A DNA stretch of 64,000 nucleotides from Hamiltosporidium tvaerminnensis FI-OER-3-3 (lineage: Eukaryota > Fungi > Microsporidia), in NCBI GenBank assembly GCA_022605425.2, contig JAKIMF020000005.1, positions 868,001 to 932,000 of the forward strand, written 5' to 3'. The notes beneath the pieces were generated by a model, which worked only from the letters and a program-made list of their open reading frames with translations, did no database searches and was not told where the DNA came from. Shown here in pieces: positions 1-64,000 of this stretch. A program made the position numbers and the translations under genes. The first letter of the stretch is position 1. Each line of letters starts with the position of its first letter.

Positions 1-1
1 T

Positions 2-2170
2 ACATTCTTTGGTCATTGAATTATTTAATCGGTAATTCTTTTGACTTTTTACTTGGTTATCTGATGTATTATCTGACGTATGAACTGATGTATTAACTGG
101 TATATTATCTGATGTATGAACTGATGTATGAACTGATGTATTAACTGATGTATTATCTGATGTATTAACTGGTATATTTGATATTTTTGTTTTTTGTGAA
201 TTTAGGTTGAGGAAATTATGGTTTTTATTTTTTAAAAATGATTCTTCAAAAAAAATCGTAATTTTTTCACATTTTTTAAAAATTATGCCACCGCCTTTAC
301 TTCCTACAAATATAAATCCAGAAAAACATACCAAATAACACAAAGCAGCAACAGAAATCTGAAAAAGTAAATTAAATTTCCCGTTTTTTTTCTTTAAATT
401 ATATTTGTTCCCAAACGCATAAACAAAAAATCTATATAAGTATTTCACTGCATAAAAAAAATGTTTTTTTTTCGATCTCAACAGAATTAAGATTCCAATC
501 AAAGATAAATAATTGTCTACAAAATAAAATCTTAAAATAAATCCAAATATACCACACAAAATACAATTGAAAAACATAAAAGATAAAATTCTACCAACTC
601 CTTTCACATAACTTAAAGTTAAAACACAATCATCAAGTGATTTAAACAAAAAACCATAAAAATTGCTCTCAGAAATATTTGTACAGATTAATAACACCCT
701 ATTGGTTGTACTGGCCATAAAATGACCCAAAACTAAATTATAAACAAAAAAAGTTTCTTTTTTCCCCACATTTTTAAACCAATAAAACACACCGAATAAA
801 ACATACGGCATAAAAATTTTCTCTAGAAAATAAAAATTTCCTACTTTTACACATAAACTTGATATTTTCAAAATATTTTTATAAGAATTTTCTTCTTTAA
901 AAATTTTAAAATATAAAAATCGTAAAACAAAATAAATGATTGAATTGCTTATAAAAATAGAAAGTAAAATTCTCGTTGAAATACTTCTAATGAAAGATTC
1001 TAAAATATTATTTATCTTAAGAATTGGAAATATAAATACTAATAAAATAGAAACATTAAAAATTAAAGATATGAAAGGATAAACACCAAATCCAAATTCC
1101 TTTTCATTAACACGTGTATTTGTTGAAACTTCTGAAGTATTGCTTTCTATTTCTTCGTTATTTTCAAAAACAATTTCTTCATGATTTGATATTTGTGGTT
1201 TGAATTCATTTTTATTTTTTAAGGGACTTGGGTGAATATAGGCTGTTTCAAAGATTTTATCATCTTGTATAACTTCATTTTCTAAACACTCGTGTTTAGA
1301 TATGTCATTAGAATCAGTTTCAAGTATTTTTGAATCAAAAATATTTCTTTTAAATTCATCTTCTTTTCTAGAAACCATGATTTTGTCTCGTGCATTTCTA
1401 TTTTTTGTTTCTGAAAAAATACTAGAAATTTTATCAGAATCTTCAGCTCCAATTTTATTTAAACCTGAAAAATCACCATCTTTAGAATATAATGATTCAT
1501 TAAATGCTATATCATTAAAAATATCCGTAATAGAATTATCGTTACTACAGAGACTTACAGCACCTTCTAAACACGAACCTTGTTTATTTTCTTGTAAAAT
1601 TCTTATCTTTTTCATTGCATATTCTGTATTTAAAACTGGTGGATACAATCTATCAAGAACATATTTTGTGTAGCATTTGGATATTCTATGGTAAAAAAGG
1701 AAAAGAAGGTAAGAAATAACTGTGATAAAAATACCGGGTAACGTATTTAGAACAAACTCGGATGTATTTTCATTTCTTTCTAAATATTTGAAATCTATTT
1801 TGTATTTATCTGAACATATTTGTTTAAAAATATATAAAAATGTAGATTCAGATGTTAAAATATGAGTATAAGACGACAAAAATATTTCTTTTATGGTAAA
1901 AGAAGATAAAAAAATATTAAAAATCCAAAAAACTGATAAAATTAGAAATCTGAATATAGAGGAAGGAAAATATTGTGCAGAAGCCTTATACCTATATTTG
2001 TATTGGCATATTTCACAGGATATCGGCGTTTGACTCTTTGTTGCAAACCACTGTATTAAACAACTTTCATGTACGTATTTTTGTGTTCCTGAACATTTAC
2101 AAGGATGAAATAATGGTTTGTTCTGCATGGATGGAAGAAAGCATATCTTACATGTCTGTGGACTGTGCAT
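2..2170 (-). CDS. RING-CH (RINGv) multi-pass membrane E3 ubiquitin ligase, Doa10/SSM4/MARCH6-like; 3' end runs off the window start
   Basis: Manual translation from ATG at 2170: MHSPQTCKICFLPSMQNKPLFHPCKCSGTQKYVHESCLIQWFATKSQTPISCEICQYKY, a C4HC3 RING-CH pattern, followed by many hydrophobic segments. The same frame is open in the stretches I translated (2170 to ~1800 and the window start). Absence from the ORF track fits an ORF with no stop in the window. CCC motif 4-6 nt upstream of the ATG. Confidence 0.88.
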   Translation of the reverse strand, partial: MHSPQTCKICFLPSMQNKPLFHPCKCSGTQKYVHESCLIQWFATKSQTPISCEICQYKYRYKASAQYFPSSIFRFLILSVFWIFNIFLSSFTIKEIFLSSYTHILTSESTFLYIFKQICSDKYKIDFKYLERNENTSEFVLNTLPGIFITVISYLLFLFYHRISKCYTKYVLDRLYPPVLNTEYAMKKIRILQENKQGSCLEGAVSLCSNDNSITDIFNDIAFNESLYSKDGDFSGLNKIGAEDSDKISSIFSETKNRNARDKIMVSRKEDEFKRNIFDSKILETDSNDISKHECLENEVIQDDKIFETAYIHPSPLKNKNEFKPQISNHEEIVFENNEEIESNTSEVSTNTRVNEKEFGFGVYPFISLIFNVSILLVFIFPILKINNILESFIRSISTRILLSIFISNSIIYFVLRFLYFKIFKEENSYKNILKISSLCVKVGNFYFLEKIFMPYVLFGVFYWFKNVGKKETFFVYNLVLGHFMASTTNRVLLICTNISESNFYGFLFKSLDDCVLTLSYVKGVGRILSFMFFNCILCGIFGFILRFYFVDNYLSLIGILILLRSKKKHFFYAVKYLYRFFVYAFGNKYNLKKKNGKFNLLFQISVAALCYLVCFSGFIFVGSKGGGIIFKKCEKITIFFEESFLKNKNHNFLNLNSQKTKISNIPVNTSDNTSVNTSVHTSVHTSDNIPVNTSVHTSDNTSDNQVKSQKNYRLNNSMTKEC
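61..180. repeat. 12-bp coding minisatellite, 10 copies (CTGATGTAT[T/G]A[A/T]), encoding (D/V)(N/H)TS repeats in the RING-CH protein
   Basis: Directly visible tandem units starting at 61, 73, 85 ... 169. Confidence 0.9.
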
Positions 2171-2344
2171 AATGGGTGATATTTTTTGTAATAAATTTTT
2201 AATTAAATCGATTTTTATTAAATAACGGATTAAAGAAGAAAAAAAAATATTTTAAAATTTTTTTATTTGATAGAAATGTCAGAAAAAAAAATTTATATTT
2301 GATAACTGTAAAAAGAAAAGAGTTTGGAAAGAAAAAAGTATGGA

Positions 2345-2442
2345 ATGAAAAAATGTATAAAAATAAGAAAAAATGTATAAAAACAAGAATAACTTATAAA
2401 AACAAGAATAACTTTATGAAAACAAGAAAAATGTATAAAATA
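2345..2442. repeat. Degenerate A-rich tandem repeat (~19-20 bp, TATAAAAACAAGAA core) upstream of the RING-CH gene
   Basis: aaaatgtataaaaataagaa / aaaatgtataaaaacaagaa / taacttataaaaacaagaa / taactttatgaaaacaagaa. Confidence 0.6.
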
Positions 2443-4685
2443 TAATTTTAGAATTTTTTACACAACGTAAAAAACTACAGAAAATTGACTAAATAACTCC
2501 AAAGAGCTACAGCTCTAAAGACAGAAAAAAAGTAAGAGATTTTAAGAATTATTAAATTTAGAAAAAAAAATATTTAACTATTTTTTTAGAAAAAAATTAA
2601 GATCGGTCTTTGTGATTTGAATTATTTGACGTTTAACGATAAAAATGGTTTTGAATTATTTAATAATAAGTTACAAGTTTTAATTCTGATACTTACTTTG
2701 AAATAAAAAATTTGATTTGAAAAGCTTAAATAACTTATTAAATATAAAAATTAAAATATATATGGATACAGCATTATATAAAAAAATCTATAATTGTTTT
2801 ACTAAATAATATATAATTTATTATTTATCATTATTTAGAGACATAGTCTATAGAAGGGAATATTTAGATTTTCATTTGAGTTTTTATGTTGAAATGTCTT
2901 TTTGTATTTTAAATTGAAGCCTTTTGTTCAAATATATTGTCTTCGAATTAAAAGAAAGTATAAATCATATAAATATTTCTATATAATCTTTTAAATAGTA
3001 AGTTGTATCTTTAAGAGTGTATGTGTCGCGTGTGTACTTATTTGGATTTAAAGAATATGATTTTGCGACTTTTATCGGTATTTATTATTTGTCTAATCTT
3101 GTTTAATAATCAATAATTTATAAAATACACTTTTAAAACTATTACTCAGCTTTATTTTAAATCAAATATTTTATTCTTTTTTTATTTATTCTGTCCTATT
3201 TAGAAAAATTAACTTTAATTATATTTAACCGAATAATTCCAATCTAAATTTTATAAGGTTTGCCTTATTTGAGAAATAGAAACGGTTTTTAGAGATTCTT
3301 GTTCTTTACCAAATTAATAATTTAAATAATAACTCTTATTGATACAAGCTGATATATTTAATTTGATATTTATTACATAATCGAGGTTTTTACGAAGATG
3401 GCGACAAAATGGTAAATCGGTTCGAAGAAATTAAGGCTCCACAATAGTATTCCGATTAATAATATGTTTTATATGATTCGTTAATAGCTCTTGCACAGCC
3501 AACAAGAGTGTGCAGTCGTAGAAATTGCCATATTTAAAACGATTGGTTAACTTAGAAAAAAATTTGTATTGAATAATATTAAACATCTTCTCTAGATTGT
3601 ACTAAATCATAAGAATAACAACAATATTTTTATTCTACTGTTTTAAAGTATATTTAATTAATTTACGTTTCTCAGATAATAATTTGGAGTTTTTTTATGA
3701 TACATAATCGATTATTTGATAGAAGAAGTACTTTCTGTCGTCTGTCTTTGCATTTTATTTATATACTCAATAATATTCGCACAAAACAATTATTGCCTGG
3801 TTACTCGGTCGAATTTTATATTAAAGTAGTGTAGTATTTTCCATGGAAATATTAAGTATTATGATTTATTTTTACTGACAAATTCATCGTGCCGTATAAG
3901 AAAAACGGTTTTTTAAGTTAAAGAAAATCTCAGATTAATAAACTCAAAATAAACGAAAACTTTTTGCTATAAAAACTGATACAATCTAACAGAAAATAAT
4001 AATCAATACTCAAGAAAAAAGATTAAGCAATTAAAAAAGAAGAGGAAAATAATACGAATAACAAACCTTAGATTTTATTGAGACGATCAAGATGGCTATA
4101 GATGCATATATGATTGACTTTAAAAAATATAAGTGTACAGTTTGATGAGAATATGTAATCTTAAATAAAAAGATCGAGAAATTAAGAACAGATAGCGAAG
4201 TTTAGAAGATTAATCCACACATCGCGTTTTAATTTTTTTTTTATAAATTTAACAACTTATTTAATTTGCTTTAATACAGCTCGGATAGGTGGTTGTCTCA
4301 TACAAGTTTGGAAAAATTTTTTTAGTAAAAAGGGGCTTTTTTGACTCATTTCTTCCCAAAGGGCTGACCACAGTAGTGCTTAGGTTCGTCTTCTACATGT
4401 TTAATAGCTAGTACAGGACAAATAAATATAAATCGAAATTTCAAAATTCAATTATATGTCTTCATATTCTACTTATTTCATGAAAACTATTTAATAATAG
4501 ATTTTTATTCGTTTTGAAGACTTGAATTTATATTCATTTACGAGTAGTAGATATAAAGACATTAAATATTGATTTGGACATCAATATAAGCATCTATAAG
4601 TAACATTAAAGGCAAGTCATCAAATATTTCGATACAAAATGACACAATTTAAAACGATTTTGTTGTATAATCTACAATACATTTT

Positions 4686-4921
4686 CCCCACCATGCCGGG
4701 AGCAGAATTGACTTGGATTATTCTCTGCTTGTCGTAAGAGGCGACTAAAAAGGACTGATCCTTCATGTTGGGATTCGGTGTAGGGCTAACAACTCCCCCT
4801 TTAAACTACCTTGTTACGAAACCCGATATGTAAACAAACCCACTGGAAAAAGACCAGTAGGCGATATTACTAAGGGAGGCCAAGGCTCGCACAGGGCTGT
4901 AGTGCCAAGGATGGATGAATG
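4686..4921 (+). mobile_element. 236-bp non-autonomous bipartite RTE-like retroelement (RTE 5'UTR-like motif joined to an RTE-like 3' end)
   Basis: GC-rich island flanked by 17-bp direct repeats with 15/17 identity (AATCTACAATACATTTT 4669-4685; AATCTGCATTACATTTT 4922-4938). Ends GAGGCCAAGGCTCGCACAGGGCTGTAGTGCCAA plus a (GGAT/GAAT)n tail. The 5' part has CTGCTTGTCGTAAGAGGCGACTAAAAAGG and GGGCTAACAACTCC...TTGTTACGAAAC, motifs I recall from RTE-clade 5'UTRs. Confidence 0.72.
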
Positions 4922-5507
4922 AATCTGCATTACATTTTGAATCCGGATTGGAAAAACAAAGATTTTAATTGTCTTTAATTAATTATTTACTTGCCAAGAT
5001 AACAAAGATTGTTGTACAGGAAAAACTGATTTTCTTCATATTACAACTTTAAATGCGTTTTTTCTTGTGATACTTTATATAGAAGATTAAGACTGTTTAA
5101 TTTTAGTTATTTACTTGGTCTGAGAATGGTGTTAAATTGATTATCTAAAACTTTAATAAAAAAACAAAGACTAAACTATTGTTGGTTACACTATCAGGCT
5201 TGTTATGGTTTTTATTCGTTAATAGCCATTCAACTCTAAATTTAGGCTATGTGTAGTTAAAATCGACAGAATTTTCTTATTAAAATAATACAGAATTACG
5301 AAGTTTTTGTAGATTCACTCAAAAATATATTGCGATCAAAATCTAGACAAAAAATATTTGAAACCACAATTAAATGATAAATTTCCACATTCAGAAATTT
5401 ATTAACTTGATTTGCTAAAATGGAGTTGTCTATATAGTTTTGGATTGAATAATCGTAACATACAAAATATTTTTACAATACCCCCTTTAATTTAAAAAAA
5501 TAAATTT

Positions 5508-5846
5508 ATGAATCGTAAACTAGAAAAAAATAAGAAAATAAAATTTAGAAGAACTTCAAATCTAAATAATACAAACAATTATTTACTTAAAAATATCAAA
5601 GATTTAAATTTAAATGTGAACAATTCTAAACCATCATATGAATTTCTTTTAAATGAAGGTAAGAAATTTTCTATGTATTTTTCCAAGTTCAATAATACAA
5701 ATAAATATTCTGAATTTGTAACAACAGTTGTATTAAATCTTTTAGACAATTGTTCTGGGGATATTTATATGAATGTAAGTAATAGAATAAGAAAAATTGG
5801 CAGTAAAAAACTTATCGAGGAGCAAGAATATTCAGATGAGTTTTGA
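5508..5846 (+). CDS. 112-aa protein; candidate highly reduced eIF3j/Hcr1
   Basis: ATG ORF with CCCCC at 5481-5485 upstream. The segment GKKF...YSEFVTTVVLNLL...VSNRIRKIGSKK and the terminal YSDEF match, by eye, the helical and acidic-aromatic C-terminal pattern of eIF3j. Confidence 0.6.
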   Translation: MNRKLEKNKKIKFRRTSNLNNTNNYLLKNIKDLNLNVNNSKPSYEFLLNEGKKFSMYFSKFNNTNKYSEFVTTVVLNLLDNCSGDIYMNVSNRIRKIGSKKLIEEQEYSDEF

Positions 5847-5884
5847 AATTAATAATTTAATTTTATTGTTGTTTAGCCAAGAGC

Positions 5885-6160
5885 TTTGCATAGTCTCGGA
5901 AGGGAGCTTCGGCCTTTAATCACACTCCATGCAACGGACATTAACGAACTCCGGGCAACTGCCTCGCCTATTAATCGGGTTTTACACACTTGGTAGATGA
6001 AAGGCTTTGGGATGTAGGTATCACAGGGGGTACCGATGGAGTGTTGCGGTAGCGGTTATTTATGTTAAACCTAGAACTGCTTTAATGTCATGAAAACAGA
6101 TATAACACTTGCCACTATTTTAAAAAGATGTGATACTTTTAAATAAAGTTTTTACGATTA
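5885..6160 (+). mobile_element. Truncated copy of a non-coding repeat family (longer copy at 60170-60906, opposite strand)
   Basis: Roughly 80% similar by eye to the reverse complement of 60175-60455, e.g. CCATGCAACG.ACATTAACGAACTC, GGTAGATGAAA.GCTTTG..ATGTAGGTATC.CAGGGGGTAC, TATAACACTTGCCACT.TTTTAAAAAGATGTGATA. Both copies end at the same point. Confidence 0.7.
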
Positions 6161-7359
6161 AAAGTTTTGACAAGCTTTATTTTCAAATTTTACTGCTTAC
6201 GTAGTTTATAATTTAAGATAGGTAATGATTTGTAATTTAAACAAATATTTTCTCTTTTCAGTTTGTTTAAAAATTACCAGCAAAATATCAATTAGATTAA
6301 AAAAAATAAAATGTTTATTTTTTATTTCAGCTGATTGGTAGGTCAAATAAGCCAATAGGAAAAAAAATTAGAGTAAGATATGCGAATATTAATTTTATCA
6401 AAGGAAGGGCATTTTCAACTTAATATTTCTACAAAGAGTTATCTCTAGTGTTGTAAATTATAGAATTTTTATATCAATTTTTAGTTGAAATAATCATTTC
6501 GAGGATCAAACTGTTTCAAAACCATTTTTATTTCTAATTTTTTTAAATTAAAGTTGTGTAAAAAGAATGACAAAATTAAAAATATTCTGCTTGGTAATGA
6601 TAAAATCAGACTGGGATGTAAGTCATTGTTTTGATTTTTGATTCAGTGATAATCAAAGTCAGTTCTCATTTTTTTCTAGGATTTTGTTTAAGTAAAATAT
6701 AATCTACAAAACAGTTAAAGTTTTTCTAATAGGAGGTTTGTAGTTTGTTTATGTAGTCATTTAGGAAACACGACTAAACCTGTGGATAATTGTTAACTAA
6801 AATAATGGAAAACTAGCTTTGCTTACCTGGAAAGAAAATTTGGTGTCTGACAGATACAAAAACAAACCCCTTTTAAAAAGGAAGGAGATCAAATAGTGGG
6901 TGATATTTGTCAGTATGACATTAAACCGTCTAGTATGACTCCATGAAGTCTCCGAGATATTCTAGCTAGCATTCTATGAGGTTCGCAAAATATTGAATAT
7001 CTGGGAATGATGCTGGTCTTGTGAAACCCAAAGTGAAGATCGACATGCAATAGCACCCATGAAACAATATCAACGAACACCGAGCAACTGACTCGTTGAT
7101 TAAATGTATTTTTCACACTTTGAAGTGTGAATCTTTAAGATTTAGGACTTAGGTTATCTCAATAGATATTTTTTCGGGGAAGAGAGAGCATTTATCTATT
7201 TTGAAACTGAATCGCGTAATCTCATTGAAAAAATATAAAAAATATGCCTTTTTTTTGCAAAATGTGACGTTTAGCAACAAAATAATTTTTCGTTTCATTT
7301 AAAAACGCGTTTAGGTTTACAAATTTTATATTAAAGCAGATCCAATTTTTTCAAAGAGT

Positions 7360-7653
7360 CTTTGATTCTTATTTATCTTTGTTGGATTTTAAGTATCATA
7401 CATTTGAAAAAATTCAATTTGAATTTAAATGCAATTTTGATCTATGCAACTCTACTGGCATCGAAACTCGTGGTTTTATATTTTTTTGTATTTAGTTTAG
7501 ATTTAAAGTCTCGTATTTTTAGATTTAAAGGTATAGCCTTTTGCCAAGGTTCTATAAATTTTTCAAAAAATATTTTCATTTTGTCGTCAAAATGTTTTAA
7601 ATAAATTATTAATTATATTAAATCGTAATAAACAATCAATTATATGCTATAAG
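7360..7653. repeat. Old, diverged outward extension of the left palindrome arm (partner 60907-61205)
   Basis: Reverse-complement similarity of roughly 75% by eye, e.g. CCAAGGTTCTATAAATTTTTC and CAATTATATGCTATAAG. Confidence 0.75.
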
Positions 7654-8789
7654 ATTTTGAATTAATTTAAACTAAAAGCAAAAATTAATTAAAAATACTT
7701 CAAAGCTTTTTTAAGAATAGAAATTCAAGTTAAAAAATTAATCACTATGTAACATAATTTGACGTATGAGAATCTATAGATTTGATGAAATAATGTATAA
7801 AGATACTATAATTACTATTATCTTGCTTTAATTTACATGTTTAAAAGGCTTAATATATTTTTAATTACGTTTTCTAATTTCTATATGAATTTATTCAAAT
7901 TTTCACAAAGTATTTAAAATAAAAATATAATTTGTAGGCTTGGCGTAGAATTTTTAAAAAAGAAGACCCTATAAATCTACTAAAAAAATATTCTAAATAT
8001 TTAGTAGAATTAAATATTCGTTAGAAAAATTTAAAGGGCATGCTATTTTCATTATTAATAATATCGGATTCTAATCAATTTAGTTTATAATACTTAGATT
8101 AAGAATAAAAAATTATTCGAAATATATTTATGATTCTTTGAATTTAATCGAGAACAATTATATAATATATATTTATTAATTTAAAAAAATATTATTTAAG
8201 CATTTACAAGGAGTATTTCTCGGTTAAAATATAGTTGAATAAATGAATAGAATAGACAGGCACATATATTTTTTAATAAAAATAGAATTAAGATTGAGAT
8301 GAATAAAAGAATAATCAAAGGAATATAAACAATATGAAATTAAAACATATACGCAGTTAACTTTGGTAAATATTAAAGGTAGAATAATTCCTAAATTTAG
8401 TTATAAATTGAAATCAGAATTCATTAAATTTAAATTACGAAACGAAAATTTATTCCCACGAGATAATTATATAATCAGTAGTTAATTTCGAGTTTATGAT
8501 GCTTCTGAAATACAAAAAATTCTAAGTTTTGACTTTTCTGTGTGAATATAAGAAAAACGAGTAATTTTATAAGAATAGATAGATCTTTAGTTTATTTTTT
8601 TGTTTCTTGTCAATAAGAGGATTTCCGGTTCTAAAATAATAAAAAAAACATTTTTCGATGGCTAAAAAATGGAGTTTTTATTAAAAAATATTAATTCTCA
8701 AGAAATCTATTTGAATAAAGTCGCGAAAGGCAAGACAAAAAATTGTAAATTATAAAATTAAAATTTATTTTTACATACTTGAATATACT

Positions 8790-9455
8790 TCAATATTGTT
8801 TTAGTAATTCAGTATCTGTTATTACTTTATTTTGATTTGCAATATTTTTTATAAAATTTGCAATTATAAGTATTTTTTTCATATTTTTGTAATTTAAATC
8901 ATCAGATCCGATCCATATGAATCCATTTACCCCGATAATTATTTCTATGCTTTCTATTTTAAGAAATTGTGTTTTATATCTTGTAACCAGCATTGCAGGT
9001 ACTTCTAATACCAATCCATTGGTTAATTTTTTATATTTTTCATTTCTTGTATGTAATGAGATATTTCCTGATTTATTGATTTTTTGTACTTCAGCAACTA
9101 AAATATCATTTATATCAAAATATTCTCGCATTTTCATTTCATCGGAATACATTTTTCTCCTTTGAACCGAACCCGGAAGATTTATAGCAGATAATTGTAA
9201 TGTTGATTCAGCCTTTGAATTCATTTCAACTTTCCATTTTTTATTTCCAATCATCGTAATTCGTCCTATAATAACATCTCCAACTTCTGGATTGTATCTA
9301 AAATCAATAACAGGCTGAACAGTCATTAACTTATCAATTACAACCAAGTTACCATACAAAGATGAATATAAACCATTATTCTCTTGATAAGAACCATGAC
9401 CATTTATATAACCTTCTATTGTTGGCATTTTTTCACCAGGAAGAAATTTTGTCAT
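8790..9455 (-). CDS. RRP4: Exosome complex component Rrp4 (EXOSC2), copy 1
   Basis: GHGSY N-terminal motif; S1 domain YNPEVGDVIIGRI...WKVEMNS...LQLSAINLPGSVQRRK...ILVAEVQ; KH-like IIIGVNGFIWI. Confidence 0.93.
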   Translation of the reverse strand: MTKFLPGEKMPTIEGYINGHGSYQENNGLYSSLYGNLVVIDKLMTVQPVIDFRYNPEVGDVIIGRITMIGNKKWKVEMNSKAESTLQLSAINLPGSVQRRKMYSDEMKMREYFDINDILVAEVQKINKSGNISLHTRNEKYKKLTNGLVLEVPAMLVTRYKTQFLKIESIEIIIGVNGFIWIGSDDLNYKNMKKILIIANFIKNIANQNKVITDTELLKQY

Positions 9456-9867
9456 TTCAGCGGTAAAAATATTTAAAAAATCTTTTTTTATTTTTCTTGA
9501 AAATTTTTGTAAAAGTTATTGTGCAAGAAAAAAGCCGAAACAAAAATTTTAGAAGGCTCGTTTATTTAAAAAGGTATAAAATATTTATAAGAATTAACGA
9601 AGAAATCAAAGTTAAGATAATTTTAATTAACAATGTAGATCGTTTATTGCGAAAAAACTTGTAATAACCGAATAAAAAATCATAAGCCATTACAAATGCT
9701 CAAATAATCTTCTAAAAAATCCGAAAACAATGTTTATAATATAAATATATCATCTAGACAATTATCTTCACATATAAAACAGATATGCGTTGTATTATTA
9801 AAAATATTCTGCGAAACGTAAAGAAGTAAACCCAATTTAACAATTAAAGACTTGCTTACCCTTCCCG
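9456..9867. promoter_or_regulatory. Divergent (head-to-head) intergenic promoter region of RRP4 and the SMARCAL1-like gene
   Basis: 412 bp between two divergent ATGs; CCCTTCCC immediately before the helicase ATG (microsporidian CCC-like initiation motif). Confidence 0.6.
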
Positions 9868-11508
9868 ATGCCATCTATTCCGGTAGTAAATAAGCCTGTA
9901 AAAATGAAACTTAAAGAAGATGGATCTATAGAAGTTAAACCCTCTAATAAAATTATTTCCACTATTCTAACTTCTTTTCCAAATAAAAAATCGACTTATA
10001 TATTAGAAACGAATTCTTGGAAAATTAATATAGAAATATACGAAGATTTTTGTATAAAATTAAAGCAAAATAAAATTTTATACGAAGAAATTCCTAAAGG
10101 CGTCCTAAACGTTCTCAAAAAAAATATAAAAAATGAATTTTATGATTTAAAAAATGGTATTTATAGTTATTTACTACCATTCCAAATGCAGGGCGTAAAT
10201 TTTGCTTTGAACAGAAAAGGAAAAATTTTATTAGCCGATGATATGGGTTTAGGTAAGACAATACAGGCATTAGCTATAGCATATTATTATAAACTTGAAT
10301 GGCCACTCTTAATTATTGCCCCAGCTTCACTTCTTTATAATTGGGCAGAATCTATAAATACTTTTTTAAAAATGGAAAGTACAATTATTAGAAAAATGTC
10401 TGATTTTGGAGAAAAAATAAGCATTATAAGTTATGATCAAGCTTCCAAGAACTCCGATTTAATTTTAAAACTTAAACATCAAGTTATAATTGTTGATGAG
10501 TGTCATTATTTGAAAAGTCAGCAGTCTAAAAGAACTGTAAATTTACTTCCTATAATTCAAAACTCGACAAGATCAATTTTATTATCAGGTACACCTGCTA
10601 TGAGTAGACCACTCGAACTATTTTCAATTATTTCTGCAATTGATAAATTTATATTTCCTAAATTCTATGAATACGGTAAAAGATATTGCAATGGAAGAAA
10701 GGTTGGGCATTGGTATGATTACAAAGGTTCAAGTAATTTGGAAGAATTAAATTATTTGCTAAATAAAACCTTCATGCTTCGAAGAACTAAAGACTGCGTT
10801 TTAAATGAATTACCAAATAAATTCAGAAGACATGTAATTCTCAATTTGGATGATTCGAAAACCGAAAATAAAGATTCAACTTCTTTAAATAAAATTTTAA
10901 ATGAAAACAAAAAAAATCTTGACGAAAATCTGACTGAAGTAAGTGATAATATTATGACTTTATATTGTGAAGCAGGGAAACTCAAAGCAAACAAAGTTAT
11001 AGAATATTTATCGTGTTTAATAGAAAAACAAATAAAATTTGTAGTTTTTGCTCATCATGGATTTATGATAGAACAAATATCTAAATTTCTTGAAGAGACA
11101 GGTATAAATTTTATTAGAATAGACGGCAAAACACCTGTTAATCACAGGCAACAATTAGTCAACAAATATCAAAATAATGCAAATATAACGGTAGCATTAT
11201 TAGGACTAACAGCATGTGCAAGTGGATTGACACTTACAGAAGGAAAGGCGGTTGTATTTTCTGAATTATACTGGAATCCTGGTACGATGTTGCAAGCAGA
11301 AGATCGAATTCATAGAATAGGACAAAAGGATAGCGTCGATATACATTATTTGATTGGAAAAAACACGATTGACGAATATGTCTGGCCTAAAATACTTAAA
11401 AAGCTGAATGTTCTTGAATCACTTGGAATCGGAACAAACGATTTAAAAGACATTGGACCGTTCGATCTTAAACAAAAAAGACTTGAAAATTTCCTACAAA
11501 AGAAATAA
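9868..11508 (+). CDS. SMARCAL1: SMARCAL1/HARP-like SNF2 annealing helicase, copy 1
   Basis: LLADDMGLGKTIQA (motif I), DECH, LSGTP, and ELYWNPGTMLQAEDRIHRIGQ (SMARCAL1/ZRANB3-type motifs V-VI). The N-terminal Y...NSWKI...Y...L......EEIP..VL resembles a single HARP domain. Confidence 0.85.
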   Translation: MPSIPVVNKPVKMKLKEDGSIEVKPSNKIISTILTSFPNKKSTYILETNSWKINIEIYEDFCIKLKQNKILYEEIPKGVLNVLKKNIKNEFYDLKNGIYSYLLPFQMQGVNFALNRKGKILLADDMGLGKTIQALAIAYYYKLEWPLLIIAPASLLYNWAESINTFLKMESTIIRKMSDFGEKISIISYDQASKNSDLILKLKHQVIIVDECHYLKSQQSKRTVNLLPIIQNSTRSILLSGTPAMSRPLELFSIISAIDKFIFPKFYEYGKRYCNGRKVGHWYDYKGSSNLEELNYLLNKTFMLRRTKDCVLNELPNKFRRHVILNLDDSKTENKDSTSLNKILNENKKNLDENLTEVSDNIMTLYCEAGKLKANKVIEYLSCLIEKQIKFVVFAHHGFMIEQISKFLEETGINFIRIDGKTPVNHRQQLVNKYQNNANITVALLGLTACASGLTLTEGKAVVFSELYWNPGTMLQAEDRIHRIGQKDSVDIHYLIGKNTIDEYVWPKILKKLNVLESLGIGTNDLKDIGPFDLKQKRLENFLQKK

Positions 11509-13154
11509 TAATTGTATAATTTAGTGAGAAATCATTGATTTAAGTATTCTAATAATAATAAAGATTAAATTAAAAAAAATATTTATTCGATTAGTTACAT
11601 TTCCTAAATTCATTATTTTTTCAGAAATATTCAGAAAATAAAATATTTTACTTTGAAATAATAGAAATTATTTTTATTTTTTATAAATAATTTCAATAAA
11701 ATAAAAATTAACTATAATTACATCTCGTTGGACTATTTTTGCTATTTTTCTATTTTATGATTTTTTTTGTTAGATCATTATTTTCTAATATGAGCAACGA
11801 ATTGTTTTTTTGATTCTTGCTTTAGTAAGCAAATAACTATATGTTTGTGGTTTTTCTGTTTTCCTTGATGTCAATCCAAATATGTGATAAAACAATTACA
11901 TGTCTATTTAATAATAAATATAATTTGCAAAAAATTCTATATACATTGAAATGAATTTAATTAAAGTATATTAGTTTTAAAATTAGATAGAATTATTTTT
12001 CAAAAATAAATTCAGATTATTCTAGTATGTTTATCTTAGAATTTAGAGTATGATAATTAAAGACGTCATAAATTAACCATTTATGTTCTATCTGGGAATA
12101 GATAAGAAGATAAAATTTTACGTAATTTACACAAAGAAATCTTATTATACCAAATATAATGATTAAATTTAAAATTTGGTTATTGACTTTGAAATTAGTT
12201 TAAAATTGGGTCGAATTAAAATTTTTTAATGTTCTGAGTTAATTAATAAATTCTTAACTGGATCTATAAGCCAATTCCGTATCCTCTCGAGTCCCAAAAA
12301 CAACTTAAAATAAATAAATGTGAATTTTTATTCTTTCATCTTCGACACCGAAAGATAAAAAAGTAAATGAGTAAGTATATAATTTTTTAATATTTTTTTT
12401 GGCTAGAACAGTCCATTTTTTTTATAAAACATGTATAATCTGCCATGATTGTGTATTTTAAAATTTTTTAAATTCACCGAAAACCATTATTTTCATGTAA
12501 TTCCAAAAAAAAAATTTCAAAATTAACAAAAAATTCAAGGAAAGAAATTTTTTTATTTATGACTTCGGTAGGATATTTCATATACAAGTTTCTGTGTCAA
12601 TAAAATATCAGAAGATTTGGGTGGATTATAACACGCTTTAATTAAATTAAATAGATGTTGAGGCTACTAGAAACCCCTGATATTTCCATCTTATAATTCC
12701 AAATAAAAAAATCAAAAAAAATTATGATTTTAACTTATTAATATTAAATTTTTTGCATATAAAAATAGTGAAACAGCTTAGCCGCAAATATTCTAAGTTT
12801 TTAATTAATATATTAAAAGAGAAGCTCTTGAAAATGTATAAAATACCTTAACATATTCTTAGGTTTGATTCTTTTCTTTTATAATGTAATAACTGATTTT
12901 ATGTTTATTGAGGACATAATAGAAATCTAATTATATGATATTAAAATTCACATGTAAAGTAACATTGTCCAAAGTTATATATTTTTTTATAGATAATACA
13001 TGATTGATTAAAAGATACTTAAATTATTAGATCAGGGTTTTCTTTAGTTTCTATCTTGTAAATTCATTATTATGCATTAACTTTCCATATAAAAAATAGT
13101 AGATTTCTATTTTGAAATATATTTATAGATTCTAGAAAAAGATAAAGAAATATA

Positions 13155-14295
13155 GACATGATGAGCGCCAATTCTTAATGTGGAAAATACCAATAACACC
13201 CATCTTGCACTAATAAAAGGCTTCTTAAAAGTTAAATACAAGTTGTAAGAGGTTTCTAAGAAGACTTAGAGGAAGCTCAACTTACAAAATTATATTCGAA
13301 ATAAAAAAGCGAAAACTTAACAATAAGTTATATAATGCAGGAAAAAACGTGCTTATAAGTCTCGGTGAATCTTCTAGATAGCCAAAGAAAAAAATATTAG
13401 GCTACGAGCTGAAGGAGTGATCTGCTATATCTAGGATAGAAATGTATTATGGAGATCAGAAGGCGTGGGCCAACACTGCAGAAATTTTGGTATACAGGAG
13501 GTCCTTTAGAATCTCGATGTAAAAAAGGCTTGGTCATTACTATAATAGACGGTATAATGAATTGGTTAGATGCCTGGAATTTCGTCTTCTAAATGATTAT
13601 AAATTAAAGTCTTCAAAACGAATAAATAGTCACTCAGTTCAAGAAATTCTTGAAAACGAGTATGCAAAGATAAGAGTGTACACCAGAATAAAACCTGAAT
13701 TCGAAACTCGGAATAATAGACCCGACATATTTTTTAAATAAGATGAAGAATAAGATAACACTCATTGAAGTGGAATCACTTTTCAAGATTCACTTCAAAT
13801 AGTTAGAACACGGAAGCCTAGGAAGTATGACCTATTAGCAAATGAGTTAGGTCTTATTTATAATTTAGTGTTAGAATAATCTCTTCTGTGATTACCTGAG
13901 TTGGTATTGTAGCAAAATATCATGATTCAAACCTAAAAAAACTAAAAATGCTCATTAATCTAGAGGAAAATACATTCAATCGATTGTACTCAAGAAGAAG
14001 GTCGGAACAGTGTCTTCTGATAGAAGAAGAGGATTTACGTGTTTCAAAAAGGTAAAGAGCGGCAATATTTTTTATTAAAAGGGGCCGAAATGCATGAGGA
14101 ACAAATACCCCCTTTAAAACATGCTAATATCCAGGAAGATAGTCTTAAAACAAAAAATAATACACCAACTATTTCAGAAGGAGAAACCATGTTGAAGAAA
14201 CCGGCATAAACATAGATGAATTGTCGGATCAAAGAGGAACAGATAATGCTTAAGGAGTTAGACGAAAATATATAAAAGTTCGAAAATGATTTAAA
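13155..14295 (+). mobile_element. Degenerate 5'-truncated non-LTR retrotransposon with restriction-like endonuclease (R4/R2/NeSL-type C-terminus), copy 1
   Basis: Frameshifted remnants of THLALIKGFLKVKY, a decayed zinc-knuckle/RHN region, HSVQEILENEYAKIRV, NNRPDIF, ITLIEV and RKYDLLANELGLIY (PD-(D/E)xK RLE), followed by an acidic tail. Confidence 0.85.
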
Positions 14296-15265
14296 CCAAA
14301 AATTTTTTTAACCTAGATATTTTTATGTATTAAATACTAAATGGACCATTGTTTATCAGGTGCCTTTGAAAAATAAAATATATTCTATGCCAAGCTTTGA
14401 TGGTTTCGCTTATAAATATATAAATTGAAAACCAGTCATCTAATTACAGGTGTTCCTACTTTCCTTCGACTTGCCAATAAATGTGTATTGAATGGTATAT
14501 TCTTCTAAATATTTTAAATCCGATTTTTAAATGCAAATTATCAAGATAATTATGGTTCTTAAGGCAAACACTGAAAACTAGTTAAACAGTAAAGAACAAC
14601 TGGGTTTATTAACCAACAAAAAACAAAATTTATTGAGTATTTTACAATATTTTTTAAATAGCAACGAACAAACACTGTAAAATATAATATAGAAAACAAA
14701 ATATTTGATGTTTTACTGGAATTGAAAATATAACAAGTGCGATTGAGTTTTGGATTGATTAAGTATGTGTATATTTGAAAGTCATGGATTATTTCTTTAA
14801 AGAATAAAAAAATTAATCCGAAACGAAATGCAAATATATACAAAATAATACTTTTAAATATAAATTTCAAATTATAAAGCCACCGAAAACCCAATTTTTA
14901 ACAAAATATAATCTATAAATACAATATTTAGAAATATATAGCAATTGATTTTATATTTAAGTTTTACCAAGAAACAGATTTAAGTCGTAAGCAATAAAAC
15001 CGCAATGAACAGAAGAAATTCGCAAATAGAAGAGTAAACGCTTCTTCAATTACGCAGGGGAAATTAAAAAAAATTTAAAGCAAGAAGATTATAAAGAATA
15101 AAAATGGCATAAATGAACATATTACATAAATTGGTTTTAGCTTAAAATATTCTGCACATTGGTTTTTTAGTGAAACATGTAAAATTTTATTTTCATATTG
15201 ATGTAGATAGTATTTGGAAAAACTCAAAATTTAAAAGAATATAATTGTTATGCAGCAAAAGCATA

Positions 15266-15405
15266 ACCATTGAGTAATTTTGTGATATGAAATACAGATC
15301 AACCATTGAAAATTATGATTTTAATATTTTACGTTATTAAGTTGTGATATGAAATAAGGATCAACATTAGAGAATTATATATTTGATATTCTACTTAATT
15401 GAATT
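15266..15405. repeat. Imperfect ~62-bp tandem duplication in the spacer upstream of rDNA (mirror ~52440-52580)
   Basis: TGTGATATGAAATACAGATCAACCATTGAAAATTATG vs TGTGATATGAAATAAGGATCAACATTAGAGAATTATA. Confidence 0.6.
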
Positions 15406-16439
15406 AATTGGAGAAGAATATTAAAATAACTAATTATTACAAACCGGAGTGCTTAATTTAGTATTTATAGCATTGAGATATGGTTTCAAATTGTTTAATA
15501 TATAGTGAGTTCAAATGCGAGAATATTTTGCAAATAAATCCAAAAGAACTATTTATAAATACTTAAAGCAAGCAAATCGTTTTGAAGCCAGTAGTCTTCA
15601 TTATTTTCTAAAATTAAATAATTTTTTTTCTATTAATTTGTTTAGATTTTCTTATGTGTTTATAATTTCTGTTTTTAAAAAAATTCGTCGTGTGGAATTT
15701 TTTGACAAAGCAAATATTTATTAAAATAATGATGTTAAAAAACATGCAATAAGTAAATATTATTTTATAAATTATAAAATCTAATATGTCTTTAGGTAAC
15801 AGTAATTTCTATAAAAGTTAATCTTCAGTGAAAATATTTGATTATTTTCAAATACAATTATTAAAAATATAATAAAATGACAGAAAGGTATTTTTTTTGG
15901 TAAAATAGCATTTATATATTAAAACTATAACAAAAATACACTTTCAATCATATTTTTAGAAATAAATTTTATTAAAAAAAGATCTTTTGATATTTTTGAC
16001 ATGATAAAATACTTTTTTAATTTATAAAAAAATTCTTAACCGTTGTATGTTCGAAGGAAAAACCTGGAAATAGAAAAACAATTTTTTTAAATAGAACATC
16101 TTCTTGGAGTTAAATATTAACGAATGTGATATTCATATACACAAAAGAAAAATTTGATGTTTAGTATTTTTTCTTTTTTAGATATATGATTCGTTAGTAG
16201 AGAATGGGTAAGAAAAGAAATTTGAAATAATTTAACATATTTAGAATTCTTTATATTAGAAATAAGTTGATTGATTGATTTTATTTTTTATTGGTGTTAT
16301 ATTCTCTAAATATTTTTAAAAAAATTGATTTGGTGTTAAAATTACTGTGAAAATTATTTTTTTCGTATATAAAGGATGTTATTTATAGAACTGTTTACCC
16401 CAAATCATATGAGAATTAAAATGTCAATAGAAAACACTA

Positions 16440-16776
16440 AGAATGAGACAAATCAACCAGAAATTACAATTGCATGTAACCGTAGAAATCAAGTTGATCT
16501 AATCAAATTGATCTACAAACGTACTTTCGAATCATTAACTTAGTTGTTAATTCACGTGATTTAGATCAATGATCAAATCGATATGGTGTTCTAGTTACTT
16601 TGACATGTTCAAGTAACAAATTGGTGTTACATATGGTTACTGCTCTGATGCAGATTTTGGAGGTTTTCCGTTGTTACTTTGGTTTCTTGTGCTGCTTTAT
16701 TCATCGGGATTAAGTTATGGACTCAACGAGTCAAATGTGTGTGATTTGGATGTGACGTGTAATGGTATATTTGTGC
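16440..16776 (+). promoter_or_regulatory. Putative RNA Pol I promoter / 5' ETS region of rDNA copy 1
   Basis: Lies directly upstream of the SSU; GC rises; tandem ATCAA(G/A)TTGAT palindromes, TCACGTGA and repeated GTTAC/GTAAC motifs. Boundaries are inferred. Confidence 0.45.
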
Positions 16777-18078
16777 AACAGGTTGATTCTGCCTGACGAG
16801 GATGCTTGTCTCTGGGATTAAGCCATGCAAGTCTGGTGAAGCGAAAGTGGAACTGCGAACGGCTCAGTAGAACGGTGATTATTTAATCGTGTAGGAAGGA
16901 TAACCGCGGGAAACTGTGGCTAATAACACGAGTAAGACGCCGACCCATCAGTTTTATCGTACGGTAAGGGCGTACGATGGCTTTAACGGGTACGGGGGAT
17001 CAGGGTTTGATTCCGGAGAGGGAGCCTGAGAAACGGCTACCAGGTCTAAGGACAGCAGCAGGCGCGAAACTTGCCCAATTGGAGAGAGGCAGTTATGAGA
17101 CGTATATTTTGTAACCGGGGTAGAATACCGGTGATTGACTGGAGGGCAAGTCTGGTGCCAGCAGCCGCGGTAATTCCAGCTCCAGGAGTGTCATAGTGCA
17201 TTGCTGCATTTAAAAGGTCCGTAGTCAGTGTTGACAGGGATGCTAGAAGACACTTTCTTCATGGAGTGTATTGGCATTCTAGGTTAGCATGTAGGAGCGG
17301 AAGAGGGCGACTGTATTGCGTAGCGAGAGGTGAAAGTTGACGACCTACGTAGGACAAACCGAAGCGAAAGCTGTCGTCCAGTACGTTTCCGGTGATCAAG
17401 GACGTAAGCCGGAGGAGCAAAGGTGATTAGAGACCCCTGTAGTTCCGGCCGTAAACTATGCCAACTGGGTGTTACGTAGTGGTACCCACGAGAAATCAAG
17501 TATATGGGCTATGGGGATAGTACGATCGCAAGATTGAAACTTGAAGAAATTGACGGAAGGACACCACCAGGAGTGGAGTGTGCGGCTTAATTTGACTCAA
17601 CGCGGGACAACTTACCAGGGCCAGTTGTATGACGAATCTTTGATGAGTACGACTAAGTGGTGCATGGCCGTTCACAACATGTGAGGTGACTTTTAGGTTT
17701 ATTGCTGTAATGTGTGAGACCCTCAGCTACGGCGACTGGGGACTATAAGTTTCAGGAAGGAGGGGGCTATAACAGGTCTGTGATGCCCTTAGATGTTCTG
17801 GGCTGCACGCGCACTACAATGTTATTTCTAGGTATAATGTAAAGATAAAGGATAACTCGGTTGGGATTGCGTTCTGTAATGGACGCATGAACCAGGAATT
17901 CCTAGTAGTCGCGTGTCACTAACGGGCGACGACTGCGTCCCTGTTCTTTGTACACACCGCCCGTCGTTATCTAAGATGGTGCTATGTTCGAAGAGGGTTT
18001 TCCTTCTGAGGACGTAGGATTAGATTGGATACAAGTCGTAACAAGGTTGCTGTAGGAGAACCTGCAGCAGGATCAGTG
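16777..18078 (+). rRNA. Small-subunit (16S-like) rRNA, microsporidian, ~1.3 kb, copy 1
   Basis: 5' ACAGGTTGATTCTGCCTGAC; GTGCCAGCAGCCGCGGTAATTCCAGCTCC; TTGTACACACCGCCCGTCG; 3' GTCGTAACAAGGTTGCTGTAGGAGAACCTGCAGCAGGATCA. Confidence 0.98.
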
Positions 18079-18111
18079 CTAGTACTTTTATTGTGTAGTT
18101 TTTTCATTTTA
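18079..18111 (+). other. Single short ITS (~33 bp, T-rich), copy 1
   Basis: Lies between the SSU 3' GGATCA and the 5.8S-like start AACTCATACAAGGGATCACTTGGCTC. Confidence 0.8.
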
Positions 18112-19785
18112 AACTCATACAAGGGATCACTTGGCTCCGTATCCGAGGAAGGCCGGAATAGTTTCCGAGAACTAAGGCCGAACGGCATTTGTAAATGCCT
18201 GACTACCCCCTGGACTTAAGCATATTATTAAGGGGAGGAACAAAAACTAACTAGGATTTCTGTAGTAGCGGCGAGCGAACAAGAAATAGCCCCGAATGTA
18301 AGCCTCCGGGCATTGTTAAGATCGTCGTAACGAATTACCGGGACAGGTAAGCCATAGAGGGTGATAGCCCCGTAGTGACGAGTAATGGGCAGAGTAGGGT
18401 TGCTTGGTAATGCAGCCTGAAGAGGTGGTGGGTTCCATCTAAGGCTAAATATGAGCGGAGACCGATAGCGTAATAGTACAGCGATGGAAAGGTGAAAAGC
18501 TAAAAAGTGCAAAGACGTGAAATTGTATTGAGTATCCTGATCACAGGACCCGTCTTGAAACACGGACCAAGGAGTGCATCTGCATAGCAAGTTAAAGGGG
18601 GGTTTCCTTTAAGCGTAGCGAAAGCAGATATAGCTGTTCGGATGCGACCCGAAGGGCTGTGAACTACACCTGGCCAGGTTGAAGCCATTCGAAAGGATGG
18701 TGGAGGACCTAAACTTGTTCTGACGCGCAAATCGATGGTTTGAGCTGGGTGTAGGGGCGAAAGACCAATCGAACAGCCGGGTAGCTGGTTCCCATCGAAA
18801 TGTCTCTCAGGACAGCAGACACAAGTTACTTAGTATTATGCGGTAGAGGAACGGCGGGATGAAAGGGGAGCAATCTCCACATACCGACGAACTGCGAACG
18901 TGTACGTGTTATTCTTGTATTAAAGAATAACGATTATATATGTGTCTAGTGGGCGCGTTCTGGTAAGCAGGACGTGCGAAGAGGGATCAACCTGACGTAC
19001 TGATAAGGGGCCTAATCTGGTTTTTCTTAAGGCCGTAGATGAATTGTGACAGTAGGGCGGTGGCCATGGAGGTTGGCATCCGGTAAGAAACGTGTTGCAA
19101 CGTACCTACCGAATTCATGTGCGCCGAAAATGGACGGTACAAGGCCAGACCCGATGCAGTACTTATAGGTAGATGGGCGTGGTGTATGTGCAGAAGGTTT
19201 ACCGTGAGGTAAAGTGGAGCATACACTAGTGCTGATCTTGGTGGTAGTAGTTACAATTCGTGTGTGAATCGCGAAGGCTTCAGGAGAAGGGTTCTTCTAA
19301 GACTTCATAAGGAGAAGGTTAGCCGGTCCTGAGATCTCGACAGGGAATCGGGTTGATATTCCCGAGCCATCTAGGTATTTGGCAACAGTAAATATGGTGT
19401 TTACGTCTTAGGCACGACAACAAGGAGGTACCCATTCCTTGTAGCAGTACTGTATGTAGCGTGTTGTACAGAGCAATACAGGCATATGCAATTGTCTTAG
19501 CTGGGATCCGTGAAAAAATACCTTTATGACCTAGATGACCGTACCGACCGCAGCAGGGCTCCGTACGGTGTATACCGGAAGCGATAGGACAAACGTTAGT
19601 TAGGGAATTCGGCAAATTAGATCCGTAACCTCGGGAAAAGGATTAGCTCTAAGGAATTAGAACTTTTAGTTACGGGGAATCCGACTGTTTAATAAAAACA
19701 TAGCTTTGTGGTGGTGTAGTACGTGGACACAAAGTGAATTCTGCCCAGTGCCCAGCTGTTAAGACAGGTCGGGCTGTATACGCAG

Positions 19786-19839
<54 letters not shown>

Positions 19840-19936
19840 CCTAATTAGTGACGCGCACGAAAGGAGCAACGAGATTCCCACTGTCCCGACTAACAACCTG
19901 CGAACCCACGAGCCAAGGGAACGGTCTTGGCTATGC

Positions 19937-19973
<37 letters not shown>

Positions 19974-20249
19974 GTGACGCCGGGGTCTTGTGCAGCTGTA
20001 GCAAGGTGGGGCAACTGAAAGACCACTAGCTGTGCAAGCGACCCGTATTTGTCAGATGGGGAGTTTGACTGGGGCGGTACATCTGCTAGACTACAACGCA
20101 GATGGCCTAAGGGTGGCTAACTTCGGAGAGAAACCGAGGGTGTAGTCCAAGGGCAAAAGCCACCCTGACGTATTACTACACGGTAATACGAGGGGAAACC
20201 CAGGCCTAGCGATCCCATTGCTTACAGAGCATCTAGCAATGGGTGACGT

Positions 20250-20281
<32 letters not shown>

Positions 20282-20385
20282 AGCCGAGCGACCATAGCGA
20301 CGCTGCTTTTTGATTCTTCGATGTCGGCTCTTCCTATCATGGTGCAGCAGAAGGCACCTAGTGTTGGATTGTTCACCCACTAACA

Positions 20386-20423
<38 letters not shown>

Positions 20424-20727
20424 TAGTTTTACACTACTGCTACGGTACTAAGGGAGCAGATGCTAGTACGAAAGGAACGAATCTGCAGGACCTCTTGTCG
20501 TGCCTATATCTGGTAAGGTACGGGCTAAGCAACGTCCTGGCACGGAAGAGCTGAAGGCCTCTAAGCTTCAACGTGGCCCTACTGTACTATCTAGCATGAA
20601 GACGACGTGCTTGGGTGCTGCAGCTGTAATCCACAAGATCGCGAGTGGATGAGGCTAGCAAGCACTCATGACGAGAGATGATCACCACCTCCACGTGGTT
20701 CTCGTTGGGTAACGCCAAGAGTGATCA
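18112..20727 (+). rRNA. Large-subunit rRNA with fused 5.8S-like 5' region, copy 1 (3' end approximate)
   Basis: GGATCACTTGGCTC; ACCCCCTGGACTTAAGCATAT with no ITS2; GACCCGTCTTGAAACACGGACCAAGGAG; GTAACTATGACTCTCTTAAGGTAGCCAAATG; peptidyl-transferase motifs; sarcin-ricin-like loop AGTACGAAAGGAAC. Confidence 0.97.
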
Positions 20728-21211
20728 AACAACAAAAGATAAAGGATTAAAAAATAATAAAGCTGAAAAAAAAGTAAAGCAAAAAAATGATTCAAAATAA
20801 AATAATCAAATTGGATAAAACAACGAACGAAACATTTCAGCGTTTCTTACAAGATTAGGATCTAAGCAAAAAAACGCATTTGCTTTTTTTACATAATCTA
20901 TTTGTGTGACATTTAAATAATTTCCACTAATTCTACTTATAAGAGCACATACCAGATATGTTTTAAAATATCACTTTTTAAAGATTAGAGTCTTTATGTA
21001 TGCTTGGATCTCATTACCAATTTGATTTTTAAATACATTTCTTCCTTTATATAAGCAAAAACTATTTTTCAAAAGACATCATCGAGATTTCTAATTGAGA
21101 AAAATTTAGTATCATACCTATTATTTTTTTCATATACTTCAAAGTTTTCAAAATTTTTTAAATATAAGACTTGTACTGTAATATTCTGCTTACCTGCATA
21201 TATTATTTTAA

Positions 21212-24200
21212 AGAAACGCCAACTTTTTAATATTCACAAATTGTTTTTCATTAATAAATTAAAGGAATGTTCGAATAACGATAATTTTTTACTTTAACGA
21301 ATTATATATATTTCCATTAATTTCTAGATGCTAGAAAGATTGAAAATTATAACGGTCTAATAGACTACATATTTAAATATCCAAATCTGTTAAAATACCA
21401 GATATAACATCAAAATTTAAATTTATAAAAATATATAAAATCACAGAATTAATGTATTCATGTTTAGAATATTAAAATGGCCGAAGATCTTAACCTTTTA
21501 ATCATTTGAATTATAAATTCAAAAAAAAGAATATATTTGCCAATCTTAGATAACATATAAATAAAAAAAATAATAAATATAGTTCCATATATTGCTGTAA
21601 AAAATAATGTATGTACACATTATAGAAAAAATTTCTTAACTAGCATCTCTTTGTTCAAATAAAAGATAGACGACGATGCGCGAAAATACTTTAAAGGATA
21701 TATAAAAAATTTTAAAAAAAAAAATTTATGAGATGAATAAAACAATATACTAGTGGCTTTATTTATTGAACATTAAATAAAATTTGAGATTTTTCTATAA
21801 TGTTAATATAATATATTTGCTAAGTTTTGAATCGTGAATATAACTATATAGAAAAGAAAAAGCAAAATATGCCTCTATATTTGCCAATAATAATTTACTC
21901 AAAAAAATAATGGTAGATTTAATAATTCAAATGTTTAAAATAGATAGACAAGCATCATTTATAAAATTCTAAAATTTTAATTTTTGGATCTCAAATCAGT
22001 ATCAAGCATAAATTTCTGTTTGGTAATGATTAAAAAATTTTTTGTTAACCATTGAAAAATTGGATTTTTAAGTTATCACTTAACGGATCTAATATTAAGA
22101 AAATTTAGAAAAACAAATATATTAAAATAAAAGAATGAATTGAGTGAAATTTTTGTATTATATAAAAATAATAGATTCTTGGCACTACAGAGTTACCAAA
22201 TTACATTAAAAAGAAAGATATACTAGAAATATAAAATTAATTCAATAGATTGAACAAAGACAATAAAAAATAAAGTAGATAATAAGCAAAAGTATTAACT
22301 TCTAATGATTGAAGTTTATGTTATAATGGTTCAAAAGTTCTATTTTTATGAAAAAAAATTAAATTTGAATATGAATTTTAAGTTAGCACAATTCTAAAAA
22401 TTATGAAAATATACAATAATTGGATGATTATACCCTTTTGGCAATAGTAAAAAACCTATTGGATTATCTTTAGAAAAATATAGCAAGCAGTCAACATGAT
22501 TTGTCACAAGGAATGCATATTTTTCTATAATATAATGGGGTTTAAATTGATTTTAGAACAATATATTTTTAATGTTATATTATATAATTTAAAAATCTTA
22601 AAAATCATTATATTTATATGAATTTTATGGTAATTAATGCCAAAATGATAAAATAATATTAACAGATATTAAAATTGTTTTTAAAATGATTAACATATAG
22701 TAATATGACTATAAATTAATCGAAAAATATTGTTTTAGTTCAATTAACGGAAAAATTCATAAATATAAACGAAATAAAAAAGACTTTACAACATATATAT
22801 TTATTAAATCGCGTCACAGTATATGAACAGCCACTGTTTTAATCATTTCACAACTGGTAGCAATTTTTTGCGTAAACCACAATCTTTTATTCCACTACAT
22901 TCGAATTTAAGTCATTGTGTGAATGTTTCTTAAAACAGAAAATTTTTCCAATCTAAATAGATGTTAACCCATATATAACCTCCTCTTTTTTTTTAACTTC
23001 GATGAGCTTAATTAATGTTAATTCTGCAATATTCTGCAAGATAAAATAATACACACAATTTTTAATCTATATCTTTAATTTTTATGTAATATTCATACTA
23101 AAACTTGAATAAAGTTAGTTAAATTACAAATTTTTACAAAAATATAAATCCACAGGCATAAGGAATATGAAATACAAGCTAAATAAACCGCAAATATATA
23201 CGAGCCAGAATTATATAAAATATTTCAATTCAAATATATTAGAAATAAACGTCTTTAACTATAGAATGAATGTTACTTTTCTTAAATTTACCATCAGCTG
23301 AAGTTTTTAAATAATAGGTTTTGGAAATCATAATGGAATCTTTTATTCCATAAAAAAAATATAGAAAACTGCAATATTTAATTATAAATGATTCGTAAAA
23401 TTTTGTTTTGTAATTTATATTGGTTTTCTATTCAACTTCCATTGAAGCTTACAATTAAATGACTATGATGTATAGAATGCTATCAAAAAAACGTACAGAG
23501 TATTGTAAGTACAATATAAAACCAAATTTCTTGTTTCGGTTTGAACAATAATAATTATAAACAATTTAAGAATAGGTTAGTTAATGTCTATTATATTATA
23601 TCCAAGCGAAAAAAATTTTGTTTCATCAAAATAATAAATACGGACACAATTTTTTCAGAATAAAATAAAGGTATAAAAAATTGAGAAACAATAAAGAATT
23701 AGAAGAACATTAACAATTTATCAAAATATTACATGGTCTAACGAAAAATTTCATTTCGTTAATCATAATAATTTTATACTTCAACTAGCAGTAAAGAAGT
23801 AAATCACTTACTGAAATTTTATAAATTAGAATCGAATTTTCTTCTTTATAAAGTAAGAATAAGATATATTTTCTGTTTAATTTAAAAAAGTTTTCGTGAT
23901 CTAAATTCACTTTGGAATGCCGTTTTTACCAATATTTAAAACACATTCCCAATCATAGCATAAATAAATTGTAACAGAAACCAATAAAGATGACTTATAT
24001 GTGCCTTGTATTAATCAGATATCAGATCGAAAAAGACGGATATTCCGAGATATTAAGAACAAAAAACAATTCAAAATATACAACTTTAAAATTAATAATT
24101 TTATAAACAAAAAAAAATATTTTAATATAAATGTCGTATATTAAGGCTATAAAGCCCTTAATAACTAAATATTGTACATTCATCATGGTGTAATTTATCT

Positions 24201-24923
24201 TATTCTAACGTATAAGTTTACATATATACCACAATTTTCAAGGTTTAAAGCCGTATTTCATGGTGAGAATATTCCTGTACCTTCTCAAATATATAAAAAA
24301 TGAACATTTTAATCGAAGTAAAACAACTGTCTAGCCTATGATTAAGCCATAAAACGGAACATTTTTACTTTAGCATAACGCATTCAAACTTTATTTATGT
24401 TACATTCTTTATATTCACTATATATTCGAAATTTTTTTATAAAATTAAAATATAAGAGTAATTATGGATGGTGTTATTTTATCTATAAATTACATAGATA
24501 TGATTACAATATATAAAAGCAAAATATCTTATAGAAATAAATAGTTTTGGTTGAAATCGAAGGGGCTGAATAGTCAGATAGAAAAATTCTTATAGATAAT
24601 AATCCTACTGTTTACTTATATACGAAATATACAATCGTGTATATATTATACTACATTTTAATAAAATATCCGAAAACTTTTTTAATTTTGTATATTTGGC
24701 AGTTGTTTATATAAAAGTTATTCGATCTTATTACAAAATCTTTCTAATAAAATTAATAATGTTGTGAGATTATAAAGTAATTTTTGGTTTTAAACATGTT
24801 AGTTTCTATGTGCATTTAAAAATAACAAGGCGACCGCGTTTCTTTATCTAGTACTAGTCATCGGAACGAGCAGATCTGATTTGTAAAAAAGGCTTTTAAC
24901 TAGATATATTCTCATGTGTGTTA
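21212..24923 (+). repeat. Left inner arm of nested inverted repeat, 3.7 kb, non-coding (partner 42333-46046)
   Basis: Near-perfect reverse complement; I saw only isolated substitutions and one homopolymer length difference. Sharp inner boundary at ...CTCATGTGTGTTA. No ORF of 60 aa or more. Confidence 0.95.
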
Positions 24924-26372
24924 GTTGCACAAGTAATTAAATCTAACATTGTTAAATTAAAAAAGAAGACGTGTGATATCTACTCTATTATGCTATTATC
25001 CCAAAATTTAATCCCTTCTAGTCCGATATAATTCTTTCATAAAACATGATTAAAATATTTAATTTATATTGAGAGCAGTCTTGCGTTTGTCCACCAATAT
25101 CATGTGTTATATCATATTTAAGCATTATAATTTATAATCTAACCAAAGGGCTTTATAATTTTCTTACATTACATGGATTTTTAGTTAATTTATTGCTTGG
25201 CTTTTCTTAAGTTCCAAAAAAGAAATATACTATTAATACGTTAAAGTAAAAAAGATTTTTTTGCTCCATTCATTTTTTTGGTCTTTTATGTGATATTTTA
25301 AGCGAGACCTATGATAGAATAATCATTTTGAAACAGCGGTCAAGAATATTCTTTAACTGAATGCTTGTTCTTAAATAGCCGCAAATATAAGTTTATAGTA
25401 AACGTGAGAATGGTGTAAAACGTATCATAAACGCCTTTTTATTGTATTATTTTTCTCTACATAAAGTTTTTCTGTATTACCAGAATTTTTTTGATTTTCA
25501 ACTTTAAAGAAATTCACATTATTTTAAAGATATATGATTCACTAAGATAATGTAGGTCAGCGTTATTAACTATTATCTCATGCATATAATATGTATATTA
25601 TTGAGATATAATATAAATCAATTCCATCGTTTTGTAATTTTAAAAATGAAACTCTCTTATATCCTTATGCAGAGTCAGAAAACCAAAAAGATTTTCTTTA
25701 AAAAATTTAGTTTTCTTTAGATATTTGTTAATCTTAAAACCAGTTTAAATAACCCAGATTATTTAAAAATTTATTTTTTTAATGGTGTATAAGAAAGATT
25801 TATATCTTACAGTCCTAAATAGTTTTTTATAATTTTGACTAGTTCTAATCTTTCGAAACGCAGTAATTGTTAAACCAGATTTGAAAAACATTTTTACGAC
25901 CAACATTTTTCTTTAAAGACTTTTTTACTACAAAAATATAATAGATTTTCATTTTAAATTCTTTATTTTATACAATCATCTTTAGGGTTATATATCTGTT
26001 AAATGTTTATTATATTTGTAAGTAATATATTTATTAGATGAAATATAAATACAAGAATAGAAAGAAAAACACCAAGCACTCAATAAAGTGAGCAAAAAAT
26101 GTACTAAAAAAATTAAGAAAAATTTTGATGGGTAATATAGATATGTAAACTTGCTTTTTTCTCGATATATTCTGTATTTAGATATAATAAACTAAATATA
26201 TTTTTAGTATAATAAGAACAAAAAAGAAAAATGCAAGTATACGATCAGAAGAAATAATAAAATAAGAAAATTTTAAAATTTTCTTTTGAAAATAAATCCG
26301 GGAGTAAAAATATATTTATAAATCGAGAAATAGAAACCAAATGTATGACGACTATTGTGTTGTAAGGCGCCC

Positions 26373-28252
26373 ATGGGCAAAAGAAAAATATCGGGAGCAG
26401 TTGAAAATCGCAAAAAATCAAGATGTGAGAATACGGGTGTGAAGAGTAGGAATTTCGACGACTTTGTTTCCAGCTCATCGAGGACTAGCCACCCTCGAGT
26501 TGTGAGCCCAATCGACTGTTTTTTTTCGGCATCTTCGAAACAGAAGGAGTGTGCGGCAGCCACGCACAAGGAGAGTAAAAAGTGTACAGATAATAGGGAT
26601 GTAAGGAGTTTTTTTGGGACAAGCATGCCAAAGCACACACGGGATGTGCCGCTGACCAGCCAGCGAAGTTTCCCGGAGGAGAAAGAGGCACAGACTTTGT
26701 CTGTTCTTCATGCATTGCTTCTAAGAAAATAACACTCCTTGAAAAAAGAGTGGAAAAATTAGAAGAAGAGGAAAAGAGATATAAAAAAACTCTTATGTTG
26801 GCAAAAACCAACTCGATTGCTTTAGAGGTACACTTTAAAGAAATTGAGAAGCTACGTAAAGTACCTAAAAGTTCGCGTAGGTGCCGTACTCACAAGTGCG
26901 TGATAACGGCAGTAGCACCTGTTTCCTCGGTTAGGCTAAAGGCAGGAGCCAGAGACCCTCAGGCTGATCCAGCAGTCAGTGAGTTAGTCTGCAACGCTGC
27001 AGAACTAACAGAGAAACCACTCGAGCAGAATTTGGTGGTAAATGAGGCGAAATCTCAGTCTTTCGGGCCAACTTTGTCCGCACGATATGCAATGGCTAAA
27101 GCTCGGTCTTTGGATAAACAGATAGTGTTACGGACTGACAGTTCTACTGATCTGACTGCAAATGCTGTTGACTCTCTTGCTGTTGGAGTCTGCCCAGCGG
27201 AAGTGCTGATCTGCATAGCAGCAGAATCTCAAAACTTACAAATCGAACGTGCAATGAATGTAAGTCATCAAGGGGCGAGGCTCGTTGAATGTGGTACGGG
27301 CAATACCACACTGCCTCCGATAGCAACTCCTCGTTCTATCGAAAAAAAGTTACCTGAAAAGACATCCGTAAGTGCTTCAGGAAAAGGTCTTAAGGATAAT
27401 AAAAAGGAATTATCCAAGAGCAAAGCAACTGGTAACCCAGCCAGTAAACCGAGAGCCGTCAAATTGCAGACTGCTAAAAAGCCTTCCTTCGATCGTACTA
27501 AGGCACCTTCGAAGCAGAGTAGAGGGAAACTTAACTTAAACAGAGCACAGTGTGAGGATGTTGTGCAAGGCAAATCACCATTTGTCTTGAATAATTTGTG
27601 CTTCTTTACTTAGTTAGAGTTAAAGTAAACAAACCCGCTTATTTAAGAGCAACTAGAGAACGGGGGCGTTAAATCTTACTACGTAAAGCACGTAGGCTTC
27701 ACTAAGGAAGGCCTGTTAGAGTTGCTTGTGAATGCTAACAGTGTGGATAAAGTTAAAGCCATTTTTACAGGCTTTAAAGATGTTAAGACGTTCAATAACT
27801 ATCTTAACAGAGGCAGTCTCGAAGAGATTGGAGAGCGGTTATCTGACCTTAAGCGCAGACTCTCATGGGTCGAGCGATTTAAAGATAACCCGCCGGTTAG
27901 GAGGTTCCTTAGCATTCTGAAGCATACTTCAGCTCAGAATGCCTCTCAAGAAGCCTCGAAAATCTTCTACGGACTAGAAGATATGGTACTTGAGGAGCCA
28001 AAGAGCTCCTCTAGCCTATAGTCAGGACTCTCAGAACTGTTGACACCTACCAACAGATAATGCTTGCATGGCAGGCCTCGCGGTATACTCTGTCTGGAGT
28101 GTCCCCATAGGCATCGTTGTGTTTTTGCTGAAACACTAGAGGCGAGAGGATACAAAGGTAAGCCTGTCGAGCGAGTTTTTCAGCAGATAGACGTAAGCAA
28201 TTTGATGGGACTGTTGAGAGGGAGTAATATCCGGGAACAGTGCAAGCTATAA
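26373..28252 (+). pseudogene. LINE ORF1 remnant (fragments 26373-26732, 26750-27613, 27722-28021, 28064-28252)
   Basis: Collinear same-strand fragments upstream of the APE domain, with a coiled-coil-like EKLEEEEKRYKK segment and basic low-complexity regions. Confidence 0.65.
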
Positions 28253-28299
28253 GTAGGAAACATCTTGGGTACTGCAAAACATCACTAGGAAAAAAGTCT

Positions 28300-31200
28300 A
28301 TCAGAATTTGCACGGAATCGTATAGTAATCTTAGATTACTTACGCTAAATGTAAATTTCTTTAGATCAAAACGAGAGGTAGTTCTAATGCTAACTGGTAA
28401 ACTCCACCCAGACATTCTGTGTCTTCAAATGACACTACGCTACATAGGGAGTGCTCGAAATGTTATGCCGGAATACAAGGTGATGTAAAGTTTTTTAACA
28501 AGGAGAAAAAAGATGAGTAGAGAACTGATTTCTGCTGTGCGTCGTAATTTAGATTTTACGCTATCTTCAGTTAAAGTACATCCTAACTTCTTGGCTGGTA
28601 TTGTTTGTGGCAAAAAAGCATCTTGTGGCTCGTTTAAATTGCTTGTTGTATGCGTGTACATTCCTCCAAAATGTTCCCTATACAGCAACAGAGCGGAAAC
28701 GCTCGAAGCTCTAGGATCTTTTCTTGTTAGCGAAAACAAGAAGAACGGTTTGGATGATATTCTAGTCATGAGCGATTGGAATATGACACCAGAAGAGGCT
28801 GCTAGGTTCCTGGCTGTCAACAACCTCTATTGCACAATAAATGGTTATTCGAAGCACCGCGAGCTACAAGTGCAGCAGCACACAGTGCGAATAGATGCAT
28901 TGACCACTGCCTGTTTCCGAAAAGAGAGTGGGTGGAGGTAGTTAAAGGGCACAGGAAATGGGATATATCGGATCACCTTCCTGTAACTATTGACGTTAGG
29001 GTAAACACGCTCACACGAGCTGTACGCAAGAAAAATATCATCTTTCGCAAAATAGCGGAGCGTTCACGTGCCGATTAGCTCGTAAGCGGTCCTGACCTGA
29101 AACAGTTGTTGTCCTAATATGAATCCCGGGATTTATGTGGACGAAACTGTTTAATGTGGTCTTGAGATACATTTTCAGATGGAAAATGTTTTTTTCTGCC
29201 TTGTAAGCTCAAAAAAACTATTCACGATATACAAAGAGTAGCTTTCGTATGAAATGCTCGAGCTTATCCGAATGCCTAAGCTGACCTCAAACGAAAGTGC
29301 GAGAAATGTAAGCGTCTACAAGCGGCAGTTGAGAATTGAGAAGGCACAAAAAGGTATTGCGGCGGCATCAACTGCTGCATGAGAGACGTGTAGCAGTGGA
29401 CCAGAAGGTCTGCTGGAATGCCCAAATGCTCGGCTGCCAATCGCACAGTTTTAGATGGAAAAAGCCAAATTGCTTCGGATGAGCTGACAGTGTTGCAGGT
29501 CTGGTACAACCACTTTCGTTCCCTAGAAACAATGAATGATGAGTTACAGAGCAAAGACACTCAAATGGAGTGTTTTATTGAGGATAACAACGCTCATTAT
29601 AATGATTTGATTGCTTGGCAAGAGGTTATTTCAGCGCTGCACGAGTCAGCAAACAACAAAGCATGTGGTTTAGATGAGGTACAGAGTAGAAGCGTACAAA
29701 GCTCTACTAATGGATACTCATGGCGTAAGTCTGATGGCACAGCACATTTTACATGTGCTAAATGAGGCCTGTACAAATAGAATACCTATCAGCTGGAGAG
29801 TGTCAATATAGTACAGGTACCGAAGAAAGGTGATTTACGAAAACCTGGAAACTACCGTGAAATATGTCTGATAAACACTCTTCTTAAACTGCTGTGTAAG
29901 GATGTGGAACGCCGAATGCGTTTGTATGCTGAGAATAATAACCTCTTGTGCCGGGAACAAGCTGGTTTTCGTACTCGAGAGGAATGTGTTGCCAAGGTGG
30001 CAACTCTTTTAGAAATTCAAAGGAGAAGATTTATTCGAGGTAGAGAGACTGTTTGCCTATTATTTGATTTCGAAAAGGCTTACGATAGAGTTCCTCATGA
30101 TCTACTCCTTTTGAGACTGAAAGAGCAAGGCTATTCCGGAAAACTTCTGAGATTCCTTAAAGATCTGTACACTGATATAAAAATAAGTGTCAAGGTGGGC
30201 GATAAAACAACAAGCCTATTCCTATACAGTATCGGTCTCCGCCAAGGCTGCCCGTTATCACCTCTGTTATTCGATCTTTATATCGATTACATCTTTAGAG
30301 TCTTAATGGTATAGCATGCAAAGGTCTTAACTATAAGTTTCAAGGTATATTGTTTGCCGATGACACTGTTCTGTTCGATGCGATGTGGCTGCCTTTAAAC
30401 TCAGTATAGATAAAGTGACGAGGTGGTGTAAGACGTGTGGAATGCGTGTGAATATAGATAAGCGTAGGTTGTTATTTTTACCATGTCTTAAAGGTAACGT
30501 AATGATAGGATAAAAAGCATTCCCAGTGGTCGAAACCTACAGATACCTAGGATTTATTTTAGACCGCACGTTTTCTCTGAAAGAAATGCTCAATGTGAGA
30601 AAAAAAGCTGTGTTTGCGGTCCGAAAAAATGCTATGCCATTCCTCTGCAGATCAGAAGTTCCGCTCTATTTTAAACTTCTGATCATAAAAGCATGCATTA
30701 TACCAATTGTAATGTATGGGAGCGAATTGTGGGGAATGAGCAAGGTCAGAATAGTATCTGTAGGTTGCGGCGTTACACGTTCTTTGGCAGCAGCTTTTGG
30801 ATGTCGAGAGAATTTTGCCCAGCTGGTAGCATTCAGAGAGTGTGACATCCAGCCTTTATATGAAAAGGCAGCTATGTCACGTGTAAGAGGCTTCTTGAAA
30901 TGGCAAGAAAGCAGAACGATCATCCGGGACTTGCTCAATAGTAAGTTTACAGCGAGGAAGAGAACGTGGGTTACTCAAACCCGAATCTGGATGAAAGCTT
31001 ATACTGGAAGTCCTTTATCGGGTTTGAGTAAAAAAAAGAATAGTCTCTTAATTAAAGAGGCTATTGTTAAAAGGCAAGACCGAGCCGATAAGTCAGTTAT
31101 AGGTGGCTTACGTAGGCTGTGGGGTCTTAATAGTGGGTATAAGTGGATCTACGCAGAGCTAAATAACAGGGTGTTAGCTAGCAGTATTAAAATGCTGTGT

Positions 31201-31400
31201 AGATTTAGAATAAGACTGGTTAAATTTAGTGCGCAACTGGCAGCTTAAGGAAGATTACCGAATAGGTATAGGGAACGCTCTCCATATTGCGAGGCTCCAG
31301 TTTCGGAAACTTTTAGCCACGTAGTGTTTGTGCTTAAGAGATAGAAAGTAGAACGATGTTTGTTGATACAGCTCAGGTTTCGAGAAAATTATTGCAACGT
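28300..31400 (+). pseudogene. LINE ORF2 remnant: AP endonuclease + reverse transcriptase
   Basis: Motifs spread over ORF-track fragments 28240-28488, 28513-28941, 28830-29078, 29418-29765, 29904-30314 and 30526-31248. Confidence 0.9.
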
Positions 31401-34400
31401 TTAAAATCTTCTGATCCTGTAAGGAATTTGGGATTAAAGGCGTTATGAGAGTCTTCGAAGGGGGTTTGTAAGCCGCCGCAGATATAAAAAACGCATTTTC
31501 ATTACTTGAAGATCTTTAATCGGTTAATATAGCAAATAGAAAATAAATATAAAATAGAAAGGCCAATATTTATTATTACAAAAAGAATGTTATTTGTTTT
31601 ATAAGTCATAATATCTTTCAATATCAATCAAATTTTCTACAATTTATAAAATATAGAAACAAATTTAAACAAAAGAAGAAGTTGCGAGAATTACATGAAG
31701 AAATTAATCGATGTTTAACGACAAAAAAAAGTATAAATTAAAAAAAATTACAAAACTTAACTAGCTATCACTTTTACATTATCTAGAAAAAAATTTTTTA
31801 TTCGAAATATTCTTAGCAAGAATGCAATCTCTTTAATCAGGACGTACTTCTAATTTAGTTTTCCATTTTAAAAATAAAGTTCTATAATTTTATGTTTTGC
31901 AAATTTTACAGGATGGTATGGAAAAAATAAAAAATCCGGGACTTTCTAAAACATTTTTCGATTGAAAAAATACTTGGTACTTATAGATCATACACAGATT
32001 TTTGTGTTTTGAAAGAATAACAGATTTTAAGCATTATAAAGCAGAATTGAACATCTTTTGTTTTTAAAATTGTATCAATGAATTTAAACAAAATATAGAA
32101 GCATACAAAGAATATGAATTATGAGTTAAGGAAAATAAGACGAATTGTGAAAGAAAAAAACAAGTGACTTAAACAGTACCTATAGAGGTTCGTTCCGAGG
32201 GTTTATCGACATCGTTAGGAATTAAAATACTTTGTCGAAGTCATTTATGGTTATTATCGAAGCTAATTTGAAAAAAAATTAATAGATCCACACATGAGCA
32301 GTAAAGTAATATTCCAATCAGAGAAACCTAACAAATTATTTGAGCAATACAACACAGTTAACACCGAATGAGTCGTTATACAGCAAGCTAAGTTTTCTGT
32401 GAGGAAGTAAATGTTTTTATTTCAAAACACCATTCATTTATACTGCTCCCTTTATTTTATATAATTACTAAAACTAAAATTTTAGCTTTAAAAACGTATG
32501 GACTCGGTTTAAAAAATTATAAACATTTATAATATAAAATAAAATCGAATAAATTTTTAGTTTCCGCGTATCTGTGCCTTTTAGTTGTATTTTTATAATA
32601 TTTCTGTTGTTTCAAAATAAATTGAACAACTGTTTTTTATGGTATTCTTGGATGACAGGATTTGCGAAAAGTTCCAGTAATAAACAAAAAATAAAATATC
32701 TTGGACTTAAAGTCATAAATTTCTATTGCATTACTTTTTTTTTGTTCCATTATGTATATCATCTTAAAATATTATAATGTAAAAATTTATATTGTAGAAT
32801 TTTATAACATCTTTACAATAACCAATTAGAATCATCTCTAAATAAACATGCAAAAGAACTGAAAAGCGCAATAGACAGAAAACACAATCGTTTGTATTAT
32901 ATAATTAACCAATTTTCTAGAAAAACCAGATGAAATAATGTTAAGGATGATTTTCATATTTCTATAAAAGTCATTATAATGATAATAGGAACAGACTATG
33001 AGAATTGCTACATTGCCACCATAAGGAAAATTGCTTTAATAAACAAAAAATAACGTGTAATGCACCCAGCGGCTGTAAAAGATTATGTAAATATATGGGG
33101 TAGGTGCGGAAATTTGCTCTTAAATAAATTTAAAATACCAATTTGCATCCTATACATTTTTCTTCTAATTATGAAAACGTTAGATTAAAGTGATTTTAAC
33201 TCTATTACTAGAACTCTACGAAATTCTTTTGACTGATCTTGTCACGATGAAACATATATTTAGTCGATTTTAATGCGTTGCATAACTTACTATGTTAATA
33301 GTAAAAAACATGCGAAAACGAACAGATTTAAATAAAGAGTATAAAAGAATAAGATAATCAAATTTACTTTTTTTTAGTTAACCATCTTATTTCTATAATT
33401 TCTTTATTTTTTCTTATTTTTTTTTACGTTAAGATTTTAATTTTATAATTTTTTTTGTTCGTTAACATCTTATTTCTATAATTTTTTTTACTTTTGATAT
33501 AAAATTTCTATACTTCGCTAATCCGTTACCAGCCAAATTTCCTAAAATACTCTTTACTGCCAAACAAACGCATGAATACATTCGTTTCAAATCAACCTCA
33601 TCTTAATTAGCACGCTGAAAATTTCTGCGTTTCTTTACTATCAGTTAATGGTAAAGCAAAATAAAGGAGACGGAATGACGGAGGAGTGCATTTTCAAATA
33701 CGACAGTAACTGACAAAATTGTATGCAAACATGTATTTTGTTCAAAAAAATAGACACTTTAAAATATGTTTAACAATTTTAGGATCTCTCTCAAAAACTT
33801 TCATGTGTAGTAAAAAGAAATTAACATTTTTGAAAGATGATCTATCACAACTGTGTTGTATCAGCTGTTGTCTGTCTTCTTGTTTAGATAAATATTATAG
33901 CATTACCTTTCGGGTAAACGACATGCGTTAATGAAAAGTTTCAACACAGCGAATATCTTTAATATACGAAACCATAAAACAATGGTTTAAGTATAATGTA
34001 AATCTATTAAGTTATAGAAAATTTTATTTTAGCAAAAAAAACCATTGTTAAAAGGTTCAGAATACTAACTTAAAAAGCTTGCAGAAAAATTTTCATGTCT
34101 AAATGTAAAATTCTGAATATGATTAACAGGTTATAAACGATCTCATCTTAAAAATTTCAACTTTTTTAAGTTTTAATATAACCAGGGCATTTATCTAAAC
34201 AACATACGTGCAATAAAATTTTTCAATTAATAATTACAAACGAACGATGTTTTAGAAAACAAGAAAAATATTATAAAAGCTAAGCGTTTTATTTTAATGT
34301 TCTTTCAAATAACTACTAAAAAGGCTTTATAAGGAAAAGCTAATATTTCGTACTAATTTCTGTGGATATTAAAATTATTTCAATATTAGTAAATTAATAG

Positions 34401-37400
34401 ATTTTATTGCCAGCCAGCCAGCCAGAGATTTTAATTTATGAATCTACAAATTTTTATTTTTATATTTCTACAGTGGTTAAATGTGAGGTTTAAAAGAGAA
34501 ATTTTCATTTTTTATTTTAATGGATTGTTCAATATAACAAACGATTTTAAAAAGTCATTATTGTTCTATTACAGAAATATTTTTATTAGAAGAGTTCATT
34601 GATTCCTTGGGTTCTTTGCATCATATTCGAAATATTCTTTTTTATATAAATTTTATTTAATAGTTATAACATGAATATAGACAACATATGCGTTATTTAT
34701 TGTTATTTGTAACGAAATTAAGAATAATAGATTTTTTCTATCTTACAAAATTTAAGGAAATTAAATGATACACGTGCTAATACTAGAGCACAATAAATTT
34801 AGTGATGTTTAATTAAAGAACTTTGAAGCCTTTAGATATGGCTTTTATATTTTTCTTTTCTTTCTTTTAACAATATTATCATTCAAGTTAAGATAAAAAT
34901 TAATCCTTGGATCGAGCAAATAAGAAATATTCTCAATAGAATCAATGAAGAATCATTATTTTATGTTTATAATGAAGATTCAATATCAACTTTTGAAATC
35001 CCTTTTATTCTGTAACTAGTAATATCTTTAAAATAATTAAAACCAAATTTCGGTTATTTTCCTATATCTTCTCGAGGTTACCTCATAAATATGCTTATCT
35101 TCTTTAAATTTTTAGTGTGCGAAAAACAAATCTTATGTGAAACAAAATGAATTTGATTTAAATATATAATTGCAAATTTTAAACCAATCAAAAAAAAAAT
35201 AGCGAAATTTATTGAATATGTGTAAAGGTTTGGGGTATATATTTTTTTAAAATAAAATTTTCGTGAATTCATTGTATGGAACTCATATTTAAAATTATAG
35301 ACATATTTTAAAAATTAATGTTACATGATCTGAGTAATGAATTTAATATTAAATAGGTGCTCAAAAGTTTTTTTTAACAAACAAAATAAAAAATTTGGAG
35401 TAATACAATAGTTCTAGATTGCTGTTTAAAAGTACATTTTTGTTTATATAATGAACATAGACACTTTAACGTTTTATGGGTATATAATCTCAGAAAAGTG
35501 ATAACGGAAATCATCTTATAACGTTTTTTTTAAAAATTCATATTACTTTTTTTTAAAATTATATATAAATCAAAAAAACATGATTCGAAGCTAGAAATTA
35601 ATTATTCCATGAAATCGGCTGAACTTTAGATGAAAATGAATAGCCATAGGCTGCGCCACGCCTAAATATCATGTACGAACTGTATAAAATGTTGAAATAG
35701 ATTTACATGTTTTTCTTATATGTGGTGTATTCTAATTCAGAAAAAGAAAGGGCATATGTGGAAGTGCTTTAATGTTATTCTGTGAGAAAAATGCCGATAG
35801 TATATGTATGATGATTCGTTTTATAATATGTAATAAGCAACGGCACATAAATTTTTAATTTTGATTTCTCGACTTTTATTTGTAACTTTAAAACGAATCT
35901 CTATAAATATCATATAGGTGTATCAATTAGAAGAAGGGTGGAGCAAGGATAACGATTGCTTTTCTGAAAATAACAGATTTTTAGAAATTTTATTGCAAAA
36001 TTAAAGCGCTATTAATTTTTTTTTCTTTTGAATTAACGAATTAATTTTAAAAAGGTTGGTTTAAAACCAGTCTTTTCATTCCTCCATTTCAATCAAAAAG
36101 CTATCTATACCCAATCTAATTAACTAAGCGTCGAAAAATATAAATTAATCATAAATAAAAATATTTTACATGTATGGTTTGCAGGGAAACCAATGGGTTA
36201 TCTAAGCATGTTATTTTTATGTTTCCACATAAATTAGTTAAAAAATCTAGATTTTTTCGTGTAGCAGAATTCTTCAAATAAATAATAAAATATATTTGAG
36301 CAATAAAACAAACTAGGAAAAATCTTAAAAACTAGTTTTTCGCGAAAATATCTAATAGAACAACTTTCTAAAACTTAAAATATTTTCTGCAAAGTTCCAA
36401 TGTCCCGTAACTACCTAAAGTTGCTAGTTTTGTCCATGTTTGCAATGCTACAAATATGAATAAAAAAATGATACCAGTCAGGAATTAAAAAAATATGGGA
36501 GATTTGCACCTATTTCTCTGTATTCACTGAGAAAAATCATGTGGTTTTAAAATTGTTCACGGTGTTTTGATGAAGTTTGAAAGCACAAGATGCATGTTTG
36601 GAAAGATTGCCACTGCCATACCCAATTTAGTTTCATTCAAAATAAAAAACAATTTGCATATTAAAAACGTATGATAATGTATAAAATGTGGTCTGGTATC
36701 ATCAATACCGTTAGCAGTTGTATTTTTATTCTGCAAAGAAAAAATAATGGCTTTGAAACTAAAGCTTTTTAAAGCCTTACTTATAAAAAATATCATTTAT
36801 TTACTGAAGTGCATCAGAATATTGTAAATGTGTAAATTTTCTTTTAAAAAAGAATTTTATAGTTTCAATATTATTTGAGATCCATAATAATGATATTTAA
36901 TGGGGAAATCTGAAAATCTTTATTCAAAACTGTAAAAGTCGGAGCATAAGTAATACAAATCAAAAGGCTTCTCTTTTAATGTAGGAAAAAAAACTCTATT
37001 TAATAAATTTCGTGTATTATTAAAATGAAGGTTGTTTTACCCCATGATATGCAAATATATCTTCTATTATGTGCAAGAAAATTTGAAAGAGAACATTAAT
37101 GTACTTTTACATACTTTAAAAAAAAATAATGGGAAGAAATTCCAACATACAAATTTTTTAACAATTATTTTTTTTACAAAGAATCAGCTTTTATCAGAAT
37201 TTCTTTGAATTTTAAAGAGCAATCAAATTTTTCTTTCGAATTCAAAAATTTACCAACTGATTTTTTAGTTTTCAAAGCCTTGTTATTTACTAGAAGACAT
37301 TTCTAGAATTATATGCCTCTCGATTTTCGGAAATAAGCAAACGTATTTATGGTTTTTTAGAGAAAAATTTGTATTCCATAAGCATAGTTATTGTTCATAG

Positions 37401-40400
37401 CTAATCTTTCTCATGAAACATCTAAAAACCAAAACATAATCGAGAAGGCAGATAAAAATATAATAGAAGCATCAAAATATCCAGTACCAACCAGACACCT
37501 ATTTACGATATAAGAATAACACAGAGTATTTAAATAAAGTTTCGGGAATCGCATGAGTAATTTATTCGGTTTTTTTTGGTGCTTGACAATTAATAGAATA
37601 TTCCTTTTTCCATCTATAATCTGTCTTAATGATTTAGACAATTGGATTGTACTTCAGGTAAGAACTTGGTTGGGGTTAAATCTAGAAAAGAAATTTGATA
37701 TGAAAGATGCTACGCGTAAAAAGATTCGAGATAAAAACGAGGCAAAAATAAAAGAAATAGACAAAGATTACATAAATTGAATTTGTTAAAGATATTTAAA
37801 CCAGATTAAAACCTAAAACATAATTTGAATATATATTTAAACAAGATTGAAACTTATAACATAATTTGAATAAATATTCTTAGTATAACCATATGTGATA
37901 GAACACGCTATCGTGATATAAAAATCTTATTTAGTCTTTTAAAAAAAATTTGTCATTTATTTTTACATTATGATGAATGTGAAAAAAGTAAAATACAAAT
38001 AATGAAGTTTAGCACACATTCGTAAAAAATATTTTCTAAGCTGAAAAATGTTCTAACAAATGGTCTAATTAAACACAAATATATTTTTGGTTAACAATAT
38101 ATGCAATTACTTCACTATAATAAAACAAAAACCTAACTAGTAAGTTTATAAATAATCTATTTAAGAAAATCCAAATTGATCGTAATCGTTGACTTTTGAA
38201 ATTTAATCTTCTATGAACTCTGCTTTTAATATTTTGTAATAGATAGTTCAATAAATCCAGTATGTTTTCAACGATTTTAATATTTTGAACATATAGATAA
38301 ATTAATATTTTAATCATTATTTTTTCAGTGAAATCTGCGGACAACTTTCTAAACAAAATTTTTTTGTGCATTGTAGTATTCTACTACATAATTATGGGTT
38401 ATCGGAATTCTCTTATGAAATATGAAATTATATTTTATTAAAACTATATTGGTTGAAGAAAGAAAAACAAAGAATTGAAATAATAAATTAAATAAACCAT
38501 TTTATTAATAAAAACAACTCTTTATCTACACTCGTAAAAAAACCTTTACTTCGAATGATAGAGCTGCTTCTATCAAAGATACTTTTTATCTGGGTGCCTC
38601 GAGAGATTACGACAGGCATATTTACTAAAATTTAATATGCATTGATGTAGCATAAAATTTCATAAAATTGCTCGAGGCTGAAAAGCAAAAATATTTGACA
38701 AAAATAAATAAATAACAGGAAAATATATGTACCCAAATATATGTCTTATAACCAATTTATGACCGTTTAATCGTGTCGAAATTTATAATATTTGCTAGTT
38801 TAAAACAATTAAGAATTTTCAAAGAGGGGTGTGCATATTATTCCGAACAAATATATATTTGGACTTATAAAATAAGCAACAATTTCTTCTTAAATTTCTC
38901 ATACAAAACATAAGATGGGAAAAATTTTAAAATTATGTTTTTTTAAAAATAAATTTTAAAATATCATTAATAATAATGTTAAAGTAATCTTATAGATGAA
39001 TAGGGCCTCTTTTTTGCTATTTGTGTTGTATATACCTTTTTGAGACGTATGCGAAAAAAATATACAATGTTGAGAATACATATAAATATAAATTCAATCA
39101 ATAAATAATTTTTTACTCATCGGTGAAGAAAACTCTTTGAAACAAAGAAACTGGCTAATATAACTATAGAACTTGCCATTTTATGTAGGATAAGCGTAAA
39201 ACTTACAAGGCGAAATCAACTACAAATAAAATGTGTTGTGACAATATTGTTAATTTTTTAGTGTATTATGACCGCAAGTACGCTGAAATGAATAAAGATA
39301 CCAACATAATTAATTATTTGGTTTATTTATGAATCCGAAGGCAAAGTTATGCAAATAGTTTGAACAAATTCTATGCAAATTTATCAAAAAAGCTATTTTC
39401 TATAATTAATGAACCTTTAATATGGTTAATTAAATATCCAATTAAATTACTCTAAATATGACTTGATTTTCATTAAGTTTAGTTCATGCGTTTGTGTATA
39501 TGCGATAAATAAAATGCGAATCAGATTGAGAGGAAAGTGCTCTACATTTCCATTGTTTAAACTAGCAAAATAAATTCTTAGTGCTAATTTTTGGAGCAAA
39601 CATACAATTCTGCTATGCCAGATCCTTCATAAGGAAATATATCAATGTTCCAAAATAACGCAGTATAAAAAATATAATCTGCCAGGAATCCACGTAAACT
39701 AAACGAAAAGCCTTATTCAGGTTTATCAAAACTATAGGAGGCGATAAATGAAAATAAAATAAGTCTATTTAACGATTCATATAATAAAAAAATAAAATAT
39801 AGACTTCATTTAAAGTTTAATTGCTAGAAAAAACGATCGTTACGCTGGTTTATTCAATGTTATAATGATAAGAAATAAATAAGACATTTATTTGCTAAAC
39901 AGTCTTCTATTGCTAATGGGTAAAATGTAGTTAGGGTAGAAAAAAAGGTATTATCATTAAAAAACATATTTGCTAAGATTTAACTCACAAAACGTCTATT
40001 TTTGTAGTTAATTTGTGCGCTCCGAACATCTTGCTTTCTAAACGAATATAAATAAATTTTTAAAACTAATGCATTACCTCTGCTTCTAAAAATTATTGAA
40101 ATTACTCAAACAAAAACCTAAGTTTGGGAAAACTAAAAGAGGTGTAAATTCGAAATAAACCACATGATGTTTTTTAACATGCGAGAAACTGCGCATACTT
40201 ACACTCCCTGAAGCTACAATTTAATTTCTTCGGAGATGATCCCTTCAGATTTCAACTTTAAAAATCCAAAAAGCCAAGACCTTTTCTAAAGAGTCACATT
40301 TTTACTTGATGTAGTACCGAAATAATTTTAGTATTCATTTGGCAAGTTATTGTGACAAAAACCATAAAGTTAAAGAAAGAAGATTATAAAACAAATGACA

Positions 40401-42332
40401 ATAAGAATTCATATGATCGAAGATCTCAAAAAAAATCTTTAAAAATTTAACTATGGTTTGAAAAAATGTATATGCCAGTGTACAACCAAACTATATGATA
40501 CTTAAAAGCCAGCATGTCTGAAACGCCAGAATTAGCCAATAATATACGGAAAAATATGTATTAATCAAAAAAATGGTAGAATAAGAGGGTGCTCAGCTAA
40601 CGAAAAAGCAATTTCCGCTTCTTACGAGTTTTATGATAGAATCGCTGGATATTTACAAGGAAATTTTTAAGTTTTAGATAAATATCTAGATAAAGATGGT
40701 GGTTAGGATTATGTGGGCTTACTATCGAAAAATGCTGTAACGAAGCCAGATTTTTCGTGAAATAAGTTTTTGGTTCATATTTTATTTCTATTTTCGACTT
40801 CTTGATATTCAATATTTTAATAAAGAAGCTAGAAAATGTTTAGACAAAATCATTCAAACTTAAAATTTACACATGTGTTTAAATACGACTACTTGTTTAT
40901 TTAACAACGCAACATGGTGTATAAAATTTTGATTTTTTATTTCCTAATTTTTATGCATCTATTTTTGCTAGTTTATATTACAAGGAAATTTTAAATAAAA
41001 TCATACTCATTCATTTTTATTTTGTGGGTACTTGCATTTGTTCGGCAGTAATATCTTATTTTACTTAATTCTAGCAAAAGAGTACAAATTTTCAAGAGAA
41101 AAACCAATATTCTAGATTTATTTTTAAGAATTTTTGACCTAAATCATTTTACTATAGGGATATTTCTTAGTTATTTAAAAAATCTTCTTGTATTTTACAT
41201 TCTATTTGTTCTAATCCATATAGTATATCTATAATACTATAAAAACAAACATTAGATAGATTATATTACTAGTGAATGTTGCTAACGAATTCTAGAGTCT
41301 ATGATAAAATAATCATAACTTTATTTTTTTTATGAAAATCGCTATAAAGTAAAACCATTTAGGTTTAAAAATTCTCTATTTAAAACCATCTCAACAAATA
41401 TAGCGATTAAAGATAGCTTTGACCTCGTAACTACCATTTAAAGAATTTAACAACATATTTTCCTTATATGCCATATAGAAAACAAAGTTACAAAATATTC
41501 AAGGAATTTTTAATGGTTTTGGTGGCATTATATGAATTTAAAGAGAAGATTAATTTAAAAAGCAATCCGGGTTAACTTTTTGAATCTTATAGATCAGCTT
41601 ATATTGTTATATGCTTCAAATTACAGAATTTTGAATTTATGTAATTTCCACCTCAATTATATACATAGTATATGCCCGAAATAATGCTGAATCAATGTTA
41701 CTGCTCGCTTTGTTTTGATAATAATTTTTTAAATACCTCTCACTGTCTCTTTAAATTAGAAGGACGAGAAAATTCTGGTTCGATGAAAATGTTTACATAT
41801 ATAGAAAAAAAAAGGAGTAAAGATGTCCAACATGTTCAAACACCGTTAAATGTTAATTCGAACTTGTAATGCATAATTTTAAGCTGATAAAATCGGTTTG
41901 TAGAATATTTTTGGCATTGTTTCGGATAAATTATTCTATCATACACCTATTTTATAACTGCACAAAATTTTCCAACAAAATGCGAATAAATGTCTATATT
42001 TAGTTATTAGAGAACTATATAGTAGATTTTATCTTTGAAACTTTGATAGAAGCTCAGTGAAGCATTAACAAAAAATACAAGTAGTGTAAAAAATTATCTT
42101 GATTCCTAGATAAGTATTAAATAATACTACTCTAAAAAATAAAAGATTGTCTTATTGAGTCAAAGGCCTAGACTTCTCTCAAAATAAATTAAATATTTAA
42201 ATCTTTGTATTATGAAAGAGTTATATCAAAACAGAAGGTATAATTACATGTTAATTCAGCAATTTCGATTAGGATAATAAAGGAGTTCTGCAGGCGAACA
42301 CTACTGCTGTCTAATAACGTTGTAAACGTATT

Positions 42333-45300
42333 TAACACACATGAGAATATATCTAGTTAAAAGCCTTTTTTACAAATCAGATCTGCTCGTTCCGATGACT
42401 AGTACTAGATAAAGAAACGCGGTCGCCTTGTTATTTTTAAATGCACATAGAAACTAACATGTTTAAAACCAAAAATTACTTTATAATCTCACAACATTAT
42501 TAATTTTATTAGAAAGATTTTGTAATAAGATCGAATAACTTTTATATAAACAACTGCCAAATATACAAAATTAAAAAAGTTTTCGGATATTTTATTAAAA
42601 TGTAGTATAATATATACACGATTGTATATTTCGTATATAAGTAAACAGTAGGATTATTATCTATAAGAATTTTTCTATCTGACTATTCAGCCCCTTCGAT
42701 TTCAACCAAAACTATTTATTTCTATAAGATATTTTGCTTTTATATATTGTAATCATATCTATGTAATTTATAGATAAAATAACACCATCCATAATTACTC
42801 TTATATTTTAATTTTATAAAAAAATTTCGAATATATAGTGAATATAAAGAATGTAACATAAATAAAGTTTGAATGCGTTATGCTAAAGTAAAAATGTTCC
42901 GTTTTATGGCTTAATCATAGGCTAGACAGTTGTTTTACTTCGATTAAAATGTTCATTTTTTATATATTTGAGAAGGTACAGGAATATTCTCACCATGAAA
43001 TACGGCTTTAAACCTTGAAAATTGTGGTATATATGTAAACTTATACGTTAGAATAAGATAAATTACACCATGATGAATGTACAATATTTAGTTATTAAGG
43101 GCTTTATAGCCTTAATATACGACATTTATATTAAAATATTTTTTTTTGTTTATAAAATTATTAATTTTAAAGTTGTATATTTTGAATTGTTTTTTGTTCT
43201 TAATATCTCGGAATATCCGTCTTTTTCGATCTGATATCTGATTAATACAAGGCACATATAAGTCATCTTTATTGGTTTCTGTTACAATTTATTTATGCTA
43301 TGATTGGGAATGTGTTTTAAATATTGGTAAAAACGGCATTCCAAAGTGAATTTAGATCACGAAAACTTTTTTAAATTAAACAGAAAATATATCTTATTCT
43401 TACTTTATAAAGAAGAAAATTCGATTCTAATTTATAAAATTTCAGTAAGTGATTTACTTCTTTACTGCTAGTTGAAGTATAAAATTATTATGATTAACGA
43501 AATGAAATTTTTCGTTAGACCATGTAATATTTTGATAAATTGTTAATGTTCTTCTAATTCTTTATTGTTTCTCAATTTTTTATACCTTTATTTTATTCTG
43601 AAAAAATTGTGTCCGTATTTATTATTTTGATGAAACAAAATTTTTTTCGCTTGGATATAATATAATAGACATTAACTAACCTATTCTTAAATTGTTTATA
43701 ATTATTATTGTTCAAACCGAAACAAGAAATTTGGTTTTATATTGTACTTACAATACTCTGTACGTTTTTTTGATAGCATTCTATACATCATAGTCATTTA
43801 ATTGTAAGCTTCAATGGAAGTTGAATAGAAAACCAATATAAATTACAAAACAAAATTTTACGAATCATTTATAATTAAATATTGCAGTTTTCTATATTTT
43901 TTTTATGGAATAAAAGATTCCATTATGATTTCCAAAACCTATTATTTAAAAACTTCAGCTGATGGTAAATTTAAGAAAAGTAACATTCATTCTATAGTTA
44001 AAGACGTTTATTTCTAATATATTTGAATTGAAATATTTTATATAATTCTGGCTCGTATATATTTGCGGTTTATTTAGCTTGTATTTCATATTCCTTATGC
44101 CTGTGGATTTATATTTTTGTAAAAATTTGTAATTTAACTAACTTTATTCAAGTTTTAGTATGAATATTACATAAAAATTAAAGATATAGATTAAAAATTG
44201 TGTGTATTATTTTATCTTGCAGAATATTGCAGAATTAACATTAATTAAGCTCATCGAAGTTAAAAAAAAAAAGAGGAGGTTATATATGGGTTAACATCTA
44301 TTTAGATTGGAAAAATTTTCTGTTTTAAGAAACATTCACACAATGACTTAAATTCGAATGTAGTGGAATAAAAGATTGTGGTTTACGCAAAAAATTGCTA
44401 CCAGTTGTGAAATGATTAAAACAGTGGCTGTTCATATACTGTGACGCGATTTAATAAATATATATGTTGTAAAGTCTTTTTTATTTCGTTTATATTTATG
44501 AATTTTTCCGTTAATTGAACTAAAACAATATTTTTCGATTAATTTATAGTCATATTACTATATGTTAATCATTTTAAAAACAATTTTAATATCTGTTAAT
44601 ATTATTTTATCATTTTGGCATTAATTACCATAAAATTCATATAAATATAATGATTTTTAAGATTTTTAAATTATATAATATAACATTAAAAATATATTGT
44701 TCTAAAATCAATTTAAACCCCATTATATTATAGAAAAATATGCATTCCTTGTGACAAATCATGTTGACTGCTTGCTATATTTTTCTAAAGATAATCCAAT
44801 AGGTTTTTTACTATTGCCAAAAGGGTATAATCATCCAATTATTGTATATTTTCATAATTTTTAGAATTGTGCTAACTTAAAATTCATATTCAAATTTAAT
44901 TTTTTTTCATAAAAATAGAACTTTTGAACCATTATAACATAAACTTCAATCATTAGAAGTTAATACTTTTGCTTATTATCTACTTTATTTTTTATTGTCT
45001 TTGTTCAATCTATTGAATTAATTTTATATTTCTAGTATATCTTTCTTTTTAATGTAATTTGGTAACTCTGTAGTGCCAAGAATCTATTATTTTTATATAA
45101 TACAAAAATTTCACTCAATTCATTCTTTTATTTTAATATATTTGTTTTTCTAAATTTTCTTAATATTAGATCCGTTAAGTGATAACTTAAAAATCCAATT
45201 TTTCAATGGTTAACAAAAAATTTTTTAATCATTACCAAACAGAAATTTATGCTTGATACTGATTTGAGATCCAAAAATTAAAATTTTAGAATTTTATAAA

Positions 45301-46046
45301 TGATGCTTGTCTATCTATTTTAAACATTTGAATTATTAAATCTACCATTATTTTTTTGAGTAAATTATTATTGGCAAATATAGAGGCATATTTTGCTTTT
45401 TCTTTTCTATATAGTTATATTCACGATTCAAAACTTAGCAAATATATTATATTAACGTTATAGAAAAATCTCAAATTTTATTTAATGTTCAATAAATAAA
45501 GCCACTAGTATATTGTTTTATTCATCTCATAAATTTTTTTTTTTAAAATTTTTTATATATCCTTTAAAGTATTTTCGCGCATCGTCGTCTATCTTTTATT
45601 TGAACAAAGAGATGCTAGTTAAGAAATTTTTTCTATAATGTGTACATACATTATTTTTTACAGCAATATATGGAACTATATTTATTATTTTTTTTATTTA
45701 TATGTTATCTAAGATTGGCAAATATATTCTTTTTTTTGAATTTATAATTCAAATGATTAAAAGGTTAAGATCTTCGGCCATTTTAATATTCTAAACATGA
45801 ATACATTAATTCTGTGATTTTATATATTTTTATAAATTTAAATTTTGATGTTATATCTGGTATTTTAACAGATTTGGATATTTAAATATGTAGTCTATTA
45901 GACCGTTATAATTTTCAATCTTTCTAGCATCTAGAAATTAATGGAAATATATATAATTCGTTAAAGTAAAAAATTATCGTTATTCGAACATTCCTTTAAT
46001 TTATTAATGAAAAACAATTTGTGAATATTAAAAAGTTTGCGTTTCT
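42333..46046 (-). repeat. Right inner arm of nested inverted repeat (partner 21212-24923)
   Basis: Reverse complement of 21212-24923; coordinate sum 67256-67258. Confidence 0.95.
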
Positions 46047-46633
46047 GATAAATAAAATTCGGCTTTATTGATAAAAAGTTTTCAGCACTACTCGTTGTAT
46101 TGTTTTTAAAGGGAAACTAAGCTATTCATTTCCATACCATGCACCACACTCAAAAACAAAAATCCAATAAAACCGACCCGACTGTGTACAGCCACCATAT
46201 CCACATTTGGACTTCGGTTCTAGAAGGTCACATAAAAATCCCTAAAATCCCCACTCATTAACGTCCGGCGTAGTCTTCACATATATTTTGATTTGTTAGT
46301 CTTTAACTGTGCCGGACAATTTGCTGAGCCCAGGCTTGCCACCCCTTCCAGGCACTTTTTTACCTTTCTTTTCCTTAGTATAGAAGATTTCAAAAAATTT
46401 GATTCCTAATGGAATCTTCGATCCAATCACATTCGGTAGACTCATCTTGATGTTAAGTGGGTTTGCTCGACAGTGCCTGGTAAACCGAGAATTCTTGGTC
46501 GCGTGTTTACCTTTTGTTGCCCCGAAATTGCTCACCTTGGCACTGCTCCCGTTGACGGCGCTTACGCCCGTAACTTGTCTCGTCTACTACCGTGGGTTTT
46601 GTGTCCTCTTGCGTTCCCGACCCGGGGTGGTGA
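46047..46633 (-). mobile_element. 587-bp GC-rich insertion unique to the right arm, with a possible 3-bp TSD
   Basis: The left arm shows the empty site ...TAAAGAAACG... (~21210-21219). The right arm has TCT at 46044-46046 and at 46634-46636 flanking the insert. AATAAA occurs near its minus-strand 3' end. Confidence 0.7.
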
Positions 46634-47119
46634 TCTTTCAAATAATATATAAATGTAGGCAAAATTTTGCTGTAAAAGTCTTAGATTTAAAATTTTAAAA
46701 ACTTTGAAGCCGAGGAAAAATTAATAGGTAAATACTAAATTTTTCTCAATTAGAAATCTCGTACTGAAATAAAAAAATAGTTTTTGCTTATATATAAAGG
46801 AACAAATATATTTAAAATCAAGTGGTAATATAGAAATTTCTACGCCTACATAGGACTTTTAATTTTTAAAATAATTATTTATTACATATCTGGTATGTGC
46901 CTTCTTATAAGTAAGAGCTAGTGGAATTTATTTAAATGCCACATAAATGTCTAATGTTAAAAAAGAAAATGCATTTTTTTGCTTAGATCCTAATCTTGTA
47001 AGAAACGCTAAAATGTTTCATTTCTTTTTTTACCCAATTTAATTTTTTCATTTTGAAATAGTTTTTTTGTTTACTTTTTTTTAGTTTTATTACTTTTTAA
47101 TCCTTTATCTTTTGTTGTT

Positions 47120-47423
47120 TGATCACTCTTGGCGTTACCCAACGAGAACCACGTGGAGGTGGTGATCATCTCTCGTCATGAGTGCTTGCTAGCCTCATCC
47201 ACTCGCGATCTTGTGGATTACAGCTGCAGCACCCAAGCACGTCGTCTTCATGCTAGATAGTACAGTAGGGCCACGTTGAAGCTTAGAGGCCTTCAGCTCT
47301 TCCGTGCCAGGACGTTGCTTAGCCCGTACCTTACCAGATATAGGCACGACAAGAGGTCCTGCAGATTCGTTCCTTTCGTACTAGCATCTGCTCCCTTAGT
47401 ACCGTAGCAGTAGTGTAAAACTA

Positions 47424-47461
<38 letters not shown>

Positions 47462-47565
47462 TGTTAGTGGGTGAACAATCCAACACTAGGTGCCTTCTGC
47501 TGCACCATGATAGGAAGAGCCGACATCGAAGAATCAAAAAGCAGCGTCGCTATGGTCGCTCGGCT

Positions 47566-47597
<32 letters not shown>

Positions 47598-47873
47598 ACG
47601 TCACCCATTGCTAGATGCTCTGTAAGCAATGGGATCGCTAGGCCTGGGTTTCCCCTCGTATTACCGTGTAGTAATACGTCAGGGTGGCTTTTGCCCTTGG
47701 ACTACACCCTCGGTTTCTCTCCGAAGTTAGCCACCCTTAGGCCATCTGCGTTGTAGTCTAGCAGATGTACCGCCCCAGTCAAACTCCCCATCTGACAAAT
47801 ACGGGTCGCTTGCACAGCTAGTGGTCTTTCAGTTGCCCCACCTTGCTACAGCTGCACAAGACCCCGGCGTCAC

Positions 47874-47910
<37 letters not shown>

Positions 47911-48007
47911 GCATAGCCAAGACCGTTCCCTTGGCTCGTGGGTTCGCAGGTTGTTAGTCGGGACAGTGGGAATCTCGTTGCTCCTTTCGTGCGCGTCACT
48001 AATTAGG

Positions 48008-48061
<54 letters not shown>

Positions 48062-49735
48062 CTGCGTATACAGCCCGACCTGTCTTAACAGCTGGGCACT
48101 GGGCAGAATTCACTTTGTGTCCACGTACTACACCACCACAAAGCTATGTTTTTATTAAACAGTCGGATTCCCCGTAACTAAAAGTTCTAATTCCTTAGAG
48201 CTAATCCTTTTCCCGAGGTTACGGATCTAATTTGCCGAATTCCCTAACTAACGTTTGTCCTATCGCTTCCGGTATACACCGTACGGAGCCCTGCTGCGGT
48301 CGGTACGGTCATCTAGGTCATAAAGGTATTTTTTCACGGATCCCAGCTAAGACAATTGCATATGCCTGTATTGCTCTGTACAACACGCTACATACAGTAC
48401 TGCTACAAGGAATGGGTACCTCCTTGTTGTCGTGCCTAAGACGTAAACACCATATTTACTGTTGCCAAATACCTAGATGGCTCGGGAATATCAACCCGAT
48501 TCCCTGTCGAGATCTCAGGACCGGCTAACCTTCTCCTTATGAAGTCTTAGAAGAACCCTTCTCCTGAAGCCTTCGCGATTCACACACGAATTGTAACTAC
48601 TACCACCAAGATCAGCACTAGTGTATGCTCCACTTTACCTCACGGTAAACCTTCTGCACATACACCACGCCCATCTACCTATAAGTACTGCATCGGGTCT
48701 GGCCTTGTACCGTCCATTTTCGGCGCACATGAATTCGGTAGGTACGTTGCAACACGTTTCTTACCGGATGCCAACCTCCATGGCCACCGCCCTACTGTCA
48801 CAATTCATCTACGGCCTTAAGAAAAACCAGATTAGGCCCCTTATCAGTACGTCAGGTTGATCCCTCTTCGCACGTCCTGCTTACCAGAACGCGCCCACTA
48901 GACACATATATAATCGTTATTCTTTAATACAAGAATAACACGTACACGTTCGCAGTTCGTCGGTATGTGGAGATTGCTCCCCTTTCATCCCGCCGTTCCT
49001 CTACCGCATAATACTAAGTAACTTGTGTCTGCTGTCCTGAGAGACATTTCGATGGGAACCAGCTACCCGGCTGTTCGATTGGTCTTTCGCCCCTACACCC
49101 AGCTCAAACCATCGATTTGCGCGTCAGAACAAGTTTAGGTCCTCCACCATCCTTTCGAATGGCTTCAACCTGGCCAGGTGTAGTTCACAGCCCTTCGGGT
49201 CGCATCCGAACAGCTATATCTGCTTTCGCTACGCTTAAAGGAAACCCCCCTTTAACTTGCTATGCAGATGCACTCCTTGGTCCGTGTTTCAAGACGGGTC
49301 CTGTGATCAGGATACTCAATACAATTTCACGTCTTTGCACTTTTTAGCTTTTCACCTTTCCATCGCTGTACTATTACGCTATCGGTCTCCGCTCATATTT
49401 AGCCTTAGATGGAACCCACCACCTCTTCAGGCTGCATTACCAAGCAACCCTACTCTGCCCATTACTCGTCACTACGGGGCTATCACCCTCTATGGCTTAC
49501 CTGTCCCGGTAATTCGTTACGACGATCTTAACAATGCCCGGAGGCTTACATTCGGGGCTATTTCTTGTTCGCTCGCCGCTACTACAGAAATCCTAGTTAG
49601 TTTTTGTTCCTCCCCTTAATAATATGCTTAAGTCCAGGGGGTAGTCAGGCATTTACAAATGCCGTTCGGCCTTAGTTCTCGGAAACTATTCCGGCCTTCC
49701 TCGGATACGGAGCCAAGTGATCCCTTGTATGAGTT
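47120..49735 (-). rRNA. Large-subunit rRNA with fused 5.8S-like region, copy 2 (3' end approximate)
   Basis: Reverse complement of 18112-20727. Confidence 0.97.
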
Positions 49736-49768
49736 TAAAATGAAAAAACTACACAATAAAAGTACTAG

Positions 49769-51070
49769 CACTGATCCTGCTGCAGGTTCTCCTACAGCAA
49801 CCTTGTTACGACTTGTATCCAATCTAATCCTACGTCCTCAGAAGGAAAACCCTCTTCGAACATAGCACCATCTTAGATAACGACGGGCGGTGTGTACAAA
49901 GAACAGGGACGCAGTCGTCGCCCGTTAGTGACACGCGACTACTAGGAATTCCTGGTTCATGCGTCCATTACAGAACGCAATCCCAACCGAGTTATCCTTT
50001 ATCTTTACATTATACCTAGAAATAACATTGTAGTGCGCGTGCAGCCCAGAACATCTAAGGGCATCACAGACCTGTTATAGCCCCCTCCTTCCTGAAACTT
50101 ATAGTCCCCAGTCGCCGTAGCTGAGGGTCTCACACATTACAGCAATAAACCTAAAAGTCACCTCACATGTTGTGAACGGCCATGCACCACTTAGTCGTAC
50201 TCATCAAAGATTCGTCATACAACTGGCCCTGGTAAGTTGTCCCGCGTTGAGTCAAATTAAGCCGCACACTCCACTCCTGGTGGTGTCCTTCCGTCAATTT
50301 CTTCAAGTTTCAATCTTGCGATCGTACTATCCCCATAGCCCATATACTTGATTTCTCGTGGGTACCACTACGTAACACCCAGTTGGCATAGTTTACGGCC
50401 GGAACTACAGGGGTCTCTAATCACCTTTGCTCCTCCGGCTTACGTCCTTGATCACCGGAAACGTACTGGACGACAGCTTTCGCTTCGGTTTGTCCTACGT
50501 AGGTCGTCAACTTTCACCTCTCGCTACGCAATACAGTCGCCCTCTTCCGCTCCTACATGCTAACCTAGAATGCCAATACACTCCATGAAGAAAGTGTCTT
50601 CTAGCATCCCTGTCAACACTGACTACGGACCTTTTAAATGCAGCAATGCACTATGACACTCCTGGAGCTGGAATTACCGCGGCTGCTGGCACCAGACTTG
50701 CCCTCCAGTCAATCACCGGTATTCTACCCCGGTTACAAAATATACGTCTCATAACTGCCTCTCTCCAATTGGGCAAGTTTCGCGCCTGCTGCTGTCCTTA
50801 GACCTGGTAGCCGTTTCTCAGGCTCCCTCTCCGGAATCAAACCCTGATCCCCCGTACCCGTTAAAGCCATCGTACGCCCTTACCGTACGATAAAACTGAT
50901 GGGTCGGCGTCTTACTCGTGTTATTAGCCACAGTTTCCCGCGGTTATCCTTCCTACACGATTAAATAATCACCGTTCTACTGAGCCGTTCGCAGTTCCAC
51001 TTTCGCTTCACCAGACTTGCATGGCTTAATCCCAGAGACAAGCATCCTCGTCAGGCAGAATCAACCTGTT
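49769..51070 (-). rRNA. Small-subunit rRNA, copy 2
   Basis: Reverse complement of 16777-18078 (GTCAGGCAGAATCAACCTGT at ~51050-51069). Confidence 0.98.
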
Positions 51071-53550
51071 GCACAAATATACCATTACACGTCACATCCA
51101 AATCACACACAATTGACTCGTTGAGTCCATAACTTAATCCCGATGAATAAAGCAGCACAAGAAACCAAAGTAACAACGGAAAACCTCCAAAATCTGCATC
51201 AGAGCAGTAACCATATGTAACACCAATTTGTTACTTGAACATGTCAAAGTAACTAGAACACCATATCGATTTGATCATTGATCTAAATCACGTGAATTAA
51301 CAACTAAGTTAATGATTCGAAAGTACGTTTGTAGATCAATTTGATTAGATCAACTTGATTTCTACGGTTACATGCAATTGTAATTTCTGGTTGATTTGTC
51401 TCATTCTTAGTGTTTTCTATTGACATTTTAATTCTCATATGATTTGGGGTAAACAGTTCTATAAATAACATCCTTTATATACGAAAAAAATAATTTTCAC
51501 AGTAATTTTAACACCAAATCAATTTTTTTAAAAATATTTAGAGAATATAACACCAATAAAAAATAAAATCAATCAATCAACTTATTTCTAATATAAAGAA
51601 TTCTAAATATGTTAAATTATTTCAAATTTCTTTTCTTACCCATTCTCTACTAACGAATCATATATCTAAAAAAGAAAAAATACTAAACATCAAATTTTTC
51701 TTTGTGTATATAAATATCACATTCGTTAATATTTAACTCCAAGAAGATGTTCTATTTAAAAAAATTGTTTTTCTATTTCCAGGTTTTTCCTTCGAACATA
51801 CAACGGTTAAGAATTTTTTTATAAATTAAAAAAGTATTTTATCATGTCAAATATATCAAAAGATCTTTTTTTAATCAAATTTATTTCTAAAAATATGATT
51901 GAAAGTGTATTTTTGTTATAGTTTTAATATATAAATGCTATTTTACCAAAAAAAATACCTTTCTGTCATTTTATTATATTTTTAATAATTGTATTTAAAA
52001 ATAATCAAATATTTTCACTGAAGATTAACTTTTATAGAAATTACTGTTACCTAAAGACATATTAGATTTTATAATTTATAAAATAATATTTGCTTATTGC
52101 ATGTTTTTTAACATCATTATTTTAATAAATATTTGCTTTGTCAAAAAATTCCACACGACGAATTTTTTTAAAAACAGAAATTATAAACACATAAGAAAAT
52201 CTAAACAAATTAATAGAAAAAAAATTATTTAATTTTAGAAAATAATGAAGACTACTGGCTTCAAAACGATTTGCTTGCTTTAAGTATTTATAAATAGTTC
52301 TTTTGGATTTATTTGCAAAATATTCTCGCATTTGAACTCACTATATATTAAACAATTTGAAACCATATCTCAATGCTATAAATACTAAATTAAGCACTCC
52401 GGTTTGTAATAATTAGTTATTTTAATATTCTTCTCCAATTAATTCAATTAAGTAGAATATCAAATATATAATTCTCTAATGTTGATCCTTATTTCATATC
52501 ACAACTTAATAACGTAAAATATTAAAATCATAATTTTCAATGGTTGATCTGTATTTCATATCACAAAATTACTCAATGGTTATGCTTTTGCTGCATAACA
52601 ATTATATTCTTTTAAATTTTGAGTTTTTCCAAATACTATCTACATCAATATGAAAATAAAATTTTACATGTTTCACTAAAAAACCAATGTGCAGAATATT
52701 TTAAGCTAAAACCAATTTATGTAATATGTTCATTTATGCCATTTTTATTCTTTATAATCTTCTTGCTTTAAATTTTTTTTAATTTCCCCTGCGTAATTGA
52801 AGAAGCGTTTACTCTTCTATTTGCGAATTTCTTCTGTTCATTGCGGTTTTATTGCTTACGACTTAAATCTGTTTCTTGGTAAAACTTAAATATAAAATCA
52901 ATTGCTATATATTTCTAAATATTGTATTTATAGATTATATTTTGTTAAAAATTGGGTTTTCGGTGGCTTTATAATTTGAAATTTATATTTAAAAGTATTA
53001 TTTTGTATATATTTGCATTTCGTTTCGGATTAATTTTTTTATTCTTTAAAGAAATAATCCATGACTTTCAAATATACACATACTTAATCAATCCAAAACT
53101 CAATCGCACTTGTTATATTTTCAATTCCAGTAAAACATCAAATATTTTGTTTTCTATATTATATTTTACAGTGTTTGTTCGTTGCTATTTAAAAAATATT
53201 GTAAAATACTCAATAAATTTTGTTTTTTGTTGGTTAATAAACCCAGTTGTTCTTTACTGTTTAACTAGTTTTCAGTGTTTGCCTTAAGAACCATAATTAT
53301 CTTGATAATTTGCATTTAAAAATCGGATTTAAAATATTTAGAAGAATATACCATTCAATACACATTTATTGGCAAGTCGAAGGAAAGTAGGAACACCTGT
53401 AATTAGATGACTGGTTTTCAATTTATATATTTATAAGCGAAACCATCAAAGCTTGGCATAGAATATATTTTATTTTTCAAAGGCACCTGATAAACAATGG
53501 TCCATTTAGTATTTAATACATAAAAATATCTAGGTTAAAAAAATTTTGGG

Positions 53551-54690
53551 TTTAAATCATTTTCGAACTTTTATATATTTTCGTCTAACTCCTTAAGCAT
53601 TATCTGTTCCTCTTTGATCCGACAATTCATCTATGTTTATGCCGGTTTCTTCAACATGGTTTCTCCTTCTGAAATAGTTGGTGTATTATTTTTTGTTTTA
53701 AGACTATCTTCCTGGATATTAGCATGTTTTAAAGGGGGTATTTGTTCCTCATGCATTTCGGCCCCTTTTAATAAAAAATATTGCCGCTCTTTACCTTTTT
53801 GAAACACGTAAATCCTCTTCTTCTATCAGAAGACACTGTTCCGACCTTCTTCTTGAGTACAATCGATTGAATGTATTTTCCTCTAGATTAATGAGCATTT
53901 TTAGTTTTTTTAGGTTTGAATCATGATATTTTGCTACAATACCAACTCAGGTAATCACAGAAGAGATTATTCTAACACTAAATTATAAATAAGACCTAAC
54001 TCATTTGCTAATAGGTCATACTTCCTAGGCTTCCGTGTTCTAACTATTTGAAGTGAATCTTGAAAAGTGATTCCACTTCAATGAGTGTTATCTTATTCTT
54101 CATCTTATTTAAAAAATATGTCGGGTCTATTATTCCGAGTTTCGAATTCAGGTTTTATTCTGGTGTACACTCTTATCTTTGCATACTCGTTTTCAAGAAT
54201 TTCTTGAACTGAGTGACTATTTATTCGTTTTGAAGACTTTAATTTATAATCATTTAGAAGACGAAATTCCAGGCATCTAACCAATTCATTATACCGTCTA
54301 TTATAGTAATGACCAAGCCTTTTTTACATCGAGATTCTAAAGGACCTCCTGTATACCAAAATTTCTGCAGTGTTGGCCCACGTCTTCTGATCTCCATAAT
54401 ACATTTCTATCCTAGATATAGCAGATCACTCCTTCAGCTCGTAGCCTAATATTTTTTTCTTTGGCTATCTAGAAGATTCACCGAGACTTATAAGCACGTT
54501 TTTTCCTGCATTATATAACTTATTGTTAAGTTTTCGCTTTTTTATTTCGAATATAATTTTGTAAGTTGAGCTTCCTCTAAGTCTTCTTAGAAACCTCTTA
54601 CAACTTGTATTTAACTTTTAAGAAGCCTTTTATTAGTGCAAGATGGGTGTTATTGGTATTTTCCACATTAAGAATTGGCGCTCATCATGT
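53551..54690 (-). mobile_element. Degenerate RLE non-LTR retrotransposon relic, copy 2
   Basis: Mirror of 13155-14295, carrying essentially the same disabling lesions. Confidence 0.85.
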
Positions 54691-56336
54691 CTATATTTCT
54701 TTATCTTTTTCTAGAATCTATAAATATATTTCAAAATAGAAATCTACTATTTTTTATATGGAAAGTTAATGCATAATAATGAATTTACAAGATAGAAACT
54801 AAAGAAAACCCTGATCTAATAATTTAAGTATCTTTTAATCAATCATGTATTATCTATAAAAAAATATATAACTTTGGACAATGTTACTTTACATGTGAAT
54901 TTTAATATCATATAATTAGATTTCTATTATGTCCTCAATAAACATAAAATCAGTTATTACATTATAAAAGAAAAGAATCAAACCTAAGAATATGTTAAGG
55001 TATTTTATACATTTTCAAGAGCTTCTCTTTTAATATATTAATTAAAAACTTAGAATATTTGCGGCTAAGCTGTTTCACTATTTTTATATGCAAAAAATTT
55101 AATATTAATAAGTTAAAATCGTAATTTTTTTTGATTTTTTTATTTGGAATTATAAGATGGAAATATCAGGGGTTTCTAGTAGCCTCAACATCTATTTAAT
55201 TTAATTAAAGCGTGTTATAATCCACCCAAATCTTCTGATATTTTATTGACACAGAAACTTGTATATGAAATATCCTACCGAAGTCATAAATAAAAAAATT
55301 TCTTTCCTTGAATTTTTTGTTAATTTTGAAATTTTTTTTTTGGAATTACATGAAAATAATGGTTTTCGGTGAATTTAAAAAATTTTAAAATACACAATCA
55401 TGGCAGATTATACATGTTTTAAAAAAAATTGTACTGTTCTAGCCAAAAAAAATATTAAAAAATTATATACTTACTCATTTACTTTTTTATCTTTCGGTGT
55501 CGAAGATGAAAGAATAAAAATTCACATTTATTTATTTTAAGTTGTTTTTGGGACTCGAGAGGATACGGAATTGGCTTATAGATCCAGTTAAGAATTTACC
55601 AATTAACTCAGAACATTAAAAAATTTTAATTCGACCCAATTTTAAACTAATTTCAAAGTCAATAACCAAATTTTAAATTTAATCATTATATTTGGTATAA
55701 TAAGATTTCTTTGTGTAAATTACGTAAAATGAGATCTTCTTATCTATTCCCAGATAGAACATAAATGGTTAATTTATGACGTCTTTAATTATCATACTCT
55801 AAATGCTAACATAAACATACTAGAATAATCTGAATTTATTTTTGAAAAATAATTCTATCTAATTTTAAAACTAATATACTTTAATTAAATTCATTTCAAT
55901 GTATATAGAATTTTTTGCAAATTATATTTATTATTAAATAGACATGTAATTGTTTTATCACATATTTGGATTGACATCAAGGAAAACAGAAAAACCACAA
56001 ACATATAGTTATTTGCTTACTAAAGCAAGAATCAAAAAAACAATTCGTTGCTCATATTAGAAAATAATGATCTAACAAAAAAAATCATAAAATAGAAAAA
56101 TAGCAAAAATAGTCCAACGAGATGTAATTATAGTTAATTTTTATTTTATTGAAATTATTTATAAAATATAAAAATAATTTCTATTATTTCAAAGTAAAAT
56201 ATTTTATTTTCTGAATATTTCTGAAAAAATAATGAATTTAGGAAATGTAACTAATCGAATAAATATTTTTTTTAATTTAATCTTTATTATTATTAGAATA
56301 CTTAAATCAATGATTTCTCACTAAATTATACAATTA

Positions 56337-57977
56337 TTATTTCTTTTGTAGGAAATTTTCAAGTCTTTTTTGTTTAAGATCGAACGGTCCAATGTCTTTT
56401 AAATCGTTTGTTCCGATTCCAAGTGATTCAAGAACATTCAGCTTTTTAAGTATTTTAGGCCAGACATATTCGTCAATCGTGTTTTTTCCAATCAAATAAT
56501 GTATATCGACGCTATCCTTTTGTCCTATTCTATGAATTCGATCTTCTGCTTGCAACATCGTACCAGGATTCCAGTATAATTCAGAAAATACAACCGCCTT
56601 TCCTTCTGTAAGTGTCAATCCACTTGCACATGCTGTTAGTCCTAATAATGCTACCGTTATATTTGCATTATTTTGATATTTGTTGACTAATTGTTGCCTG
56701 TGATTAACAGGTGTTTTGCCGTCTATTCTAATAAAATTTATACCTGTCTCTTCAAGAAATTTAGATATTTGTTCTATCATAAATCCATGATGAGCAAAAA
56801 CTACAAATTTTATTTGTTTTTCTATTAAACACGATAAATATTCTATAACTTTGTTTGCTTTGAGTTTCCCTGCTTCACAATATAAAGTCATAATATTATC
56901 ACTTACTTCAGTCAGATTTTCGTCAAGATTTTTTTTGTTTTCATTTAAAATTTTATTTAAAGAAGTTGAATCTTTATTTTCGGTTTTCGAATCATCCAAA
57001 TTGAGAATTACATGTCTTCTGAATTTATTTGGTAATTCATTTAAAACGCAGTCTTTAGTTCTTCGAAGCATGAAGGTTTTATTTAGCAAATAATTTAATT
57101 CTTCCAAATTACTTGAACCTTTGTAATCATACCAATGCCCAACCTTTCTTCCATTGCAATATCTTTTACCGTATTCATAGAATTTAGGAAATATAAATTT
57201 ATCAATTGCAGAAATAATTGAAAATAGTTCGAGTGGTCTACTCATAGCAGGTGTACCTGATAATAAAATTGATCTTGTCGAGTTTTGAATTATAGGAAGT
57301 AAATTTACAGTTCTTTTAGACTGCTGACTTTTCAAATAATGACACTCATCAACAATTATAACTTGATGTTTAAGTTTTAAAATTAAATCGGAGTTCTTGG
57401 AAGCTTGATCATAACTTATAATGCTTATTTTTTCTCCAAAATCAGACATTTTTCTAATAATTGTACTTTCCATTTTTAAAAAAGTATTTATAGATTCTGC
57501 CCAATTATAAAGAAGTGAAGCTGGGGCAATAATTAAGAGTGGCCATTCAAGTTTATAATAATATGCTATAGCTAATGCCTGTATTGTCTTACCTAAACCC
57601 ATATCATCGGCTAATAAAATTTTTCCTTTTCTGTTCAAAGCAAAATTTACGCCCTGCATTTGGAATGGTAGTAAATAACTATAAATACCGTTTTTTAAAT
57701 CATAAAATTCATTTTTTATATTTTTTTTGAGAACGTTTATGACGCCTTTAGGAATTTCCTCGTATAAAATTTTATTTTGCCTTAATTTTATACAAAAATC
57801 TTCGTATATTTCTATATTAATTTTCCAAGAATTCGTTTCTAATATATAAGTCGATTTTTTATTTGGAAAAGAAGTTAGAATAGTGGAAATAATTTTATTA
57901 GAGGGTTTAACTTCTATAGATCCATCTTCTTTAAGTTTCATTTTTACAGGCTTATTTACTACCGGAATAGATGGCAT
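56337..57977 (-). CDS. SMARCAL1: SMARCAL1/HARP-like SNF2 helicase, copy 2
   Basis: 546 aa; identical to copy 1 except IKLKQ>IKLRQ and GVLNV>GVINV. Confidence 0.85.
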   Translation of the reverse strand: MPSIPVVNKPVKMKLKEDGSIEVKPSNKIISTILTSFPNKKSTYILETNSWKINIEIYEDFCIKLRQNKILYEEIPKGVINVLKKNIKNEFYDLKNGIYSYLLPFQMQGVNFALNRKGKILLADDMGLGKTIQALAIAYYYKLEWPLLIIAPASLLYNWAESINTFLKMESTIIRKMSDFGEKISIISYDQASKNSDLILKLKHQVIIVDECHYLKSQQSKRTVNLLPIIQNSTRSILLSGTPAMSRPLELFSIISAIDKFIFPKFYEYGKRYCNGRKVGHWYDYKGSSNLEELNYLLNKTFMLRRTKDCVLNELPNKFRRHVILNLDDSKTENKDSTSLNKILNENKKNLDENLTEVSDNIMTLYCEAGKLKANKVIEYLSCLIEKQIKFVVFAHHGFMIEQISKFLEETGINFIRIDGKTPVNHRQQLVNKYQNNANITVALLGLTACASGLTLTEGKAVVFSELYWNPGTMLQAEDRIHRIGQKDSVDIHYLIGKNTIDEYVWPKILKKLNVLESLGIGTNDLKDIGPFDLKQKRLENFLQKK

Positions 57978-58389
57978 CGGGAAGGGTAAGTAAGTCTTTA
58001 ATTGTTAAATTGGGTTTACTTCTTTACGTTTTGCAGAATATTTTTAATAATACAGCGCGTATCTGTTTTATATGTGAAGATAATTGTCTAGATGATATAT
58101 TTATATTATAAATATTGTTTTCTGTTTTTTTAGAAGATTATTTGAGCATTTGTAATGGCTTATGATTTTTTATTCGGTTATTACAAGTGTTTTCGCAATA
58201 AACGATCTACATTGTTAATTAAAATTATCTTAACTTTGATTTCTCCGTTAATTCTTAAAAAATATTTTATACCTTTTTAAATAAACGAGCCTTCTAAAAT
58301 TTTTGTTTCGGCTTTTTTCTTGCACAATAACTTTTACAAAAATTTTCAAGAAAAATAAATTTAGATTTTTCAAAATTTTTACCGCTGAA

Positions 58390-59055
58390 ATGAAAAAATT
58401 TCTTCCTGGTGAAAAAATGCCAACAATAGAAGGTTATATAAATGGTCATGGTTCTTATCAAGAGAATGATGGTTTATATTCATCTTTGTATGGTAACTTG
58501 GTTGTAATTGATAAGTTAATGACTGTTCAGCCTGTTATTGATTTTAGATACAATCCAGAAGTTGGAGATGTCATTATAGGACGAATTACGATGATTGGAA
58601 ATAAAAAATGGAAAGTTGAAATGAATTCAAAGGCTGAATCAACATTACAATTATCTGCTATAAACCTTCCGGGTTCGGTTCAAAGGAGAAAAATGTTTTC
58701 CGATGAAATGAAAATGCGAGAATATTTTGATATAAATGATATTTTAGTTGCTGAAGTACAAAAAATCAATAAATCAGGAAATATCTCATTACATACAAGA
58801 AATGAAAAATATAAAAAATTAACCAATGGATTGGTATTAGAAGTACCTGCAATGCTGGTTACAAGATATAAAACACAATTTCTTAAAATCGAAAGCATAG
58901 AAATAATTATCGGGGTAAATGGATTCATATGGATCGGATCTGATGATTTAAATTACGAAAATATGAAAAAAATACTTATAATCGCAAATTTTATAAAAAA
59001 TATTGCAAATCAAAATAAAGTAATAACAGATACTGAATTACTAAAACAATATTGA
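58390..59055 (+). CDS. RRP4: Exosome complex component Rrp4, copy 2
   Basis: ATG at 58390 mirrors copy 1; the ORF track's TTG start at 58303 is not credible for a eukaryote. Four aa differences: MTK>MKK, ENNG>ENDG, KMYS>KMFS, NYKN>NYEN. Confidence 0.93.
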   Translation: MKKFLPGEKMPTIEGYINGHGSYQENDGLYSSLYGNLVVIDKLMTVQPVIDFRYNPEVGDVIIGRITMIGNKKWKVEMNSKAESTLQLSAINLPGSVQRRKMFSDEMKMREYFDINDILVAEVQKINKSGNISLHTRNEKYKKLTNGLVLEVPAMLVTRYKTQFLKIESIEIIIGVNGFIWIGSDDLNYENMKKILIIANFIKNIANQNKVITDTELLKQY

Positions 59056-60169
59056 AGTATATTCAAGTATGTAAAAATAAATTTTAATTTTATAATTTAC
59101 AATTTTTTGTTTTGCCTTTCGCGACTTTATTCAAATAGATTTCTTGAGAATAATATTTTCTAATAAAAACTCCATTTTTTAGCCATCGAAAAATGTTTTT
59201 TTTATTATTTTAGAACCGGAAATTCTCTTATTGACAAGAAACAAAAAAATAAACTAAAGATCTATCTATTCTTATAAAATTACTCGTTTTTCTTATATTC
59301 ACACAGAAAAGTCAAAACTTAGAATTTTTTGTATTTCAGAAGCATCATAAACTCGAAATTAACTACTGATTATATAATTATCTCGTGGGAATAAATTTTC
59401 GTTTCATAATTTATATTTAATGAATTCTGATTTCAATTTATAACTAAATTTAGGAGTTATTCTACTTTTAATATTTACCAAAGTTATCTGCGTATATGTT
59501 TTAATTTCATATTGTTTATATTCCTTTGATTATTCTTTTATTCATCCCAATCTTAATTCTATTTTTATTAAAAAATATATGTGCCTGTCTATTCTATTCA
59601 TTTATTCAACTATATTTTAAACGAGAAATACTCCTTGATAATGCTTAAATAAGATTTTTTTAATTACTAAATGTATATTATACAATTGTCCTCGAGTACA
59701 TTCAAAGAATCATTAATATATTTCGAGTTTTTTTTATTCTTAATCTAAGTATTATAAACTAAATTGATTAGAATCCGATAGTATTAATAATGAAAATAGC
59801 ATGGCCTTTAAATTTTTCTAACGAATATTTAATTCTACTAAATATTTAGAATATTTTTTTAGTAGATTTATAGGGTCTGGTTTTTTAAAAACTCTACGCC
59901 AAGCCTACAAATTATATTTTTATTTTAAATACTTTGTGAAAATTTGAATAAATTCATATAGAAATTAGAAAACGTAATTAAAAATAAATTAAGCCTTTAA
60001 AAAATATAATTTAAAGCAATATTATAGTAATTATAGTATCTTTATATGTCATTTCATCAAATCTATAGATTCTCATACGTCAAATTATGTTACATAGTGA
60101 TTAATTTTTTAACTTGAATTTCTATTCTTAAAAAAGCTTTGAATTATTTTAAATCAATCCAAAATCTTA

Positions 60170-60906
60170 ATCATAATCAAAATAGACCTTATTGAAAGCT
60201 ATCACATCTTTTTAAAACAGTGGCAAGTGTTATATTTGTTTTCATAACATTAACGCTGTTACAGGTTTAACATAAAAAGCTGCTATTCCAACACTCCACC
60301 AGTACCCCCTGCGATACCTACATTTCAAAGCGTTTCATCTACCAGGTATGAAGAACCTAATTAATAGGCGAGCCAGATCCCATGAGTTCGTTAATGTTCG
60401 TTGCATGGTGTTGGATTGAAGGTCGAATCCCCCTGGGCTCCCCAAGAATATGCAGCATTCACATACTCTACACTTTCTGAACCCAATAAACTTCTAGCTA
60501 AGATATATTTCAGAGAGTTACAAGAGGTCCACCTAGACAGTGCAATGTCATACCAACAGGTATAACCTGATACTTAGCTCTCTCGGCTGGTAATGGTTTT
60601 TATTTTTATATCTCCCGAGCGTTAGGTCTTCTTAAACGAGTGATCAAGGGTAGGTTTCCATGCAAAAGCATGGAAATTACCTACATTTCAGCTGCGGTCT
60701 GCAATCTAGTTACATAAAAAACAAAAAATAAGTTTGTAGAAAAAGTTTTGCAATTTCGTAGACCTCCTCATACAAATTCACTAAAAAAACCCGAAGATAT
60801 AGTGTGGTTTATTTCCCAACAAAAATCCAAACAAGGATACCCACACCAATTTCTTATAACCATTGCCAAACAGACAGTCTTTTATGTATTTATCTTCTCT
60901 TCGCCA
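60170..60906 (-). mobile_element. 737-bp non-coding insertion with a 4-bp TSD (CTTA/TAAG); sibling at 5885-6160
   Basis: The homologous left site TATGCTATAAGATTTTG (7643-7659) is empty. On the right, CTTA occurs at 60166-60169 and at 60907-60910, flanking the insert. Confidence 0.75.
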
Positions 60907-61205
60907 CTTATAGCATATAATTGTATGTTAATTACGAATTAATATTGTTAATAATTTATTTAGAACATTTAAATAGAAAAAGTAGAAAATTTTTCGAAAA
61001 ATTTATAGAACCTTGGTAAAATGAATGTGCCAATAATCCGAAAATATAGAGACTTTCAATCTAAACTGAATATAAATAAAAATCTGAAATCACGTGTATA
61101 GATACCAGAAGAGGTGCATATATCAAAATTGCTTTTAATTTCGAATTGGATTTTTTCAAATATTGATACTTTAAATTCAACAAAGATGCATAAGAAACGA
61201 TGACT
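60907..61205. repeat. Old diverged outward extension of the right arm (partner 7360-7653)
   Basis: Reverse-complement similarity resumes immediately after the insertion. Confidence 0.75.
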
Positions 61206-62976
61206 TTTAAAGTTTCTGGCGTAGTTTATAACTAAAAAATAAAAAAATATTTTGATTGAACGAAAACAAGATTATAAAAACAATTTATTTTAAAATATGC
61301 ATATATCTAATTAAGATGTTTACATTTAAGAATTTATATTGTTTTTATTAAAAAATTTTGTGTCTCAAATATATTTTAATGTTTTATATTCGAATCCTCA
61401 CAAAAATAAAATAAGCAATATTTCTAGTTAATTAAAAAATTAAGTTAATTTATGGTGATTTGTACCAAGGTAGTATATGTATTTTTTTAAATGATTATAA
61501 TCCGATTTTTTTGTATAGATAATATTTATAAACTTTAAGAAATAGAGCAGGAATATCACCAAAATTAGAGAATTTAAATATTTTATAGTCATAACATCTA
61601 AAATTTAACAAAATAAATTTATTTTTTAGATTTATCGTCTTTACAATATTGCAAAAACTATAAGTTTTTCAAATCTAATACATTAAAATACAGGCTTAAG
61701 GTTTTTATTTTCCAGGAAATCGATTACAAAATTTTAATTTAATACGATCTATAAAATTGGTTAAGTCAGTACTAAAACATAAAATTCATTTTTTTATATC
61801 TTTAAAAATATTTTCAGGATTCCTAATAATCGGAATAAAGCATTGAAATTGAAACATATTTGTTTCTAATTTATTTATAAGTTTGATTAGTAATTTTATA
61901 AAAATTTTATATCCTACGATTTATAATACGTTTATATTTTATATTACAGATTAGTATTTGCCTAATTAACTTGATACTCTTAAAATATTTTTTTTAGAAA
62001 TATATTTAAAAGATATTTAAGCGCAAAGTTGCTTAAATAATGGTTCTATTTCATTCATAAAAAATTTTAAACGAAATGATATATTAATTACGGTAAATTC
62101 GAATAATTATGCGATTTAAAATATTAAGATAATCCAGGATTATTCATTTAATTTTCAGAGAATATTTATATTGTTATGATTTATTTTGTCATTTAAAGAA
62201 GATGACAGTAATTTGAAAAGATGTGCTCTTCGAGATTCTCACTTGCTAATCAGCAATCATTATCGGCTTCTCCCTTGTATGCCTCGCTTTTCAACGAACT
62301 CATGATTGTTTTGGTTTTTTCTTTATAAATAGAAGTATCGAAATTGTTTTAAATTCTTTCTTTTTTATTGTTAGCTACTTTTCCTACTTAACTACTCATT
62401 CCCTTCCTCTTTTACCTCTCGATGTCGAGTATGAACAAATAAAAATTTTCTATTTGTTTCTTATAATCTGTTGTAACGCGGGATTATAGGGGATCAGCCT
62501 ATAGATCCGATATGGTTTTAATTCTACCAAAATGTCAACAATGATTTTCACACCAATTATAGGCCCTCGTTGCCACTAATGGTTAAAATCTGGTTATTTC
62601 TCTCCAACCTAGCGATTTTTCCAAAGAATATAATGCCGTGTCAATGTTTCTGATATTAATCATCTTTTGGACAAGAATTCATTTAATCGTGCTTATCAAA
62701 AGTTTATAATACATAAATTTTCATAAATTGCTCCTTCAATTTCCAGTATTATTCATGTTGCCGGGTAATGTAAATATTTCTATAAATTTTAAAATTTTGT
62801 CATATGCCATCGAGCATTTTCTTAATTGAACAGCATTATTACATCATCTTAAATTATTCAGATGAAAATAACAAATACAATGGGAATAACTAAGATATTA
62901 TTTTCGAAACTAATATTTTGTACATTTCTATGTGTAAAAAGGAAGTGTAATATTTACCATTACCCTCCTTTTTATC

Positions 62977-63270
62977 ATGCAACGTACATTAGTTGGAATA
63001 ATTTCAGATGAAGATACAATAACAGGATTTTTATTAACAGGTTTGGAATTTACAAAAGAAAATCCAAATTTTATTGCAGTTTGTGATAAAACGACAGAAG
63101 AGGATTTAATTAAAAGCTTCCAAAATCTTGTTTCACGCGATGATATTTCAATAATATTTATTGGCGATTTTGCGTACAAAAAAATTTCAAAGACTATCAA
63201 AGAATATAAAGAAATGCTACCGTCAATTATGGAAATCCCTTCTAAACTTGGTGTTAATAAAGTTCATTGA
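62977..63270 (+). CDS. VMA7: V-type proton ATPase subunit F
   Basis: VGIISDEDTITGFLLTG...F..L..RDDISIIFI...LPSIMEIPSK is the V-ATPase F signature; CCC motif at 62963-62965. Confidence 0.95.
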   Translation: MQRTLVGIISDEDTITGFLLTGLEFTKENPNFIAVCDKTTEEDLIKSFQNLVSRDDISIIFIGDFAYKKISKTIKEYKEMLPSIMEIPSKLGVNKVH

Positions 63271-64000
63271 TTTTTTTAATTTTGTAAATTAGAATATTTT
63301 GATTCTTGATTTTTCTTAAGTAAAGAATGAAATTATAGATTTTTAATTCACTATTTATTTTTATCTAAATTTTGGTAATTTGGAATTTTTCGTTTTTCTT
63401 TATCAAAATCCGAATTTAGAATTTTTAATCCGACTATCAATTTTTATCCAAATTTTGGTATTTTTAATTTATGGTTCGAATCCTAGAGAACAGATATATT
63501 ATTTTCAGCAGAAATTTTGTAAAAATATGTGACATTATATTTCTACAACACAGGTCCTTTACAAAAAAAAATATAAATATACGAATTTTTTCGAATTTAT
63601 CATCACTTTCAAATTTCTGTTGGTAATAATCTATTGTATAATTTAGTACTGTCGCGAAGACGACGAACCACCTCGAAATGTTTTATTCCTTTGAAACAAA
63701 GAAGACAATAATAATGGTTTTTTGCTCAAAAATATGACTCTTCTGATTTGTTCTCAAGCCTTAGAAAACCAATAATAGAAAGTAAAACTAAATAAAAAAA
63801 ACAAATTAAAGTGTTTAATTGGTTCAAAAAATGGCACTAAATTTTGTAAAAATTGTTTCTAGAATGAGGTATGTGACATAGATAACGTTATAAATATATT
63901 TTTTTATTCTTTAAAGTAAAATTAAATGTTTTAATTTGTTCAGATTTTTTCTGAGAGTTTCACTAATATATAAAGAATTGAACAATATGATTAATACTTT

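Follow-up and report, generated by a model that had tools for sequence, protein, structure and literature searches.

The window analysed here, a 64,000-nucleotide stretch of the Hamiltosporidium tvaerminnensis genome, contains a pair of rRNA operons within a nested palindrome. All feature coordinates are window positions, and the pair is hereafter called C14. The left operon consists of the SSU (16776-18078; Rfam RF02542) and LSU (18183-20671; RF02543) rRNA genes on the forward strand, while the LSU (47176-49664) and SSU (49769-51071) genes of the right operon, also detected by Rfam, are on the reverse strand. Both operons therefore face the palindrome centre. Self-BLAST of the window recovers two pairs of inverted arms: the outer arms at 7684-21214 and 46634-60158 (13,543 columns, 98.6% identity), and the inner arms at 21200-25352 and 41902-46058 (96%). 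An earlier note on this DNA had described a 52-kb nested palindrome with outer arms of ~13 kb and inner arms of 3.7 kb, in which both rDNA units are transcribed toward the centre, and our searches agree on both counts. The 52-kb palindrome is a real, interstitial, inward-facing rDNA pair. It is not extrachromosomal, as single-copy genes flank it on a 1.46-Mb contig and its arm variants occur at single-copy depth. A tRNA search returned none, and Rfam at a relaxed threshold gave no matches within 20600-47250.

Different single-copy genes lie on the two sides, as the earlier note had stated and Pfam bears out. On the left are a RING-variant (RINGv) E3 ligase gene (2-2170, reverse strand; PF12906), whose ORF continues past the window start and which also adjoins RRP4 in H. 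magnivora L024, and a 112-aa ORF (5508-5846, forward strand), which is called likewise in L024. On the right is the coding stretch of VMA7 (V-ATPase subunit F, ATP-synt_F; 62938-63270, forward strand; PF01990), which also adjoins RRP4 in H. magnivora L023. Between these flanks and the rDNA, the outer arms consist of locus-specific DNA (7684-15959 and its partner 51887-60158, matched by self-BLAST), with divergence of up to 12% at the tip and 0-2% inside, and the only long genome match of 7700-13000 is the partner arm. Each arm carries an intact gene for the exosome subunit RRP4 (8790-9455, reverse strand, 221 aa, PF21266/PF15985; 58390-59055, forward strand, Pfam) and an intact gene for an SNF2 helicase, whose homologues are named SMARCAL1-like (9868-11508, forward strand, 546 aa, Pfam; 56337-57977, reverse strand, an ORF compared with the left copy). 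The two copies differ by 4 amino acids in RRP4 and by 2 in the helicase, and both genes are found in the genome only in the two C14 arms. In addition, both arms contain a degenerate fragment of a dispersed non-LTR retroelement family (13131-14311, partner 53535-54715), ~77% identical to many genome copies; the same family includes a 1209-aa RT copy at C1:1240645-1244283. Outside the arms lies the oldest outer stratum (7287-7653), which is 76-80% identical to 60907-61266, its sole other match in the genome. This right partner is severed from the remaining right arm by an insertion of ~740 bp, a dispersed non-coding element (60160-60920, from the arm alignment) at which the right arm currently ends on its outer side.

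Toward the centre, the rDNA is bounded by 5′ spacers, presumed to be promoter regions, at 15960-16775 (forward strand; 0.1-1.1% divergence among the six arms read) and, by cassette comparison, at 51072-51886 (reverse strand). A stripe of 3′ spacer (20750-21211, forward strand) differs by 7-8% between the arms, and adjoins a 590-bp non-coding insertion present in the right arm only (46048-46637, reverse strand). Minimum free energy folding of the head of this insertion is no better than that of shuffles, in a test that does not reach pseudoknotted ribozymes. The inner arms proper (21212-24900, and 42351-46047 by self-BLAST) have 22% GC and no long ORF, and differ by 0.03%. They are followed by an old inner stratum, in which 24901-26363 and 40904-42350 are 64-69% identical and which is present at all five loci described below; the inverted match spans 24801-26363 and 40904-42455 (64% over 1.6 kb, E 1e-131). 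Accordingly, ~1.5 kb at either end of the 17.4-kb spacer belongs to an older inverted stratum, and the non-palindromic core is confined to 26364-40903 (14.5 kb). Within this core, a search for inverted homology yields only weak AT-rich self-matches without a symmetry centre, and no intact host gene was found. The core contains an APE-endonuclease/RT LINE (26373-31560, forward strand; PF00078), which is in pieces at C14, while its copy on C1 carries PF03372 and PF00078. This family has seven long copies, and all of its genome matches lie within the five rDNA cassettes. In Gurleya and other microsporidia, the best matches to it are ~33% identical, and the contig of the one match checked shows no similarity to the Hamiltosporidium rDNA loci.

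How far does this arrangement recur? The rDNA of the genome consists of five inward-facing pairs (ten operons) and no other rDNA, which answers the question, raised in the earlier note, of whether other rDNA loci share the layout. The tail-to-tail layout itself is already published: Angst, Ebert and Fields (2025; PMC12449221) describe ten operons in H. tvaerminnensis at five interstitial tail-to-tail sites around specific LINEs, and a shared layout in Gurleya vavrai. The G. vavrai assembly GCA_052575965.1 has seven such pairs. The C14 operons, at 884776-888671 (+) and 915176-919071 (−) on the contig, which is scaffold_5 in their Table S2, match the pair listed there at 884,776-919,071, as well as the published tail-to-tail interstitial site and the LINE between the operons. 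The architecture is, as had been claimed, an interstitial inward-facing palindrome; it is neither one-off nor unreported, being the sole rDNA layout here and already published. That paper gives the orientation and the LINE co-location, and the word “palindrome” is absent from its main text. The shared 36-kb cassette, the arms in locus-specific DNA, the duplicated genes, the strata, the conversion, the H. magnivora junctions and the depth are not found in the parts of the paper compared here.

The cassette of ~36 kb (15960-51886) comprises the rDNA, inner arms, core and core LINE, and is present at all five loci with ~10% divergence. The loci C14, C1a and C1b were read as sequence, and C10 and C17 by match coordinates only. 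The spacer had been regarded as unique; apart from the older stratum at its ends, it recurs at the four other rDNA pairs, with 83-96% identity in the segments tested. The C14 spacer is collinear end to end with those of C1a and C1b, the core, inner arms and core LINE keep a common order at all five loci, and the cassette ends at 15960 and 51886 are sharp and shared in the loci examined. Beyond these ends, the outer arms extend through 7 to 15+ kb of locus-specific DNA at the loci read, duplicating intact genes; for example, eIF6 is found in the genome only in the two C1b arms.

At the loci read, the two arms of one locus are far closer to each other than to matching DNA at other loci. Inner-arm divergence is 0.03% within C14, 0.49% within C1a and 6.1% within C1b, as compared with 6.1-10.5% between loci and 8.6-10.5% between the C14 inner arm and its counterpart at two other loci. 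The C14 arms diverge by 0-0.8% over most of 10000-20500, and their differences are concentrated in the tip (7684-8620, up to 12%), the stripe (20750-21210, 7-8%), the 590-bp insertion and the old strata, so that the arm-specific differences, insertions and strata previously claimed are all located. Relatives of the 590-bp insertion (88% identical) occur in the right arm of C1b, and at C10 and C17 each arm has one in a symmetrical position; a LINE insertion is likewise found in both arms at C1a. The rRNA divergence is at most 0.3%, with the exception of one decayed copy. Between loci, the core divergence varies in patches, with 1.6-2.1% at 26-28 kb and 10-13% in the adjacent DNA, and the quartet topology changes at 25-26 kb. 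The divergence of the oldest outer stratum (20-24%) exceeds that of the core between loci (~10%).

Comparison with H. magnivora dates the C14 arms. In an independent assembly of this species, one contig links RRP4 to the RINGv flank and a second contig links it to the VMA7 flank. The presence of both junctions places the C14 duplication before the H. tvaerminnensis/H. magnivora split, and yet the arms are still >99% alike over most of their length. Moreover, 29 arm-fixed differences at 7684-8438 are common to the two species. Over 8482-8611, two H. magnivora assemblies have a left arm that is distinct at 10 sites and an indel, while the left arm of H. tvaerminnensis is of the right type, against a divergence of 0.4-2.2% between the species in the left flank; on this alignment, the segment appears to be a polarised right-to-left conversion tract in H. 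tvaerminnensis, with the comparison assemblies being fragmented drafts that may collapse arms or mix loci. Sites at 8660-9540 that seemed species-specific in both arms were discarded as evidence of conversion, because each species has both alleles. Synteny did not orient the RRP4–SMARCAL1 duplication, as the neighbours of SMARCAL1 are different in two more distant microsporidia.

We propose that one ancestral palindromic cassette probably spread to five sites, that gene conversion between arms and between loci has kept its copies alike, and that it has expanded in the manner of a plastid inverted repeat. The cassette would have the order promoter spacer, SSU, LSU, inner arm, 14.5-kb core with the LINE, inner arm, LSU, SSU and promoter spacer, over ~36 kb. 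Its arms would pair in cis and repair one another by gene conversion, which would homogenise them and transfer insertions between them. Where conversion fails, beside large insertions and at arm tips, strata would be left behind. Repair synthesis running beyond the arm end could copy the neighbouring single-copy DNA to the opposite side, and this expansion may have duplicated RRP4 and SMARCAL1 at C14 and eIF6 at C1b before the two species split. RRP4 and eIF6 have roles in ribosome biogenesis. Ectopic conversion between loci would keep the rRNA genes and 5′ spacer near-identical and occasionally overwrite kilobase patches of the core. Inversion of the core, probably a rare event, is expected from crossover between the arms, and flip-flop of the core at C14 is plausible. 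The rDNA pair would then act as a two-copy unit of concerted evolution that replaces the tandem array. A possible benefit, suggested by the geometry, is that replication forks from the flanks would run in the same direction as Pol I and converge within the gene-free core. We regard as doubtful the more ambitious reading of a nuclear plastid-like inverted-repeat system, in which the cassette spreads as a unit, the core flips in living populations, the arms grow outward and fix extra neighbour genes, and the 26-33 kb spacer of most pairs in Hamiltosporidium and Gurleya is under selection, for instance as a fork-termination zone keeping replication co-directional with Pol I.

The rDNA palindromes of Tetrahymena, Physarum and Dictyostelium are extrachromosomal, high-copy linear minichromosomes transcribed outward; C14 likewise has two rDNA units as a palindrome, but is chromosomal, low-copy and inward-facing. 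In plastids, the inverted repeat holds two rRNA operons around a small single-copy region. The analogy with it, drawn in the earlier note, fits well: two rRNA operons in large inverted repeats face a single-copy region of 15-18 kb, the arms are homogenised, and shifting boundaries capture neighbouring genes (RRP4 and SMARCAL1 at C14, eIF6 at C1b). Unlike it, the Hamiltosporidium system is nuclear and chromosomal, with five loci that have homologous cores without intact host genes. Orientation isomers of the plastid inverted repeat are discussed in PMC7426004. The mammalian X/Y palindromes, as described in the portions of PMC3723533 and PMC8981503 compared here, resemble C14 in having >99% identical arms around a spacer, a duplication older than a species split, conversion tracts and intact duplicated genes. 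They differ in that C14 is built around rDNA, its core recurs at several loci, and its inner arms show no GC enrichment.

The sharp common ends at 15960 and 51886, as well as the five dispersed copies with similar spacer sizes, could alternatively reflect a giant composite or foldback mobile element with the rDNA units as terminal inverted repeats. We consider this unlikely. The shared core yielded no transposase, and there is no visible target-site duplication, although arm growth would erase any. The ends may just mark the limit of inter-locus rDNA homogenisation. Furthermore, the C14 locus is conserved in H. magnivora, and the outermost stratum of this locus predates the divergence of the cores.

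The earlier note also raised the idea that the palindrome is a scar left where two subtelomeres, both bearing rDNA, fused end to end; as an explanation of each pair, we now judge this very improbable. In Table S2 of PMC12449221, Encephalitozoon has single subtelomeric units that resemble C14 in being dispersed and non-tandem, with transcription toward a repeat-rich gene-free zone, whereas the Hamiltosporidium operons are interstitial, paired and without telomere repeats. The same table has the E. intestinalis operons facing the telomere, so that a subtelomere fusion would give tail-to-tail pairs, and a single ancient foldback or fusion could have left behind the inner stratum of 64-69% identity. 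However, neither tandem TTAGGG nor TTAGG is present in the window or the two C1 cores (three cores in all), the outer arms hold locus-specific housekeeping genes, and subtelomeric rDNA is argued to be the derived state in the part of PMC12449221 that treats it. Independent fusions would not yield a common asymmetric core, with the LINE at an identical position, at all five loci. Fusion at each locus is largely refuted, which leaves room for no more than a single ancient fusion at the founding of the cassette.

An assembly artefact, joining two haplotypes or loci via the rDNA repeat, is hardly credible. Two stretches of the arms, of 8 kb and 3.7 kb, are ~100% identical, which might permit a wrong flank–core pairing or core orientation, but the ONT reads of the assembly total 2.75 Gb and have an N50 of 32.7 kb (PMC10542269), longer than the arms. 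Both outer junctions exist in the independent H. magnivora assembly, and five copies have distinct, ~10% diverged cores. In two runs from different studies, the left and right arm variants are at full flank depth (55/62 vs 59-61 in X1, and 365/375 vs 373-387 in X15); in a further raw-read run, X22, no DNA of the C14 locus was found. These observations uphold the earlier view that no simple chimeric artefact is involved. The AT-rich, gene-free core with retroelements between inverted repeats recalls the regional centromeres of fission yeast or Komagataella, but it is scarcely probable that it is one, because the five sites lie on only 4 of 17 contigs, with two on C1, which is complete with telomeres at both ends, and none on most complete chromosomes, rather than one per chromosome.

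Since the headline layout is published, it does not count as a discovery. Existing long reads make it directly possible to test whether a nuclear rDNA core undergoes flip-flop inversion and how fast one arm converts the other, and fragmented assemblies, which collapse the arms, can miscount RRP4, SMARCAL1 and eIF6. The added anatomy bears on how uniformity is maintained among the rRNA operons of a eukaryote that has only ten of them and lacks a tandem array, namely by paired palindromes, arm conversion and patchy inter-locus conversion, each as proposed above. The expanding arms would also show how genes can be stably duplicated in a parasite with a reduced genome.

All ten rRNA operons in the H. 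tvaerminnensis assembly searched (21,638,905 bases, 17 contigs; PMC10542269) lie in five tail-to-tail pairs: one in the window (contig C14), two on contig C1 (loci C1a and C1b), and one each on contigs C10 and C17. The layout at the window is thus shared by all of the other rDNA loci. Since PMC12449221 describes the same ten operons as five tail-to-tail pairs, each around specific LINEs, and its Table S2 gives the window's pair at identical coordinates, the tail-to-tail arrangement was already known, and the headline layout is published for this very locus. The same paper gives 14 operons at seven sites in Gurleya vavrai. We did not find the details presented here—the shared cassette, the growth of the arms, and the conversion—reported in the open-access literature, and analogues are known.

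Self-comparison of the window resolved outer inverted arms (7684–21214 versus 46634–60158, 98.6% identity) and inner inverted arms (21200–25352 versus 41902–46058, 96%). Each arm carries one microsporidian SSU and one LSU (Rfam), and both operons are directed at the centre. These results, together with the RINGv E3 and VMA7 genes in the left and right flanks, bear out the architecture described in the earlier note. The arm-to-arm divergence is 12% and 4% in the two outermost 500-bp bins, 1–2% around RRP4, 0–0.8% over most of 10000–20500, and zero over the rRNA genes. It reaches 7–8% in a stripe at 20750–21210, adjoining a 590-bp right-arm insertion, is approximately zero at 21500–24500, and then increases steeply. 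The first 10 bases of the insertion (46048–46637) are identical to the sequence directly 3′ of the LSU end (20680–20690). A sensitive search extended the palindrome outward (7287–7653 versus 60907–61266, 76%), beyond an approximately 740-bp right-arm insertion, and this outer stratum has no further match anywhere in the genome. The inward extension (24801–26363 versus 40904–42455, 64%) restricts the non-palindromic core to 26364–40903. The core regions 32400–33700 and 38350–38620 are insertions of two dispersed repeat families, which have many copies across the genome at about 74% and 81% identity.

How is this locus related to the others? The approximately 36-kb segment 15960–51886, hereafter called the "cassette", is collinear with both C1 loci (~88–92% outside the rDNA), and the inner arms, core LINE, central core segment, and right core end occur in the same order at all five loci (C10 and C17 were compared by match coordinates; the window, C1a, and C1b at the sequence level). 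The spacer, formerly regarded as unique, is therefore part of a repeated unit. The core LINE encodes an APE-type endonuclease and RT, is fragmented in the window, and had no copy outside the cassettes in a genome search. Drafts from a different H. tvaerminnensis isolate and from a second Hamiltosporidium assembly contain cores as well. The LSU-to-LSU spacer is 26.5–29.7 kb at four loci, similar to the 27–33 kb at five of the seven G. vavrai loci; at C1a it is 39.6 kb, with two extra LINE copies. Younger copies of the LINE lie ~370 bp past the LSU in both C1a arms (C1:586483–591621 and 620497–625328), differ by 0.8%, and in one case retain an endonuclease-RT ORF of 1195 aa. A 2.1-kb insertion peculiar to the C1a core (C1:609543–611669) resembles a DNA transposon: it has terminal inverted repeats of 56 bp and part of an integrase-like ORF, recognized by eye. 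The core orientation is identical at all five cassettes in the assembly (chance ~1 in 16).

Beyond the cassette, the arms are locus-specific. The outer arms of the window have long matches only to each other, C1a has its own arms of ~7 kb, and the C1b arms are 15 kb or longer, additional inverted homology (C1:1175001–1177330 versus 1261606–1263924, 96.7%) persisting as far as the edge of the examined region, so that this palindrome may exceed 89 kb. At C17, a repeat placed symmetrically 785 bp beyond both cassette ends indicates that the arms extend there too. The window arms each contain an intact RRP4 (8790–9455 and 58390–59055; 4 amino acid differences) and an intact SMARCAL1-like helicase (2 differences). 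eIF6 is duplicated in the C1b arms (C1:1192135–1192857 and 1253419–1254141) and found nowhere else in the genome, while KRR1 (C1:638595–639428) lies immediately beyond the right arm of C1a. Ribosome-biogenesis genes thus occur in or beside the arms at the three loci read, a post hoc observation on small numbers.

The palindrome is well supported as real by its outer junctions and by the depth at the arm tips. In an independent H. magnivora assembly, one contig carries RRP4 followed by the 112-aa ORF (window 5508–5846, + strand) and RINGv, and another carries RRP4 followed by VMA7; they match the left and right junctions at 98%. The depths of the left/right arm-tip variants are 55/62 versus 59–61 for the unique flank, and 365/375 versus 373–387 (contigs, runs of different studies; such depths are approximate, and the runs may derive from one laboratory isolate). 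Each variant is therefore at flank depth, which would be expected of two loci but not of two haplotypes; the earlier view that this is no chimeric artefact is supported.

The arms are homogenised within loci. The inner arms (21212–24900 and 42351–46047 in the window) diverge by 0.03% at the window locus, 0.49% at C1a, and 6.1% at C1b, versus 6.1–10.5% between loci, and insertions are present in copied form in both arms. C1b, with the least homogenised arms, is also the locus of a decaying right operon (C1:1234006–1238180), whose LSU 3′ part is 86% identical and interrupted by an insertion. At the arm tip, 29 left/right differences are fixed in both H. tvaerminnensis and H. magnivora, and the duplication therefore predates the species split. 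At 8482–8611, the left arm of two H. magnivora assemblies differs at 10 sites plus an indel, far above the 0.4–2.2% left-flank divergence between the species, whereas the left arm of this genome carries the right-arm variant, a pattern that we interpret as a right-to-left conversion tract. Nearby (8660–9540), two diverged arm alleles, each found in assemblies of both species, are an apparent trans-species polymorphism.

Between loci, the rRNA and 5′ spacer are at most 1.1% apart, except for the one decayed operon. The core divergence is patchy (1.6–2.1% at 26–28 kb versus 10–13% alongside; C1a versus C1b, 0.1–4% in the left part and 6–17% in the right), and the quartet topology changes at 25–26 kb, the fourth sequence being a possibly mixed draft contig. 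Because the oldest outer stratum has diverged further (20–24%) than the cores have between loci (~10%), we infer that these may be old loci with a cassette renewed by ectopic conversion.

One cassette thus occupies five sites, with palindromic extensions at each locus and homogenised arms. We propose that intrachromosomal arm pairing drives the conversion, and that DNA synthesis beyond the arm end would copy the flank to the opposite side, as in plastid inverted repeat expansion. Large insertions may block conversion and thereby leave the strata, and the rDNA on either side would permit sequence exchange among the loci. Crossovers between the arms, the flip-flop envisaged in the earlier note, would invert the core; inversions are described as rare relative to conversion in Y palindromes (PMC3723533). 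Alternatively, the cassette could conceivably be a mobile composite element, but it has no transposase and no target duplications are visible. A fusion of rDNA-bearing chromosome ends, also raised earlier, matches the geometry of the tail-to-tail pairs; however, tandem TTAGGG or TTAGG repeats are absent from the window and both C1 cores, all of the loci have a single shared core, and the arms carry genes, so that fusion could explain at most one founding event. A centromeric core is at odds with the distribution of the five sites over four contigs, with two sites on one complete chromosome. A putative benefit of the inward orientation of the rDNA could be that replication is co-directional with Pol I transcription and terminates in the gene-free core.
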